In this document: piece after piece, positions 1 to 64,000 of the stretch
Position numbering within the stretch: the first letter of the stretch is position 1
Layout: each line of letters begins with the position of its first letter
Origin: Nemertoderma westbladi
Lineage: Eukaryota; Animalia; Xenacoelomorpha
Assembly (NCBI GenBank): GCA_032718475.1
Contig: JAUCBJ010003590.1
Coordinates: forward strand, 26,230-90,229
DNA: 64,000 nt
Reading direction: 5' to 3'
Notes under the pieces: generated by a model
What the model was told of the DNA's origin: nothing
Database searches by the model: none
Seen by the model: the letters and a program-made list of their open reading frames with translations, nothing else
Made by a program: the position numbers and the translations under genes

Positions 1-232
1 TCAATACAGGGCAAGTCTGCCTGGCACCTTGAAAGATGAGAATCCTTTACCACGCCCAGTTACACCACTCGTACCATTGGTGGGTCGCTTTCATATGTAG
101 TACAGAATATTGAAGAGACACAGTTAAATAAGATGTTTGAAAAACTACTGTATATGGGTTAAAAAAATGTATTCAGTTAAATTTATTGTTTAATGATTGC
201 ATCTGCTCAATAAATTATCTATCTTTGTACAG

Positions 233-344
233 GTTTGGAATGAGCAGCTAGCGAGCAAAGCGGCGTCATTGGCGGACAGTTGTAAATTCGCGCACGTCAC
301 ACATACGTATAATGGGAATTCAGTTGGACAAAATTTATACGCCT
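233..344 (+). CDS. CAP/SCP (PR-1/CRISP-like) gene, internal coding exon (earlier exons lie upstream of the window)
   Basis: Acceptor tttgtacag|233 and donor 344|gtaagt. Translates VWNEQLASKAASLADSCKFAH...NSVGQNLYA, matching CAP motifs W..LA..A...A..C.F.H and G(E/Q)NL. The phase-1 end (t) joins gt of the next exon to give Cys. Confidence 0.85.
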
Positions 345-453
345 GTAAGTCCGAAATTAAGTACCGGTATCAAGTCAAATGGATAGTGTAAGATTGTGAC
401 AACTCAAAAATGGTGACAACACTCAGCGACAGTAAAAAATAACCCACCTTTAC

Positions 454-1247
454 GGATAGTTATAAAACCCGAAAATTATCCCCCGCGAAATTATCAACGA
501 AAATATCGAAATTATAAAACAATCTTCAAAATCTCGCCTTCCAGTGAGATCGGTTTTATTAGAAGGCACACTTCACATTTTTTAATTCATAAAATACGAT
601 AATTTCGCACCATTTTCGCCCTTAAAAGTAATTTAATATCAAATACTGTCTGCTGGTTGGTTGTTGGGTGTTGGTGACCAATGGCGGCTTCGTTGAATCA
701 ATTCAGCATCAGCTGATCAGTGTTCCAGTGTATGACAAGCATGGTACATCCTGAAGGTGTAAAGAAACCGGTCCGGTCAGCCGGTACCCTAACCCAACAC
801 TGCACAGGGGCCCTACCCATTACGGCATACGGTAGGCCTACCTCCGGGTAACATGTGTACACTGTACAGTGACTGCCAGGCAAGTGGCGCATGTGAACAG
901 GCTGACTGATGATCGTAACTAAACAGAACTGCAGTGCAGCAGTCGCAATGCTGTAGGCCCACACTCTTGACTGTGCTGTCCTAATTTGAGCGCCATCTTG
1001 TGGTGTTTTGCCATCATTGGAATACCCTTAAAAACCAATCAGTAGAGACAGTGTATTTGGTATTAAATTACTTTTAGGGTCGAAAATGGGGCGAAATTAT
1101 CGGATTTCATTAATTAAAAAATGTAAAGTGTGACTTCTAATAATACCGATCTTACTGGAAAGTAAGATTTTATTCAAAGTTGTATAATTTCGACACTTCC
1201 GTTAATAATTTCGTCTTTTTCGTTATTTTCGGGTTTTATAACTATCC
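454..1247. mobile_element. Non-autonomous Mutator/MULE-like foldback element (MITE) in the CAP intron
   Basis: ~200-bp imperfect terminal inverted repeats, GGATAGTTATAAAACCCGAAAA (454) and TTTTCGGGTTTTATAACTATCC (1247). Flanked by a 9-bp direct repeat with one mismatch: cacctttac (445-453) / cacctgtac (1248-1256). Confidence 0.75.
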
Positions 1248-1713
1248 CACCTGTACCACCTTAGTTAAAAATGGCCACATTCACAGACATTGTGAAAGTT
1301 TGGTGACAAGGACAACATTGAAATATCCGTGACAACATCCTGACAACATACAGTAGTATTGCAGTTATGTAGTTTAGTTATCCGGTATCAGCATAGTGAA
1401 TAGTTTAAGCGCTTTTAGCATACGGGTAACCCCTGAGTGGGTTTGTTATTACTGTAAGTACATATTAGTCAAGTACGTAGTTCCTATATTATTAAAACAA
1501 AATGCATAGTTTTGAAAAAACAAGTCGAACCGTTTGAGAAATCCATTGCAAAGCTGTATAAGATAAGTCGGTGATTACACAGTGTTACACACACCAGTAC
1601 CGGTAATTGTACTGTAACATACAAAATTGGCTCTATTTTCCTACCTTTACTATTTTTACCTTCATTTATGATTTACTAAAATAATCGAATATTGTGTTTT
1701 TGTTATTCTGAAG

Positions 1714-1850
1714 GTTGGGGATCGAATAAGGGCCCATGCCTCCACGATGGAGCGGAGCCAGTGAATGATTGGTACAATGAGGTTGCACTGATGGAACGCT
1801 GGGAGAAACTCAATGAAATCAACTGGATGCCTATTGGACACTTCACACAG
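1714..1850 (+). CDS. CAP/SCP gene, penultimate coding exon
   Basis: Acceptor ttctgaag|1714 and donor 1850|gtatac. Encodes (C)WGSNKGPCLHDGAEPVNDWYNEV...WMPIGHFTQ; W(Y)NE and GHFTQ are CAP signature motifs. Confidence 0.88.
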
Positions 1851-2016
1851 GTATACTCAAACAACTAATATCCTATTGGACATTTCAAACAGGTAATCCC
1901 AAACAACTAAGACCTGGTTTCCTATTGGACACTTCACACAGATAATCTCTAAGAATAATATTAACTGGTATCCTGTTAGATAATTAATAATAACTGGTAT
2001 CCTTCACTCAGGCAAT
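1830..2016 (+). repeat. ~40-50-bp degenerate minisatellite derived from the exon end and splice donor
   Basis: cctattggacacttcacacag(g/a)ta recurs at ~1830, ~1872 and ~1921, with degraded copies at ~1995-2016 and after the BEL element at ~14150-14180. Confidence 0.7.
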
Positions 2017-3153
2017 TGTAAAGGCTTTTGCGTAATTAGCCGGTTATTTTCCCCGTAAAGTACTCTGTAGTTGGTTTAACCGGCATAAAAGGCCGTGTCC
2101 TTACTGTATTGTTGTTTTAGAGGACATAAAAGCCATTCCTTCCGTATGTGTACTTTAGCGGACATGATTAGCAATTCTATGACGCAATAAGCCGGATCCT
2201 CTTGAAACAGTGTAGATACCATGACGACGGCTAACAGCTGATATTGCCACGTAGAACATCTCTTTGTTCTTTGTTCTCTCTTTGTTCGGTCGACCAATCA
2301 GAGCGTTTTTTGCCTCTTTGTTGGAGATGGTGTATAGAAACTAGGGAAGTGAGTCAGTATGTGATTTTTCCACAGCCTACAACACCGGCGTGGAACCTCC
2401 GTGTTTCAGTCTTTAGTTCAACATTAGTAGGCTTAATTATAGAACGTATATCCGTTATCTATCCATAACTTAATCATTCATACCTTAACATTACTGCTTT
2501 TGCTGTCGGTTATTCATTATATTTGTTGATGGAACATTATATTCAGAATACTGATAAACAATCAGACACCCCAATCTTCTTGATATACTAAAGGTTAGAG
2601 AGACTGGATACATATAATGATTGCGACTTACATTGAGTGGTTTGAAGTGAATCTAATGCTATTTTATAGGCCCTACATGTATTGTCTGTTATTCTCTTTG
2701 TATGTGACTAAAATTAGTAAAGGTCGGCAGATTGGTGTACAGCATTGTGCAGCATTGTGTATGATTGTGATTGATAACGAAGCATCTCCTAAAGAATGCG
2801 CCATATACGTGAATCTATAGCCATCCCGTTGCGTCTGGTTTAAGTCATAACTCTGTTTATATATTTAGAGCGCCACGTCCTAAAGGAACTGTTAATATTT
2901 CCCGAAAGTGAATAATATTGTCAGAGATTATATATATTAAGATCAGTCGAATAATACAGTAGGTCTATCCCGCAATACGATTAGGCTTCCGAATCCAGTC
3001 TCCCTGGTATATCCAGCGGGTGAATGATCGCGCATAGACTGGTTTCGGCTAATGTAGTGTATCAAATATTTGTCGTAGGCTAAAGACGATCTATTATCTA
3101 GAAGACATCCCAATTTGGCAGGTTAAACTGCTAAAGGTCTGAAAGCGCGAACA
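2017..3153 (+). repeat. BEL-1 5' LTR (1137 bp)
   Basis: tgtaaaggc...gcgcgaaca. About a dozen substitutions and one 10-bp indel versus the 3' LTR (hand count, ~99%). CCAAT (2294), TATA-like tatagaaa (2333) and TCAGT initiator-like sites (2354, 2406). Confidence 0.95.
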
Positions 3154-3166
3154 ATAACGGATATAC
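3154..3166 (+). promoter_or_regulatory. Non-tRNA primer-binding site, complementary to LTR positions 2446-2458 (putative self-priming)
   Basis: ATAACGGATATAC directly follows the LTR-terminal CA, has no TGG, and is the exact reverse complement of GTATATCCGTTAT (2446-2458; also 13436-13448). Confidence 0.7.
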
Positions 3167-3511
3167 CGTCTAATTGCAGGGTAGGCAATAAATACAGTTT
3201 AATATTGTTCTGGTAAGAACAATAACGGATAAAGCTTCTGTATTGCAGTAGGCAATAAAGCTGAAGTTGGAAGTACCGGCCAACCGGTACCCAGTAGGCC
3301 TGACTACCTAACCACCCGGACCGGTACCTACAGCAGTACAGGTACGGCAGTATTATTCGATTTTGATTATTATATACCAGTAGGTCTTAATAATTAATCG
3401 GGGACGCCTGGTTTTTATTGGGATTTTACTTAGGCCTATTTCTGTCAGTTTTATTTATTTGTAGGCCAGTATTGAGCAGAAGGCGTGTAAGCCTGCTCAG
3501 ATTGTACAGAC

Positions 3512-4078
3512 AATTTGTAGGCTTGACTGTTGTCTAACTGTTGTTCAGTCTGAACGGATTGCAGTGTGTGTAGAGCATCTGTCCGATAAAGTGCTAGTTA
3601 GGAACGTAGGGGCTTCAAGTGCTGTGAGGTAAACCCCCTTTGAAAGAATAAGTCGTACTACTAGGTTAGAACGCATACTAACTAATCATTTCGGAGTCTG
3701 CATATACTGTAGTTTATTTAGGCTGGATATTAGTCTGCCATCGTTTGGTCTGTACTTTGTTTGTGTAGTCTGTACAGGTAGCGTATAATTCTTATTTAGA
3801 TAATTTGTAGGCTGGATAGTTGTCTGGCTGTTGTTAAGTCTGAGGAAATTTCGGTGTGTGTAGAGTGTATGTCCGATAAAGTGCCAGTTGGGAACGTAGG
3901 GGCTTCCAGTGCTGTGAGGTAAACCCCCTCTGAAAGAATAAGTCGTACTACTAGGTTAGAACGCATACTAACTAACCATTTCGGAGTCTGCATATACCGT
4001 GGTTTGTTTAGGCTTGATAGTAGTCTGTCAGTATTTGGTCTGCATTTTGTTTGAGTAGTCTGTACGCGTAGCGTAATA
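3512..4078 (+). repeat. ~290-bp tandem duplication in the BEL-1 5' leader
   Basis: aatttgtaggct...gtccgataaagtg...gaaagaataagtcgtactactaggttagaacgcatactaac starts at 3512 and again at 3802. Confidence 0.85.
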
Positions 4079-5029
4079 TTTATTATTCAGAGTTTATGCG
4101 ATTATTCGCAACATTCATATCCCCAAGTTTATTCCTACAGTAATTGTGCTTGTTATACATACCGTTATAGTTAAACTAACCCCGGTACTAGATCAGGGCT
4201 GCTTGGCGTAGGTAAAGACTGGAGATTTTGTGCTTTGGTCACTCCGGCAGATACCGTGGTTCTTTTAGCTGTTCAAGTATTTTAACTACTGATTATTTGT
4301 TGTACAAGTACTTGTACCTAATTTAGGGTTTAGTGTACAGTGCTTTCCGAAGGTAATTAGTGTAGGCAGTATATTTGTGTTGTAAAGTGGTTAATAGGCA
4401 CGTTGGTTCTGGTAGACCGCGGTAATTAACTTCTGGGTAGGAACACTCCGTGATACATAACGTAGTACTTATAGCGATACGGCTATAAGTCGTCAGACGG
4501 TGGTATTTTCCTATCTGGACAACGCAGTATATTTACTACTACTTATTATTTTCAAATACCGTAGTAACCTGTCCGTTGTAATAACCAGATATTCTAACCC
4601 TTTGTTAGGCTGGTTAGTAGACTTCTTGTAAAATTACCCTAAAAATTCGTACTTGTAATTTTTGTGTTTATTTAGAGATTGTAATCTCACCCCGAATTGT
4701 ACGTAATTTGTAGTAATAAGTAACTTAGGTAAATTAGAATTATTTGTTTTAGTGTCCAACAAGTAGCACTTCACTGAGAGCGCACAGCTTCGGTGTAGTG
4801 ACTCCCCCAGAAATAATAACATTTATTTCAAATATTGACAAAACCCATTTTAACGGGTATATATATTATAAATCAACTTAAAAACGATTTATAAAATAGT
4901 AGGCCTGCCATACAACAATTAGGTCTCAATATCAGTTGGACTACTGCTTAAATAACGGTAATAAAGTAAGTTAAAGTAACCAAGTAACCCTTAAAATTCA
5001 GAAATTCAATTATTCTAAAATAATTGACA

Positions 5030-5420
5030 TACCGGTATTTACAATAGGCTTATTATATTTATTTCTATAAATTTTCGGCTGAAATTATACCGGTATTCTG
5101 TAATTAATTCTAGTCTGTAATTATACTTATATATATACATTATAAGTGTAAGCTGTATACCGGTATTCACGATAGGCCTATTATATATATATAAATTTTG
5201 GCTGAAATTATACCGGTATTCTGTAATTAATTCTAGTTCATACTTATACTTATATATACTATAAGTGTAAGCTGCATACCGGTATTCACGATAGGCCTAT
5301 TATATATTTAGATATACTTGTGCTAAAATTACCTACCGGTATTCTGTGACAAACCTAGTCTGTAATAATACTTATATACTATAAGCATACCGGTATTCTA
5401 ATATATTGTATATATATCAC
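5030..5420 (+). repeat. ~120-bp AT-rich tandem repeats with an ataccggtattc core in the BEL-1 leader
   Basis: Repeated taccggtattc(tg/ac) and aaattttggctgaaattataccggtattctgtaattaattctag blocks. Confidence 0.75.
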
Positions 5421-5532
5421 GTTACCTAGAGTGAAGATATCGGTAATTAATTACTAGGCTAACGGTGATACTGAATTACTAGACTTGTTTAAACTGTAAT
5501 ATAGCGGTAGGCATTCAACTGTACAACCAAAC

Positions 5533-8500
5533 ATGTCTGACTCACAACAAACACTGTCAGATAGTCTCATAGAGGGTGTTAGAATGAGTATTAGACTTAG
5601 ACAGCGTCTTAAAAGGATCTGTGACCAAGATCAAAGTATAGAACATCCCAGACCAAAGTCTAAGTCCCCTCCTATTGTAAGAAAGGCCATCCCTACAGTA
5701 GTAGTATCAGACCCTAGGCTAATTCAAGACCATAGGTCTGTTATAGGCACTCGGATCCAAGTCAAGCGGGATCAAGAAGCAGCTGTCAAACAGCAGCAAC
5801 ATCCTAGCCAAGAACCTAGTTTTCAGCGGCCCGATAGCTCCAGTAGTTCGGATACTGTTGAGCGGACGCCCGAACGCGGAGCGAAGATGGCGGATACGGT
5901 TTATGATGAGCGGCCAACCTATGAAGAATCAACCGACGCCACTTTTTCTCAAGAAGAAAGCGAAGTGACAGCGGGGGGGCCGCAAAAGAGAGATGCTATT
6001 GATATTTATCTGTCAGACTATCAGCGATTCCTGGGAGACGAAGAGTTGAGGAGATGACTGTCTGGACTTCGCCCTAATAGTGAAGGAAACAAGCTTGTGT
6101 TGGACGCCATCGATGTGGATATGAGAGCTGCGAACCAAGCTAAATTTGATGAAAGCATCCGCCTCACTAAGGTTCAAGAAGAACAAGTAAAGAAAAAACG
6201 TATAGAAGACAGAAAGATAGCAGCAGCGGCAGTGGCAGAAGCAGAAAGAAAGGCAGCAGTGGCAGAGGCAGAAAGAAAAGCGGCCTTGGCAGCTACAGTG
6301 GCAGAGGCAGAAAGAAAAGCAGCCTTGGCAGCTACAGTGGCAGAAGCAGAAAGAAAAGCGGCTTTGGCAGCTGCAGTGGCAGAAGCAGAAAGAAAAGCGG
6401 CTATGGCAGCTGCAGTGGCAGAAGCAGAACGAAAGGCGTCTGAGGAGACTGCCCAACTAGAGTTGGAAAATCTTCAAGAGAGGCAAGACAACTTTAATAA
6501 ACAGTTAACAGCTAGTAATATGCAGATGATGAATCGATCTACTCCCAAAAGGCAAGGTTATACATCATCTGAGGAAGGCGATACCACAGATCATGAAGGC
6601 GGAGGAAATCGATCTCGCCTAAGCAGACGTAAAAGAATGTCCCACCGTCAGAAATTGCCTGATTTGCCCCCAGCTGTTCGAAGGCAACTAAATAACACAA
6701 ATTTAGGTAGTACAGAACCCACAGACCAAATAATTAAAATAGAAAGACTCCCTACTATAGTAGATGAGCCTGAAATAATTAGGCCTGTTCTTGAAATCAC
6801 CCCTTCGGTGATAGAGACACCTGTACTCCCGGAACCTACCTTTAAATTCCCTTTACACAGCACCAAATTATCTGTGCCTAGAGGAACAGCCCCTGAAACA
6901 GTGTCGGTCCTGGACTCCGAGCGAAATATAAAGGATATATCGCCCGTAGTCCCTCGTCTGCCCGCTACGACGTTGACGGATCCCGCTTCGGCGGTTGATT
7001 GGGTAGACGAGAGACGGCGGGGGATGGATATTCTCCTCGGAAAGATGGAGGAGAATCGAGTGCGTTCCTCCCAACAGGTCCGAGAGTTAGAAGGGACTGT
7101 TCAACAGTTAAAGGGAACTGTAAAGGAAAGTAGGTTAGAGTTGCAAGAAGTGCAGCAAAGTATCGCGCTAGAACGCGATAAATTAGTAAATTTACAAAAG
7201 GGTATACCACCACCCCCGGTAACAATGTGTCAACCTGTTAGGTCTGAAGTATCTCATGCGCAAGGTGTGGAGCCTACACGCATATATACTGCTAGCGAAG
7301 TAGAAACTCCTATAGTGAACCCTATTAAGGGTAATTATAGACCTGTTGATAATGATATTCCCTATAATCCGAGAAATTTATATACCGATAACTCGATATT
7401 GAATAACACGATGGCCCAAGAAAGTTTTACGCGTCAAATGGCTAGAACCGAAGCCCGGCAAGCGGTAAAGGTGGGAGAGATCGTCAAGTTCAATGGAGAT
7501 GAGATGAAATGGTTACCTTTTAATGAATATTACAAAGATAACATACAGAACTCTGTACTATCTAATGGAGAGAAACTTAGATTCCTCATCGAGTGCTTGG
7601 AAGGATCTCCCAAGTTAATGGCGTTAAAGTTTATTGGACATCCAGATGGATTAAGACAAGTTTGGGATACACTAAACATCAGGTATGGTAATAGGAATAA
7701 CATAGCTGGGTATTTGTATGCAAAGTTGGTAGCGCCCCGAAAGTTTATTAGCACCGGGATTATAGAGTTTTCCGATGAGATTCAGGAGATCTGTCGACAA
7801 TTAGATTGGCTAGGTAAGTCTCATGAGTATCAGAGTGCTATGGTTATTAGAGCAGTGGCTTCTACTTTACCGAAGGGTGGAGTAGGTACACGCTGGGACA
7901 AGAAAGTGTTATATATGATGGAACAACAACAACGAGACCCTACCATGGCTGATCTCATGTCATTCTTGGATGGCGAAGTGAAATTACAGCTCATAAAGCA
8001 GTCCAGAGAGAAGACATTGGAAAGTAAGGTAAGTGAGAAACCCGTTTCTAGGAGAAAGGTAACACCAGTGTGTTATACAGACGACGGCGAAAGCCAGACT
8101 TCTCAAGGAGAGGATAGCGGGAAGGACACTGAAAGATCTTATTATGTCAATAAAATGCCTAAAGAACAGGTAAGTAAATTCAAGTCTCGAACCAATGACA
8201 GGAGAGAACAGGTAAGAAAAACTCCTCCTACGTCTCATAAGAGAATTCAGGTGAGAAAGCCCGAAGAAAGAACGAGTGTGCACAATGTTATTCAAAATAA
8301 GGTAAGTAACATCAAACCAAAATGTGTGCTGTGTGACGGGCCCCACCGTTTGAATATGTGTGATAAATTCCTAAAGAAATCATTAAAGGATAGACGTGAA
8401 GTCATGTGGGATAAGCGGTTGTGTTATAATTGCCTCAGACGAGGACACCAACGGCGAACCTGTTACTCCGACGCAAGGTGTGCAAAGTGCGGCGCAAAAC

Positions 8501-9753
8501 ATCACATCTTGTTGCACACAGAATTCGAACGAAACAGCCCGAGTCAGGTAAGTGAGTCCGAACTACATGTCCAATTCAGTGATGTGAACGACACTGACCA
8601 ATATTCTGAGATGGAAGGATTCTATACGGACGAATTCTCCGACGAAAACGAATCCTGTTACCTGACAAATACCGCAGTGTATCGAGCACTTACGTATGAA
8701 AAGGACACCGACAGCGAGCTCCCCCTAACTACTTCTGACAGACAACCATCTTGGAAAGCACCAACTTCCAATGTAGGAATCCGAGAATTTCCTGTAGTAC
8801 AGTTAAGGGTCCACGGACCTACAAGGAGTTATATAGTGAACGCCCTCCTTGACTCCGGTAGCACAGGAACATTCATCGACAAAGAACTAGCCGAAGATAT
8901 CTTTGCTGGACAACCCAAGTTCCGAACTAAGCTAAACATGTCAGGAATTATGCAGGTTTGGAAATCTACCGTAATAGCGGATTATTATGTAGGCGCGTTG
9001 TCCACCCCCCAGGATGAACTAGGAGAACACAGCATAAGGTCAGTAAAAATGGTAGCGATAAAGAACTTCGCGACCAGCCAAGTGGAACCTTATAACTGGG
9101 ATGAGGACGATTTCACCCAGCAGTTTGAAATACCTAGATTCAACACCGATTACCCTGGAGTCCAAATACTCATCGGTCAAAATGCGCATGAAGCGCTCGA
9201 GACATTGGAGAAATGGCCTGCTCAACCGCAACCACTACAAGTCTATGCGGGAAGAACTAGAGTAGGTTGATACTTTACTGGCCCTTCTCGTAGAACTCTT
9301 ATGGAGAGATTACCAAAAGAACAGGTATATCAATTAAGTGAACGGGAAGTGGAGAGCAGTGAAGTTGACGACCCAACTGAGGGAACACCATACTCCTCAG
9401 ATAATGACGACATCGACTCCAATGTAGATCAATGGAGACATTGCCCCGAGACGATCAATCTAGCCGACATCGCTTCCAGGGGAGCAACTCCTCAAGAACT
9501 GGTAGATACTCCAGACCGGTTAGGTGGACCCGACTTCCTAAGTAAAGAAGATGAATGGCCTCCTCATCTTACCCCGGTGAAGATTAGACAGGCCAAGGGA
9601 GCGGAGAAAGTAACACAACCACTCAATCACCCAGCTGGTCGTTTATGTTTACTGGAAAGAGACCAAAAACTGTCCGGAAACTATGGAAGGCAAGATACTC
9701 TTCCCACGACCACCTCCCTAATCCAACAAATATCTAGGGACTCCATAACGTAA
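5533..9753 (+). pseudogene. BEL-1 gag-protease polyprotein fused in frame to RNase H and integrase tails; two in-frame TGA stops
   Basis: ORFs 5533-6057, 6097-9270 and 9301-9753 share one frame. BEL gag core (FNGDEMKW..F, KLRFL..CL.G), knuckles CVLCDGPH..NMC, CYNCLRRGH...TC and CAKCGAKHH.LLH, protease ALLDSGS, TRVG*YFTGP (= T.LGW..GP), RNase H end WRHCP..NLADIASRG...GPDFL...WP, integrase end HPAGRLCLLE. No RT motifs. Confidence 0.88.
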
Positions 9754-10303
9754 CAACATACGGAGTGGGTGTGTGACTATATTATTTTATATTTATTTTT
9801 ATTCTTTTATATTTATGTATGTATTATTATGTAATTTTATTATAATCGTTTTATTTAATTTTATTTAGTAGCATGTTATTTTAGCGATTATTTAGTAGAT
9901 TAGTGCAATATATTTGCGTTTATTACGTAATTACTTATATTATATATTTAGTGCGACGGCGAGAAACAATTCTTTTTCTCTTTCCTTGCTGCCCGTATTA
10001 CATTACGAATACGTAACTACAGTAAGATGAAATGTCCGTACTTATTAAAGTACAATAAAGCCACTACTATATTCAAGTATTATTGGTAGGCAGAGTATTA
10101 GGAATGCAAAGTTCAGATCCTCGTGTCTCGGCTAAACCAAGCTCTGGGTAGACCTTGGAAACGACTTGCCTCTTCAAACTGACATTGCTTCGTGCGATAT
10201 TGCTTTCATACCGTATATTAAATAATACATATAGTAGCGTGATGTCCTTTTAACAGTAGCGTATAACGCAAAATAAATCTGTTAAACCCTTTGACCATCT
10301 GTA

Positions 10304-10568
10304 ATTCTAGTCTATTAAGATATCGCGGCACCCACCGATATACTTGAAAGACAAAATTCTAGAATCAGTGGTTAACGTCCCCAGACAAGTTCTGGAATAA
10401 ACTGGTGCCCATCCTAAATATTAATTATTAATATTTACAAAATCTGTCAAATTTTAGATCCTTTAAAATTCTAGTCGATTAAGGTATCGTAGCACTTACC
10501 GATACTCTTAAAAAGACAAAATTCCTAGAATCTAGGATCCCAGTCCCCAGACACGTTCTGGAATAAAG
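10304..10568 (+). repeat. ~164-bp tandem duplication in the BEL-1 3' non-coding region
   Basis: attctagtc.attaag.tatcg..gcac..accgata...aagacaaaatt...ccccagaca.gttctggaataaa at ~10304 and ~10468. Confidence 0.75.
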
Positions 10569-11399
10569 TTACGTCTATTTAACATTAAATAATAAAATTT
10601 ACGGGAATAAATTTAAATTCATATATTTCAATGAATTTAATAAATTGTTATTTTTATACAATTTATAACATTCCCAAAATTCCATTAATTAATAGATCAC
10701 GGGAGCGGAGATTCACTCTATTAAGCGTATTTGTGTGTGAGAATCTCCAATATATAGTCAATAGCCGATAAAATTCATAAAATCATATATAGAGAGGATA
10801 TTGACAATTAACGAATTACTATTAAATAGCATCCCAGATCTGTATGCATGAGAATTACCCTAATTCTACCGCTAGCTTTTCATAATGTCACCATGGCAAC
10901 AACCACGCTAGAATTAGAAGTGAGTTAAAAGAACAATAGAAAGCTTGCCCCATTGAATAGCATAGTGAATAAATAGCGCACTGCTAGTATCCAAGGATAC
11001 ATAATAACAACGTGACATTCTGGAAGGCACTGACTAACGGACAAATGACCCGAATGTGTGATAGAATGTGTACCATTTGTGACAGTTACGTGGAATTTGT
11101 GCGTTTGTAGGTGAATGTTACTACTAAGGTGCGTTTACAGTAGCGAGTCGCAATTGTGAAAGTAACCCTAACTCTCCAGTAAGAACCTGAAGTACATCTA
11201 AGCCTTTGGGACGGACAGTGGAGTGACTTGTGCCGGTTATCGTTGTCGTTGTGTAGCTACATCATTGGCGAAAGCACAGCGACGACGGTACATCGGCGCT
11301 GAGGATCTTGCACTGTCCGGGGGCAGAGAGGGGTAGGCAGCGACGCCCGCTCACCTAAATATAAACTCATTATAATATGGATAAACTTATATAGCAGAT

Positions 11400-12928
11400 A
11401 TGATTGAGTTGATAGAAGATGATCTTGGTATCAGGGAGCGATATACTCTACCTTTGCAAGCGTTTGTTGATAGCTTGATACGTAGCGACGCTGGTCCAAC
11501 TACTACGGAGGACGATGGTCGTTATATCTAACCGCCAATGTCCTGGGAACAACTTGCGCGTGGGTTGGACTGTAGAAAATTCACCGCTCGCTATACGCAT
11601 CGTAATGGTACGTATATGGACTTCTTAACTACTGGTCATCCTATCGACCTACACGATACGAACGATATAGACACCAAAAGGGAAATGGTTTATTTAAATA
11701 TCATACCCAGCGGAAGCGGAAGGATAAACTGAGACTCGAACACGAAAACTCTATTCGAAACCGACTCGAAAGTGCAGATGTCGAAGAGCCGGATAAACGC
11801 AGCGACTTCACCAAATACCTGGAATTCTTGAGAGAAACCTATCTCGATATTACCAGTCAACAGAATCTAGAAACTCGATATCCTCAAGGTATACATCATG
11901 ACCGCATGGTAGAACTCAAACGGCTCTATTCCACTATGATGTATCTTACCGCCGATCGACCGCTACCTGTTGTACCGGATAGCTTCGAACGAATGGAGGA
12001 ATATTGTAAGCTGGAGAAAGATCACTCGCGTTTCCCCTACAAGACGTGCGTTTTTGGTATTATTGCGATGAATGTCCAAGACCCAACCAACAAACGGAAT
12101 GACATAAACATCCGCGGAGACGTTGCTTTAAACACGGTTTTACTCGCTATATTTACGGGAGTTTCGAGCGAAACTTGTTCGATGTATCACCTACGCTCGT
12201 TCGACTCAGACGATCTTTAAATAAACCAATGATCAGAGTTTCAGAATACTCGATCAGATCTCCTCATTCCCTAGTGTGTAGTGAGACCTCAGACTCTTGA
12301 TCCTATTGGTATGACGGATCCTCCCGAGCTGTACTCACTACTCAAAGATCTAGTGTTACCTGAACAATTAGTCGGTGGCACCCCGGTTGTGGGCTTCCTA
12401 GATATTAGCCCATACTACCTAGCCGGATTGGGACGCGGACATTTAATATCGCCGTTTAACCCTTACCATCGTCCCGGCTTAACACGATATAACCTGTCAC
12501 CAAAGTGGCGGAGAGCGTTGTACCAAATGAGTTAGACGCCATTCTACAAAGATCAGAAAAGGAACTTACGCTTGTTCAGATAAACGTAAATTGCACTAGC
12601 AAGTCCAAGCGGTAAACAAAGTAACTTTATCTAAGTTCGATCGGGAAATCCAGAATCTCTAAGAAGTTATCGAACTTGGACGATCCTATTCTCTGCGAGA
12701 GTTTTTGGATGAACGTATCCAGCTACGAGCGGAGGAAAATCAGCTCGAGGAGAAGCATATCGAAACGGCGGATACCTCGACCATAATCCTACACCTTCTG
12801 ATGCAAGCATATTGCACCCTTCACCCAGGAGTTATGGCCCTCCTAGTAAAGTGGCTCCCCCCAAAGAGAAAAGGACTCTTGCTAGCCTCAAAAAACTGCG
12901 TAAACGCCGTCCTCGTAAGAAAGACTAA
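11400..12928 (+). pseudogene. Decayed orphan accessory ORF (~500 codons) between pol remnant and 3' LTR of BEL-1
   Basis: Coding-like segments 11400-11732, 11720-12535 and 12600-12928 linked by frameshifts and several stops; ends ...KKLRKRRPRKKD*. No domain recognised. Confidence 0.55.
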
Positions 12929-13006
12929 CTGTTTAGAGTATCTTTATATTTTAGAAACTGTGATTTGTTATATTTTATAGACTTAAATCCCATTTTCTGG
13001 GAGCGG

Positions 13007-14133
13007 TGTAAAGGCTTTTGCGTAATTAGCCGGTTATTTTCCCCGTAAAGTACTCTGTAGTTGGTTTAACCGGCATAAAAGGCCGTGTCCTTACTGTATT
13101 GTTGTTTTAGAGGACATAAAAGCCATTTCTTCTGTATGTGTACTTTAGCGGACATGATTAGCAATTCTATGACGCAATAAGCCGGATCCTCTTGAAACAG
13201 TGTAGATACCATGACGACGGCTAACAGCTGATATTGCCACGTAGAACATCTCTTTGTTCTTTGTTCTCTCTTTGTTCGGTCGACCAATCAGAGCGTTTTT
13301 TGCCTCTGTGTTGGAGATGGTGTATAGAAACTAGGGAAGTGAGTCAGTATGTGATTTTTCCACAGCCTACAACACCGGCGTGGAACCTCCGTGTTTCAGT
13401 CTTTAGTTCAACATTAGTAGGCTTAATTATAGAACGTATATCCGTTATCTATCCATAACTTAATCATTCATACCTTAACATTACTGCTTTTGCTGTCGGT
13501 TATTCATTATATTTGTTGATGGAACATTATATTCGGAATACTGATAAACAATCAGACACCCCAATCTTCTTGATATACTAAAGGTTAGAGAGACCGGATA
13601 CATATAACGATTGCGACTTACATTGAGTGGTTTGAAGTGAATCTAATGCTATTTTATAGGCTGTACATGTATTGTCTGTTATTCTCTTTGTATGTGACTA
13701 AAATTAGTAAAGGTCGGCAGATTGGTGTGCAGCATTGTGTATTATTGTGATTGATAACGAAGCATCTCCTAAAGAATGCGCCATATACGTGAATCTATAG
13801 CCATCCCGTTGCGTCTGGTTTAAGTCATAACTCTGTTTATATATTTAGAGCGCCACGTCCTAAAGGAACTGTTAATATTTCCCGAAAGTGAATAATATTG
13901 TCAGAGATTATATATATTAAGATCAGTCGAATAATACAGTAGGTCTATCCCGCAATACGATTAGGCTTCCGAATCCAGTCTCCCGGGTATATCCAGCGGG
14001 TGAATGATCGCGCATAGACTGGTTTCGGCTAATGTAGTGTATCAAATATTTGTCGTAGGCTAAAGACGAACTATTATCTAGAAGACTTCCCAATTTGGCA
14101 GGTTAAACTGCTAAAGGTCTGAAAGCGCGAACA
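13007..14133 (+). repeat. BEL-1 3' LTR (1127 bp)
   Basis: Direct repeat of 2017-3153, followed by TSD GCAAT. Confidence 0.95.
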
Positions 14134-14928
14134 GCAATCTCAAAGATCTGGAATACTATTGAAAACTTCACTCACTCAAAATATCTAAAACGAAAGAAGG
14201 GCCCTAAGATTATTCATCACAGTTGTTACATTAACTGCAATTAAGTAAATAAAGAGGCAACTAATTTCATTTAAATTTCTAAACATTTTATTTAAGATAA
14301 ATATTAAGTATTGAGAGCACCGTTAAGTTTAAATAATGTAACAAAATTACGTACTGTACATCATTGTACAGTATGAAGGAAACTATTCCCCGATAAGACC
14401 CGGTTGTTTATTTATACAGTACAAACCTCCCTCGCTACGCTCGCTCATTACATAAATACACTCAGTTCATAACGTTGAAATGTGCTACAATGATAGACTG
14501 TAAATAAATACTGATGTATTCCATATCACTGTGGGAAACTAATAAGGTAATTGTAGGGCACAGAAACGATGGCGTTTTTCGCAATTTTCGCAAAAAACGT
14601 AAATGAAACCTCGCATTCTTCTTATAGGCCACCTGTAGTTACTGTAATTTATAGTTCGCATTCTATGTATTTATGCATTAATGCATACAGTAGGCCTACG
14701 TACAGTAGAATAGGCCTACTGCGGGGCGGGCAAGTCGCCTTGGGGCGGGTATATACAACATAGTATTATACCCGTGGTACTGTAGGACTATTTACTAGAT
14801 ACTGCGTAAGTATTGTATGCATTAATTACTACCTTAGCACAACGGTAGACTGATTGACCCCCCCCCCCCCCCCCCCCCCTCTCTATTGTCTTATTATTCC
14901 TAATGGTAGGTCTTTCTTTCCGTACCAG

Positions 14929-15210
14929 GTGATATGGGAGAACACGAAAGAGATCGGATGTGGAGTTAGATACTGTGAGGATGACGGTATGACTCTCGTC
15001 GCTTGCGATTATTACCCCGCAGGCAACTACTTGGGTAATTACCCTTACCAAGCTGTACAATCTGGCAGTGGCAGTGATGACAGTGGCAGTGGCAGTGCCA
15101 GTGATGGCAGTGGCAGTGGTAGTGCCAGTGATGATGGAGTGGATACCACCTCAACACTAGAAGGTACAACACCAGCATCAACATCTACGGAGGACACAAC
15201 AGTCGCCTAA
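14929..15210 (+). CDS. CAP/SCP gene, terminal coding exon with Ser/Gly/Asp- and Thr-rich tail
   Basis: Acceptor ctttccgtaccag|14929. VIWENTKEIGCG...LVACDYYPAGNY completes GHFTQ|VIW and the second CAP signature. Stop at 15208-15210, AATAAA at 15251. Confidence 0.9.
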   Translation: MIWENTKEIGCGVRYCEDDGMTLVACDYYPAGNYLGNYPYQAVQSGSGSDDSGSGSASDGSGSGSASDDGVDTTSTLEGTTPASTSTEDTTVA

Positions 15211-15644
15211 CGATGATACTGTACTGTACGGTAGGCCTACAATCAAACTTAATAAAGAATATGGGTAATGGTGTCATAGAGTAATAATTAATTTTATTAT
15301 ATTCTGTATGTAGTGTTGTCATAATAAGTATAACTATTCAGCTAATTGTATGTAGGCCTACTGTAGGTGGGCCTACTACACCTTATATTATCTTGGTGTA
15401 GTTTCTTTACACACAATCGTAACTCGCAACACAACATCTGTTATTGACATACTGTAATTGTTATGCACAAAAATTGTGTTTATTGTACACCCGCCAATGC
15501 TATTTGGTTTTCGCATCAAATTTATTTCCCACGAAAGCAGCTGGTATCTAGCGGCTGAAAAACGAACACTTTATTGTGAACAAATAAAGTAATGTTGAAT
15601 TTTAATTTCAAAGTAATTTCCATGACATTGATTTTTTATATTAG

Positions 15645-15763
15645 CTATAGATACGACCCGCTAAGCTGCTGCAAAGCCCCTTAATTTAGTGGGCCAGTTA
15701 TTTCTCTTAGATAGAACCCCTGTTTATATTTATTTAAAGCCCCTATTTAATAGTTCTAGCTCT
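15645..15763 (+). repeat. 5' part of a Helentron/HINE-like interspersed repeat interrupted by BEL-2 (continues 28914-29068)
   Basis: atagatacgacccgc.aagctgctgcaaagcccc..aatttagtgggccagttattt is shared with 29069 and, inverted, 40445-40504. Confidence 0.65.
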
Positions 15764-16122
15764 TGTGCGAAATCCAGGCTGGTTCTGTAAAACTGTTTTT
15801 CATTGTTTTAAAATCTTTCTTACTTAATAATAACATATATAATAAACTGATTAGCATTTAGGTAAATATGATAATTATAGTTCAGTACATAATAATTAAC
15901 GGTATAAGGCACCAGATCACGGTACCGGTAAGTATAACACAGACAGACACAGTCTGTGTATGAAAATGACTGAAAAGCAGAACAAGGAAACGACACGTCC
16001 TTCTGTAGTTGGTTAGTAAGAATATAATCAAGCAGTCAGCCATATGTATAGTAAAAATATGTGGTACTAAAAAATTACTTCAATCCTAAATACAGTATAA
16101 TTATTATCTGTAATTTAGGACA
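15764..16122 (-). repeat. BEL-2 3' LTR (359 bp)
   Basis: tgtgcgaaatcc...ttaggaca, direct repeat of 28548-28908. Confidence 0.95.
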
Positions 16123-16302
16123 TACTCCCGCCACCGAACAAATAAACGCTTCTAGCTAAATAATTAGGCTCTATAAAAATTAATATTTTCAAATTATATA
16201 TATATATATAGCCTTCGTCAAAATAACATGCAAAACAAAATGAACCATATAATGTAACAAAATAATATTTGGTTATAAAATATTTCTCAACGGGATAAGT
16301 AA

Positions 16303-19300
16303 TCATATACTACTTTCACTCTCGGACTCAGATTCATTGCATATCGTAGTGATTCGTTGTTGGGCTTCAGTAGCCGCCTGGCGTTGTGGACGCTCTGATC
16401 TTACTGGGGGCTCTGGTTGAACGAGAGTGCCGGTAGTTGTTTGATTAAGGGGGCCGAGTTCAATATTGTCCGTTTCTAGAGGATACAACTTCCGTACAGG
16501 GCGTACTAGTGTTCCTAACTGTGTACGTAGGACGACAGATCGTACCCATCCATCCTTACCGGGGTGTAAGGTGATCACACGACCAAGGGACCATTTAGAA
16601 TGTGGTAAATGCGGATTATGTATTTGTACGATGTCATTTAAACGAATTTGTGTGGTTGGAAATGGGTTGTTCCATCGATGGTACTCGCGCAATGCAGTGA
16701 GATATTTGTGGGACCAGCGATTTTGAAACGCTTGCAATAAGTTTTGTATGTACAATTGACGGCGATTCAGTGTCGAATGTGGTACAAGGTCTGGATCATC
16801 GAGATCATCTCGCTCGATAATTCGATTTGGCAATGTGGTAATACGATGTCCAACCATTAATGTCGAGGGTGTAATGGGATTGAGGTCATCAATGTTAGAA
16901 GACACGTAGGTCAGTGGCCGGTCATTTAAAATAGCTTCAATTTCAATAACGACAGTCTGGAGCTCCTCCAATGAAATCAAGGCACGTCCCAATATCTTTT
17001 TCAAAATATCCTTTACCATTTTGATTAGTCTTTCCCAGAAGCCTCCATACCAAGGACTAGCTGGTGGGATCGTCTTCCAAATAGTCCTCTGATTAAGTAG
17101 GTAATCACGTACACCTGGATCATCCTGTATAGCTTTCATAATATCATTTGCAGCAGTGAAGTTAGTTGCATTATCGCTTAGTATCAAAGAAGGAGTAGAA
17201 CGTCGCCCAATAAGACGTCGAAATGCAAAAAGGAAAGATTCTGCACTGGCATCTTTTGCTATTTCCAGATGTACAGCGCGTGAAGTCGCACAAGTAAACA
17301 AGACAATATAAACTTTAACTTGTTCATTACAATCTATTACAATGAGTCTACCAGTATAGTCTACACCAGTAGTTTCAAATGGTCTTGTTTTATTAACTCT
17401 AAAGATAGGTAATGGAGGTGGAGGAGGTGTTGAGTATGGGAGACCTCTGAGACGTTTGCAAGTAATACATTTATGACAGATGGATTTAACGATTTGTCGA
17501 ATTCTAGGGATCCACCAATTCTGTCTAAGGTAAGTGACAGTGTCGCCAATACCAGAATGACAAATACGTTCATGGGCGTATGAAATCAGTAGTCGGGTAA
17601 ATCGGTAGTCGGTCAGGATAAAGTAGGATAGGTTGCTGAGTATTCCATGGTAGATCGGAATATTGTATTCTTCCAGCACATCGGATAATACCATCTACTA
17701 GAATCAAACGTAACTGTTTTATTATAGCAGGAGAGCGGGACTTGCTCTTATCATTCAAAAGACAACGATATACATCAGGATAACAAGTTTGTTGTATGTA
17801 TTTAATTAAATACAACTCGGCAGTTTTAATATCATTGGAATTTATAGTATCTCTGACATTATCATTTACTATTTGACTATGTTCATTAATGGACTTGCGC
17901 AAATTTATTCTATATTTGAGTTTGCGAATAAATATAAATACATATGCTGTCACTCGAAGTAGTTTATCATAATTGCTGAATTTGGAAATGTTTATCAGTT
18001 GCTCTGGAACAGATAATATGGATTCAACTGTTGAACACAATGTATTTATTTGTGGTTGATTAATATAATTGTAGTTAACATGAGATTGTTTAGGCCAATC
18101 AGATGACGTTAGCCAATTGGGACCATGTCGCCATAAATCGGATTTCAGAAGTATCTTCGCTTTTATTCCCCTGGATAACATATCTGAGGGATTGTCATTG
18201 GTTGAAACGTATTGAAAGTCTGCATTTGGTAGAATGCTATGTATCTCTTCAACTCGATGACGAACATAAGGATTAATAATGCCTTTAGATTTGACCCAAA
18301 GTAATGCGATTTGGCTGTCAGACCACACCCACAGACGACAATTTGGTAGTTGATGAGATAGTGTATCAGCAACATAACGAATGAGCCGAGCACCAACTGT
18401 TAATGAGGTCAACTCCAGTTGAGGAAGTGATAATTTAGTCTTCTTCTTCTTTTGAGGAGATTCTGATGTTAGAGGTAGTAAGGGTGCGACTCGTCCCTTA
18501 GCCATCACTAACTCGGATTGTTCAGATTGAACTGCATAAACGACTGCACCATAAGCTTTAATGGAAGCATCGCAAAACACATGTAATTTGGAACTGAGTC
18601 CTAAAGGTAGTCGTCGAGGTACTTCGAATGAAACTACAAGATTGAAGTCATTAATAATGGATTCCCATTCCTTCATAAATACATCAGGAATGGGTTCCTT
18701 CCATGACAATCCACGTTGCCACAACTGTTGGAGGAACATATGTGATCGGATGGTTACTGGAAATAACCAGCCATTAGGATCATATAACTTAGAAGTCAAG
18801 CACAAAACAACATGTTTTGTAACAATATCTGGAGAAACAATGTCTACGGTGGGAAATCCAATAACATCAGTATTTGTATCCCATAATAACCCAAATAAGG
18901 ATATAGTAGTATTTGTGACTTTGGGACCATTGTTATCTTTGTCAATAATTTGTTGTAATTTAGGTAAATTAGTGTGACCCATTGTTTTAATGGGAATCCA
19001 CCAGCAATGAGAACGTCGCAGCATTTGCGATAATAAGATATCAAACTGTCTTCGCTTTCATCAGTAGCCTGAAGGTTATCTACATAGATATTGTCAATAA
19101 TACGTTTGGCTAAAGTGATTTCATCATTTGATTTTATTAGAGTAGATTTCACATGGTGTCGTATTGTTGCGTTGAGTAGAAATTGAGAGCATGTAGCCAC
19201 AAACAACACTACGCGGAATCTGTAAATATCCCATGGGCTAGACTCATCTTCTGGATTACTGGGCCAAAAGAATCGAGTAACATTACGATCGACTTCTTCA

Positions 19301-21489
19301 ACTCCAATCTGGAGGAATGCTTTCTCTATATCAGCTACTGACGCCCATTTATTACAGCGAATTTTCATTAATAATGATACCAGCATTTGACTCAATGATG
19401 GACCAGTATATAGGCAGTCATTAAGACTCGGTTTATGTGGTCCTGAGCGTGCAGAACAATCAAAGACAACTCTTAGTGGGGTTGTAGAAGATGTTGGCTT
19501 CATGACCCCATGATGAGCAAGGTAATGTACTTGTTGAACATTATTTGATAAATTGATAGAATCTAGTGGTACCTTCTCAATAAATCCACGTTCTAGTTGA
19601 TTCATAATCACATTATGAAAACAACGTAGGAGTTCAGGTGTTTTCCTGAGTTTGGACAATGTACCATATAAGCGCTTGCGAGCTAACTGGATATTTGTAG
19701 GCAGAACTGGGGCATCAGGTCGCCATGGGAACTTTACTACATAATTACCATTTTCGAATCGTATAGATTGCTCAAAGTTAAGAATAGTTGATTCATGCAA
19801 TAGATCTGGGTCTTCGTAATTTATGCCAATTGCATCTAGACTCCAAATTCGATCGAAGGCAATCTCTACATTCATTTCGGGGTTGGTATGCTCTTCAGGT
19901 CCAATGTCTGAAGTTGAGGTAAAACTACATAGTGCACTTAAAGCACTTTTTATAGATTCACTGGTGGGTAGACAACCAGCTATAATATCCCCTAAGTTCG
20001 AAGGTATACAATATAAACCATCATATATTTTTTTGCATAAATAAACGAGAAAAAATAATCTACACCGATCAGCAGACCTAGATCTGGAATATCATCTCCT
20101 CCTCGTGGATCAGCCAAGGAGAAACCTTGGAGCTTAAGGGTTTCAATAAGTTAGTCCCTACCAGTGGTATGTAGACGATGTGGAAGTGTGTCCACTACAA
20201 GTGCATTAACCAGGACTGGACCGTCAGATGTAGCGACACTGAATGCCATCAATAGACATCAGAATGCGCCAAGAGGTGCATAAATTAAATGCATTCGTCG
20301 CAATATAAATGAACATTGTGAACCAGGGTCTAGTAATGCCCTTACTTCATGAGTACCAGGAGGACCATCTCTTGTTGAAGTTCCAACTATGATTGGTGCA
20401 ATAGCCGAGAAAAGTAAAGCAAAGTAGGTAGGACTATATTACTACCACCTTGTTTAAAAGGAGCTGTATCATTGGCAGCAGTAACCAATGAACCTGCAGT
20501 ACTTGACCCAGTACTGGAAGGATGGTGAAAAGTTGAATTTACCTGAGATTTATGATCTGCACTAGAACGACTAAGTAAATTTGAACTATAAGTATGTGGT
20601 GCTGACGACTCAGCAGCATGTAGTTGCTCAATCTCCTCCCTAAGTGCAACACGTAAGTCGTCTAATGACCAATGTGTTGATTTCGCAGCACGATTAATGT
20701 TGCTGCGAATTTTAGCCGGAAGTTTGCGTACAGTAAGTTCTGCATAAACGTAACCAGCATCATCAATGTTATAACCCAATGCATAGGTTTAGGTGATGAC
20801 AGGTCAAATATTGTATTTAAACGTGCACGAAGTATAACTTCCTTTCTACCATAAGTATTCTTTAACAACATTACAGCTTCGTTATAGTCTTCATTTGTGC
20901 GTTGAAAGTTATCAACTAAGCGCGCAGCTTCACCAGTTAGTTGTCCTTCCAGATATGTGAATTTTGTAGCACCTGCAATATCTTGGTGTTTATCTACAGC
21001 ATCAACAAATCTGTCCCAAAAATTGGGCCAGTCTATGGGGTTGCCAGAAAATGTTGGCAACTTTATACTCGGTAGCTTTTGCTGTCTAACTCGACCAATT
21101 TGATTATCATTAAGCATAGATGAATCATGATTGGATGATCTGCCATTACTTACTTCGCATTTGGTAGGACTTGGATTAAGGAATGTATCAACTATACGGA
21201 GTGCTGATGACATTCGACGGTCATCTCGACAATTTTTGTCGATTTCTGATACTACCTCAGTCTCAGTGGGGACTAGGCTTAAAATGTGTTCATTTAAATC
21301 TAGAATCTTAGATTGTTGGTCTCGCAATGATGTAGTAACATTGATAATGTGATCTACATCAGGGTTTTCGATAGCTATTTTTGCATCAGCATCAACAAAC
21401 AATAAAGGATATAGCTCATCTAACAACTTAGTCACCATGGCACGGTGACCACCGCATTTGCTCTTTAGTTTGGCTAAAGTTTCAGCCAT
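16303..21489 (-). pseudogene. BEL-2 gag-pol, several frameshifts
   Basis: gag LPTFSGNPIDWPNFWDRF (21489-20387); protease RALLDPGSQCSFI (~20340); RT RVVFDCSA, LNDCLYTGP, ADIEKAFLQI, YVDN (19875-18960); RNase H LHVFCDAS, WSDSQIAL, NPSDMLSRG; integrase HHCC plus GVDYTG, SDNATNF, GGFWERL and RPVRKLYPLE. Confidence 0.92.
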
Positions 21490-22195
21490 TGAGATTTAGT
21501 TTAGGCTATATCACAGAATAATAATCAGATAATGGCTCAGTAAATTGCGTTGTGTTTATAAATTAAAATATTATTTATATTATACTGGTATTGCGTACCG
21601 GTATTCAATATTCATTATTCCAGTAGGCCTATCAGTCGGGCACTTTTTTTTTTTTTTTTTTTTTTTTCTTCTTATAAAAAAGCCCTCTTGCCGATTAATT
21701 ACATATTTATGTTTATTGCACCACGGACACAGATAAATGTTAAATGAAACAAAAGCACACTTTGTTATCCACTGTACGTGATACACATCACACACACCAA
21801 ACGCACCACACGCACAAAAGCACCACACTCACAAACGCACCCAAACCAAAAAAATGAGATTAGGGCATCAAAAGTAAACCAGCCCTGACCGTTGCTAGTA
21901 CCATTAATCAGATCGAAATTTATTGTTAAATTCAGAAGTTATGAACGAGTAGTGTGTAAAATAAGTAAAAATTAAGATTAAAAGATATGTGTTGCAATCC
22001 GCAAGATATAAAAGTTTAAAGGGGCAAATATTTGGAAGAATAAGTAAACCACTAACAAAAATTAAAAAAGTCTAAATTCTAGAATTGTTTTGCACTTTAT
22101 TATACATATTTTGTTCTGTTCCACTATGTTATTACTGTAATTTAAAACCTGAAAGAGAAAACCAGTGGTATGTTGAGACGGACGTACAGACTACC

Positions 22196-25100
22196 CTAAT
22201 AGCCGAGACTGTTAAATCGACCTGTATTGAATACGAATATTGTAATTACATCGATAAGGGCGACCGCCTTGTCGCGCAGCGCTGTCGTGGAGACTGGGTG
22301 ACTGTCAGGTCCGTGTGGTGGGCCAAATAAGATAGTGGTAAGTGTTGGTCTTAGTCCTAAAGCCGAAATAGCTGCATGCAACATAATATGGTGAGAATGA
22401 AATAGTGGGCATTCCATAAAGTAGTGGAAAGTGTCCTCCCGTTGATGGCCACAGGAACATGATTTGACGGTTTGGACATGATTGGAGTAAAGGTCAGAGT
22501 TCAGAGATGAGCAATTACATCTCAGTCTGGCAAGTAAGCCGTTTATAGTTGGAGACCCAAGGGAGTAATAGGGAGGGATTGGATGCAGAGAACAAATTAT
22601 AGGCAATACACTTTGCTTAAAAGTTGTGATAGAGTCTGCGGACTGCTTATCTGTAGGAAGACTGTTCCAGAGACAAACGACGGAAGGCAAGAATGAGTCT
22701 CTGTAAAAGTTTCTGCATGCCATTGGCGGACGAACGTTACCAGAGTTACGGGTGTCATAGACGCTGGCAGACCTTACAACAGGGGGAAGCATGTCTAGTA
22801 AGTGCTGTGGGGCGTGGCCAGACATCATTTTATAGAAAATACACAATTTCTGATAGTCCCGTCTTTGTTGAAGTGGACATAGACCAGACTCCTTGTACAA
22901 CTTGTTTGTGGGGCAAGATATTGTTAATCGACACACGATTCGAATTGATTCCTTATTTAGGAGTTCCAACTCAGTTTTGAGTTCCTGAGAACAGTTGTCC
23001 CAAACGGCACCGGCGTATTCCAGGTTTGAACGAACAAAAGATTTGTAAATGTTCATTAATGCATCTCTACCAACTTTGTACTTAACAATTCTTAACATGT
23101 TTAACTTCTTGTTGGCAGCGACGAGCATTTTTGCAACCTGTGAATGCCATTTTAAGGAGGATGAGAAGATGAGGCCGAGATGCCTATGCTCTGAGACTTC
23201 TGGGATAGGAATACCATTGAGAAATAAGGGGAGGTGATTTGGGTCGCGCGATCTGCGGTGAGAAAAAAGCATACACTCAGATTTAGCAAGGTTAAATTTG
23301 ACCAACCATCTTGCTCCCCAATTGGAAATTGAGTTGAGATCCGCATTAAGTGCGGATGCGGCAAGGATACAATTCGACCTAGAGTTGACTTCTATGTAAA
23401 GAGCTGTGTCGTCAGCATAGAGACTAATATTACCAGTGACTACGTCTACTATGTCATTGATAAAAATCAAAAACAGTAATGGGCCCAACACAGAACCTTG
23501 TGGAACTCCAGCCAAGACCTTAACCCATGATGACTGTTGACCATTCACTACGACGCATTGAAAATTATCTTTTAAATAGTTATGAAGCCATTCAAGAAGC
23601 TTTCCTCCAATACCCATGTTTTCGATTTTATATAGAAGACTTTTGTGGTGGACTTTATCAAATGCTTTGCTAATATCCAGGAAAACTATGCATACCTCTT
23701 TTCCTTTGTCTAAGGCATTAACAAGGGCGTTGTAGAGAGAAATCAATTGGTAGATGGTCCCATCACCACTTTTAAAGCCAGACTGAAATTTTGAAATGTA
23801 ATTTTTGACATGAGCAAAGATTATTCTGTGGATGTAATGTTCAAACAGCTTGCCGAGGTTACTAGTAAGGGCCACAGGACGGAAGTTGTTGCAAATATCG
23901 TTTGGAATATTTTTTAGGAGTGGCAAAACATAACGCAATTTCCAGTTCTTCGGGTGAACCACACTATCAAATATGAACTGGAACAGTTTAGAAAGGTGAT
24001 TTATGATTACAGGCATCCCATCCCGGCTTTAATCATTTTATTGGAAATCCCCTCAGCCGCACAGGTAGCACTGTCAGGGTCTAAAGTTTTTATGTCACAC
24101 AGAATTTCGGGCGTATGAAAGACAATCTCAGTTAACAAAGGTTCTGGAAAAGCAGTATGAGGCATAATGAAGTTTGATTCATCCAATGAATACTGGTCAA
24201 TGAAAAAGGAGTTGAAGAGGTCTGCTTCCTCTTTTGGAGTGACAGCAACAACATTATTATAAGATATTGAGGGAATCTCCTGTTCTGGTACTTTCCCCAG
24301 CAGTTGTTTACAGATCAACCACCATTGTTTACTGGAAAATCTGGTTGAAATGAGTTTGTCCGACAGGTTTGAGAAATACTCCTTTTTTGCTTTACGGCAT
24401 TCAAGAATGTACTTGTTTCTGGCTAGGCGGAAACTGGTCCAGGAGTTGTCATTGTTAGTAGATTTTGCTGTCCTGTGAACTCTGTCCTTTATACGAGAGA
24501 GGCGCCTTAACTTAGTGGTGTACCATGGCTTGTCGTTTGGGCGTACAGTAATAATTTTGTTCGGAATGGAAGAACTCGCACAGAGCATAAATTTGTCAGT
24601 CCATGCAGAAACAACTTTGTTAACTTCTGTATGCTCTAAGTAGACACTATCCCAGTCTGTTTCACTCAACTGATGCCTGAATTTTGAAAAATCCGCCTCC
24701 TTGTACAGCCAAATGCGCCTGGTGTACGATGGGATGTTTCGAATGGGAAATTTATATGAGAAAGAGATAATGATCACTTGTGCTGTAAGGGCTAGATACA
24801 ACTATATTGGAAATTGAATCGGGAAGATTTGAAATAACAGATGACGGCGAAGTGCTGGTCAATTGTGTTATACGTGTTGGCTCCCTAATATGTTGGAATA
24901 AACATTGGCGTGAAATAAAGGAAGTTATTTCACGACATTTTGATCAGTTTAAAAGGTCCTGGTTGAAGTCGCCCAAAATAAGTATTTCATTGAAACCTAA
25001 ACTTTTTATTTCTGAAACCATCGAATTTGCTGCTTCCCAAAAAGAACTAGTAGTGGTGTTGGGGCGATAGAATAGACCTATGGCGAGTTTTCTAGAACTA

Positions 25101-25597
25101 AGGGTACAGGAGCACCACAATGATTCGAATAGGGGATCTATATCCTCTATGTTAGAGAGTCTCTTAACAGTAAACATATTGGAAATGTATAAAGCTAGGC
25201 CACCACCGTGCGAAGGGCGGTCACGGCGCTGAGGTTCGTGAAACTTTGAAATAAGGAATTTCTTGGAAATATGTGCTGGTGAAAACCATGTCTCGACAAA
25301 TGCAAGAACTTCAAATTTTGAGGATAAATTTTCTGGCAAAAAATCCCAATTGCAGGATAATGACTGAATGTTCGTCAGCATAACTCGGAGAGATGGGAGA
25401 TTTGGGCCGGGGTTAGGGTGAATGTCCCCAGATATGTACAAAATAAAGATTAAACAAGCAATAAACCATACGAGAGCTAAGCCTGTAAACATCCACGAGG
25501 TAAGAGTGTCTAAAAAGTGCTCACTTTTTAAGTATCCGGAGATAGCCCCATGAAAAGTCCCCACGCTTGCTCGCCACTGCTCAATAGAGATATTCAT
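22196..25597 (-). pseudogene. LINE ORF2: 2A-like leader, APE endonuclease, reverse transcriptase, C-terminal CxC..H..C; frameshifted
   Basis: MNISIEQWR...SGDIHPNPGP; NIQSL, VETW, GGGLALY, YRP, LGDFN (EN); FLDISKAFDKV, GVPQGSVLGPLLF, YADD (RT); RLRCNCSSLN...CSCG...HYFMEC. Confidence 0.9.
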
Positions 25598-26274
25598 TTA
25601 AATAGGAGGAAACGAAATTGAATGAGGTAGCAAGCGTGCGAGAGGGGGTGTCTTGTAGGATTGCAACACGCAATTCACACTGATTGTCCCAAAGAGAAAA
25701 TTATGTTTGTCAATAAGAAAGATGACACAGCGACAGGCAGGTGCTGATTGGTTTGGGAATGTTCCAACACACGAGTGACATTCATACAAATACCCCAGTA
25801 CACGTACAGCACACACACACAGCACACACAACAGACACACAAAATATGAGAATGGGATGGAATGAGATATGAGTGGAATGGGGTAAACCCAAGAAGCGGA
25901 AACAATGAGATGACATTGTTTTTATTGTAATTTGTATTCCCATCACCGTAAAATGTATTAATAATATAACATATAGCAATATGGGGTAATGAAGGCCTAA
26001 CAACTGACAAAGAAGACATCGGCACGTAATAAAACAATACAGTTTTGCTGGTTATCAATCACCGTAAAAAAATGTTTAAGTTGATTACCAACCGGAACCC
26101 AGTAATATAAGGTGTTTATTGAAGTACTAAACCTATACTGTATACTTAAAAGTAAACAGCAAAAATGGAAATACCGAAGTAAATGCCGGTACTAAAAAAA
26201 TATGTTCACTGAGTTCGCACATCCAAAGGAACTACTTGCTTTTAAAAGTAAAAAAAAGAAAAGAAAAAAATTTG

Positions 26275-26695
26275 TTTAAACCGAACGGCTTTACTGCTCA
26301 CTTACTTGAAATTATAAAAAAACATGCTAATAAACAAAAGTAACTATTACTGTTCTTGAAATGCTGAGAAAAAAAAAATGTAATTTAAATCAAACGGCTT
26401 TGTTGCTCATTTACTTGATATGAAAAAAAAATGCTAATAAACAAATGTAACTATTACTGTTCTTGAAATGCTAGAAAAAAACAACCGGAATATATTTAAA
26501 TCAAACCGCTTTACTCCTCACTTACTGAAATTATAGAAAAATATGCTAATAAACAAAAGTAACTATTACTGTTCATGAAATGCTTGGGGAAAAAAAATAT
26601 TTAATTTAAATCAAACGGCTTTGTTGCTCATTTACTTGATATAAAAAAAAAAAATGCTAATAAACAAAAGTAACTATTATTGTTCGTGAAATGCC
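26275..26695. repeat. Four ~110-bp tandem units in the LINE ORF1-ORF2 spacer
   Basis: tttaaa..aac.gcttt...ctca.ttact...atgctaataaacaaaagtaactatta.tgttc.tgaaatgc at ~26275, 26384, 26495 and 26605. Confidence 0.85.
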
Positions 26696-26812
26696 ATTGC
26701 CATGCATTTTACATGCACTAGTCAGAACCTGTCGTCGAGATTAATAAATTGGTTTGGGCTGTAAAAAGCGCAACCGCAATTTGATGCGTTAGCTTGGTAG
26801 AAGATCTTACAA

Positions 26813-27853
26813 CTAATTGCCAATGAGAAGGGAAGTTAAACCTGGAGCCAACCGCTTCAGAGAGAGCAGGATATCAGCGAGACAGACCTTAGGATCTGTA
26901 GGGTTATGGCAATCGGTGATTAGCGACTCCACAATATCAAGAATAGATTTGAGATGGGTGATCTGTGTTGTTTCACCAGATAAACTTTTAACAAAGATTG
27001 AGCCATCCCTTGTCCAGCAGTCCGAGATTAACTTAGCCTTAACAAGTTTGCGACACTCGTAGAATAAAGAAGCACGGAAAGGGGTAAGGCATTCGTTGAT
27101 GTATATGCGATCGGCAGCTATGTTTGTCTTTAGCTGAAATCGCGACCTGAAAAAACGATCTCGCGCTCTGTAAGTAGAGAACTTTACAACTAGTTGTTTT
27201 TTATTAAGGGATGGGTGAAACCGCGACGTATCTTTCTCTAATTCGAATGACTCAAGGCCGCAACGCTGAGCAATTGTGCAAAGGAGGTTCTCAATTCTAT
27301 TGTCGAGGGAGGGACTGGTTGCCAGGTTTGTTGGGGGGGTCACCTTGTTGTTAATTGTCGAGTCGACTAACGGACCAGATATTAGGAGGGTTTCGCGTCT
27401 TAAGTACTGGCTGTCCGAATCAGACTTCAATGCCAAACTGAATAAACTGTCTGATAGCTTCGAGCATTCTGAACATGGTTGTTGGAGTTTGGCGTCGATT
27501 GAAGCGACTAATTAGTGGGCGAGGTCATCGAATTTGATAGCAATCTGGTCGGCAATATCGGAACCCAGGGACTTGAGGAGGGAACGGATGGAAGGGTCTG
27601 TTTCGTTCCCACTTCCGGACAGCGTCACAGAGGGAAAAACGATATCCAACTCGGCAGGGACAGACTCGGGCACTGCGCTCCAAGCGGGAGCAGGTTGGCC
27701 TGCCGGTAAGCGTTTTGCATCAGGAGAGGAAACCGAGGAAGAGTGCGAAAGATCGCTGTAGTTGCGCTTACCGGTACTGCTCGTATCGGTAGAATGCGCA
27801 GGGTCAATGTTATAGGGTGAGATCGAGTTTGGCTTTGGACCAATGTCAGACAT
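26813..27853 (-). pseudogene. LINE ORF1 (coiled-coil/RRM-CTD type), one in-frame TAA at 27512-27514
   Basis: 27853-27512 and 27436-26813 are in the same frame. QYLRRETLLISG, VVKFST..ARD, IYINECLT..RA.L, WTRDGSIFVK are typical CR1/L2-group ORF1 motifs. Confidence 0.85.
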
Positions 27854-28547
27854 ACCGCTATTATTGTGAAAAGTAAGAATCAGAACCCAACCAGATGGGC
27901 AAATTAAGCAATATTAATATACAAAGTGCAATAATGCCGGATCGGTAGTTGATACAGTTGTAAACTACATCTCAGTGTGTACCGGTAGGTAGGCTAAATT
28001 GAAAGTCTGAAATAGGTGATGCTCTACAAAACTACTGACCGTGACCTGTCATCATCATCATTTCTGGGTATCAGGGTATGTATATTATAGTTAGTGATGG
28101 TGATAAATTCAAAATCTTCAGAATTTGATACTGGTGTAGCAGCATTATAGTTCAGTTCACTGCCTGACTGCCAGACTGCAGTTTATGCAGCCGGTAATGA
28201 GCGGCAAGAAGAAATACCAGTAATGCCAGAATGTAGTACAGTTTCAACAATAAGTACCGACTTTGATTCCATCAGTTTGGTCTTATACCAGCATTCAGCA
28301 TATGGATGGTAAATAAATAGACAGATGACAGATAGGGTTACCATCCGACAGTCCGATGTCCGGTATTCAGTATTACTGTATTCAGTATTACCACGCGCAC
28401 ACTGGCTGACTGGTTATATTTACGCAAAACGGTAGACGGTACGATAATGGTAGGCTGTTGGTCAGTTAGTACCGGTATGCCCAGTCTTCAGCTTTCTGGC
28501 TTTACAGGTACACCAACATTACAGCAGTACAGTGGTCCAGGCACCAA

Positions 28548-28908
28548 TGTGCGAAATCCAGGCTGGTTCTGTAAAACTGTTTTTCATTGTTTTAAAATCT
28601 TTCTTACTTAATAATAACATATATAATAAACTGATTAGCATTTAGGTAAATATGATAATTATAGTTCAGTACATAATAATTAACGGTATAAGGCACCAGA
28701 TCACGGTACCGGTAAGTATAACACAGACAGACACAGTCTGTGTATGAAAATGACTGAAAGGCAGAACAAGGAAACAACACGTCCTTCTGTAGTTGGTTAG
28801 TAAGAATATAATCAAGCGCAGTCAGCCATATGTATAGTAAAAATATGTGGTACTAAAAAATTACTTCAATCCTAAATACAGTATAATTATTATCTGTAAT
28901 TTAGGACA
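28548..28908 (-). repeat. BEL-2 5' LTR (361 bp)
   Basis: Direct repeat of 15764-16122, followed by TSD GCTCT. Confidence 0.95.
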
Positions 28909-28913
28909 GCTCT

Positions 28914-29515
28914 AGTAGTTTTCGAGATATGAAGATTTCCTGGCACCCATACCATATGAGCACTTTTCGGAATTGATAAAATTACTCAATATACATCACC
29001 CTTCAAGACTTCGGTATATCATTAAACCATATGCTTTTTTGGTTAATCGAATTAATTATTAGTAATTAATAGATACGACCCGCCAAGCTGCTGCAAAGCC
29101 CCAAAATTTAGTGGGCCAGTTATTTATCTTAGATACAAGATACAACACCTGAAACAATAGGTCTAGCGTGTCGAAAGTACTTGTCCCTAACTAAAATTAT
29201 GTCTTCTTTCAGATGAGACAAATAAATATTTAATAGCTCCAATAGTTTTCGAGATATGAGGAGTTCCTGGCACCCATACCAGATCAGCGACTTTTCAAAT
29301 TAATAAAATTACTCAAAATACAAGCATCACCCTTCAAGACTTTGGTATAACCATTAAACCATATTATGCTTTTTTGGTTAGTCGAATTAATTATTAGCAA
29401 TCGAAAGCGAAATTAGAATAAAATCTACAGTGTTTATTTTATAATAGACACTAAAAGAGCACCAAAATTACAAGTAGCTCTAAATTTTCAAATAGCCAAA
29501 AGTGGTAATTTGGCC
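28914..29515 (+). repeat. Helentron/HINE-like repeat: remainder of the interrupted copy plus a tandem second copy (29069-29515)
   Basis: tagttttcgagatatga...cctggcacccatacca and catcacccttcaagactt.ggtata occur twice; homologous to the inverted copy at 40060-40504. Confidence 0.6.
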
Positions 29516-31627
29516 TTATAGCTTGGCTACTGAGGTTTTAGAATGTGCTGATTTCATTGGCAAGGTTTATAAAACTGTGGTATTTTAAAAAATGGCCAAA
29601 TGTCAAAATGTCAAATGACAAAATGTCAGTCGAAAAGTTTAAGTGCCAGCCAGTGCACTTCTATTTCAGTACTGCAGTACTCTGGTACTGGTCCGGTAAT
29701 AATGTAGTGAATTATGTGGTATGTGCATTGCACTGCACAAATGCGTTAGGCATTTCATTACTGATGACTGAATTATGCTGTTACGCATCAATGCCTTATC
29801 ATTATTGTAGTTTGTAGTACTGTACCTATATTTATTTGATAGGCTAGTTATTATCACTTCCACACAAGCTGGCAGCCACGGGAGCCTAATCTTGGTCTGG
29901 TCATAGTATCTGAATCTGTATGCAGGCCGTAGCAGTTTTAGTTGTTTCTGTGTGTATAGATGCCGCTCGCGCGCTCGGTCTACAGTTCGACTAGTCAGGG
30001 ATTTTCTACAGAACAGATGACACCAGGGCCTTCCGCTTCCACAACATTTGAACATTTCGACGAGCGATATATTCAGTAAACCCGGAATCTGTTCCGATTT
30101 CAGTGTGCTAAATGCCTCAAATCCCTCGGAGCCCGCCAGTAAAAGAATATACTGTACCATTCATTGTCCATCGATGTCAAGGCTTTTACAAGAGGCTGAC
30201 CCACTTCCACCGCTACGAGTCTGTCTGAAACTCTTATGAGTGTTATCAAGTGCCTTGGGGTACCTGCCGCACAGCAGGAACACTCACGAAAGTATATGTG
30301 TATATATATATTATCTAATATATATATCTGAACTGAATGTACAATCAATCACTGTAAGTATATAGCTTCAGCGCTTATAAACTGCTTCAAGGGAGTAAAG
30401 TGACAGTTACGTGTAAACCGTTCTGTTATATTGTGTTGTTGGCAAGCAAATGTGCGTGTGACTTACATATATTACAGGTAGGACACTATGTTGGACTTAG
30501 TGCGTGGTAAGCGCACAGTTCACTCGTGCTGCATACATAGTGTTAGTAGATGATATTTACTAGTTGGGGAATAATATTGCAGTACTATGGACGCACACAC
30601 TCGCACTAAAATGAACTGAATCTTTTACAGACAGGGTGCAGTCAGCACTAACCGTGTGGAAATCGAGTTAGTTTGATCTCTGGTCTTGTATATTCATCAA
30701 CAATAGTAAAGCAATAATAGTAAATAATAATAATGTAATACAGCAATGCATACAGCAAGGTGACATATCACGAGTCCTGCAAGTTACATGACTTATAACA
30801 TGCTTATTATGATGTTAGGTTATGCCTGAGAGTAATGGGATGAACATGGACTATATAAACAAGCAATACTGCAAAAATAGAACAGCCAATAGGACGCAAG
30901 AATACCTGTACCGTTAGTTACCAATGAGAGTTCAGCACTACCACAACTGCTGCTAGGCAACATATAAACAAGGTTCACGGTGGTATACAACATGAGTTAG
31001 GCATAAATATCATACGCACAGAAATTGAATGATTCTCTAATAAAAATATAAGATTTCGATATACAGTTAGTGTGTGCAGCAAAACCGTTCCCTAAAATTA
31101 CATACAAGTTCAACAATCATTCTATGAATAACACAATATCGAGTTTTGAAAATTTACGTGTAAAGGGACATATACAATCTTTCAACAGTTAAAGACAACG
31201 TTGATATTGGATACTTACTACGCACGATTAAATGCGATAAACAATCTAACTAAATAATTAAATGAAATTAATTAAGGGTAGATCAACTTCTCATATAAAG
31301 TAATAAAGTTCGTTGAGTCAGACTAAATAAATATTAAACGACCTTTCAAACAATATTAGAGTTCGATATGTTTACAAATATGATAGGTAATTTTTAAGTA
31401 GGTAATTAGGTAATATTAATCGACATAAGTAGGTAAGTATTGAGTCATATTATCCTTCAAATATAAAATACACAAATTCGACTAATATATTGAGTTTCAT
31501 TCTTATAGTAAGAAATACATATTGTTCATTATTTGCAAATATGATAGTTTTACAACGTACTTAATGGTTGACAAATGAGTACAGTGATTTTATAAAGTTT
31601 GACAGGCTAACTAATAGCAATCTTATA

Positions 31628-34053
31628 TTATCGCTTTTGCTTGGGATGCTTAGGGTTATTTCGCATACAGAGTCGTTTCCTCTTCTTTGCAGGCATTTGG
31701 GGCGCGGGTAACGTCAGGTCGTCGCTTGAAAGCGTCTCATTGGGACACGGGTGTATATCTACTGCATCTGGTGTCGGTGAAATCGGACGATCGGTGTATG
31801 TCCCGGTGGAGGTGCCGGGCATGGACAGGAACTCAACCGGTCTCGTTGCACCCGAGTCGACAGCCAGTCGACGGATCTTTAGTCCTGGAGGAGCAGCTAA
31901 GCGCTTCCACTCAGCAGCCTGCACTGGTCTGGAGGGGACGGTTTGGGTAGCGACACCAAATGGGGGCTGCTTGCCGAGGAAAATTCTTGGAGGCACAGCA
32001 TGGAGAACTGGTCCTTCACTTTGAGCGTGTTCGCTGAAAACTCGATGCTGAGGGAGCAGCTCGGGATGTCCTTCCAGGAACTGTGGACCATAAAACGTAG
32101 AGTCATTAATAAACTTTATTATATCGTAGGACGTTGCGCACTCTGGATGTATCTCGCGAAGGAAGCATCGGACAAAGCGGGTGTTGGTGCAGGAAGCTAC
32201 ACAGTTGAGGAGCTCGTAACTCAGTAGCCAAGCACGCCGAACATCTGTTGCGCAGGTGAAGGGGGCAACCGTGTATACTCCGAGGTGAGCTTTCGCTGCG
32301 GCGCATCAGGACGTGGTGATCGCATTGAGATCTGCGCATCCTTCCCACGATTGAATGTATTGTGTGACACTCGTTTCATCTTCTACCTCGATGTTGGGAC
32401 CAAAGGGGCAGTTTGGACTACTGTGTCCCTTGAGTTGGCAACGCTGTCACTGGGTGGCAAAGACTAGACAGGAAAAGAAGATGTGGTCATTGTTAATGTG
32501 GCAGTAGGGACAATAGAGTTTGATGTGACTATCGGTGAGGCGCTCACAAAGAACTCCAGGTTGGGTGGGAGGCTTGTGTGTGCGAAGACCGCAATGCGTA
32601 CAATGGACATGTTTGCGAAATAACATAAAACAGAAACCTCGAACTGTGAGCCGCTTGGTCCCATGATACCAGTCGATTAAAGCGGACTCATTGTCAGGGG
32701 CGGGCACAACAGTGGTAGCTACTGAGGTCGCTTCTAGATGGATTGGTTCTTCCGCTTGGTCAGGGGCATCCATAATATCAGTCTGTATTTGCCCAACCGA
32801 GAAGCCAGGTTTGATAATGGGTCTCTCAATCACCGATTGATGTAGATTGGAAATACATACGTCTCGGAATATGGCAAAGCCGCCGCTGGCTAGCTCATCC
32901 ATTGCAGAACGACGTAACTCTTGTTGAGACAATAACTTCACGCAAAACTGACTGTCAATGTTGGCAAAGGGGGTCAGGAAATGCCGAAAGCATTCGAAGT
33001 TCAGGAAATTACCGAGTTCATTGAGTTTGGCAAGTTGTGTTCCCAACAACAATGGGTGCGCTCTCAACGTACGGCTACAGACATCTGCAAGCCATCCAGA
33101 TAATGCTTGGTTTTCGAATATGAGGTACATCGCCAATGAGAGGTGCAAAGGAACGCTCATGAAACTATATACGGCACCAGGAGCGGTGAGTGGTCCCTGA
33201 AAGTAATAAGGCAAATATGAGTCATCATAAAGTTCCAGCCATACTCCTGAAACGTGATATGGCCAGAAGACGTACGGTCAACTCTGCTATATGTATCATT
33301 AGCGTTATGTCGGTACATGACCCATAAGAAGCCGCAGGATTGCGCCCAAGGAAGGATAACTTGGGTGTCGACAAAGGGATATGGTATGTCGTGGACAACA
33401 GGGAAATCGTCTGTTAAATCCCGATATACGGCTGAACCGAGTTTATAAATAGATTCGTCCAATAGAATGTCCAGTACAGGTTGTGGTAATAAATCGGCGT
33501 CTATTCCCATGGCCGGGTGTCGATTCACATCGTTGACATAAGCCTCCGCTTTAACAATTTGTTGATGTCTTGCATGGCATTGATAGGTGGTCAAGGCTGG
33601 GAAAACGCTGTTGGTACCGCGACAAGTATGCGTAAAAACGTGTGTGGCTCCAGTGAGGCCATGGATATGAATCAACCGAGTTGAACTGAGCTCATGATCT
33701 GGCACTGAGCCCTCATTGTAATAAATCATAACGCCGCAACTATGAATAGCATTAACTGTATGTAACGATTTAATGTTAGCCACTTCGGTGGTCAGTTCTA
33801 CTGGTATACAGGAAGTATCCAATGAACCGGGTTCTCCACGCGCTATTCTTATAAATTCATAACTAGGCGTGTCACATATATTTGTGTTTGTTCGACATAT
33901 CTAAAATCATCTTCAGGGTAGGCTACATCCAAGTTCCAGTGGACGAGGCGACGGTTATCCATAAATGTTTTTCATACTCCGGTTATATTCCTCCGAGAGT
34001 CATTGTCGTTGTGTTTCGAGATTATGTATTGAGTCGTCATTAGAAATATCCAT
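31628..34053 (-). pseudogene. Decayed orphan ORF (~800 codons) with three CCHC-like zinc knuckles and a basic C-terminus
   Basis: 33822-33157 frameshifts into 33214-32447, which continues in frame past TGAs (32447, 32306) to 31628. CTHC....H, CPYC.....H....C and (*)QRC....H....C; ends PAKKRKR...KHPKQKR*. ATG at 34053. Confidence 0.6.
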
Positions 34054-34369
34054 AATTGTTATCAACAATGTATAAATATATTAATAATTCAACAAAGCAA
34101 ACCAATGAGTCGATATAATTGTTATGATAACTTGAGTTTGTATAGGGCCAGCAATGCTGAGCCGCCCTCGATCCCCAGCCCGACACGGCCCAAGCTGCCC
34201 CTGGCCACGCTCGCTAGCGCCACTGTCTATTCCCTAGCCAACAGATGTGGAAGAACGGGTGGAAGACAAGCGTCTAATGCGCAGGGGAAGCTCGAGACCG
34301 GTCTCTCCAATGGTGGTCCGTCGGGGGCTCTATCGACTGTTATAGTGCGACTGAAATTAGTCTGCAATA

Positions 34370-34710
34370 GGGTTTCGGTTCACTACAGTAAACACACAGA
34401 GAATAGCTGTTATTTGTACTATCACACAAACTAACACACCCAATTTCACAAAACGCACAAATGTCCATTACAAAACCTACTATTTCCCGAATGTTGATAT
34501 TTTGAATTTCCATGGATACTCATTAAATAAATTTAAAGGTATTAATTTAAAAAAATATATATGATGAAACTCTAGAAATTTAATTAAAGGGTTGCGCGAG
34601 CGACACACCAGCGTCCCAATGTTTTAAATTAGTTATTAATTTATTGAGGATCAACATTCGGTAAATATAGTGGTAGAATAGGGTATTGCTCATTCATACA
34701 GATCTGGGTC
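34370..34710 (-). promoter_or_regulatory. Non-coding cassette homologous to BEL-1 10830-11170
   Basis: Minus strand cccagatctgtatgaatgagcaataccctattctacc versus cccagatctgtatgcatgagaattaccctaattctacc (10833-10870), followed by further shared blocks, mostly in the same order. Confidence 0.6.
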
Positions 34711-36754
34711 TACTGTGATATTATTACGTCTTTGTTGGTTATATTATTTAATATATTTACTTGGTTGTGATATTTGTCTGTATAGTATCGGTGTTTATAC
34801 TATTGTCGTATTAATGTCGTGATTAAATAATATGTACATAATTGCACATAATATACACATGTACATATCATACATAATTATTATGCCCCTTTTTTATTAT
34901 CGAATGTTTATTGTAACAATAATAATCTGTTATAAATAATTATTACAATGCACCCAATAAATAGCGCGGAATTAAACTAAATTAATTCAGTCTACAAGTT
35001 AATTACCTGTAAGCAATAAGTATTCGGCCGATAATTTATTTATTAGAATAATCCGTGATAAATATTCTAATTCACCGCTGGGGGGGTATTATTCCGATCT
35101 AATCAGTACAAGCAATACTACCCACCAATAAGTAATGAATTACCTCCTATTGGGTTCTGTGTAAGATAGCCCAACAACAGGAGAAGGTGGTATCTGTTAA
35201 CTATGGCTATAGAATGTATGCAGTGTAGCAACCTTCCTATGTAAGGGGCCCAATCAACAGGATGGTCGTAGGGCGAGTAAGCTGTACAATGTTTCCTATG
35301 GAGGGGTAATACAGCCTACCTAAGCAGCAGCCGACTGAGTAGGGAGAATAAGCCTAGACTGTAGTCAATGGTTACACAGAGGTAGGACAAGTCATGTGAC
35401 ACGATATTGCTTGCAGAGGCGGCAAATAATTACCTCCCAAGAAATATATTGGTTTTGGAATATTACGCTGACAGAGGTCCAAGTTGTAAATAATGGATCT
35501 GAGGGTGAATATATGAGCTTAAATGTTAAATAGCTCGATGATATGTATGTATATCGGTTAAAGGTTCCTTGATATTTATTATGAAATAAGAATCTTGGAA
35601 TTAAAACCGCACAAATTATAAAAATAAATACAAAACGTTACTTATACCTAAATACCTACGTTACGACGGAAGTGGTGTAAACTTAGTGTTTACTTTAATG
35701 TATTACACGTAAAAAACAAAAAATGGCAGAGCAATAAGATTGTGGGAATTTACCAGGGAATGGAATATGCAATTGTTTCGATCGTTTAGGACGTCGAAAC
35801 CAGTAAGGAGACAAACGTTAATAGCACAAATAAAACAATAGATACGGTTAGTAGAATGCGTCCCCACAATTGCCGAAAATACGCTACCTGGTCGCTTAGT
35901 TATTTCGTATAGGGTATAACGATCTGTTGACGGGCTAAGACCGCATAAAATGGTTCCGATCGACTGAGAAATTCGAACCAATAAGTCTGTGCGTATGGTA
36001 AGTCGATAAATAACAGTTCGATACTTGATTGAAGAAACGAAAGTGCCCCACGATTCATCCAAAGACTATGCTTTGAATATTTTTGATGGGCCAGTCGAAC
36101 TTCTGCGCTTTAATTCCGTAAAACCAAGTATGAAAGGTAATTCGTCGGGAATAAAGCGATATTTCCTGCCACAGGGAAATAAACAACTTTATGTGTTCCA
36201 AGACTGGAAATATGAATAAGATGGGGGTAAAATGAGGCCTACAAAACAATTAAGCGTTTACTTAATACACTATGAAGTGTAAATATGTGAATGTGAATAC
36301 TATGTGAATACACTAATACACTCTGGTGTATCTGTTTATTTCCCCTTTCTCCCTTCGATGCATTGATTTGCTCTATATTTCGCTTAGTCTAATACGGTAT
36401 TTGATCATCTATTATATTTAACTGATATACAGTACCGGGAGGGTGTGGCAACACAATACAACAAGCAAATGTCTGATTAATTAATTATGTAAGGACTCAA
36501 GTCTGGTGACTGTCTTTCCCTTTAGAGGAAAACGTATTGTGACAAGTCTTTGGTCTAATTATATTGATATCGCTACAGTATTCAATTTGTGACAACTCTC
36601 AATCATGATGTAATTAATAATGAGAGCTTTGCTTACAATGATGGTCTGAAATATCGCCATATATTAATTATTTATTAAGTTAGAGGTACGACGGTAGAAA
36701 TGTATTTGATGCAATTGTCCAGATTATCACTAACGCTTAGTTATACTGACCTAC

Positions 36755-38419
36755 TACTACTAGGATCGGCATGCTGCATTGCAGCTGCATTTTTAAGAAT
36801 GCTGTGCCGGCTTGTCAACAAAATTGCACCGCCACAACTCCCTATCACCCATGACATTTGCTAGATCATCCGCATCTTTAAGGCCAGTGTCCTTTAAGAT
36901 GCGTCTCAAGAAAGTCATGGGCTGTCCACCATGCTCATTCACTCCATTACAGTCTTGTATAGAGCTCCTGTATTTCCTACGAAAGATAATATGGTCTATC
37001 TGGGACTTGTGACCACTGGGTCCACTATGAGTCCATAGCTTTCCAGTTCGCTTCTTGAACTGGGTTCCAGCCGAAAACAATCCATTTCCAGAGATAAAAT
37101 CCTGAAGATGGACAGAATTTCGGTTAACACTATTGCTATAGACCCAGCGCGATGTAGGTGATTGATGCAGACTTGCATTAAAGTCTCCCAGGAATGTTAA
37201 AGAATGCATGCTGATCCACTCCATCAGTAGCTGCTTGTAGATTGTGGTAGAAATTTTCCACCTCTTCTACAGGGGCAACACTAGTTGGGGAGTAGCACAC
37301 AATCAGAACCACCTTAGGAAACTTCTTAGCCAGTCTTCCAGAACATGAGAAGTGGCAACGGATGATGCGGTTAGAGATTTGGTATATTTTGTCCAATGCT
37401 GCATGTGCAGTTGGATTCATCAATAGACCAATTCCACCATTGCCACTATCATCTGCTGACGCGAGGGCGAGTCGCCAACCGCCCCCCATGTCCTTAATCA
37501 GAACCTCATCAGTCTGTCCAGTCTGCATTCGGTGCTCTTGAACACCCACTGCGCTAAGAAAAAGCTTATCTGCCGATGCAGTCAGCTCACCTTGTCGCAT
37601 TGGGGACCCGAGTGTTAGGGTGTTTACTGAGGCTAGTCTTGTGACTTGCCTCAGATTCACCAATGGCTTTGTTGGTCGGGGTGGAACATGAGAGTAGCCT
37701 CCAACTCCAGAATCCCTCTCCCCATCACAATCTGGCCTTCCTGGTGACCCAGGGTTTGGGCCAGAAAGGTCATCAGGAAAGGGACTCAAAGAATTGTTGG
37801 CTGCTCTCTCTCTCCAGTAGGGGGTGAGACAGGCAGCCGGTCAGGAGTTAACTGACGCCTGTGAAGCCGATTGTGTCCGGTAATTCCACTGGCCTCTAGT
37901 GGCCGGACCTCCGCATTGCTAATGTAATCCATAGTGGGGGTTGGGGGGTGCTTTTTTGCCGAGTCAGCTCTCGGGGCAAATACCACACCCTGGTTTGCCA
38001 TTCCACAGGGTGGGTGTCGCAATGGAGTCAGATATGAGGCCCATCACCCATATCTACTCTGGCGCACATGACCCACCATTGGCTGTTGCAGCTCATCTGC
38101 TGGGTCATGCCCTGTACCCTTGCTGCCAGGTGCAGGTCGCAGTGAAGTGCTCTCAGAGTGGACATGAGAACACTCTACTCCTGACCAGCCATTGGTAGAT
38201 CACCATCTGCCTGGTCAGGCCATATACCCCTGCAGCCAAGTATATGGGTCCTTAATCCAGGACCAAGGGCGTCCTTATCCCTGAACGAAGGGGGTCCTAG
38301 TTACAGGACCAGATTTGCCCTAGTAAGAGGGTCTATGCAGCTACAGGTGGCACCTCCTTTATGCTGCATGGAGGTGGCAAGTTTTCTTGATCAATGACCT
38401 AGAATACCTGACCTGACAA
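36755..38419 (-). mobile_element. RTE-clade LINE, internally deleted (endonuclease joined to C-terminal tail, RT absent)
   Basis: 17-bp TSD tagttata(c/g)tgacctac (36738-36754 / 38420-38436) and (TAG)n 3' tail. EN motifs VQEHR, GGIGLL, YSPT, LGDFNA, SQIDHI run directly into the RTE tail GQPMTFL..ILKDTGL...MGDRELWR. Confidence 0.85.
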
Positions 38420-39375
38420 TAGTTATAGTGACCTACCTGGTTGTGGTGCGTGTTAAACTTCCTTGATTCTGTAATATCGGCGATATATTAAGCAAATAAT
38501 AATAACAAATTGAGTTTACCAGTAGAATGTCAAATATAATGATAAATAATTATAATTCAATTATTAACACTTTGACTTTAGACCTTAGGCCTGTAATACT
38601 CACCAGTCCTTTAAACCTGACCAGAGATCAATGCCTCTGCATGGGCAATGTGACTTCTTCTGTACAACAATAACAAAAAAGTGAATAAACCACAGAACTA
38701 ATCGTATTTATATATCAGCTTATCAGTAAAGAGCATAGCCAATGATCTATTATACAAGTTGGATATGCAGATAATGGCACTAGATGGCGTCAAATCATTA
38801 GTAGGGCATATATAGACTGAACGCAACCAACTTTATCAATAAAAATGATGTTTTGAGCTTAAAATTAGCAAAATAAGTAATCCTAAAAGGCTAAGTTCAC
38901 ACTTGCATCAACAATTTCAAACGGCAAAAATCGAATTTGGTTGGATAAAACGATATTTATGAGTGTCATATTCGTAATCAGCGTCCCCCAGAAAACCCAT
39001 AATGGCAAAAAATCAGGTTGATTCTGTAATGATTTTGGTTTATCAAATTTGTGCTACTTGTATTTTTCATGCCGCACATTGACATTGACACGTATCCAAA
39101 AATGCTGTAATCAACAAGGTCGGATATTTTTCAGAGTCATATTCGTGATCAGCATCCAAGAAAAACCACATGGTCATAAAATGAATTTGTTTTCGTGGTG
39201 ATTTTTAATTATCATATTTCAACTACTTGTTTTTTTCATGCTCCAGGGGCACTAATAACTAATTTAACAAAATGCCTAAGTTGTTATATTACACAACTCT
39301 TCGATATAATTGATGTAGGTAGAGGAATAAACCTTCCCAATGAAATCCGCACATTTTAAAACATCAGTAATTTAG

Positions 39376-40059
39376 TATAGGAAGGGGTCTAGGGGTCTTA
39401 CCTCGAATGTTAAGTTTATTTTACCGAAAATAACTTATCTTTTATTGGCGCAACCGGGTAGTGTACAAATTTAGGAATCACATAATTTTTATTGAAATTA
39501 ATCTCTCCAAACCACGTACGCGTGTCGACCTTACTGGGTCTCATCGGCGTGGTGTCGGATTCGAACCTGGGACCTCGAGGTGGAAGCCGAGACAACAACC
39601 ACTAGACAACAGGTTCTTGAGATATGGAGTATTAATTTCAAAGCCAGCTGCCATTTTTTATTAGCCCCTGATTTTTATTAGTGATAGTAACAATGTGTTG
39701 GCAAGCTGTGTTTTTGCGAGTTGTTTGTTATTATATATTTATTATAGGAAGGGATCTATGGGTCTTAACCTCGAATGATAAGTTCATTTTATCGAAAATA
39801 ATTCATTGGTTATTGGCCAAATTGGAGGACTAATCCCATTACATGCGTACTTTTTAACCGGGTAGTGTACAAATTTAGGAATATTTGTACACTACACGGT
39901 TAAAAAGTACGCATGTGATGGGATTAGACCTACAATTGCGCCAATAAAATATAAGTTATTTTCGGTAAAATAAACTGATCATTCGAGGTAAGACCCCTTC
40001 CTATAATAAATGTATTATAACAAACACCTCGAAAAACACAGCTTGCCAACACATTGTTA
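39376..40059. repeat. ~367-bp tandem unit followed by an inverted copy, forming a ~370-bp hairpin (39688-40059)
   Basis: tataggaaggg.tcta.gggtctt..cctcgaatg at 39376 and 39743. Arms taacaatgtgttggcaagctg...gtagtgtacaaat and atttgtacactac...gcttgccaacacattgtta are separated by ~8 bp. Confidence 0.8.
39546..39613 (-). other. tRNA-derived (SINE-head-like) segment
   Basis: Minus-strand A-box-like tgtctagtgg and B-box ggttcgaatcc at tRNA spacing; stems degraded. Confidence 0.55.
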
Positions 40060-40504
40060 ATGGCCAAGTTAGCACTTTTGAAAAAAGTGCTACTTTCGCT
40101 TTTGGTGCTCTTTTAGTATCTATTGATAATAAAATGAAAGTTTTGCTTCTAATCTTGCATTCGATTACTAATACGAATTCAACAAAACAAAAAAGCATAG
40201 GCCTAGTATGGCTTAATGGTTATACCAAAGTCTTGAAGGGTGGTATATTTTGTGTAATTTTATCAATTTCGAAAGGTTCCGATATGTATCTCAGAAGACC
40301 TCTAGTTAGAGGAACTCCTCATATCTCGAAAACTACTGGAGCTATTCAATTTTTATTTGTCTTATCTGAAAGAGGACATTATTTTAGTTAGGGACAAGTA
40401 CTTTCGACGCGCTAGACATATTGTTTCCGGGGTACTATCTAAGAGAAATAACTGGCCCACTAAATTTAGGGGCTTTGCAGCAGCTTGGCGGGTCGTATCT
40501 ATAG
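40060..40504 (-). repeat. Helentron/HINE-like repeat, inverted copy of 29069-29515
   Basis: aactggcccactaaattt.ggggctttgcagcagcttggcgggtcgtatctat, with subterminal hairpin agcactttt-gaa-aaaagtgct (40071-40091). Confidence 0.65.
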
Positions 40505-40715
40505 TAGGTCATGAGCTAGTTTTTTGTAATTTTTTTATAAATGTTATAGAACACGTGTTAGCTATCAATTTTGATAAAAATTATTTTTCTAGAACACATT
40601 TTTTATTTATTATACTAGTTCGATTTTTCTACTACTGTAGAAAGGCATTTCCTAAAGGAAATGCAACCACGAATCTAAAGAAAATTAAACAAACTTTGAC
40701 TCATCAGTTCATTGC

Positions 40716-43569
40716 TTTACCGAGTTTTGAGGCACATGCCTAAATTAAACTCCATTACCATGGCAACTGGAATTTTCTAGAACTGCAGAGTTTTACATTT
40801 GAAATTTGGTTCCAGTTGACACACATCGACTTCAAGGAAGTTTTATTGAGTAGTTTACGTCCAAAATGTATGATTTATTATTTAAAACGTCTGTTTGCAG
40901 TGGTTGTCGTGGAAACTGGGAAATAGAACAATGTAAATTGGATGCAGAATGAGTGATATAGTCACGGTAGGTTTTTGTCCCAAGTCGTAATACCTTAATG
41001 TTATGGTTCATATAATCATTTTATAAATTTGAACATTTGTTTAGCCTGGTTTCCCTGGTAACTGAATTTTCTATTTAACCTCAATAGGCGCAACTATTGT
41101 CCTTATCATTGAGTTGAATAACTTCAAGTTTCGATCTATTATGGTTCGGTTTTGCTACAAATAGAGTTAATAACAAAGACTTGATTGTAATTTTTAATAA
41201 ACTCTAGTTTAGCATGGTAACTAGATATTTCTGGAAGTTTTAAGTTTTACCAAAAGTTCCAAATAGGAGTCCAGATAACAAATACCCAGTTTCGGAGAAT
41301 GTTATCGTGAAGTCTATGTTCAAATTGTACAATTTTGTGTCAAAACATCTGTTTGCAGCGGTTACCATGGAAACTGAAAAATATTACAATGTAATTCGGA
41401 CGCAGATATGTGATATAGTGGGGGTATATAATACCTTAACCGTATGCTCCAAATTATCATTTTAAAAATTTGAACATCTGTTTATCCTGGTTGCCACGGT
41501 AACTGAAAAATCTAGTTTACCTCAATCGGCTCTGCTATGGCCCTTATACTGTACTTAGGTTGAGAAACCCAAGTGTATATTATAGTTTTCCCACAAATAG
41601 AGTTATAAATATTGACTTGAAATACATACAGTATACTTTTTTTCTAAGCCATGGAAACCAGATTTTTACCAGATATGAGACCCATCCCAAAAGTTTAGCC
41701 TTGGTGCGTAGTATATATGAGCGAAAGTTGTTGATTTTCCTTAGTTTCGTGGACCTGTTCTTTCTCAACCCAGTCCACCTTTTTCAAATTTGAAAAAGGT
41801 AGACAACAAAGCTGAAAAGGGTGGGCATGCTGTGTGACGCAACTCGCCCGTGTTTGGTCTGCCCATTGTCCCTTTTTCAAACACCCTACTTGAAACCTGA
41901 CTGTACCCCGCCCTGTGCCCTGTACCTGGTACCTATGCACCCTGAATTTACCATACAGGGTGACAGGTAAGCCTGACAACTGCCATACAGCCATATGCTG
42001 ATATGCGTCCCGTACCCGTACCGCAACGCAGTACCGTAGGCAGGTAGGCATAAACTGATAAAACCTTCTTGTTCTGCAGTCTGGCAGTTGCAGTACTGAC
42101 TGACTGACCTACAACACTCCAACCTGCCAACAGTACAAACTGTTTACCGAGTTTTGAGGCACATGCCTAAATTAAACTCCATTACCATGGCAACTGGAAT
42201 TTTCTAGAACTGCAGAGTTTTACATTTGAAATTTGGTTCCAGTTGACACACATCGACTTCAAGGAAGTTTTATTGAGTAGTTTACGTCCAAAATGTATGA
42301 TTTATTATTTAAAACGTCTGTTTGCAGTGGTTGTCGTGGAAACTGGGAAATAGAACAATGTAAATTGGATGCAGAATGAGTGATATAGTCACGGTAGGTT
42401 TTTGTCCCAAGTCGTAATACCTTAATGTTATGGTTCATATAATCATTTTATAAATTTGAACATTTGTTTAGCCTGGTTTCCCTGGTAACTGAATTTTCTA
42501 TTTAACCTCAATAGGCGCAACTATTGTCCTTATCATTGAGTTGAATAACTTCAAGTTTCGATCTATTATGGTTCGGTTTTGCTACAAATAGAGTTAATAA
42601 CAAAGACTTGATTGTAATTTTTAATAAACTCTAGTTTAGCATGGTAACTAGATATTTCTGGAAGTTTTAAGTTTTACCAAAAGTTCCAAATAGGAGTCCA
42701 GATAACAAATACCCAGTTTCGGAGAATGTTATCGTGAAGTCTATGTTCAAATTGTACAATTTTGTGTCAAAACATCTGTTTGCAGCGGTTACCATGGAAA
42801 CTGAAAAATATTACAATGTAATTCGGACGCAGATATGTGATATAGTGGGGGTATATAATACCTTAACCGTATGCTCCAAATTATCATTTTAAAAATTTGA
42901 ACATCTGTTTATCCTGGTTGCCACGGTAACTGAAAAATCTAGTTTACCTCAATCGGCTCTGCTATGGCCCTTATACTGTACTTAGGTTGAGAAACCCAAG
43001 TGTATATTATAGTTTTCCCACAAATAGAGTTATAAATATTGACTTGAAATACATACAGTATACTTTTTTTCTAAGCCATGGAAACCAGATTTTTACCAGA
43101 TATGAGACCCATCCCAAAAGTTTAGCCTTGGTGCGTAGTATATATGAGCGAAAGTTGTTGATTTTCCTTAGTTTCGTGGACCTGTTCTTTCTCAACCCAG
43201 TCCACCTTTTTCAAATTTGAAAAAGGTAGACAACAAAGCTGAAAAGGGTGGGCATGCTGTGTGACGCAACTCGCCCGTGTTTGGTCTGCCCATTGTCCCT
43301 TTTTCAAACACCCTACTTGAAACCTGACTGTACCCCGCCCTGTGCCCTGTACCTGGTACCTATGCACCCTGAATTTACCATACAGGGTGACAGGTAAGCC
43401 TGACAACTGCCATACAGCCATATGCTGATATGCGTCCCGTACCCGTACCGCAACGCAGTACCGTAGGCAGGTAGGCATAAACTGATAAAACCTTCTTGTT
43501 CTGCAGTCTGGCAGTTGCAGTACTGACTGACTGACCTACAACACTCCAACCTGCCAACAGTACAAACTG
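40716..43569. repeat. Apparently identical 1427-bp tandem duplication (40716-42142, 42143-43569) ending 5 bp before the KANSL3 ATG
   Basis: Identical ORF translations offset by 1427 bp (41560/42987, 41695/43122); junction cagtacaaactg|tttaccgag. Confidence 0.95.
40750..41804. repeat. ~150-bp periodic repeat with GTTnCCATGGnAAC-like palindromes and a terminal 24-bp palindrome (Helentron-like satellite core)
   Basis: Motifs at ~40754, 40903, 41049, 41207, 41360, 41490 and 41645; acctttttcaaa|tttgaaaaaggt at 41777-41800. Duplicated at +1427. Confidence 0.6.
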
Positions 43570-43574
43570 TCAAC

Positions 43575-44363
43575 ATGCCTGAACAGTACGACATATTTCT
43601 TGACCACAACTACACTAAACCGAACAGCGACGGTATCAGCTGCGGCAGAGGACCGGCGCCGACACGCTATCTGTTCATGGATCACCCGAACGCGGTAAAA
43701 CAATCCGTAATCGAATGTCTGGAACCGTCGGACGCGGGAGTCGACGTTGACGTTGAGGGCCTAGACCCCGAGAAGGAGGCGGAATTCGACGCCGAAAAAG
43801 CCCGACTGCTCGCCAGCGATTGGCTGAGCACTCTACGACACCTGCGATACGAATCGATCGGAGACGATTGGGAGGATTTTGTAAACAAATCCGACTGGAG
43901 CAGCGCGCAGGCCAAACTGTTCTTCAAGGCGAAACGATCCCTGGAGATGGGCCGTCTCGCGATGCTAGCCAACTCGGGGCGCCCCGACGATATCATCCAA
44001 CACCAACTGAATGCGGACCGCACTTCCCGACGGTTGCGCCAACTCCTCGCTTCCATCGCCTGGGAACCGCAACTCATTACCTGGCTTCACAACGCCCTAC
44101 TCACACATCTCAGCGACTCGCTATTGGTCGCTTATCTGGAGGCTCTTCAGACTCTCACCACTAAGTGCACCGCTCTGGCCTCCCGTATTATCGGGACTAA
44201 TTCCACGATGGAAGGGTTGTTAGTTAAACCCTGGGATCCCGTATCCGCCAGTCTCACTCACACCAAGTACGATAAACTCCCGTTGAATCCGGTCATCGTT
44301 ATTATTCCCAACGGCCCGTTAGGTCCGATAAACGACAAAAACAATACGAGACATAAGTTTTGG
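43575..44363 (+). CDS. KANSL3: KAT8 regulatory NSL complex subunit 3, coding exon 1
   Basis: DHNYTKP...PTRYLF, DWEDFVNKSDWS..Q.KLF, R.RQLLASIAWEPQLITWLH..L, YLEALQTL..K, KPWDP are KANSL3/Rcd1 motifs. Donor tgg|gtaagt, phase 0. Confidence 0.88.
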
Positions 44364-45076
44364 GTAAGTTAATTTATCCTAATTAATTAATAGGCGTACT
44401 TCCTACCTCAATACATATCACTGTATTTATTATAATAATACAGTAATAATAATATCGTTAACAGTGTGTGTTGGGTGTGTGTACAATTGACAACGTTATC
44501 CAGGCCTAGAGTTTTATATGTACTGATGTATTCGCTGTAATTTATTATATTTTTATGTAGATAAATTTGGTAGCTAGCGATTTTAATCAGCAGTTTCATC
44601 AATATAAACCTTTTGCATATTCTAAAAGTTAGCAGACCTAAATAAACTATTACCGGGTACCACCTTTATTACCACCTTTACCTGTATTTGGTCACCACAC
44701 CATAGAAGAGTTCATCTAATGATTATTATTGACCAACAACTTTCTATTGTTGAGAAATTGTTCTAATATGAATAATATTGGCAGATTGGGCAGGGGATTA
44801 TCCTGTTTCCAAACAAATCCAAAACCAAAACCAAAACAATAAACGTGAGGAATGTTGTAGAATAGAAAATCAAATTTAAAACCAAATTTAATTGAGAGTC
44901 AACAGTCAGATGTATAGACCTACCGGAACTCTGAATAGACTGGAGGCCGCCAAACAGGATAGAGCCCTGGGCATGGGCAGGCATGTAAGGTAAGAAGCAT
45001 CTGCCGATACCAAATAGAGGTTGATACTTGAAACGATAACGATTAGCTGAAAGTGGCGAATATCTTCTAGAAAATT

Positions 45077-45310
45077 ATTAAGTAATATAAACAGGACTTA
45101 GGATAATCCAACTCTATAGCAAATGGAGCGGAAAAAATGAATTCGCCAACAGCGGGGATCGAACCCGCGTCTCCCGATAAACGTTCAGGTATGCTAACCA
45201 CTACACCACGGAGGCTCCTGCATCTTTCCGATTGATTTGCTATAGGTGGGAAGCTAACTTACGGTTGCTATTGAATACAGTCCGAACCCCCAACGGATGG
45301 ATTTAATCTG
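45077..45310 (-). mobile_element. 234-bp insertion containing a tRNA-like cloverleaf (45144-45215), flanked by a 16-bp direct repeat
   Basis: tatcttctagaaaatt at 45061-45076 and 45311-45326. Minus strand gcctccgtggtgtagtggttagcatacctgaacgtttatcgggagacgcgggttcgatccccgctgttggcg, then a T6 run. Confidence 0.6.
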
Positions 45311-45458
45311 TATCTTCTAGAAAATTCGAATTGAATAGAAAAGTTATAAATAAATATTAAAATTTATTAATATGAATATGTAGGTAATATTCCATGAAAT
45401 GTTTCAATGAATGACTAAATTATTTATAAAATAAATAAATGATTATTTACATATATAT

Positions 45459-46145
45459 TATGGTGGCCCAGAAGGGACAACTTAAAAAATATTTCATTTC
45501 GAGTAAAAAAAAACGACAAAAACAAATTATTCATGAATTCTTGTTTTTGTCGTTTTTTTATGACTTTCAATATTTGTTTAGTTCGTATTTCAGTAGTTAG
45601 TGCACTAAATGTGTTATATAAATGTGCATCATATATATCTCTTTTAATGGTTTTAAATATTTCTTGATTGTTTCATGCTTTGTTAATAATTGTAATTGTG
45701 TTAACTTTTTTAATAAAAAAAAAATCATTTCAAATGAATCAAAATCTTTTGTTATGTTCTTATGGGGGGTTATTATGGGGGGGGGGGGGGGGGGGGGTAA
45801 CAAATACAATGATATATGATATATAATTACACCTTAATACAGTAGTATTTAAACTTACAGTACAATAATTGGCCTTCTCAAATTTCGAATTCCTAATAAT
45901 ACGCCGAAATTAAGATATCCATTTCTGGATTTACCAAAACAAGCATGTAGGTAGGCCTAAAGTCTGTTTTAAATCTCCCTCTCAAAACCTTCCCTACTTA
46001 AAACCGAATTTCGTTTTTGTCGTTTTTTTTATTTGTGGTGAAATAAATAAAACGACAAAAACAAGAATTCATGAATAATTCGTTTTGTCGTTTTTTTTTA
46101 CTCGAAATGAAATATTTTTTAAGTTGTCCCTTCTGGGCCACCATA
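45459..46145. mobile_element. Non-autonomous DNA transposon (MITE), IS3EU-like termini
   Basis: ~100-bp TIRs TATGGTGGCCCAGAAGGGACAAC / GTTGTCCCTTCTGGGCCACCATA, inserted in a (TA)n tract, so TSD length is ambiguous. Superfamily is inferred from the TAYGG terminus only. Confidence 0.7.
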
Positions 46146-47184
46146 TATATATACCCCTTTTCAATATTATTGAATAAAAAGTTAGATTCCTTTTGTAGTT
46201 GTATAATACACCGAGGACCAGGGGAGTGCTGGCTAGGTGGGAACCTAGCGAAAAGTTATAGGAAAGAGGGACCCTCAATATGACATACATTTTCTATTAT
46301 TACTATTATTATTATATATAATATTATTAATATATTATAATACATTATTATTACTATTACTATGTATAATGAAAGGTCGATTATCTCCAAATATTTTTTT
46401 TATGAAATTGTCAACTTCAAAACCCTACTACTTCTACAATTATGGTGCAATTAGTCTGAAACTTTCTGTGGGTGTCTACATAGCCACCCTGCATAAATGT
46501 ATCAGACAACTTTTTTAAATTTTTTTGTTAATAAAATTTTTAATACTATTTATAACAAACCTAAAAATTAGGCATAAATTTGCAGCGCCACCAGGCGGTG
46601 CAGAATTATTTTCACAAAATTTCGCCTGATAGTTGCCCCATCGTTGATCTATCATATAAAAAAACTTTTTTTATTTATTAACTCATAATATGAGAGAAAA
46701 ATTTTATTTTTCGCTATTTAATATTATTAAATAGCGAAAAATAAAATTTTTCTTACGTATCATGTAGAATAGCATCTTAGGTACCCCTACTCCATCTTAT
46801 ATCTTACGATCTTCTTAATACATCTTATATCTTACCTTATGTATTCCAAATTATAGCCAACAACAAACAATTTTGAAATTCTGGGAGTGATAAATCGAAG
46901 AGTTGTCCAAAAATGGTGTTCCTCCCCACCCCACCCCATCAGCCCCCCCCCCCCCCCCCCCCCCTAAACATTTTTTTTAACATTGTTAAACATTCTATGA
47001 GGACACTGTATATCCCGGCGGGACTTTAAGTAATTTAATTATACAAAAACAAAGTAAGAAAATAAAATCTACTTTCATAAAAATCAGCGCTGTGATTAAA
47101 TAATTGAAGTATAATACAATAATTATGCGATACGATTATGAGCAATTAATACACTCTTAAGTAACGTACCAATCCAATGCACTA

Positions 47185-47560
47185 TCATTGTGGGGCGAGC
47201 CACGGAAGTAAGCGAGCTTAGCATACACGTACCACTAACTCAATCGGTGTGTCTGTGGTTCTGTCGTGTTCAATTTTAAACGTTAATAACTCAGCCAAAT
47301 CTTAATGAAATCTATCCAAACTTGGTACACATGTAGTCTGGCAAAAGTTTAGAAATTTTCCAAGTTGAATTTGTGTGTGGCCTTCGAGAAGGTAAGAGAA
47401 ATTCAGTTGATTAATTAATGATTAATTAATTAATGTTGGCTAGGGTAAAAACAGCATTTTCAACATGACTTTTAATGAGAATTAATTATTTTATAGTATA
47501 AGATATAAATAATTATACTTAACACATTGTAGGCTACTTAAAACATAACAGCGCTGAGTA
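47185..47560 (+). repeat. Probable HINE/DINE-like interspersed repeat in the KANSL3 intron
   Basis: gcgagc..gcgagc, gtgtgtctgt...taactc...aaacttggtacacatgtag pattern typical of such elements; boundaries approximate. Confidence 0.4.
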
Positions 47561-48961
47561 AGCTTATATCCCAAATAGTTTATTCCACAAAATATTGGGA
47601 TGGCTATTTTTTAATTGGATTTGTGTGGAATGAGCGTAAAAATAATATTATTATTTTTATTCAATCTTTATAATTAACTACATATTTTCACTGAGGCATT
47701 AACAGGGTTAATGAATCTTAAAATATTTAATTATCATTATCGGCTATATTTTACATTATACATTATAATTATCATTAAGATAATTTTTCATATTTCTGAC
47801 AAATTGAGCTGCCTATGATCTTCATTTTACCCATAACACAAATTCACTATCAATACCCATCTACCATCAATCTCATGTACTGCGCGGTGCCGTCTGTGCC
47901 TTTGGGTTGGGGTGCAGATTAAAAGTGCTGGCGTGCTGACGTGCTGGCCCCCTTTCTTTGATTGATTGGCATTGTGGTTAAATTTCTCAAATACTGATTT
48001 TGTGATAAAATCGCAAGATTTTAATTTGTGTATCATAACTGAGCCTCGTGCTGCGCGAAGGCCCCTCGAACGTGTTAGAATTGGATGGAAAGCCCTTTCG
48101 CTCTGCACATTCACCCCCACTGGGCCCACCAGACAGCCTATATGCATGCAGCGAGCCAAGCCAGACAACCAATATAATCAACTCATCTTCACCCTATTGG
48201 TGAATGTGAGTTGATACCTCCACCACCATGGCTATCTGCATGTAGCTGAGTCGATAGTCTGGCTGCCTGGGTAGCCGAGTCGAGGTAATAGGCCTATAGT
48301 AAATGTAACTCATTGCTTTATCCCACTACTAGGTTCACCTCAGGTTAAATAATTACATGTTCTGGAATGAATATTTACGACATTAAGGGCCCTTCTATTT
48401 TGTTTCAATGGCATTCTCTAATCAGGCATGGTCTATCTGTCTATGGATGGTCTATATGTGAGATATAAATATTTATTGAAGAGCCAGAAATTAATAAATA
48501 ATTGAGGTTGTTTTATCAGTGAGATAATGTTCAGTAAATTTCTCCCAACTTGCAGGCCCCTTCCAACTTACGGGCCCCCCGGCAGCTGCCGCTGTTGCCC
48601 CACCCCCCTCCCGCCCCCTAACCCGTCCCTGCTGGTTAGGGTTAGTTGGACAGACCTCAACCCCAACTCTAAGTCGTAATCTCAGAAATTTAGCAGAGTT
48701 TCTGACATTATCGCCAATTTCTAAAATTTAATTTTCGTTTTTGCCTTAGTCCGAAATTCCGCTAAATATATGCTATTTTGACGGTTATTGTTACAATGCA
48801 GTTTTATTCATTGCTGCTGTAACCAGCGCGTGTTCCCAACAGGACAATCCCTAAAAAAATGGGGACCCCCTACCAGATAATAATTCCGTAGTGGGGGACT
48901 TGCCAATGCCAGATTAAAAATGAAGATTCATTTCAAATGATATAATTTTTTATTATCTTAA

Positions 48962-50035
48962 GGGGGGGGGGGGGGGGGGTATACCAATACTGGAAGAGTT
49001 TGAAAAAGCTTCGATGATTCAAACTTTGATGCTAGAAAAACTATATATGGAGTAAAAGGCAATAAAATGGAGCTTTCCATTTCTGTAGTCGAAATCTCAA
49101 AATACTCGTTTCTGATTGGCTGATGGCAAAAAAATTCAATTTTCATTGGATAGTCGTCTAAAACACTACTCCTCATTCAATCTTTGGTGGAATTTGCTGA
49201 AACTTGCTGAGAACATTCATGAGGTTATGTTGCCACAAAACTCTTTGACAGAATTTCAAATTTCACAAAAATTAAATTTTTAGGGCACTTTTCGTAATTC
49301 AAAATTTAGAAAATTTACCTTTTTCATACATATGACTACATTTTTGGTTATAAAATGAGAACAAAGTCGAATTTCGAAATTCTGTCAAAGAGTTATATTC
49401 TTATTGAGTTTATGATCAGAACAAAAAAACAGAATCAAAATCCATTGAGAAATGGCGGAGGAGTAGCATTTTGAAAAATTTAGAAAATCCCAAAATCGAG
49501 AAATAATAAAGACCAGTAAAATGCATTTAAAGTTTTTAAACCTTCCCGCGCAAAATGTCTCTCTGACTGTGTAATAATTAAAATGGTAATTTATGCCTCT
49601 TAATAACAATTAAAGAGGCAAACAGCTGGAATTTTCGCTTGTGGGGTTTTTGAGGTAGGTGATTTCATTTCAGATATTAGTTTTCATGCTGTGGCAAAAT
49701 CTAATCTGTCTGTCTGTCACAATGTGCGTCCGTCAATGGTCAGATGTCCGTCAGACAGAAACGATGGACAGACCGGCAGACAGACTTAGCTAACATTTAT
49801 TGACTTGGAGATTAGATTACCGAATTAAATTACAGTAAATAGGAATAAAACAAAAGTGTTAGCTGGATGGGGCGCTTTCTTAGACTTTGACGGACAAACT
49901 GATATTGCTTTATCAAATTTTGATCAGACAAACCCGACAGACTGATATAAATTCAACCATATCTATATATAGAAGTAGATAAAACCGTAATCTTGACCAA
50001 AATTAGTATACCCCCCCCCCCCCCCCCCCCCCCCC
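48962..50035. mobile_element. Kolobok-like MITE with TTAA TSD and homopolymer-G/C termini
   Basis: ttaa|G18-tataccaat ... attagtata-C25|ttaa. Internal blocks gaggagtagcatttt and aaccttcccgcgcaaaa are shared with 57475-57560. Confidence 0.72.
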
Positions 50036-50565
50036 TTAAAAAAATGCGGTCGTATTTAACTCTATTTTCAATTCATTTTTTATACCAGTTCAATAGGGGT
50101 TACATGGCCCCTCCCACATCCATGCCATGACCTTACTACTTATACAGTGATAAAGTACTTTACATAATGCGATGTAGATTTGTGTTGAGTGCAAAGCTGG
50201 TAACAATTAAACATTTCAAAATATTGGAAATCAATTAATTTATTATGTGTTTTTTTGTGTTAATAATGTTGGTATTAGTGGATATTTAGAGTATTTATAA
50301 AACTAGCAAAATTATTGAAGTTTATTTTGGTTTTGAAAGACATTTGTTTATTAATAAAAGCCTAGTTATTTCAAGTTTAGTGCCAAATTCCAATTCCGTT
50401 GTAAAAACTAAAAACTGGTGGCTTTTTAAAATTCTTCCAAATACTATTTCGATTTTTTTTATTAGATTCGTGATCGTGATGATGTCTGATTAATTATATA
50501 TATACCGGTACCTATGGGCTTCATATTGCGTTAATTGTTGCTAAACACTTTTATATGTCCACTAG

Positions 50566-53500
50566 GTGGGGCAATTCGCGACTATGGGTAAAGTGGTTCA
50601 GGTCAATGTCACGGTCAGCCCCCAGGCGTTAATGTCGCAGTGCGTCGAGCAGATTGTATCCACCGTGCGGACCAAGGTCGCAGAGCTGCGTGCCCAGGCA
50701 CCCCAGCGTCCCGTCGTCCTGATTGGCTGGCTGGTGGGCGCGGCCGTCGCCTGCACTGTATCGTTAGTCGAAGAGATCGCGGCTGTAGTATGTCTGGGAT
50801 TCCCTTGCACCGGGGTGGAGGGCTCCCGTGGGGACTGCGACGATCCCATTCTAGAACTCAAGACCCCATTGTTTGTGGCTATCGGACAGCACGCCACCAT
50901 GTGCCACATTGAAGAGTTGGAGACACTTCGTTACCAGATGGCGGCGCCTTCTGCCGCCGTTGTAGTGGGAGCCGGTGACAATGAACTCCGGGTGAACCAC
51001 TACCTGAAGAAACGTAAATCGGTTACACAAACCCTCGTCGATAAGGCCATCTTGGACGAGGTCTACAAGTTCCTGAGCACGGCTCTCACTGATCCCCTGG
51101 GGTTGTATGTTCCCGTTAGTAACACCGTTCCCATCCCCATGTTCCAATCGGTCCTTACAGACCCATCCAACCCGTCTGAGAGACCCCATAAACCGGTAAG
51201 AGTCAACAATCGCAACCTGTCCTCACCGGTCAAGAGAGGTTTCAGTCATGCCTTGGGTCTCACCAGTGGGGGTCCTGGTAGCTATATTAACCCGGCCGTA
51301 ACCTCCAAGTCGCAACACCAAGCCCAAACCTTACTCGCCGGAATGAAGAAGTCATCCTCCCAGTTGAGTGCCTTCCATGGTTACACCTTGCCCCCCGTTG
51401 GTTATAATAAACGGAAGGTGGAACCCACTACTCCCACCATATTAAAGAAGCACAAAGCTGATGGGGGATTGATATCTCCTCAGTCGGCTAAATCTGAGAG
51501 CAATAGCGAACTCCACGTGCAGACTTCATTGGCCGCAAACACCGGCGTCCCATTATCCTCTGTAGTTACTCCTGGAGGTTCAACCCATACATCCTTAGTT
51601 ACGTCTCCAAACTGTACCGTCCAATCAGATACTCCGTCAAATTCCAGAGGCGTTGGTGTTACTCAGAGAGACAAAGCCTTCGCTTCAACCCCCCACCAAA
51701 ATTCCACAGGGTGCCCCTCTTCAGAGCACTCTGATCAAAAACCAGTGGTTGGGGGTAATAATTCCGACGATACACCGCCAACCACACACCCAACCCAGCG
51801 CCCCACCTTGCAGCCAACCCACCGCCCCACCTTGCAGCAAACCCGACCCCCATCAACTACTGACCCCCCCGCTATACAATCCCGTGTGTGTCGATCCGCG
51901 CCGATTCCCTACCATTTACTCACTGGCCCTCCAACGCCGTTCACTAACAGACCAATCTACCAGCCAGCCTTCCCGTCACCCGCGATCTCCCAGTACCGAA
52001 ACTACCAGTACCAATCGGGGTTACCCGCCCTTGGGCCTTCCCTCGATACACAGCGACCACTCCCAAGCGTTCCGCAAGGAGGCGTCATATTCCCTCCTTC
52101 CGGGCCCGTGGTCTATCACCAGTACCCATCGACTGCTCCCTATGCTACTTGTAGACCTACCAACATAATGCCTCGATCCTTAAGCGACGGTGGTATCCCA
52201 CATGATGGCCGAGGGGACATAATCTCTCCATTTACTCCAAATCACCAGCAACAACCCATTATATCGACTCAGTTCAACAACACAACCATGGCCACCTACA
52301 GCGCGCACTCTGTGCCTCAACTGAACACTTTTATGGAATGGCGTCACCGCGGTTTCGTTAAATCTGAGTTGCAACATGTCAACCACAACAACCCGCTATA
52401 CTGCAACACTGGACAACATAACTCAATGCCAAGCTCCCCATATCTGATTGGCTCCGTGAGTGCCATGCCGAGTCCGAACAACCAGAGCCATTCGTTTTAC
52501 CAGGATGTCCCACCTGGTTACCTTGGCTACTCGTCTTTGCAGCAGGTCCACAACCTGACTGCCACACCGCTCAATATGCCCAGACGGGTTCCCAGTCCCA
52601 ACACACCCGGTTACCAAGGTTGCCACAACGCGCCTCAGCTCTATCGACTGGTGGGTATGAGCGGGGGTCAGCAGATTCTCCCTAACCCTCCCCCGCCCAC
52701 GGCTAATAGTCCAACATGCACGGTCGCTGTCATTTCTACAACTATCAGCGCCATTCCCACAGCTGTCAGTTCGATTCCTACAGATACCAGAACAGAATTG
52801 CATTGTCATCTTGAATCCACCGCGCTATGTACTACGGGGTCCAATCATCTGACCAGCAAACCGGCATATCCTTGTCCTTCTATTGCTGACAAAAGCATTT
52901 TCGCATCCGTTGGTCGTCTGGCCAAATCAGAAAACGAATGTGAATTATCGCGAATTGAAAGAGTTTGTAATAGAGGCAAACATTCCGGTGTTTCTGAGGA
53001 AAATGAAGCTGAAAAGACAATTGAGTCCGATATGGGAGTAGAGGATTCCGATAATATAAATCGAGGTGTTGTAACTCAAGGGGATGGCTCGTCTCTAAGA
53101 GATTCATCTGCGGTTGCTGCGGTCGATAGGGATGATGAAGTATCTTCTAAGTCGAGTCTTGAGTTCCTTGGGTTCATTGACGACGTCACGCCACCAGCCG
53201 ATACGCCGCCTGCCAACGTGGTCCTTGCCCAAGAGTCGGATACCTTGACAGTCACGCATCCTTCTACAGACCTAACTACTCCTCCAGTAGTATCTTGTAG
53301 TGATGGTAACGGGTTGGTTTCTCGTGAGTTACCTAGTAAGAAAAAACTGATAGCTCAGGAAAAAGAAACATTCACAGAGTCATCGGTCGAATGTAAAACT
53401 GGGAATAAGGAAGAATGTAAGCAACTTGAAGATGAGAAAAACTTGCCAATTGGTGACAAAAGTTCATATTTCAGGGATAAAGATTCATTGATGGGGGATA

Positions 53501-53742
53501 TGACGTCATTGAAAAGAGATGCAAGTGGAAACAGACGACGATCTAAACGATTTAAGGACACCGATGGCAACTCGAGCGGCAGTGATCGTCTCTCCAGCCG
53601 ATCTAAGGATTCCGATGGGAATGATAGCGGAAGTGAACCTCCGTCGAGTCGATCTAAGGTCTGTGGTATCAATCCGCGAACTAGTCTCAGATTGGGTCGA
53701 AGTAGAAGAAGTAGCTCTGATAGCCTCAGCTCAAACTATTAA
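50566..53742 (+). CDS. KANSL3: KANSL3 coding exon 2 (alpha/beta-hydrolase-like domain plus long low-complexity tail); spliced product 1321 aa
   Basis: Acceptor gtccactag|50566 gives KFW|VGQFATMGKV. PVVLIGWLVGAAVAC.VSLVE.IAAVVCLGFP..GVEG.RGD.DDPILELKTP.F..IGQ and VTQ.LVD.AI.DE match KANSL3. Confidence 0.9.
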   Translation: MGQFATMGKVVQVNVTVSPQALMSQCVEQIVSTVRTKVAELRAQAPQRPVVLIGWLVGAAVACTVSLVEEIAAVVCLGFPCTGVEGSRGDCDDPILELKTPLFVAIGQHATMCHIEELETLRYQMAAPSAAVVVGAGDNELRVNHYLKKRKSVTQTLVDKAILDEVYKFLSTALTDPLGLYVPVSNTVPIPMFQSVLTDPSNPSERPHKPVRVNNRNLSSPVKRGFSHALGLTSGGPGSYINPAVTSKSQHQAQTLLAGMKKSSSQLSAFHGYTLPPVGYNKRKVEPTTPTILKKHKADGGLISPQSAKSESNSELHVQTSLAANTGVPLSSVVTPGGSTHTSLVTSPNCTVQSDTPSNSRGVGVTQRDKAFASTPHQNSTGCPSSEHSDQKPVVGGNNSDDTPPTTHPTQRPTLQPTHRPTLQQTRPPSTTDPPAIQSRVCRSAPIPYHLLTGPPTPFTNRPIYQPAFPSPAISQYRNYQYQSGLPALGPSLDTQRPLPSVPQGGVIFPPSGPVVYHQYPSTAPYATCRPTNIMPRSLSDGGIPHDGRGDIISPFTPNHQQQPIISTQFNNTTMATYSAHSVPQLNTFMEWRHRGFVKSELQHVNHNNPLYCNTGQHNSMPSSPYLIGSVSAMPSPNNQSHSFYQDVPPGYLGYSSLQQVHNLTATPLNMPRRVPSPNTPGYQGCHNAPQLYRLVGMSGGQQILPNPPPPTANSPTCTVAVISTTISAIPTAVSSIPTDTRTELHCHLESTALCTTGSNHLTSKPAYPCPSIADKSIFASVGRLAKSENECELSRIERVCNRGKHSGVSEENEAEKTIESDMGVEDSDNINRGVVTQGDGSSLRDSSAVAAVDRDDEVSSKSSLEFLGFIDDVTPPADTPPANVVLAQESDTLTVTHPSTDLTTPPVVSCSDGNGLVSRELPSKKKLIAQEKETFTESSVECKTGNKEECKQLEDEKNLPIGDKSSYFRDKDSLMGDMTSLKRDASGNRRRSKRFKDTDGNSSGSDRLSSRSKDSDGNDSGSEPPSSRSKVCGINPRTSLRLGRSRRSSSDSLSSNY

Positions 53743-55035
53743 TTAACAGACTCTTACAAAATTAGTTATTGAGTTTTTGACACAATAGGGTTGGTGCGCG
53801 AAAATTGTTTGTATAGAAACAATTTAATAATAGGTTAAATACTTTCACTTTTCATTTAAAACCTAATTATTGAATACCGTCAATGGGTTTTTAAGATTCA
53901 GCCTTTAAATATCATAATCTACTTCTGAGATCTTTAATATTTAACCCGTTATTCAACTGGTTCTAAACAAACTATTTGTACGTGCGCCACATAGTTACGA
54001 AACATGACATTTTATGTAGACATTATTTTTATTTTCATTGATTTGATTAATTTACGTTTTAACTCATTATTATTATTGAAAATACTTTCTTTATTAACTA
54101 AACTAAGTTGAATACAAAAAAATTAGCAAACTAAAATATACTATTTATTGCAGTTGATATATAATAAGATGTAATCCCTTGTCTGTATTCTGTGAGCAAC
54201 TATACCATCTTTGCAGTATCGGTAAATTCTCAATGATACCCCATACCGGTACTCAATTTTTCCCAATTCTTCATCACCAGAGAATTTTTTTATTAGTGAC
54301 TTACATTCTCCGTCCATTGTTTCACATAAACCATAGAATAATACCGGCAAATCAAACTCTGTTGCTATAGCGAATTCTGGAATGTCTGATGTTTACGGAA
54401 TGAGATTGATCGTATCGTATTTGTGTCATACTAGTATCACCCAATTTGGATACGGTTGACTAAATGTACTCCACAGACGCAACACCTCATGCTTGGAAAA
54501 TATTAAGCGATGACTAAAAATTATTGTGTTCGTATATGTGATTTACTGGTTTTGGCTCCTCCACGATTATCGATTTTACAAACTGTATCTTGACTAACCT
54601 GCACAATTTGCAGTTTAGATATAACAGACATAATTCAAAAATTATGCATTTCTATGACATACTCTTGGACAACCCCAAAACCAATCTAAACGCATCGGAA
54701 TTGCGTCCATTCGTGACCTACAGCACTACAATACGGTTTAGTACAAACCCTGGCCAATTGTCAGTTAGGATGTCAGTTGCAAATGTTAAAAAAATATTAG
54801 CAGCAGGAAGTCAAAAATCAAAATTATCTTTATACTCGTTTCCATGGCAAAGGGATATGGCTAATTAGATGGTAAATAAGATGAGAGATCTTCGTCGTGA
54901 TGTATTATGTGCGCAAAAAGTTAGAACTCACACCCAGTTGGTTACTATGGCAACAACATGACAATTCCAGAGAGACATTTTATTTCATTTCTATTAAACT
55001 TAGTCATCATATTATCCATAGTTATCCAAATTAGC

Positions 55036-55134
55036 GTAAAGGGCACCCACCACTAGTAAAGGGCACCCACCACTAGTAAAGGGCACCCACCACTAGTAAA
55101 GGGCACCCACCACTAGTAAAGGGCACCCACCACT
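55036..55134. repeat. Perfect 20-bp minisatellite, 5 copies
   Basis: (gtaaagggcacccaccacta)5. Confidence 0.95.
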
Positions 55135-55581
55135 GGTATTTTAACATGTAGTCAGTTAACAACTTTTATTGTGGAGTTTGATGTTTTATCATCCTAAAAC
55201 TGAGCAAAATTAAATTTAGTGACTCCAAACAACTTCTAGCTAATCCATTTTTTTTATTAAAACCTCAAATGGCATTCAGTGAAGTTGTCAAAAACAAATT
55301 TTATTGTTAAATATTATTTACAACACTAAACAAAGACTACAAATTATTGCATCTTGAACTAATTGAACTCTATTAAGTTCAATTTGTGTTGAATCTGTTC
55401 AAATCATCTAGTGTCTTCGAGCAATAATTTTGACGGAAATGGAGCTGGGGCCATTTTATACACAAGAAGGCCCAAAGAGTGATGCTTTAGGGCCTTTTCG
55501 CTCAAAAATGGTTCCAAAGTATTGTTTAGCAAAATTACACGACATCCTTACAGTAGATCGACGATGAGCTACCCCCCACCC

Positions 55582-55619
<38 letters not shown>

Positions 55620-56947
55620 ATCCCCTCTCTGAAATCATTTGCGTTTTTATTTTGTTGAGCGCTGGACGGCTTGTATAAGAAGTTCTTAAAGGAAAGAATT
55701 AGTAGACAATACTAACCAGGTCGTATACTTTGCGCTGCACTATTGTACAAATGATTAAAGACAAACTTTTACTGGTAGACCTAATTTTTAGAACTAAATT
55801 ACAGATACTGTAGCTGTTATTCTGAGCGGATAAATAAAAAAATATATTATATATTTAAAATTGGGAAAGATATAACGTCGGTGTGTCGGACCTTCACAAT
55901 AAATTTATTATTTTGTTATTTTATTATTTTGTTATTTATTTATTTTGCAGTTGCTTGCTACATCATGTTCTGGGTGAGGAAACAATATTAATATAAGGAA
56001 ATATTATTAAGAAAGCAATAATTAATTCAACCGCACCACCTCGCCATTAGAATTAGGTTTGCAGTTGCCCGGCAACTTTCATAACATTCTAATTATCCTG
56101 CAAACTGTTATTGGTGTGTAGGCCTACAACAGTTTACCTTCAACAACTGGTACCGTCCGTACATCTTTATAGCGATAGCTGTACTACTGCATATAAAGAA
56201 AGCAGTTTATCCCATTTACAGTTGCAGTTAAGTAATTAAAGTAACAGAAACCCATAAAAAACGGATTCCTATATTATTCTTCATCGGTAATTCGGTGTTA
56301 TGAAACCAATTGGGAATAATTATTTAATTAAACAGATTAAATCAGTGTTGCAATATGGCACCTGGAGGGGGAGAAACACAGAAGGAACAGAATGACAGCG
56401 GAAACGGAGAAAAACAACCTAAAGTAGTTTCTATGTGTGTCGTTGAGATTTCCAGGTTGGTTTGTCCGAGCATTATAAGAGACAAGTTCAATTGTATGTA
56501 ATTGGTAGATTAGCGACAGAGAAATTTAAATTTTCCTGGCCATTTTGGCCAGGGATTACACAGAAAGTCTGACGACCTATTTCTGTGCTAATTTGGTCTT
56601 TTAATTATTAAATATAATTTACAATTAAATTATAATATACAGTAAGATGTACATCTATTGTATATACCTAATATACTGTATGTAGTAACTATTTACATAC
56701 TTGTGTGTAAATTAGCACTTTACAGTGTGATGATCCGCGTGCTTTGTTACACTAACGAACGTTAGTGAGTGAGTGAAAATAAAGCCACGAGGATAGAACA
56801 CTGTAAAGTACTTTGCAACAAGTATGTATGTAGTTTTATTCCAAAATTTTAACATTACGAAATGATTGTTTATATATTATAAGGAGAATGCAATAGAAAG
56901 AAAATGCACAAATTAATGAGTTGCTGTATAAATAAATGTAAAAACAC

Positions 56948-58110
56948 GGGGGGGGGGGGGGGGGGTGGGGGGTAACGCTATAATAACAGTCAATGAAAAC
57001 CAATGGTAACAGGACAAGGCAAGGCTTTGTCCAAATTGAACAATTTTTTGGTATAAAGTTCAATTGATAACTGAAGGTTGTTAAAAAAATTTTTTTCTTT
57101 GTAATATAGTTATAGTAATTTAGTGCTAATTAGTAGCATAAAATTATGACAATTACTAAAAACACTACTCTTCGTACAAACATTAGTTATATAACTACTG
57201 TACTGTAGTTATTTTCGTATTTATAATTAGGATCGATATATGTGTTGAATAAAAGTATTGGTCAAAATTTTTTGATAGTGATTATTTCCAATTTTATTAT
57301 CAAAGTAATTAATTAATTTCCTATTTTTCACAAAAGTTAGCATTTTAACATTTCGAAGCCTATCAAATTAGTTAGAATCAAAATTTTAAATTCTGAACAA
57401 AATTTTGAAGATACTGTACCAGGCATGAGGTCACTCTTTCCAAATTTCATGAAAAAATATTAAAAATTGGCAGAGGAGTAGCATTTTAAATTTCGTTGGA
57501 AGGAATAAATACCATTCCGAGATAATTTCCTTTAAAATTTGAACCTTCCCGCGCAAAAATTGTCTGTTTTATATGTGAGAATGTCTGTCAATTTATATCT
57601 ATCAACAAGAAAGCATAAAACCATGCTAAGATTATTGCTATGGGGGTTTTCCTGGTCGCTGATTTCATTTCTGAGGTCAGATTTCAATTTTAATGATATC
57701 TAGTTTGTCTGTATTTCTGTCTGTAATCATCAAGCAGAATTCATTTCGAGTGTCAATTTTAACATTTGATGACTTCCAAATTATTGTCTGTTTGGCTGTC
57801 AGAATGTCGGTTATATTTTGACAGACAGGCATACAGACGGAACCGACAAGGCCAAATTGATTAATGCCATCAGAAATGAAGTCACCGACCACAAAACCCC
57901 TACAGGTTATTTTTCAGACAGATAGTATGCTTTTTCTTGACGGACAGACATACTGACGGACAAACCGACAGGAAAACGGACAGACAGCCATATCTCGAGA
58001 AGTAAGCCAGATCTTGCTAAACGGTTTTCAAATTTGGAATCTTGATAAAAGTCTGCTCTAGATGAAATAAAAAGAAGTAGCGCTAACCCCCCCCCCCCCC
58101 CCTCCCCTCC
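56948..58110. mobile_element. MITE related to 48962-50035, with G-run and C-run termini
   Basis: Gn-taacgcta ... tagcgctaa-Cn inverted ends and shared internal blocks; TSD not clear. Confidence 0.55.
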
Positions 58111-58409
58111 TTCAAATATGTTATAAAAAAGTTAGCTTATATTTATGGTGGCGTTTGGAGCCATGTTAATACTTTATAGCTACTGGTTATTAATAGCTAC
58201 CGGTAGGTAATGCAGTACAGTAGGCCTATCTGGCTTTCAGGCAATTAATTATAAATGCCACCTATTGTTTACGTGATAACCAATGACGCCGTAACCAGCT
58301 CGCCGTCATTGGTTACCACATAAACAAGGGACATTACAACACCAATGCAATGTCCTGTACAGGTCAATATAATGCTGTAATGTCCTCTAAGGATGTAAAG
58401 TGCTAATGT

Positions 58410-58610
58410 GTGATCTGTGGTCGTTATGTTGCTGTGTATGGCTGACCACGAGATCAGGGGGCGCTATGTTGCTGGATCTGCCGGCACTGTCTGTGGCTGA
58501 CTGTGAGATCTGGGGTCGTTATGTCGCCGGATTCGCCAGCACTGTGTATGGCTGACGACGAAATCAGGGGGCGCTATGTTGCTGGATCTGCCGGCACTGT
58601 CTGTGGCTGT
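58410..58610. repeat. ~55-bp minisatellite (110-bp dimer)
   Basis: atcagggggcgctatgttgctggatctgccggcactgtctgtggctg occurs twice, 110 bp apart, with an intervening variant. Confidence 0.8.
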
Positions 58611-59006
58611 AGTAGGGGGCTGCAATTAGGGGGGGGGGGGGGGGGTCACTGAATTACGACACTATTGTGCGGGACATGGTGTACTGTATGTTGAGCCTCC
58701 AGGGGGCTGGAGGGAAGAACTGGTATTGTTTTCCATGGCTACCCTTCTTATGCAGTGGGCCTACTATTGAATGCAATACATTCAATGAGTAGTCCATTAA
58801 GGGCCCAATTGGAAAGTTTACATCATTATTGGCGGGTTGTTGTGTTTTAGCAACCATAGTAATAGGAGCATGTTCAATAATGCAAAGTAATCCAATGCTT
58901 ACCGTGCCAGCCTGTTTCGTTAGGCAGCTAGTGCTAATAAGTAAATTGATCTTTCAATTATATTAAAAGTGTAAAGAAGGTTACTTACTAATATCACTGC
59001 TATAAT

Positions 59007-59250
59007 GGTGTAAAGAAATAATCGGCATAACATTGTACCGACAGTTTGCAGATAATTTGCTGTCTATGTGCCGAGAGTGTCGGCGTTACGTTATGCCGAC
59101 AGCGTCGGCATTATGTTGTGCCGACAGTGTCGGCGTTAAGTTGTACCGACAGTGTCGGCGTTAAGTTGTGCCGATACTGTCGGCACAACTGTCGGCACAT
59201 TATCTGGACAGTGTCGCCACAGTGTCGGTACAACGTTTACACCCCTGCCA
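59007..59250. repeat. Short element made of palindromic gccgacagtgtcggc units with inverted ends
   Basis: Repeated tg(t/c)cgacagtgtcggc; ggtgtaaa / tttacacc near the ends. Confidence 0.55.
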
Positions 59251-59574
59251 TATTATGGATAGCCAGTAATCGTCAAGCAACATGACCTTCCAATAAACAA
59301 ACTGGTGTGTTTATAGTATAGATTGTCAGCATTCTTCAAGTATCGTCATCGTCATGCGTGACATTTAAATTATTGGTAGTGTATTTAATAATATTATTTC
59401 GGTATTAAAGATAGTTCATTATCTCAAATAATGTACACTTAATTTATTTTATAAGTATAGAGTTTATAAGAACACAAGGCTCAATTTCGTTTAGAAATGA
59501 TTACAAACAGTTTATGAATATTTTTCTGAACCAAATTGCGCTTCTTATTGTTGTTATTTAATTACCATTAATAA

Positions 59575-59910
59575 TGGTTGTCTGCTGTCGGTGGTCGGCT
59601 GGTTGGTTGTCTGCTGTCGGTTGTCCCCTGTCGGTGGTCTACTGTCGGCTGTCGGTTATCTGCTGTGGGTTGTCGATTGTCTGCTGTCTGTCTGTTGTCT
59701 GTCGGATGTCGGTTGTCTACTGTCGGCTGGTTGGCTGTCGCTGTCGATTGTCCCCTGTCAGTTGCCTGCTCTCGGTTGTCTGTCGGCTGTCTGCTATCGG
59801 CAGTCGGTTGTCTACTCTCGGTTGCCTGCTCTCGGTTGTCTGTCGGCTGTCTGCTATCGGCTGTCAGTTGTCTACTCTCGGTTGTCTGCTGTCGGTTGTC
59901 TGCTGCCGAT
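59575..59910. repeat. Low-complexity short-period tandem repeat (ctgtcggttgt-like)
   Basis: Repeated gttgtctgctgtcg / ctctcggttgtctgtcgg units; explains the three overlapping Cys/Leu/Ser-rich ORFs. Confidence 0.85.
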
Positions 59911-60475
59911 TGAAAGACACTAATACATTATTTTTTACACTTATATGTTTTATTTGTTTCAGTAAGAACTGGTGGCTACGGAACCAACGCAGACACTATC
60001 CCGGTAGTTATGGCTCCTCCGTATTCACTCCGCTGCCAGAAGGGGAAGCGAAGAAAAAGAAAAGATATAGAATAGACGACGACAACCATCTACAACGTAA
60101 ACACTTCCTACATCTAAACAACTGCGGTGTATTCCAAATGTAGTCAAACAATTAATTCAGTATTACTCAAATATATTCATATTCGAATTATTGGAATTCC
60201 GAGGTCTACACAAATATTCGTTTATTTATATGATACCTACCCATTTAATAATGTACATAGTAGTAATAAAAAGTCGTGTTAAAACTAACGACTTTTTTAT
60301 GTTACAAAGAAATTACAAAACGTCAGTTTTGGTTTCACCAGCGGCTGCGGCTCAATTATTATTATGAACGGGAAATGTTGAAATAAAATACGGAGTAAAG
60401 CCGGCTTACCGAACACAAATCGACTGGTCAGCCATAGTCATTCCACATAAGTTCTCAAGACCTGATTGGGCAAAC

Positions 60476-62545
60476 GATTTGTAAACATTGTGCTCACAGA
60501 TTGATATACACTGTGCTCACAGATTGATAAACACTGTGCTTAAGGAATGGTAAACATTGCGCTCACAGATTGGTCAATATTGTGCTCACGGATTAGTAAA
60601 CATTGTGCTTACAGATTGATAAACACTGTGCTCACGGATTAATAAAATGCACTCACGGATTGGTAAACATTGTGCTCACAAATTAACAAACACTGAGCTC
60701 ATGGATTGGTAAACATTATGCTCACGGATTGGTAAGCATTTGCGCTTACGTATTGGCAAACATTGTGTTCATTGATTGGTAAACATTGTGCTCACTGATT
60801 GGTAATAATTGTGCTCACATATTGTTAAACACTATGCTCACGGATTAATAAACACTGTGCTCACAGATTGATAAACACTGTGCCCGAGGATTAGTAAACA
60901 TTGTGCTCACGGAAGGGTAAACATAGCGCTCGCGGATTGGTAAACATTGTGCTCAAGGATTGGTAAACATTGTGCTCACAGATTGATACACTTTGCTCAC
61001 GGATTAATAAACACTGTTCACGGATTGGTAAACATTGCGCTCATGGATTGGTAAACATTGTGCTCACAGATTGATAAACACTGTGCTTTCGGATTAATAA
61101 ACACTGTGCTCACAGATTGATAAACACTGTGCTCACATATTGATGAACACCCTGCTCACAGATTGATAAACACTGTGCTCACGGATTAATAAACAATGTG
61201 CTCACGGATTGGTAATCATTGTGCTCACTGATTGATGAACACTGTGCTCACAAATTGATAAACACTGTGCTTTCGGATTGGTAAGCATTGTCCTCACGTA
61301 TTGGTAAACATTGTACTCATGGATTGGTAATCATTGTGCTCACTGATTGGTAAACATTGTGCACATGGATTGGTAAACATTGTGCTGACAGATTGATAAT
61401 CACTGTGCTCACGGATTAATAAACACTGTTCTCACAGATTGATAAACACTGTGTGTACAGATTAATAAACACTGCGCACATAGATTGATAAACACTATGC
61501 TTACGGATTAATAAACACTGTGCTCACAGATTGATAAACACTCTGCTCACAGATTGATAAACACTATCTCATAGACTGATCAACACTCTGCTCACAGATT
61601 GATAAGCACTGTGCTCACGGATTAATAAACACTGTGCTCACAGATTAATAAACACTGCGGTCATAGATTGATAAACACTATGCCCACGGATTAATAAACA
61701 CTGTGCACACAGATTGATAAACACTCTGCTCACAGATTGATAAACACTGTGCTCATGGATTGATAAACACTCTGCTCACAGATTAATAAACACTGTGCTT
61801 TCGGATTAATAAACACTGTGCTCACAGATTGATAAACACCGTGCTCACAGATTAATAAACACTGTGCTCATAGATTGATAAACACTCTGCTCACAGATTG
61901 ATAAATACTGTGCTCATAGATTGATAAATACTCTGCTCACAGATTGATAAACACTGTGCTCACGGATTAATAAACACTGCACTCACGGATTGGTAATCAT
62001 TGTGCTCACAGATTGATAAACACTGCTCACGGATTGGTAAACATTGCGCTCACGGATTGGTAAACATTGTGCTCACAGATTGATAAACACTGTGCTCACG
62101 GATGAATAAACACTGTGCTCACATATTGATAAACACTGTGCTCACAGATTAATAAACACTGTGCTCATAGATTGATAAACACATTGCTCACAGATTGATA
62201 AACACTGTGCTCACAGATTAATAGACAAGTGCGCTCATAGATTGATAAACACTGTGCTCACCGATTGATGAACACTGTGCTCACAGATTGATGAACACTG
62301 TGCTCACAGATTGATAAACACTGTGCTCACGGATTAATAAACACTGTGCTCACGGATTGGTAAACATTGTGCTCAAGGATTGGTAAACATTGTGCTCACG
62401 GATTGGAAAACACCTTGCTCATAGATTGGTTTACACTGTGCTCATGGATAGGTAAACATTTTGCACTCGTATTGGTGAACATTCTGCGCACGGATTTGTA
62501 AAGTGTGCGCATGGATTGGTAAACATTGTGCAAACGAATTTGTAA
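60476..62545. repeat. 23-bp satellite array, ~90 units
   Basis: Consensus cacagattgataaacactgtgct with variants cacggattggtaaacattgtgct and cacggattaataaacactgtgct; no unique spacers. Confidence 0.95.
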
Positions 62546-62750
62546 CACACGGCCTGTAACATGCTGTAGGTAGAGGAAAGTGTGTCTAAATGTGCAAATA
62601 AACAATATACAGTAGGACTAGTTTTCGAAATTTTATTCGAACACTACAGTATTTATTTAAGTTGAGAGTATAAACCTACTAGAGTAAACTTACTTCAGAC
62701 TTGGCACCTGTAGTTTAATTAAAATATGAAAATTATTGCCCATATTTTAA

Positions 62751-62908
62751 ATATACTGTGTACTGTAGGTGATTTGGACATATTTGTAATAGTCATTCTT
62801 TCTTTCAATTATATTTATTTCAATTATATTATTTATTTATAATATACTGTGTACTGTAGGTGATTTGGACATATTTGTAATAGTCATTCTTTCTTTCAAT
62901 TATATTTA
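62751..62908. repeat. 91-bp-period tandem duplication
   Basis: atatactgtgtactgtaggtgatttggacatatttgtaatagtcattctttctttcaattatattta at 62751 and 62842. Confidence 0.85.
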
Positions 62909-64000
62909 CGAACGATTCTTTTCCATTCAGCAGTATTATGTGGATACATTATTGGTATTATGTGGTAACAAAAATGCAGTTATGACCTTCGACGGATAAT
63001 TAACGAAATGTTTGTCTACGTGATTGACATGCTTCTTTCTAGACATCGGCGGGATACCCGATGAGATAATTGCTGCAATTCAACCAGTGTAAGCCTATGA
63101 TGATTCCACAAAGTTTGTCCATACAATAGATGAGATTCAGACAATTTGCAGTGTCATTGGTTGCCGTTCAATGTTATACGGTACTCTGGCACCCTTCCTC
63201 TCCATTACAGTGGTGGACTACTGTATGTTCTGTGAATATCTCTCGTCCAACATATGTAATACTGTATGATATAGATGGGGTGGAAATAAGCGGTGATAGA
63301 AGTAGAATAAAATCACCACACACTTGATGGACCTCGAATGCTCAGTGCTCAGCAGAAATTTGGATTCCCCTTAGTGGTGATCGTCCGCCAGTAGTACTGA
63401 TGTTCACGATCAATCAATGGATGGCCTGGTTGGTCACCTGGTTGGTTGATCATGCATGATGATATATACTGTACACCCGGATGATGCTGAGTTTATGGCA
63501 TAAATACAGTAAGATAGGGTGTTAACGAACGCTACGAGGACAATCGACAACCAACGCCGACAACCATTATTAAAGCTACAGTAATTAATTTATTACGGTA
63601 TTTGGGGGAAAGGAACAGTTTACAGTGGAAGGTTATTCTAAAAAAAATAATAAACGAGAGTCACGAACTCAGGTTACATTTTCCTATTTGCTGTTTTCGG
63701 CGTAGCGTTTACACCCAGTAAGAGATATAATACTACTGTATGTTCTAAATAATTTATCAAACGAGGCAATAATGTACAATATTAAGTAGGCCCTAGTGAC
63801 ATACTGAACTACAGAATCATACTGTATTATACTAATAAAACTACTGATCAGCTGAGCATGAATATGATCTTATGCAAATGGCTGATGAGAGGGGACTTGG
63901 TGGTACTAAATAAATAATAGTAGGCCTACAGTAAAAGCTTATTGATAATGTACGATTTATAGGGGATTTGCATCGTGAACTCGTTTATTGTTTTGGTTCA

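Follow-up and report, generated by a model that had tools for sequence, protein, structure and literature searches.

A BEL/Pao retrotransposon of Nemertoderma westbladi that probably primes reverse transcription with a segment of its own LTR

A primer-binding site complementary to the element's own LTR

We describe a BEL/Pao retrotransposon from the genome of Nemertoderma westbladi, which likely primes its reverse transcription with a 13-nt segment of its own long terminal repeat (LTR). The element occupies positions 2017-14133 of a 64,000-nucleotide stretch of the host genome, hereafter the window. Self-priming was proposed in an earlier, sequence-only reading of this DNA, and it is now supported, as a likely interpretation, by several observations: a sharp edge of conservation at the predicted primer end in the host's copies of the family; one pair of compensating variants in the two paired segments; and matches between primer-binding sites (PBSs) and predicted LTR splice junctions in related elements. 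The signal is real and non-random, and it probably serves self-priming: a new version of an established mechanism, in a superfamily whose definition includes priming by tRNA.

Anatomy and classification of the element

The element is a non-autonomous BEL/Pao derivative on the forward strand. It is delimited by a 5′ LTR of 1137 nt (2017-3153) and a 3′ LTR of 1127 nt (13007-14133), both of the form TG...CA, and flanked by the identical target-site duplication (TSD) GCAAT at 2012-2016 and 14134-14138. The LTRs differ by 12 substitutions and one 10-nt indel; given this near-identity and the intact TSDs, the insertion is young. A purine-rich tract directly before the 3′ LTR (12999-13006) is the likely plus-strand primer. 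The gag-protease frame (5500-9270, with an in-frame stop at 6055-6057 and the end stop at 9268-9270) encodes a DUF1759 domain in Gag (approximately 7489-7872; Pfam E 9e-11), and its translation further shows three Cys-His knuckles in Gag (approximately 8323-8517) and the DSG motif of the protease (8851-8859). The triple knuckle and DSG protease are hallmarks of BEL/Pao in the available text of PMC554778; together with the DUF1759 Gag and the TG...CA LTRs with a short TSD, they place the element in this superfamily. Downstream, blastp and tblastn recover a remnant of about 48 aa from the C-terminal region of RNase H (9418-9561).

In a profile built from 22 full-length BEL polyproteins, the element matches only positions 18-632 and 1176-1237; by blastp, tblastn and profile, the reverse transcriptase (RT), most of the RNase H and the integrase are missing. 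Two features of BEL/Pao are absent: RT, RNase H and integrase arranged as in Gypsy; and the PBS for a host tRNA 3′ end specified by the ICTV, there being no TGG at 3154. Lacking RT and integrase, the element cannot copy itself and needs the RT/RNase H of a helper. The protein searches recovered no close relatives, with the best matches showing 25-49% identity, mostly over the zinc knuckles, and no autonomous partner was found among these protein matches. In host runs X1-X3, the summed contig depth is thousands of times higher on the LTR than on the flank; it does not measure copy number but points to a large family.

The window holds a second BEL/Pao element on the minus strand (15764-28908; LTRs at 28548-28908 and 15764-16122), which is distant from the first; its pol carries a frameshift, and a further RT frame of its own (22199-24028) belongs to a nested region. 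We considered it as a helper partner and rejected it (phmmer E 2.7; tRNA-type PBS).

Several further features of the element and the window were seen in passing. The leader (3154-5511) is unusually long at 2.4 kb, and contains a tandem duplication of 290 nt (3508-3790 and 3798-4080, 87% identity) and more internal repeats near 5004-5315. In-frame tandem repeats of 39 nt at 6218-6451 in the N-terminal region of gag encode an Ala/Glu/Lys-rich, probably helical stretch. From the pol remnant to the 3′ LTR, 3.2 kb (9754-13006) carry unassigned frames, of which the longest, of 204 aa (11606-12220), is without a Pfam match. Elsewhere in the window are a MITE-like pair of 161-nt inverted repeats (486-646 and 1053-1213, 84% complementary), a perfect tandem duplication of 1427 nt at 40716-43231 and an array of a 23-nt tandem satellite running from about 60450 to past 62000.

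The primer-binding site and its complement in the LTR

The 13 nt that immediately follow the 5′ LTR (3154-3166) lack TGG and are the exact reverse complement of 2446-2458 within the LTR, as well as of the corresponding segment of the 3′ LTR (13436-13448); the match begins at the first base after the terminal CA, i.e., at offset 0. The lack of TGG, the match within the 5′ LTR and its starting point bear out what the sequence-only reading had claimed. We accordingly treat 3154-3166 as a primer-binding site that is not of the tRNA type and 2446-2458 as a putative self-primer, the 3′ end of a predicted capped 5′ fragment. The earlier estimate of the chance of such a match was about 2e-5 with AT bias uncorrected, and correction for composition gives an expectation of 4.7e-5; when the LTR was dinucleotide-shuffled 20,000 times, a match of at least 13 nt at any of four offsets arose once. 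An empirical scan found that 217 of 62,700 window positions have such a 13-mer in the preceding 1137 nt, these falling into 24 runs, mostly at inverted repeats and G/C runs. Since similar 13-mers thus occur elsewhere in the window, the match counts only because it lies at the one site fixed in advance. Under the published rule for self-priming, the 5′ LTR should contain a complement, ≥10 bp long, of a site that lies within 0-5 nt after the LTR (available text of PMC6317226); the element has 13 bp at offset 0.

The unit formed by the LTR end and the PBS recurs 68 nt further on as a diverged second copy (3217-3284), in which 3222-3231 match the primer over 10 nt; folding puts part of this copy into a hairpin (3203-3224). 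The family contigs include copies with a single such unit, seen as joints. Within 2017-3300, AATAAA occurs only at 3187-3192 and 3254-3259, directly behind each PBS unit and outside the LTR.

The 189 tRNA 3′ 12-mers listed in the supplement of PMC13524379 all end in CCA; therefore, none of this set can pair at 3154. The one tRNA gene of the window, a tRNA-Asn called by ARAGORN on the minus strand at 45144-45215 and possibly a tRNA-derived repeat, matches the PBS by 5 nt only, and an Rfam search of the element was negative at E ≤1. The window's other BEL element does have a tRNA-type PBS: TGGTGCC stands 1 nt after its LTR.

Predicted promoter and RNA fold

The CCAAT, TATA-like and initiator-like motifs reported upstream of the primer segment are present: a motif scan places CCAAT at 2294, a TATA-like box at 2333 and an initiator-like TCAGT at 2354, constituting a predicted promoter (2294-2358). 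The motifs suggest a start near 2356; with the alternative initiator-like motifs at 2406 and 2413 also considered, all motif-based candidate starts precede the primer end, at a distance of 45-105 nt. When folding begins at any of six candidate starts and stops at 3200 or 3300, the primer-PBS helix reaches a probability of 0.75-1.0 in its core, falling to 0 once the fold extends to 3600. In the fold of 2356-3260, this pairing is the longest helix with a pair probability >0.5; the fold stability of the whole region is not unusual (z -1.56). Folding further predicts a U5 stem joining 3028-3039 to 3137-3150 and stopping 3 nt short of the PBS. Conservation of the long U5 stem is, however, unsupported, as common family variants break it.

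Variation of the family in the host

Family variation was read from contigs of four host runs (X1, X2, X3 and X5, from three studies) aligned to 2395-2515. The sole substitution listed in 2404-2459 is C2453T, accounting for 87-95% of the depth in X1-X3 and 42% in X5, and it preserves the pairing with the PBS as a G.U pair. Directly behind the primer, the picture changes: in X1 the contig depth falls about 100-fold, from 121,347 (2455-2459) through 13,069 (2460-2464) to 1,264 (2465-2469), and it drops likewise in X2, X3 and X5. Contig depth is a crude measure, and it is also low at 2332-2385, such that a fall of this kind is not unique to the primer edge. That second low-depth stretch surrounds the predicted start, where other copies have a shorter spacer between TATA box and initiator. 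The loose ends of the contigs behind 2459/2460 differ from one another and are mostly A/C-rich, with small insertions concentrated at 2462-2482. We thus delineate a hypervariable, G-free tract behind the primer (2459-2495); in the window's copy it belongs to a G-free run of 41 nt (2455-2495), the longest in the LTR, with the next reaching 16.

Conservation hence stops one base behind the last paired nucleotide (2458). A near-invariant primer segment followed by scrambled sequence from 2460 onward is as expected at a site of cutting and strand-jumping. Template ends are error-prone through untemplated additions. We infer that 2459-2495 would be the site of the cut and of the first strand transfer, and it is possibly also a very short R region.

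The earlier reading had called for covariation between the PBS and the LTR segment, and one matching pair of variants was found, on unlinked contigs. A single-copy contig of X2 carries the PBS variant G3159A + A3161T, plus A3154G; loose ends in X2 and X3 carry the LTR variant C2453T + T2451A. As 2453 pairs with 3159 and 2451 with 3161, the PBS and LTR variants would together restore Watson-Crick pairs, and A3154G gives a G.U pair. These compensating variants are suggestive only, for they lie on separate contigs and the change in one of the two pairs is a CpG transition, which might have happened independently on both sides. Three variants of the leader diverge straight after 3163-3165, i.e., at the edge of the helix.

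Matches to predicted splice junctions in related BEL elements

Of the 68 loci that a BEL alignment retrieved from metagenome contigs, 37 entered a uniform analysis; the other 31, with little or no sequence before gag, were left aside. BEL loci were not recovered from viral contigs, where 43 pattern hits were chance matches of ≤27 nt. We defined a junction match as a site 0-5 nt behind the leader's CA or TA that pairs with a GT-AG junction of the same locus. Such matches of 11-16 nt to their own junction are found in 17 of the 37 loci versus 40 of 1,328 cross-locus pairs. The hits of L054 (its top hit) and L067 look like chance, and L101/L102 constitute one family, which therefore leaves 14 credible families: L044, L046, L049, L051, L053 (with a 13-nt match), L063, L074, L078, L079, L080, L081, L084, L092 and L101/L102. 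Additional junction matches of 10 nt occur in L054 and L072. The junction-type loci have a non-tRNA PBS and draw 4-7 nt of the pairing from the second exon of the predicted LTR junction. When any GT-purine donor was allowed in these metagenome loci, all 12 of the 12 top hits of at least 10 nt fell on strong donors, six of them GTAAGT. Where both copies fix the LTR end, the match measures 15 nt in L051, 12 in L092 and 11 in L101, as compared to 13 in the window element and a cross-locus maximum of 9 nt in 56 comparisons with fixed LTR ends.

The autonomous BEL locus L045 is of a different type: it has a contiguous 11-nt LTR complement (753-763 and 915-925) without a junction match, and this is kept between two LTRs that are only 74% identical; in the null for contiguous matches, 8 of 380 reach at least 11 nt. 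None of the seven tRNA-type loci attains 11 nt, a weak control in that three are without a testable junction and one has two. A splice-built primer was also tried for the window element itself and rejected, its match being contiguous and its best junction reaching 12 nt with a weak donor at 2454. Judged from these sequences, many members of one large BEL clade pair the PBS with their own LTR, for the most part through a match to a predicted splice junction, and across the relatives each site follows its own LTR.

In a quick maximum-likelihood tree of 39 rows, a 23-row clade (SH-aLRT 100) unites 17 self-pairing loci and contains no tRNA-type locus; L045, of the same contiguous type as the window element, lies within it. 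The window element is a long branch with 38% of columns filled: the free tree places it outside the 23-row clade, constraining it into the self-pairing clade is not rejected (p-AU 0.085), and group profiles do not discriminate its placement. Two changes of primer type suffice on the tree without the window element and three with it. Away from the main self-pairing clade, the junction-type locus L078 groups with the tRNA-type loci L057/L059, which suggests that primer use switched a second time.

A proposed mechanism and its rivals

We advance the following mechanism for the element. Transcription would start near 2356, about 100 nt upstream of the primer end, and the RNA would fold back, annealing 2446-2458 to the PBS at 3154-3166. 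The RNase H of a helper element would then probably cut directly behind 2458, and the free 3′ end of the resulting capped fragment would be extended into U5. The minus-strand strong-stop DNA would stop at the cut and transfer from there to the same point of the 3′ LTR, which would account for the scrambled sequence that the copies show directly behind the primer. In the junction-type relatives, the primer would lie 5′ of the cut and go uncopied, and the intron could persist via the unspliced 3′ LTR. Copying of the spliced 3′ end would instead give the contiguous type, and the contiguous form in the window element may be an intron-loss derivative of this kind.

Without a fold-back cut, the LTR segment might prime in trans or from a 3′ end, as a short LTR transcript or a dimer-partner RNA ending at 2458: priming in cis and in trans look the same in sequence, primer and PBS lie 700 nt apart with a long U5 stem that is unconserved, and the LTR contains no AATAAA. 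However, a primer supplied by the 3′ end of the RNA would leave the 5′ template uncut, with 2459 onward copied normally and the hypervariable tract unexplained, and the 4-7 nt of downstream exon needed for pairing in the relatives suit cleavage better than termination; we regard this version as unlikely. Nearly the same low probability, a shade lower if anything, attaches to the idea that the pairing is a conserved RNA switch, serving packaging, dimerisation, translation or the sensing of splicing, and that priming actually falls to a small RNA of the host, for example a fragment from within a tRNA, at or near this site. Half-tRNA primers are indeed known in Copia lineages (available text of PMC6317226). 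Yet the site varies between families in step with each family's own LTR, a pattern incompatible with a fixed host RNA; it sits in the slot where other BEL loci carry TGG; and neither the Rfam search of the element nor the 5-nt match of the window's tRNA gene yields such a primer.

The proposal that the 13-nt match is a functionless accident, due to chance or to a template-switch inversion in a single ancestor, draws on the AT-rich sequence, the 24 runs of such 13-mers in the window and the stops in gag-pro of this copy. It is nevertheless very improbable against the fixed position of the match with its one occurrence in 20,000 shuffles, the end of conservation at the paired segment and the recurrence of the arrangement, in different letters, in 14 credible families. 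Priming by the element's own LTR segment, released by a cut behind 2458, is the likely explanation. More tentatively, as a history whose probability we put a little below even, a large and old animal branch of BEL/Pao may have dropped tRNA priming and built its primer by splicing of an LTR intron and a cut a few nt into the second exon; the window element would be an intron-free descendant with a growing, G-free cut-and-jump scar, from which the cleavage site can be read in the genome.

Relation to known self-priming systems

The nearest parallels are Tf1/Tf2 of Schizosaccharomyces pombe, Tj1 and the Tf1/sushi and Tcn1 chromoviruses, which, like the window element, lack a tRNA PBS and have a site adjoining the LTR that is complementary to their own LTR RNA, with a predicted U5 stem beside it. 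The Tf1/sushi group belongs to the Ty3/Gypsy chromoviruses, whereas the proteins of the window element are of BEL/Pao type. Self-priming is shown by experiment for Tf1 and proposed for Tj1 (available text of PMC4600332), and for the window element it is predicted from sequence. The sequence-only reading had called the element Tf1-like, and this holds for the principle but probably not for the primer itself: that of Tf1 is the first 11 nt of the RNA, with RNase H cutting between nucleotides 11 and 12 (available text of PMC7175516), whereas for the window element the prediction puts the primer end some 100 nt from the cap, and the primer of the relatives spans the predicted junction. The same reading named self-priming as established for Tf1 and proposed for related Ty3/Gypsy chromoviruses, and the trait has been predicted beyond them as well: in the available text of PMC6317226 it is proposed for Tcn1 and, by the same sequence rule, for the plant Ty1/copia TAR lineage (Houba, Osr-1), outside Ty3/Gypsy. 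TAR is a plant Copia lineage, and that text describes no intron-built primer for it. In the fungal GalEa Copia elements with a Conserved Hairpin Site, the PBS is replaced by a self-complementary sequence; unlike in the window element, the hairpin is local, and no LTR complement is reported in the available text (PMC5445492).

Within BEL/Pao, the ICTV profile describes the family (Belpaoviridae) as having an 18-nt tRNA PBS and host-tRNA priming (PMC8742986), and Achilles has a tRNA-Tyr site (available text of PMC4580426). BEL/Pao elements with tRNA primers, among them Achilles and the window's second BEL copy, have in common with the element described here the DUF1759 Gag, three Cys-His knuckles, DSG protease, TG...CA LTRs and 5-nt TSD; unlike them, the latter has no tRNA PBS and is without RT and integrase. 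The available text of two BEL/Pao surveys (PMC554778 and PMC3118150) contains no occurrence of PBS, tRNA or priming. Self-priming or a splice-built primer in BEL/Pao was not found in the literature searched, a search beyond whose reach lie most subscription papers and the Repbase reports. A further departure from host-tRNA priming concerns Cer7 of C. elegans, which has been proposed to encode its own tRNA-like primer.

Implications

If our interpretation is true, self-primed reverse transcription reaches a third superfamily of LTR retrotransposons, against the current definition of the family, and does so in a new form, in which the primer is internal and often made by splicing. Annotation tools that rely on tRNAs would score such elements as lacking a PBS. 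The predictions are precise to the nucleotide for both the cut site and the junctions. The elements themselves would be independent of tRNA primers and, by extension, would be without the site targeted by 3′ tRNA fragments.

Follow-up and report, generated by a model that had tools for sequence, protein, structure and literature searches.

Why some LTR retrotransposons carry additional ORFs other than env genes or enzymes is still unexplained, and nuclear ORFs with a promoter of their own have been described mainly in plant gypsy elements. According to passages of PMC4402516, the promoter Penv of Oikopleura dioica Tor3b and Tor4b is situated within pol or behind it, in Tor4b between the genes, and drives the third ORF. 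Tor3b/4b resemble the locus described here as invertebrate LTR elements whose third ORF follows pol and precedes the 3' LTR, but they are Ty3/gypsy-like, encode a membrane Env and have mapped start sites, whereas the present case concerns BEL/Pao and a putative product with no membrane segment. Maize Grande gene23 and the extra ORFs of the Retand lineage, for which portions of two reports propose a regulatory role (PMC7264820, PMC11963269), likewise combine a nuclear orphan protein, its own promoter and a long region between pol and the 3' LTR; they are antisense ORFs of plant gypsy elements, whereas here the ORF is sense and a cassette is common to two families. The foamy virus internal promoter, as outlined in part of PMC5902531, is similarly a second promoter for a 3' accessory gene encoding a nuclear-acting transactivator, but foamy virus is a retrovirus with env and its likeness to the cassette is one of layout. 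The ORF3s of bdelloid rotifers (env-like, GDSL, DEDDy) demonstrate an interchangeable ORF3 slot in invertebrate LTR elements, but they are recognizable enzymes or membrane proteins, typically spliced, and the passages searched contained no conserved cassette upstream of them (PMC5408684). Env-like ORFs of BEL/Pao elements (roo and the mosquito Chuviridae-like glycoproteins, in excerpts of PMC13524379) share the superfamily and the slot, whereas the present cargo has no hydrophobic segment or Pfam match. In the titles, abstracts and chosen passages of the literature that were searched, no BEL/Pao families were described as sharing a conserved cassette in front of a non-membrane ORF3 on the sense strand; as evidence of absence this is limited.

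Two elements in the window, the whole 64-kb stretch of Nemertoderma westbladi DNA analysed, carry such a cassette, and they belong to two distantly related retrotransposon families of one genome. The first, BEL-1, is a young, internally deleted, non-autonomous BEL/Pao copy. Its paired TG...CA LTRs (2017..3153 and 13007..14133, + strand) are bordered by the 5-bp target duplication GCAAT, in front of the 5' LTR and behind the 3' LTR, and differ by 12 mismatches and 10 gap positions (~1%). The gag-protease frame (5533..9270, +), which contains in-frame stops, has the DUF1759 domain (E 9e-11) and the triple CCHC-type knuckles of a BEL/Pao Gag, the knuckles being read from the translation, and a protease (E 0.015 in the same profile search). 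The pol remnant (9271..9753, +) lacks the RT and the integrase core and retains the C terminus of RNase H (E 8e-4 against the RNase H region of BEL-2, elsewhere in the window) and a likely integrase tail; the tail was recognized by eye only, and its comparison test was not significant. Among the loose ends listed, some from other BEL-1 copies fall at 9611-9622. Copy A of the cassette sits between this remnant and the 3' LTR, which is adjoined by a polypurine-tract-like site (12992..13006, +), while BEL-2 has about 180 nt from pol to LTR and no cassette. The BEL-1 family appears very abundant in the genome; summed contig depth over 9300-13300 was 94,000-1,740,000 (X1), a quantity that does not measure copy number or allow parts of the element to be ranked, so that a dip across the middle of ORF3 is a hint only. 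In run X5, whose RNA nature is a guess, all 30 bins of the BEL-1 stretch were covered at low depth, which speaks neither for nor against expression.

Copy B lies on the opposite strand in what is probably a truncated, multi-copy, LTR-type element, element 2. Its class is assigned indirectly, because no gag or pol, not even a pol remnant, was found for it within the window. The upstream internal region (34709..36270, -) fades near a high-copy repeat and an RTE-like LINE fragment whose 3' end is at about 36751. At the other end, a polypurine-tract-like site (31085..31099, -) resembling that of BEL-1 adjoins a probable 3' LTR (29620..31084, -; far end approximate), for which the window holds no partner. 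Summed contig depth was mostly 180-1,300 over the internal part (X1) and steps at 31081/31082, at the edge of this probable LTR, again as a hint only.

The shared cassette of the original prediction was confirmed as seven blocks in identical order in cassettes A (10833..11170, +) and B (34368..34708, -). The blocks lie at 10833-10870, 10986, 11015, 11035, 11095, 11129 and 11164 in A and at 34708-34672, 34520, 34494, 34470, 34462, 34397 and 34374 in B, and six of the seven patterns occur nowhere else in the window. Alignment of the two regions was significant (score 156.5, with shuffles averaging 66.7; z 11.9, reached by 0 of 200 shuffles), as the prediction had called for, and gave z 5.2 without the first block; the stretch from the GC patch to the ATG gave z 5.3. 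The spacers between blocks are variable, unalignable and do not keep frame, on which ground a coding remnant was rejected, and an RNA structure common to both copies in block 1 was tried and rejected. A further upstream block proposed at 10071-10100 and 35140-35112 proved to be at chance level (4 of 186 control windows reach its score), as was alignment of the whole regions upstream of the cassettes, and the LTRs of the two families have no alignable similarity.

The RFX X-box is a 14-bp GT..CC..GG..AC palindrome. The three putative X-box-like sites that had been proposed are all in place, two in A (10887 and 10987) and one in B. The B site, which matches one of those in A, has two mismatches to the perfect palindrome and does not fit a loose form of the pattern either, and 10887 has no counterpart in B. 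This loose form, expected 0.52 times per window, was found 10 times, six of them in an unrelated duplicated repeat. Each cassette also holds an upstream ORF: 14 codons in A (11115..11159, +), spanning the GTGYGTTTAC block, and 57 Cys-rich codons in B (34340..34513, -). The latter gave nothing above the Pfam cut-off, and CVY-x-SE is its only stretch also in frame in A. In both copies AACCCTA is followed by CTAAY..YAG.

Between each cassette and its ORF lies the GC patch, leader A at 11171..11376 (+) and leader B at 34054..34367 (-). There is no sense ATG in either, against 12 antisense ATGs (5 in A, 7 in B). Dinucleotide shuffles were ATG-free in 38 of 3000 cases for A and 3 of 3000 for B, and 6.8% and 3.0%, respectively, of window stretches of the same sizes lack an ATG. 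Leader A contains a strand-specific 108-nt hairpin (11212-11319; apical loop 11260-11265; z -6.2, 0/100 shuffles), with a free energy of -62.4 kcal/mol in sense and -32.9 in antisense and with nine G-U pairs in sense against one. The apex carries a motif common to leader B (34250-34237), which further shares GGCGCT, GGGGCAG and TATACAAACTCA, the counterpart of TATAAACTCA behind the hairpin in A. Leader B folds more weakly: three of four cuts did no better than shuffles (z -0.66, -0.81 and -1.35), the whole gave z -2.3, and its apical stem has a pair probability of 0.3-0.4. Rfam covariance models matched no known RNA family, the top score being 17 bits (E 0.34) where the cut-off is 58. Since the GC patch lacks sense ATGs, forms a hairpin in A and shares the apex motif in B, it is likely a 5' leader. 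The predicted order of GC patch, "tataaactca" motif and ATGGAT was found, with the motif as TATAAACTCA in A and TATACAAACTCA in B. Its reading as a TATA box is doubtful, since the stretch that is structured and devoid of ATGs is upstream of the motif; it is probably not the TATA box. In both families, contigs from other copies span the junction between the leader and the start of the ORF.

The downstream ORFs are, in each case, real genes that have decayed. ORFs of 500-800 codons with a basic tail had been predicted, and such frames are present, neither of them intact: ORF3 A (11377..12928, +; about 510 codons, Pro/Ser-rich and then basic at the C terminus) has 8-9 breaks in about 1,550 nt by the fewest-break parse, and ORF B (31628..34053, -; about 808 codons, Pro-rich and then basic) has 6 in 2,423 nt. 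The ATGGAT start exists in A at 11377, yet a stop ends that frame five codons on, and it is from the ATG at 11400 that the long frame runs. In-frame stops numbered 5, 2 and 0 against shuffle means of 11.9, 17.1 and 9.8, and 13 of 25 listed variant places are at codon position 3 (p 0.04); for the N-terminal parts this was 1 of 9. Three Cys/His knuckle-like motifs were seen by eye in ORF B at about 32602-32408, and A has none.

The proteins are probably non-membrane and nuclear. The highest 19-residue hydropathy was 0.46-1.38 in four translated pieces (the last ~115 codons of A lie outside them); these pieces contained no transmembrane segment, and Pfam gave no fusion glycoprotein match. Nor did Pfam, to E 5, show an enzymatic ORF3 such as GDSL or DEDDy, the single match being ToxB_N at E 0.003, below the cut-off. 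PDB sequences gave 0 matches for two ORF pieces; no protein homologue was found for P0001 (near and longer lengths) or P0002, the latter also by full HMMER against 1.84 billion representatives; exact look-up matched 0 of 10 window ORFs; and no relatives were obtained from metagenome and viral contigs by DNA pattern or from viral contigs by protein. These blanks are weak because the collection does not hold this organism's own proteins; the homologue searches left out the last ~115 codons of ORF A, and the N-terminal pieces P0003 and P0004 were scanned against Pfam alone, with part of P0003 also against Atlas. Fourteen metagenome loci were rejected as chance matches (one short stretch, E about 1e-4 among candidates only), and derivation of the cargo from the gag or LINE ORF1 of the window was rejected on comparison. 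One native ORF B stretch scored at best 0.84 in Atlas, with recognition below threshold, and is a lead only. Single-sequence folds reached pLDDT 32 and 35 and were unusable.

The preferred explanation, to which we assign a probability of roughly 0.45, is that the shared region is an internal promoter with a structured 5' leader through which two related LTR retrotransposon families express a third gene independently of the LTR, and that both third genes descend from a single accessory gene, likely nuclear and evolving fast. The blocks at 10833-11170 would be recognized by host factors. A capped subgenomic RNA would begin near the last two blocks, beyond the final ATG (at 11115 in A and at 34468 in B), and ribosomes would traverse the leader as far as the first ATG. 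By means of its basic tail the protein would enter the nucleus, where it may regulate the element through transactivation, RNA handling or anti-silencing. Such a regulatory nuclear role would explain the rapid divergence of ORF3, and a protein able to act in trans would explain a decayed ORF3 in a young, pol-deleted copy. The layout is that of an internal promoter, with the site between pol and the third ORF (pol being shown in A only) and a leader without ATGs, and passages on the Tor elements (PMC4402516) and Grande (PMC7264820) supply precedents for an extra ORF so driven. That the blocks stay ordered while family LTRs and upstream spacers are unalignable also counts for a promoter-leader.

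An unlikely alternative is that template switching or recombination brought unrelated ORFs, or just the middles of ORFs, into a stable promoter-leader socket. The proteins had been described as showing no similarity, which holds over their whole length (nine frame pairs and BLASTP were blank); they also differ in composition, ORF B is 300 codons longer, the middles have nothing in common (their best score is matched in 13 of 30 shuffles), and the non-coding blocks are still about 90% identical. Sharing of ORF3s among rotifer retroelements is documented in the consulted part of PMC5408684. Against exchange, weak motifs stand at matching offsets from both ORF ends: EDDGRYI/EDDFRYV, 131 and 139 nt from ATGGAT (13 of 500 banded shuffles, but 147 of 1000 and not significant without the position limit), and PTP-DA..-HP-P with the basic tail, 138 and 147 nt ahead of the stop codon (38 of 2000 shuffles with gaps allowed; 5 of 1396 control windows; weak when ungapped, at 188-525 of 4000, with Pro/basic composition inflating the match). 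These motifs were spotted by eye, so that their p values of about 0.02-0.15 are post hoc. The polypurine-tract-like sites of the two families are also alike, and cargo types seen number two only. Moreover, pairwise non-similarity has little power here, because the known homologous DUF1759 domains of BEL-1 and BEL-2 fail such a test too (46 of 500 shuffles reach their score). The two ORFs are thus more likely, as far as these end motifs suggest, to be fast-diverged cousins than swapped cargo; a retroelement-borne module with fast-evolving nuclear cargo fits the anatomy, while the "exchangeable" part of that prediction was not borne out. A further, improbable variant is a portable BEL/Pao expression socket of promoter and hairpin leader with a conserved apical loop, taking unrelated nuclear proteins, whose basic, partly zinc-binding cargo would act back on the hairpin or promoter like Tat/TAR or foamy Tas.

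Access to ORF3 from the LTR transcript at the RNA level, through a splice acceptor right after AACCCTA or through ribosome shunting or internal entry via the upstream ORF, hairpin and UA-rich patch, is similarly improbable. A spliced exon would equally suit an ATG-free leader, splicing is typical of ORF3s (passages of PMC5408684), and CTAAY..YAG follows AACCCTA in both copies, but branch and AG are just 6-8 nt apart, a pyrimidine tract is absent, and most of the conserved blocks, palindromes included, lie 70-340 nt upstream. A UA-rich patch is conserved after the structured stretch and an upstream ORF ends ahead of it, an arrangement that recalls the pararetrovirus shunt layout of the relevant section of PMC5902531. 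That layout is short and fixed, whereas here the copies differ: the upstream ORF of A has 14 codons and stops about 52 nt ahead of the first helix, that of B has 57 and stops about 3 nt ahead of it, and the B stem is weak; over a stem without an ATG a shunt would be unnecessary.

Rather less probable still is a signal acting in cis in the replication or packaging of the genomic RNA, which would simply adjoin ORF3 and be retained in non-autonomous copies. Hairpin A is intact and strand-specific despite 8-9 breaks in ORF3 and ~1% LTR difference, and its apex displays the shared motif, much as CaMV displays its own signal atop a leader stem in the same section of PMC5902531. However, this leaves ATG depletion ending exactly at the ORF start unexplained, BEL-2 does without the cassette, and an estimated 5-10% decay leaves blocks recognizable anyway. 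The AT-rich context and a single depth peak over block 1 of element 2 might speak for similarity by chance or for two insertions of an independent small repeat. This reading is largely refuted and very improbable, given that no shuffle in 200 reaches the cassette score and that, among the best-supported loose ends listed, none at the cassette looks like an insertion edge (no more than 10 contigs each, with medians of up to 19 nt in X1), in contrast to the LINE end (186 contigs, median 241 nt, likewise from a listing of the best-supported ends).

Given the apparently very high abundance of the BEL-1 family, there are many natural copies to study. They could show whether non-coding control outlives the coding cargo and whether that cargo is anti-silencing or transactivating. 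Were the socket reading with cargo feedback true, it would mean regulation in the style of a complex retrovirus in a very abundant invertebrate retrotransposon.

The seven short non-coding blocks predicted as a shared cassette were present in the same order in BEL-1 (copy A, 10833..11170, +) and element 2 (copy B, 34368..34708, -), with six of the seven found nowhere else in the window. The analysis drew on the window itself, public contigs aligned to it, and database searches. None of 200 dinucleotide shuffles reached the score of the cassette alignment (z 11.9; z 5.2 without the first block), and the two windows over cassette B scored 113 and 95, compared to a best score of 92 among 712 control windows. 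The homology ran on through the GC-rich leader between the last block and ATGGAT (A, 11171..11376; B, 34054..34367), with z 5.3 and three further motifs. A further upstream block in the original prediction aligned at chance level, as did the upstream spacers, ORF DNA, and LTRs of A and B. Spacer lengths between the blocks differed by 3, 4, 52, and 31 nt and so on; since these differences do not keep frame, the cassette was deduced not to be a common reading frame. A 57-codon Cys-rich ORF lies inside cassette B, and no Rfam match was found. Contigs of other copies link the leader to the ORF start in both families, and none of the contig pieces listed runs from block 1 to the ORF. The X-box-like palindromes were above chance in A but were kept only in part in B, and they are common in another repeat of the window; RFX binding to them and testis expression are speculative. 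Three such palindromes occur per unit of a 1,428-bp tandem duplication (40716-43570) whose copies are 100% identical and which is possibly an assembly artefact.

No sense ATG was observed between the last block and ATGGAT (0 in 206 nt for A and 0 in 314 nt for B), compared to 5 and 7 antisense-strand ATGs, respectively, and 8 and 6 ATGs in the cassettes themselves. This gives the appearance of a 5' leader translated from its first ATG, which points to an RNA or exon that begins close to the final two blocks, on the 5' side of 'tataaactca'. Folding of leader A produced a 44-pair hairpin, much stabler on the sense strand (G-U pairs, 9 sense versus 1 antisense), a pattern that indicates selection at the RNA level. 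The hairpin apex carries a motif common to B, with pair probabilities of 0.78-0.95. The lowest-energy fold of leader B also placed this motif in an apical stem-loop, with a probability of 0.27-0.43, and had no clear excess stability over shuffles. A two-sequence consensus fold of the leaders was not trusted.

The downstream ORFs (ORF3 A, 11377..12928, +; ORF B, 31628..34053, -) are genuine genes but are no longer open, being decayed by breaks. Stop counts in their pieces were far under those of shuffles (4, 0, and 0 of 2000), and the fewest-break parse gave 8-9 breaks for ORF A and 6 for ORF B, compared to 2 in the 4,218-nt BEL-1 gag-protease frame. Among the best-supported variants listed, 13 of 25 places inside the ORFs were third codon positions (12/16 in central and C-terminal parts, 1/9 in N-terminal parts). 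As the BEL-1 LTRs are about 1% apart, decay of ORF A was deduced to have begun before this insertion, and ORF A is thus dispensable in cis. Hydropathy detected no membrane segment in pieces of either ORF, and Pfam, PDB, and database searches gave no relatives. Three Cys/His knuckle-like motifs were seen by eye in ORF B, and the basic tails suggest that the products could be nuclear.

The proposal that the two proteins lack similarity held for whole-length comparison, which was blank, while weak motifs are shared at the ORF ends. The whole-length test has little power: 46 of 500 shuffles match the score of the two DUF1759 domains in BEL-1 and BEL-2, which Pfam identifies as homologous. EDDGRYI (A) and EDDFRYV (B) lie 131 and 139 nt from ATGGAT in frames open there, while PTPSDASILHPSP and PTPDAVDIHPCP lie 138 and 147 nt before the stops of ORF A and ORF B and differ synonymously at third positions. 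Both motifs were chosen post hoc and are marginal (N-terminal, 13-30/500 shuffles banded and 147/1000 unbanded; C-terminal, 38-94/2000 gapped and 188-525/4000 ungapped). Together with the common cassette and the polypurine tract (PPT)-like site, they tip the balance toward common descent of the ORFs, the middle having presumably diverged or been replaced.

BEL-1 (2017-14133, +; GCAAT target duplication) is a copy both young and non-autonomous; its 1,137- and 1,127-nt LTRs show 12 mismatches when aligned. The gag-protease frame matches DUF1759 in Pfam and contains an in-frame gag stop at 6055-6057. Of pol, a remnant of the RNase H end is left; the RT and integrase core are absent from the internal region. 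The remnant is followed by 1.6 kb of non-coding DNA, ORF3, and the PPT-like site. Another BEL/Pao element, BEL-2 (15765-28908, -; 360-nt LTRs, 2 mismatches, 5-bp target duplication), has only about 180 nt from pol to LTR, without ORF3 or cassette; it is inserted in a MITE-like repeat and contains a nested LINE (about 22196-27913). The 2.4-kb BEL-1 5' leader (3154-5532, +) contains internal duplications, and the 5' LTR is not directly followed by a TGG primer-binding site. Summed contig depth over the BEL-1 3' region (9300-13300), which is not copy number, was of the same order as for an RTE-like LINE and several hundred times that of the internal part of element 2, and this region may be among the dominant repeats of the genome. 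A run labelled organism B likewise yielded related contigs. Two putative exons at 1715-1851 and 14928-15210 (+), which we take from the motif GHFTQ / VIW..IGCG..CDYYPAGN to be of a CAP/SCP-like host gene, flank BEL-1 and would place it in an intron of that gene in sense orientation.

Element 2 (about 36270 to 29620, -) showed no gag, pol, or LTR pair within the 64-kb window. Three DNA runs gave contigs over 30, 30, and 27 of its 30 bins, in numerous divergent pieces, from which it was deduced to be a repeat family; the depth is summed and no measure of copy number. An upward step in depth at 31081/31082 falls directly next to a PPT-like site resembling that of BEL-1, and 31084 to about 29620 is therefore a probable 3' LTR. 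It contains GTTGCCTAGCAGC (approximately 30948-30960, -), a sequence similar to an RFX site. Elsewhere in the window are a KANSL3-like host gene just downstream of the tandem duplication (43527-44372 and 50566-53742, +; two very long open frames; KANSL3_1st E 0.001, Abhydrolase_11 E 1e-6), a weak tRNA-like match (45144-45215, -; 38 bits), and a 23-bp satellite array (60450-62550). This gene, the BEL/Pao elements, and spliceosomal introns suggest that the host is an animal.

The feature is real and its original description partly wrong. We tentatively hypothesize, as the likeliest reading at a probability of roughly 0.45, that an internal promoter in the cassette would drive a subgenomic RNA bearing a structured leader ahead of the accessory ORF, whose fast-evolving, nuclear protein would act in trans. 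That the same promoter-leader module carries swapped cargo is unlikely; two copies are insufficient to show a socket with exchangeable cargo, and a portable socket with Tat/TAR-like feedback, the boldest of the readings, would be less likely still. Access to the ORF by splicing, shunting, or internal entry is similarly improbable, and a packaging or replication signal slightly more so. Chance similarity or an independent repeat is very improbable; the cassette showed no insertion-like behaviour and, among the best-supported loose ends listed, those within it were few and short compared to the LINE end.

The architecture of the preferred internal-promoter reading is already known from mapped internal promoters for the third ORF of Oikopleura Tor3b/4b (PMC4402516), a maize Grande orphan that is nuclear and has a promoter of its own (PMC7264820, PMC11963269), ORF3 exchange in rotifer LTR elements (PMC5408684), a shunt layout and foamy internal promoter (PMC5902531), and BEL/Pao elements with env-like ORFs (PMC13524379). 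A non-env third ORF was not found in the two passages of a BEL/Pao survey matching a term search (PMC3118150). What is new is the combination: a BEL/Pao element with a sense-strand, non-membrane orphan behind a conserved cassette with a hairpin leader.
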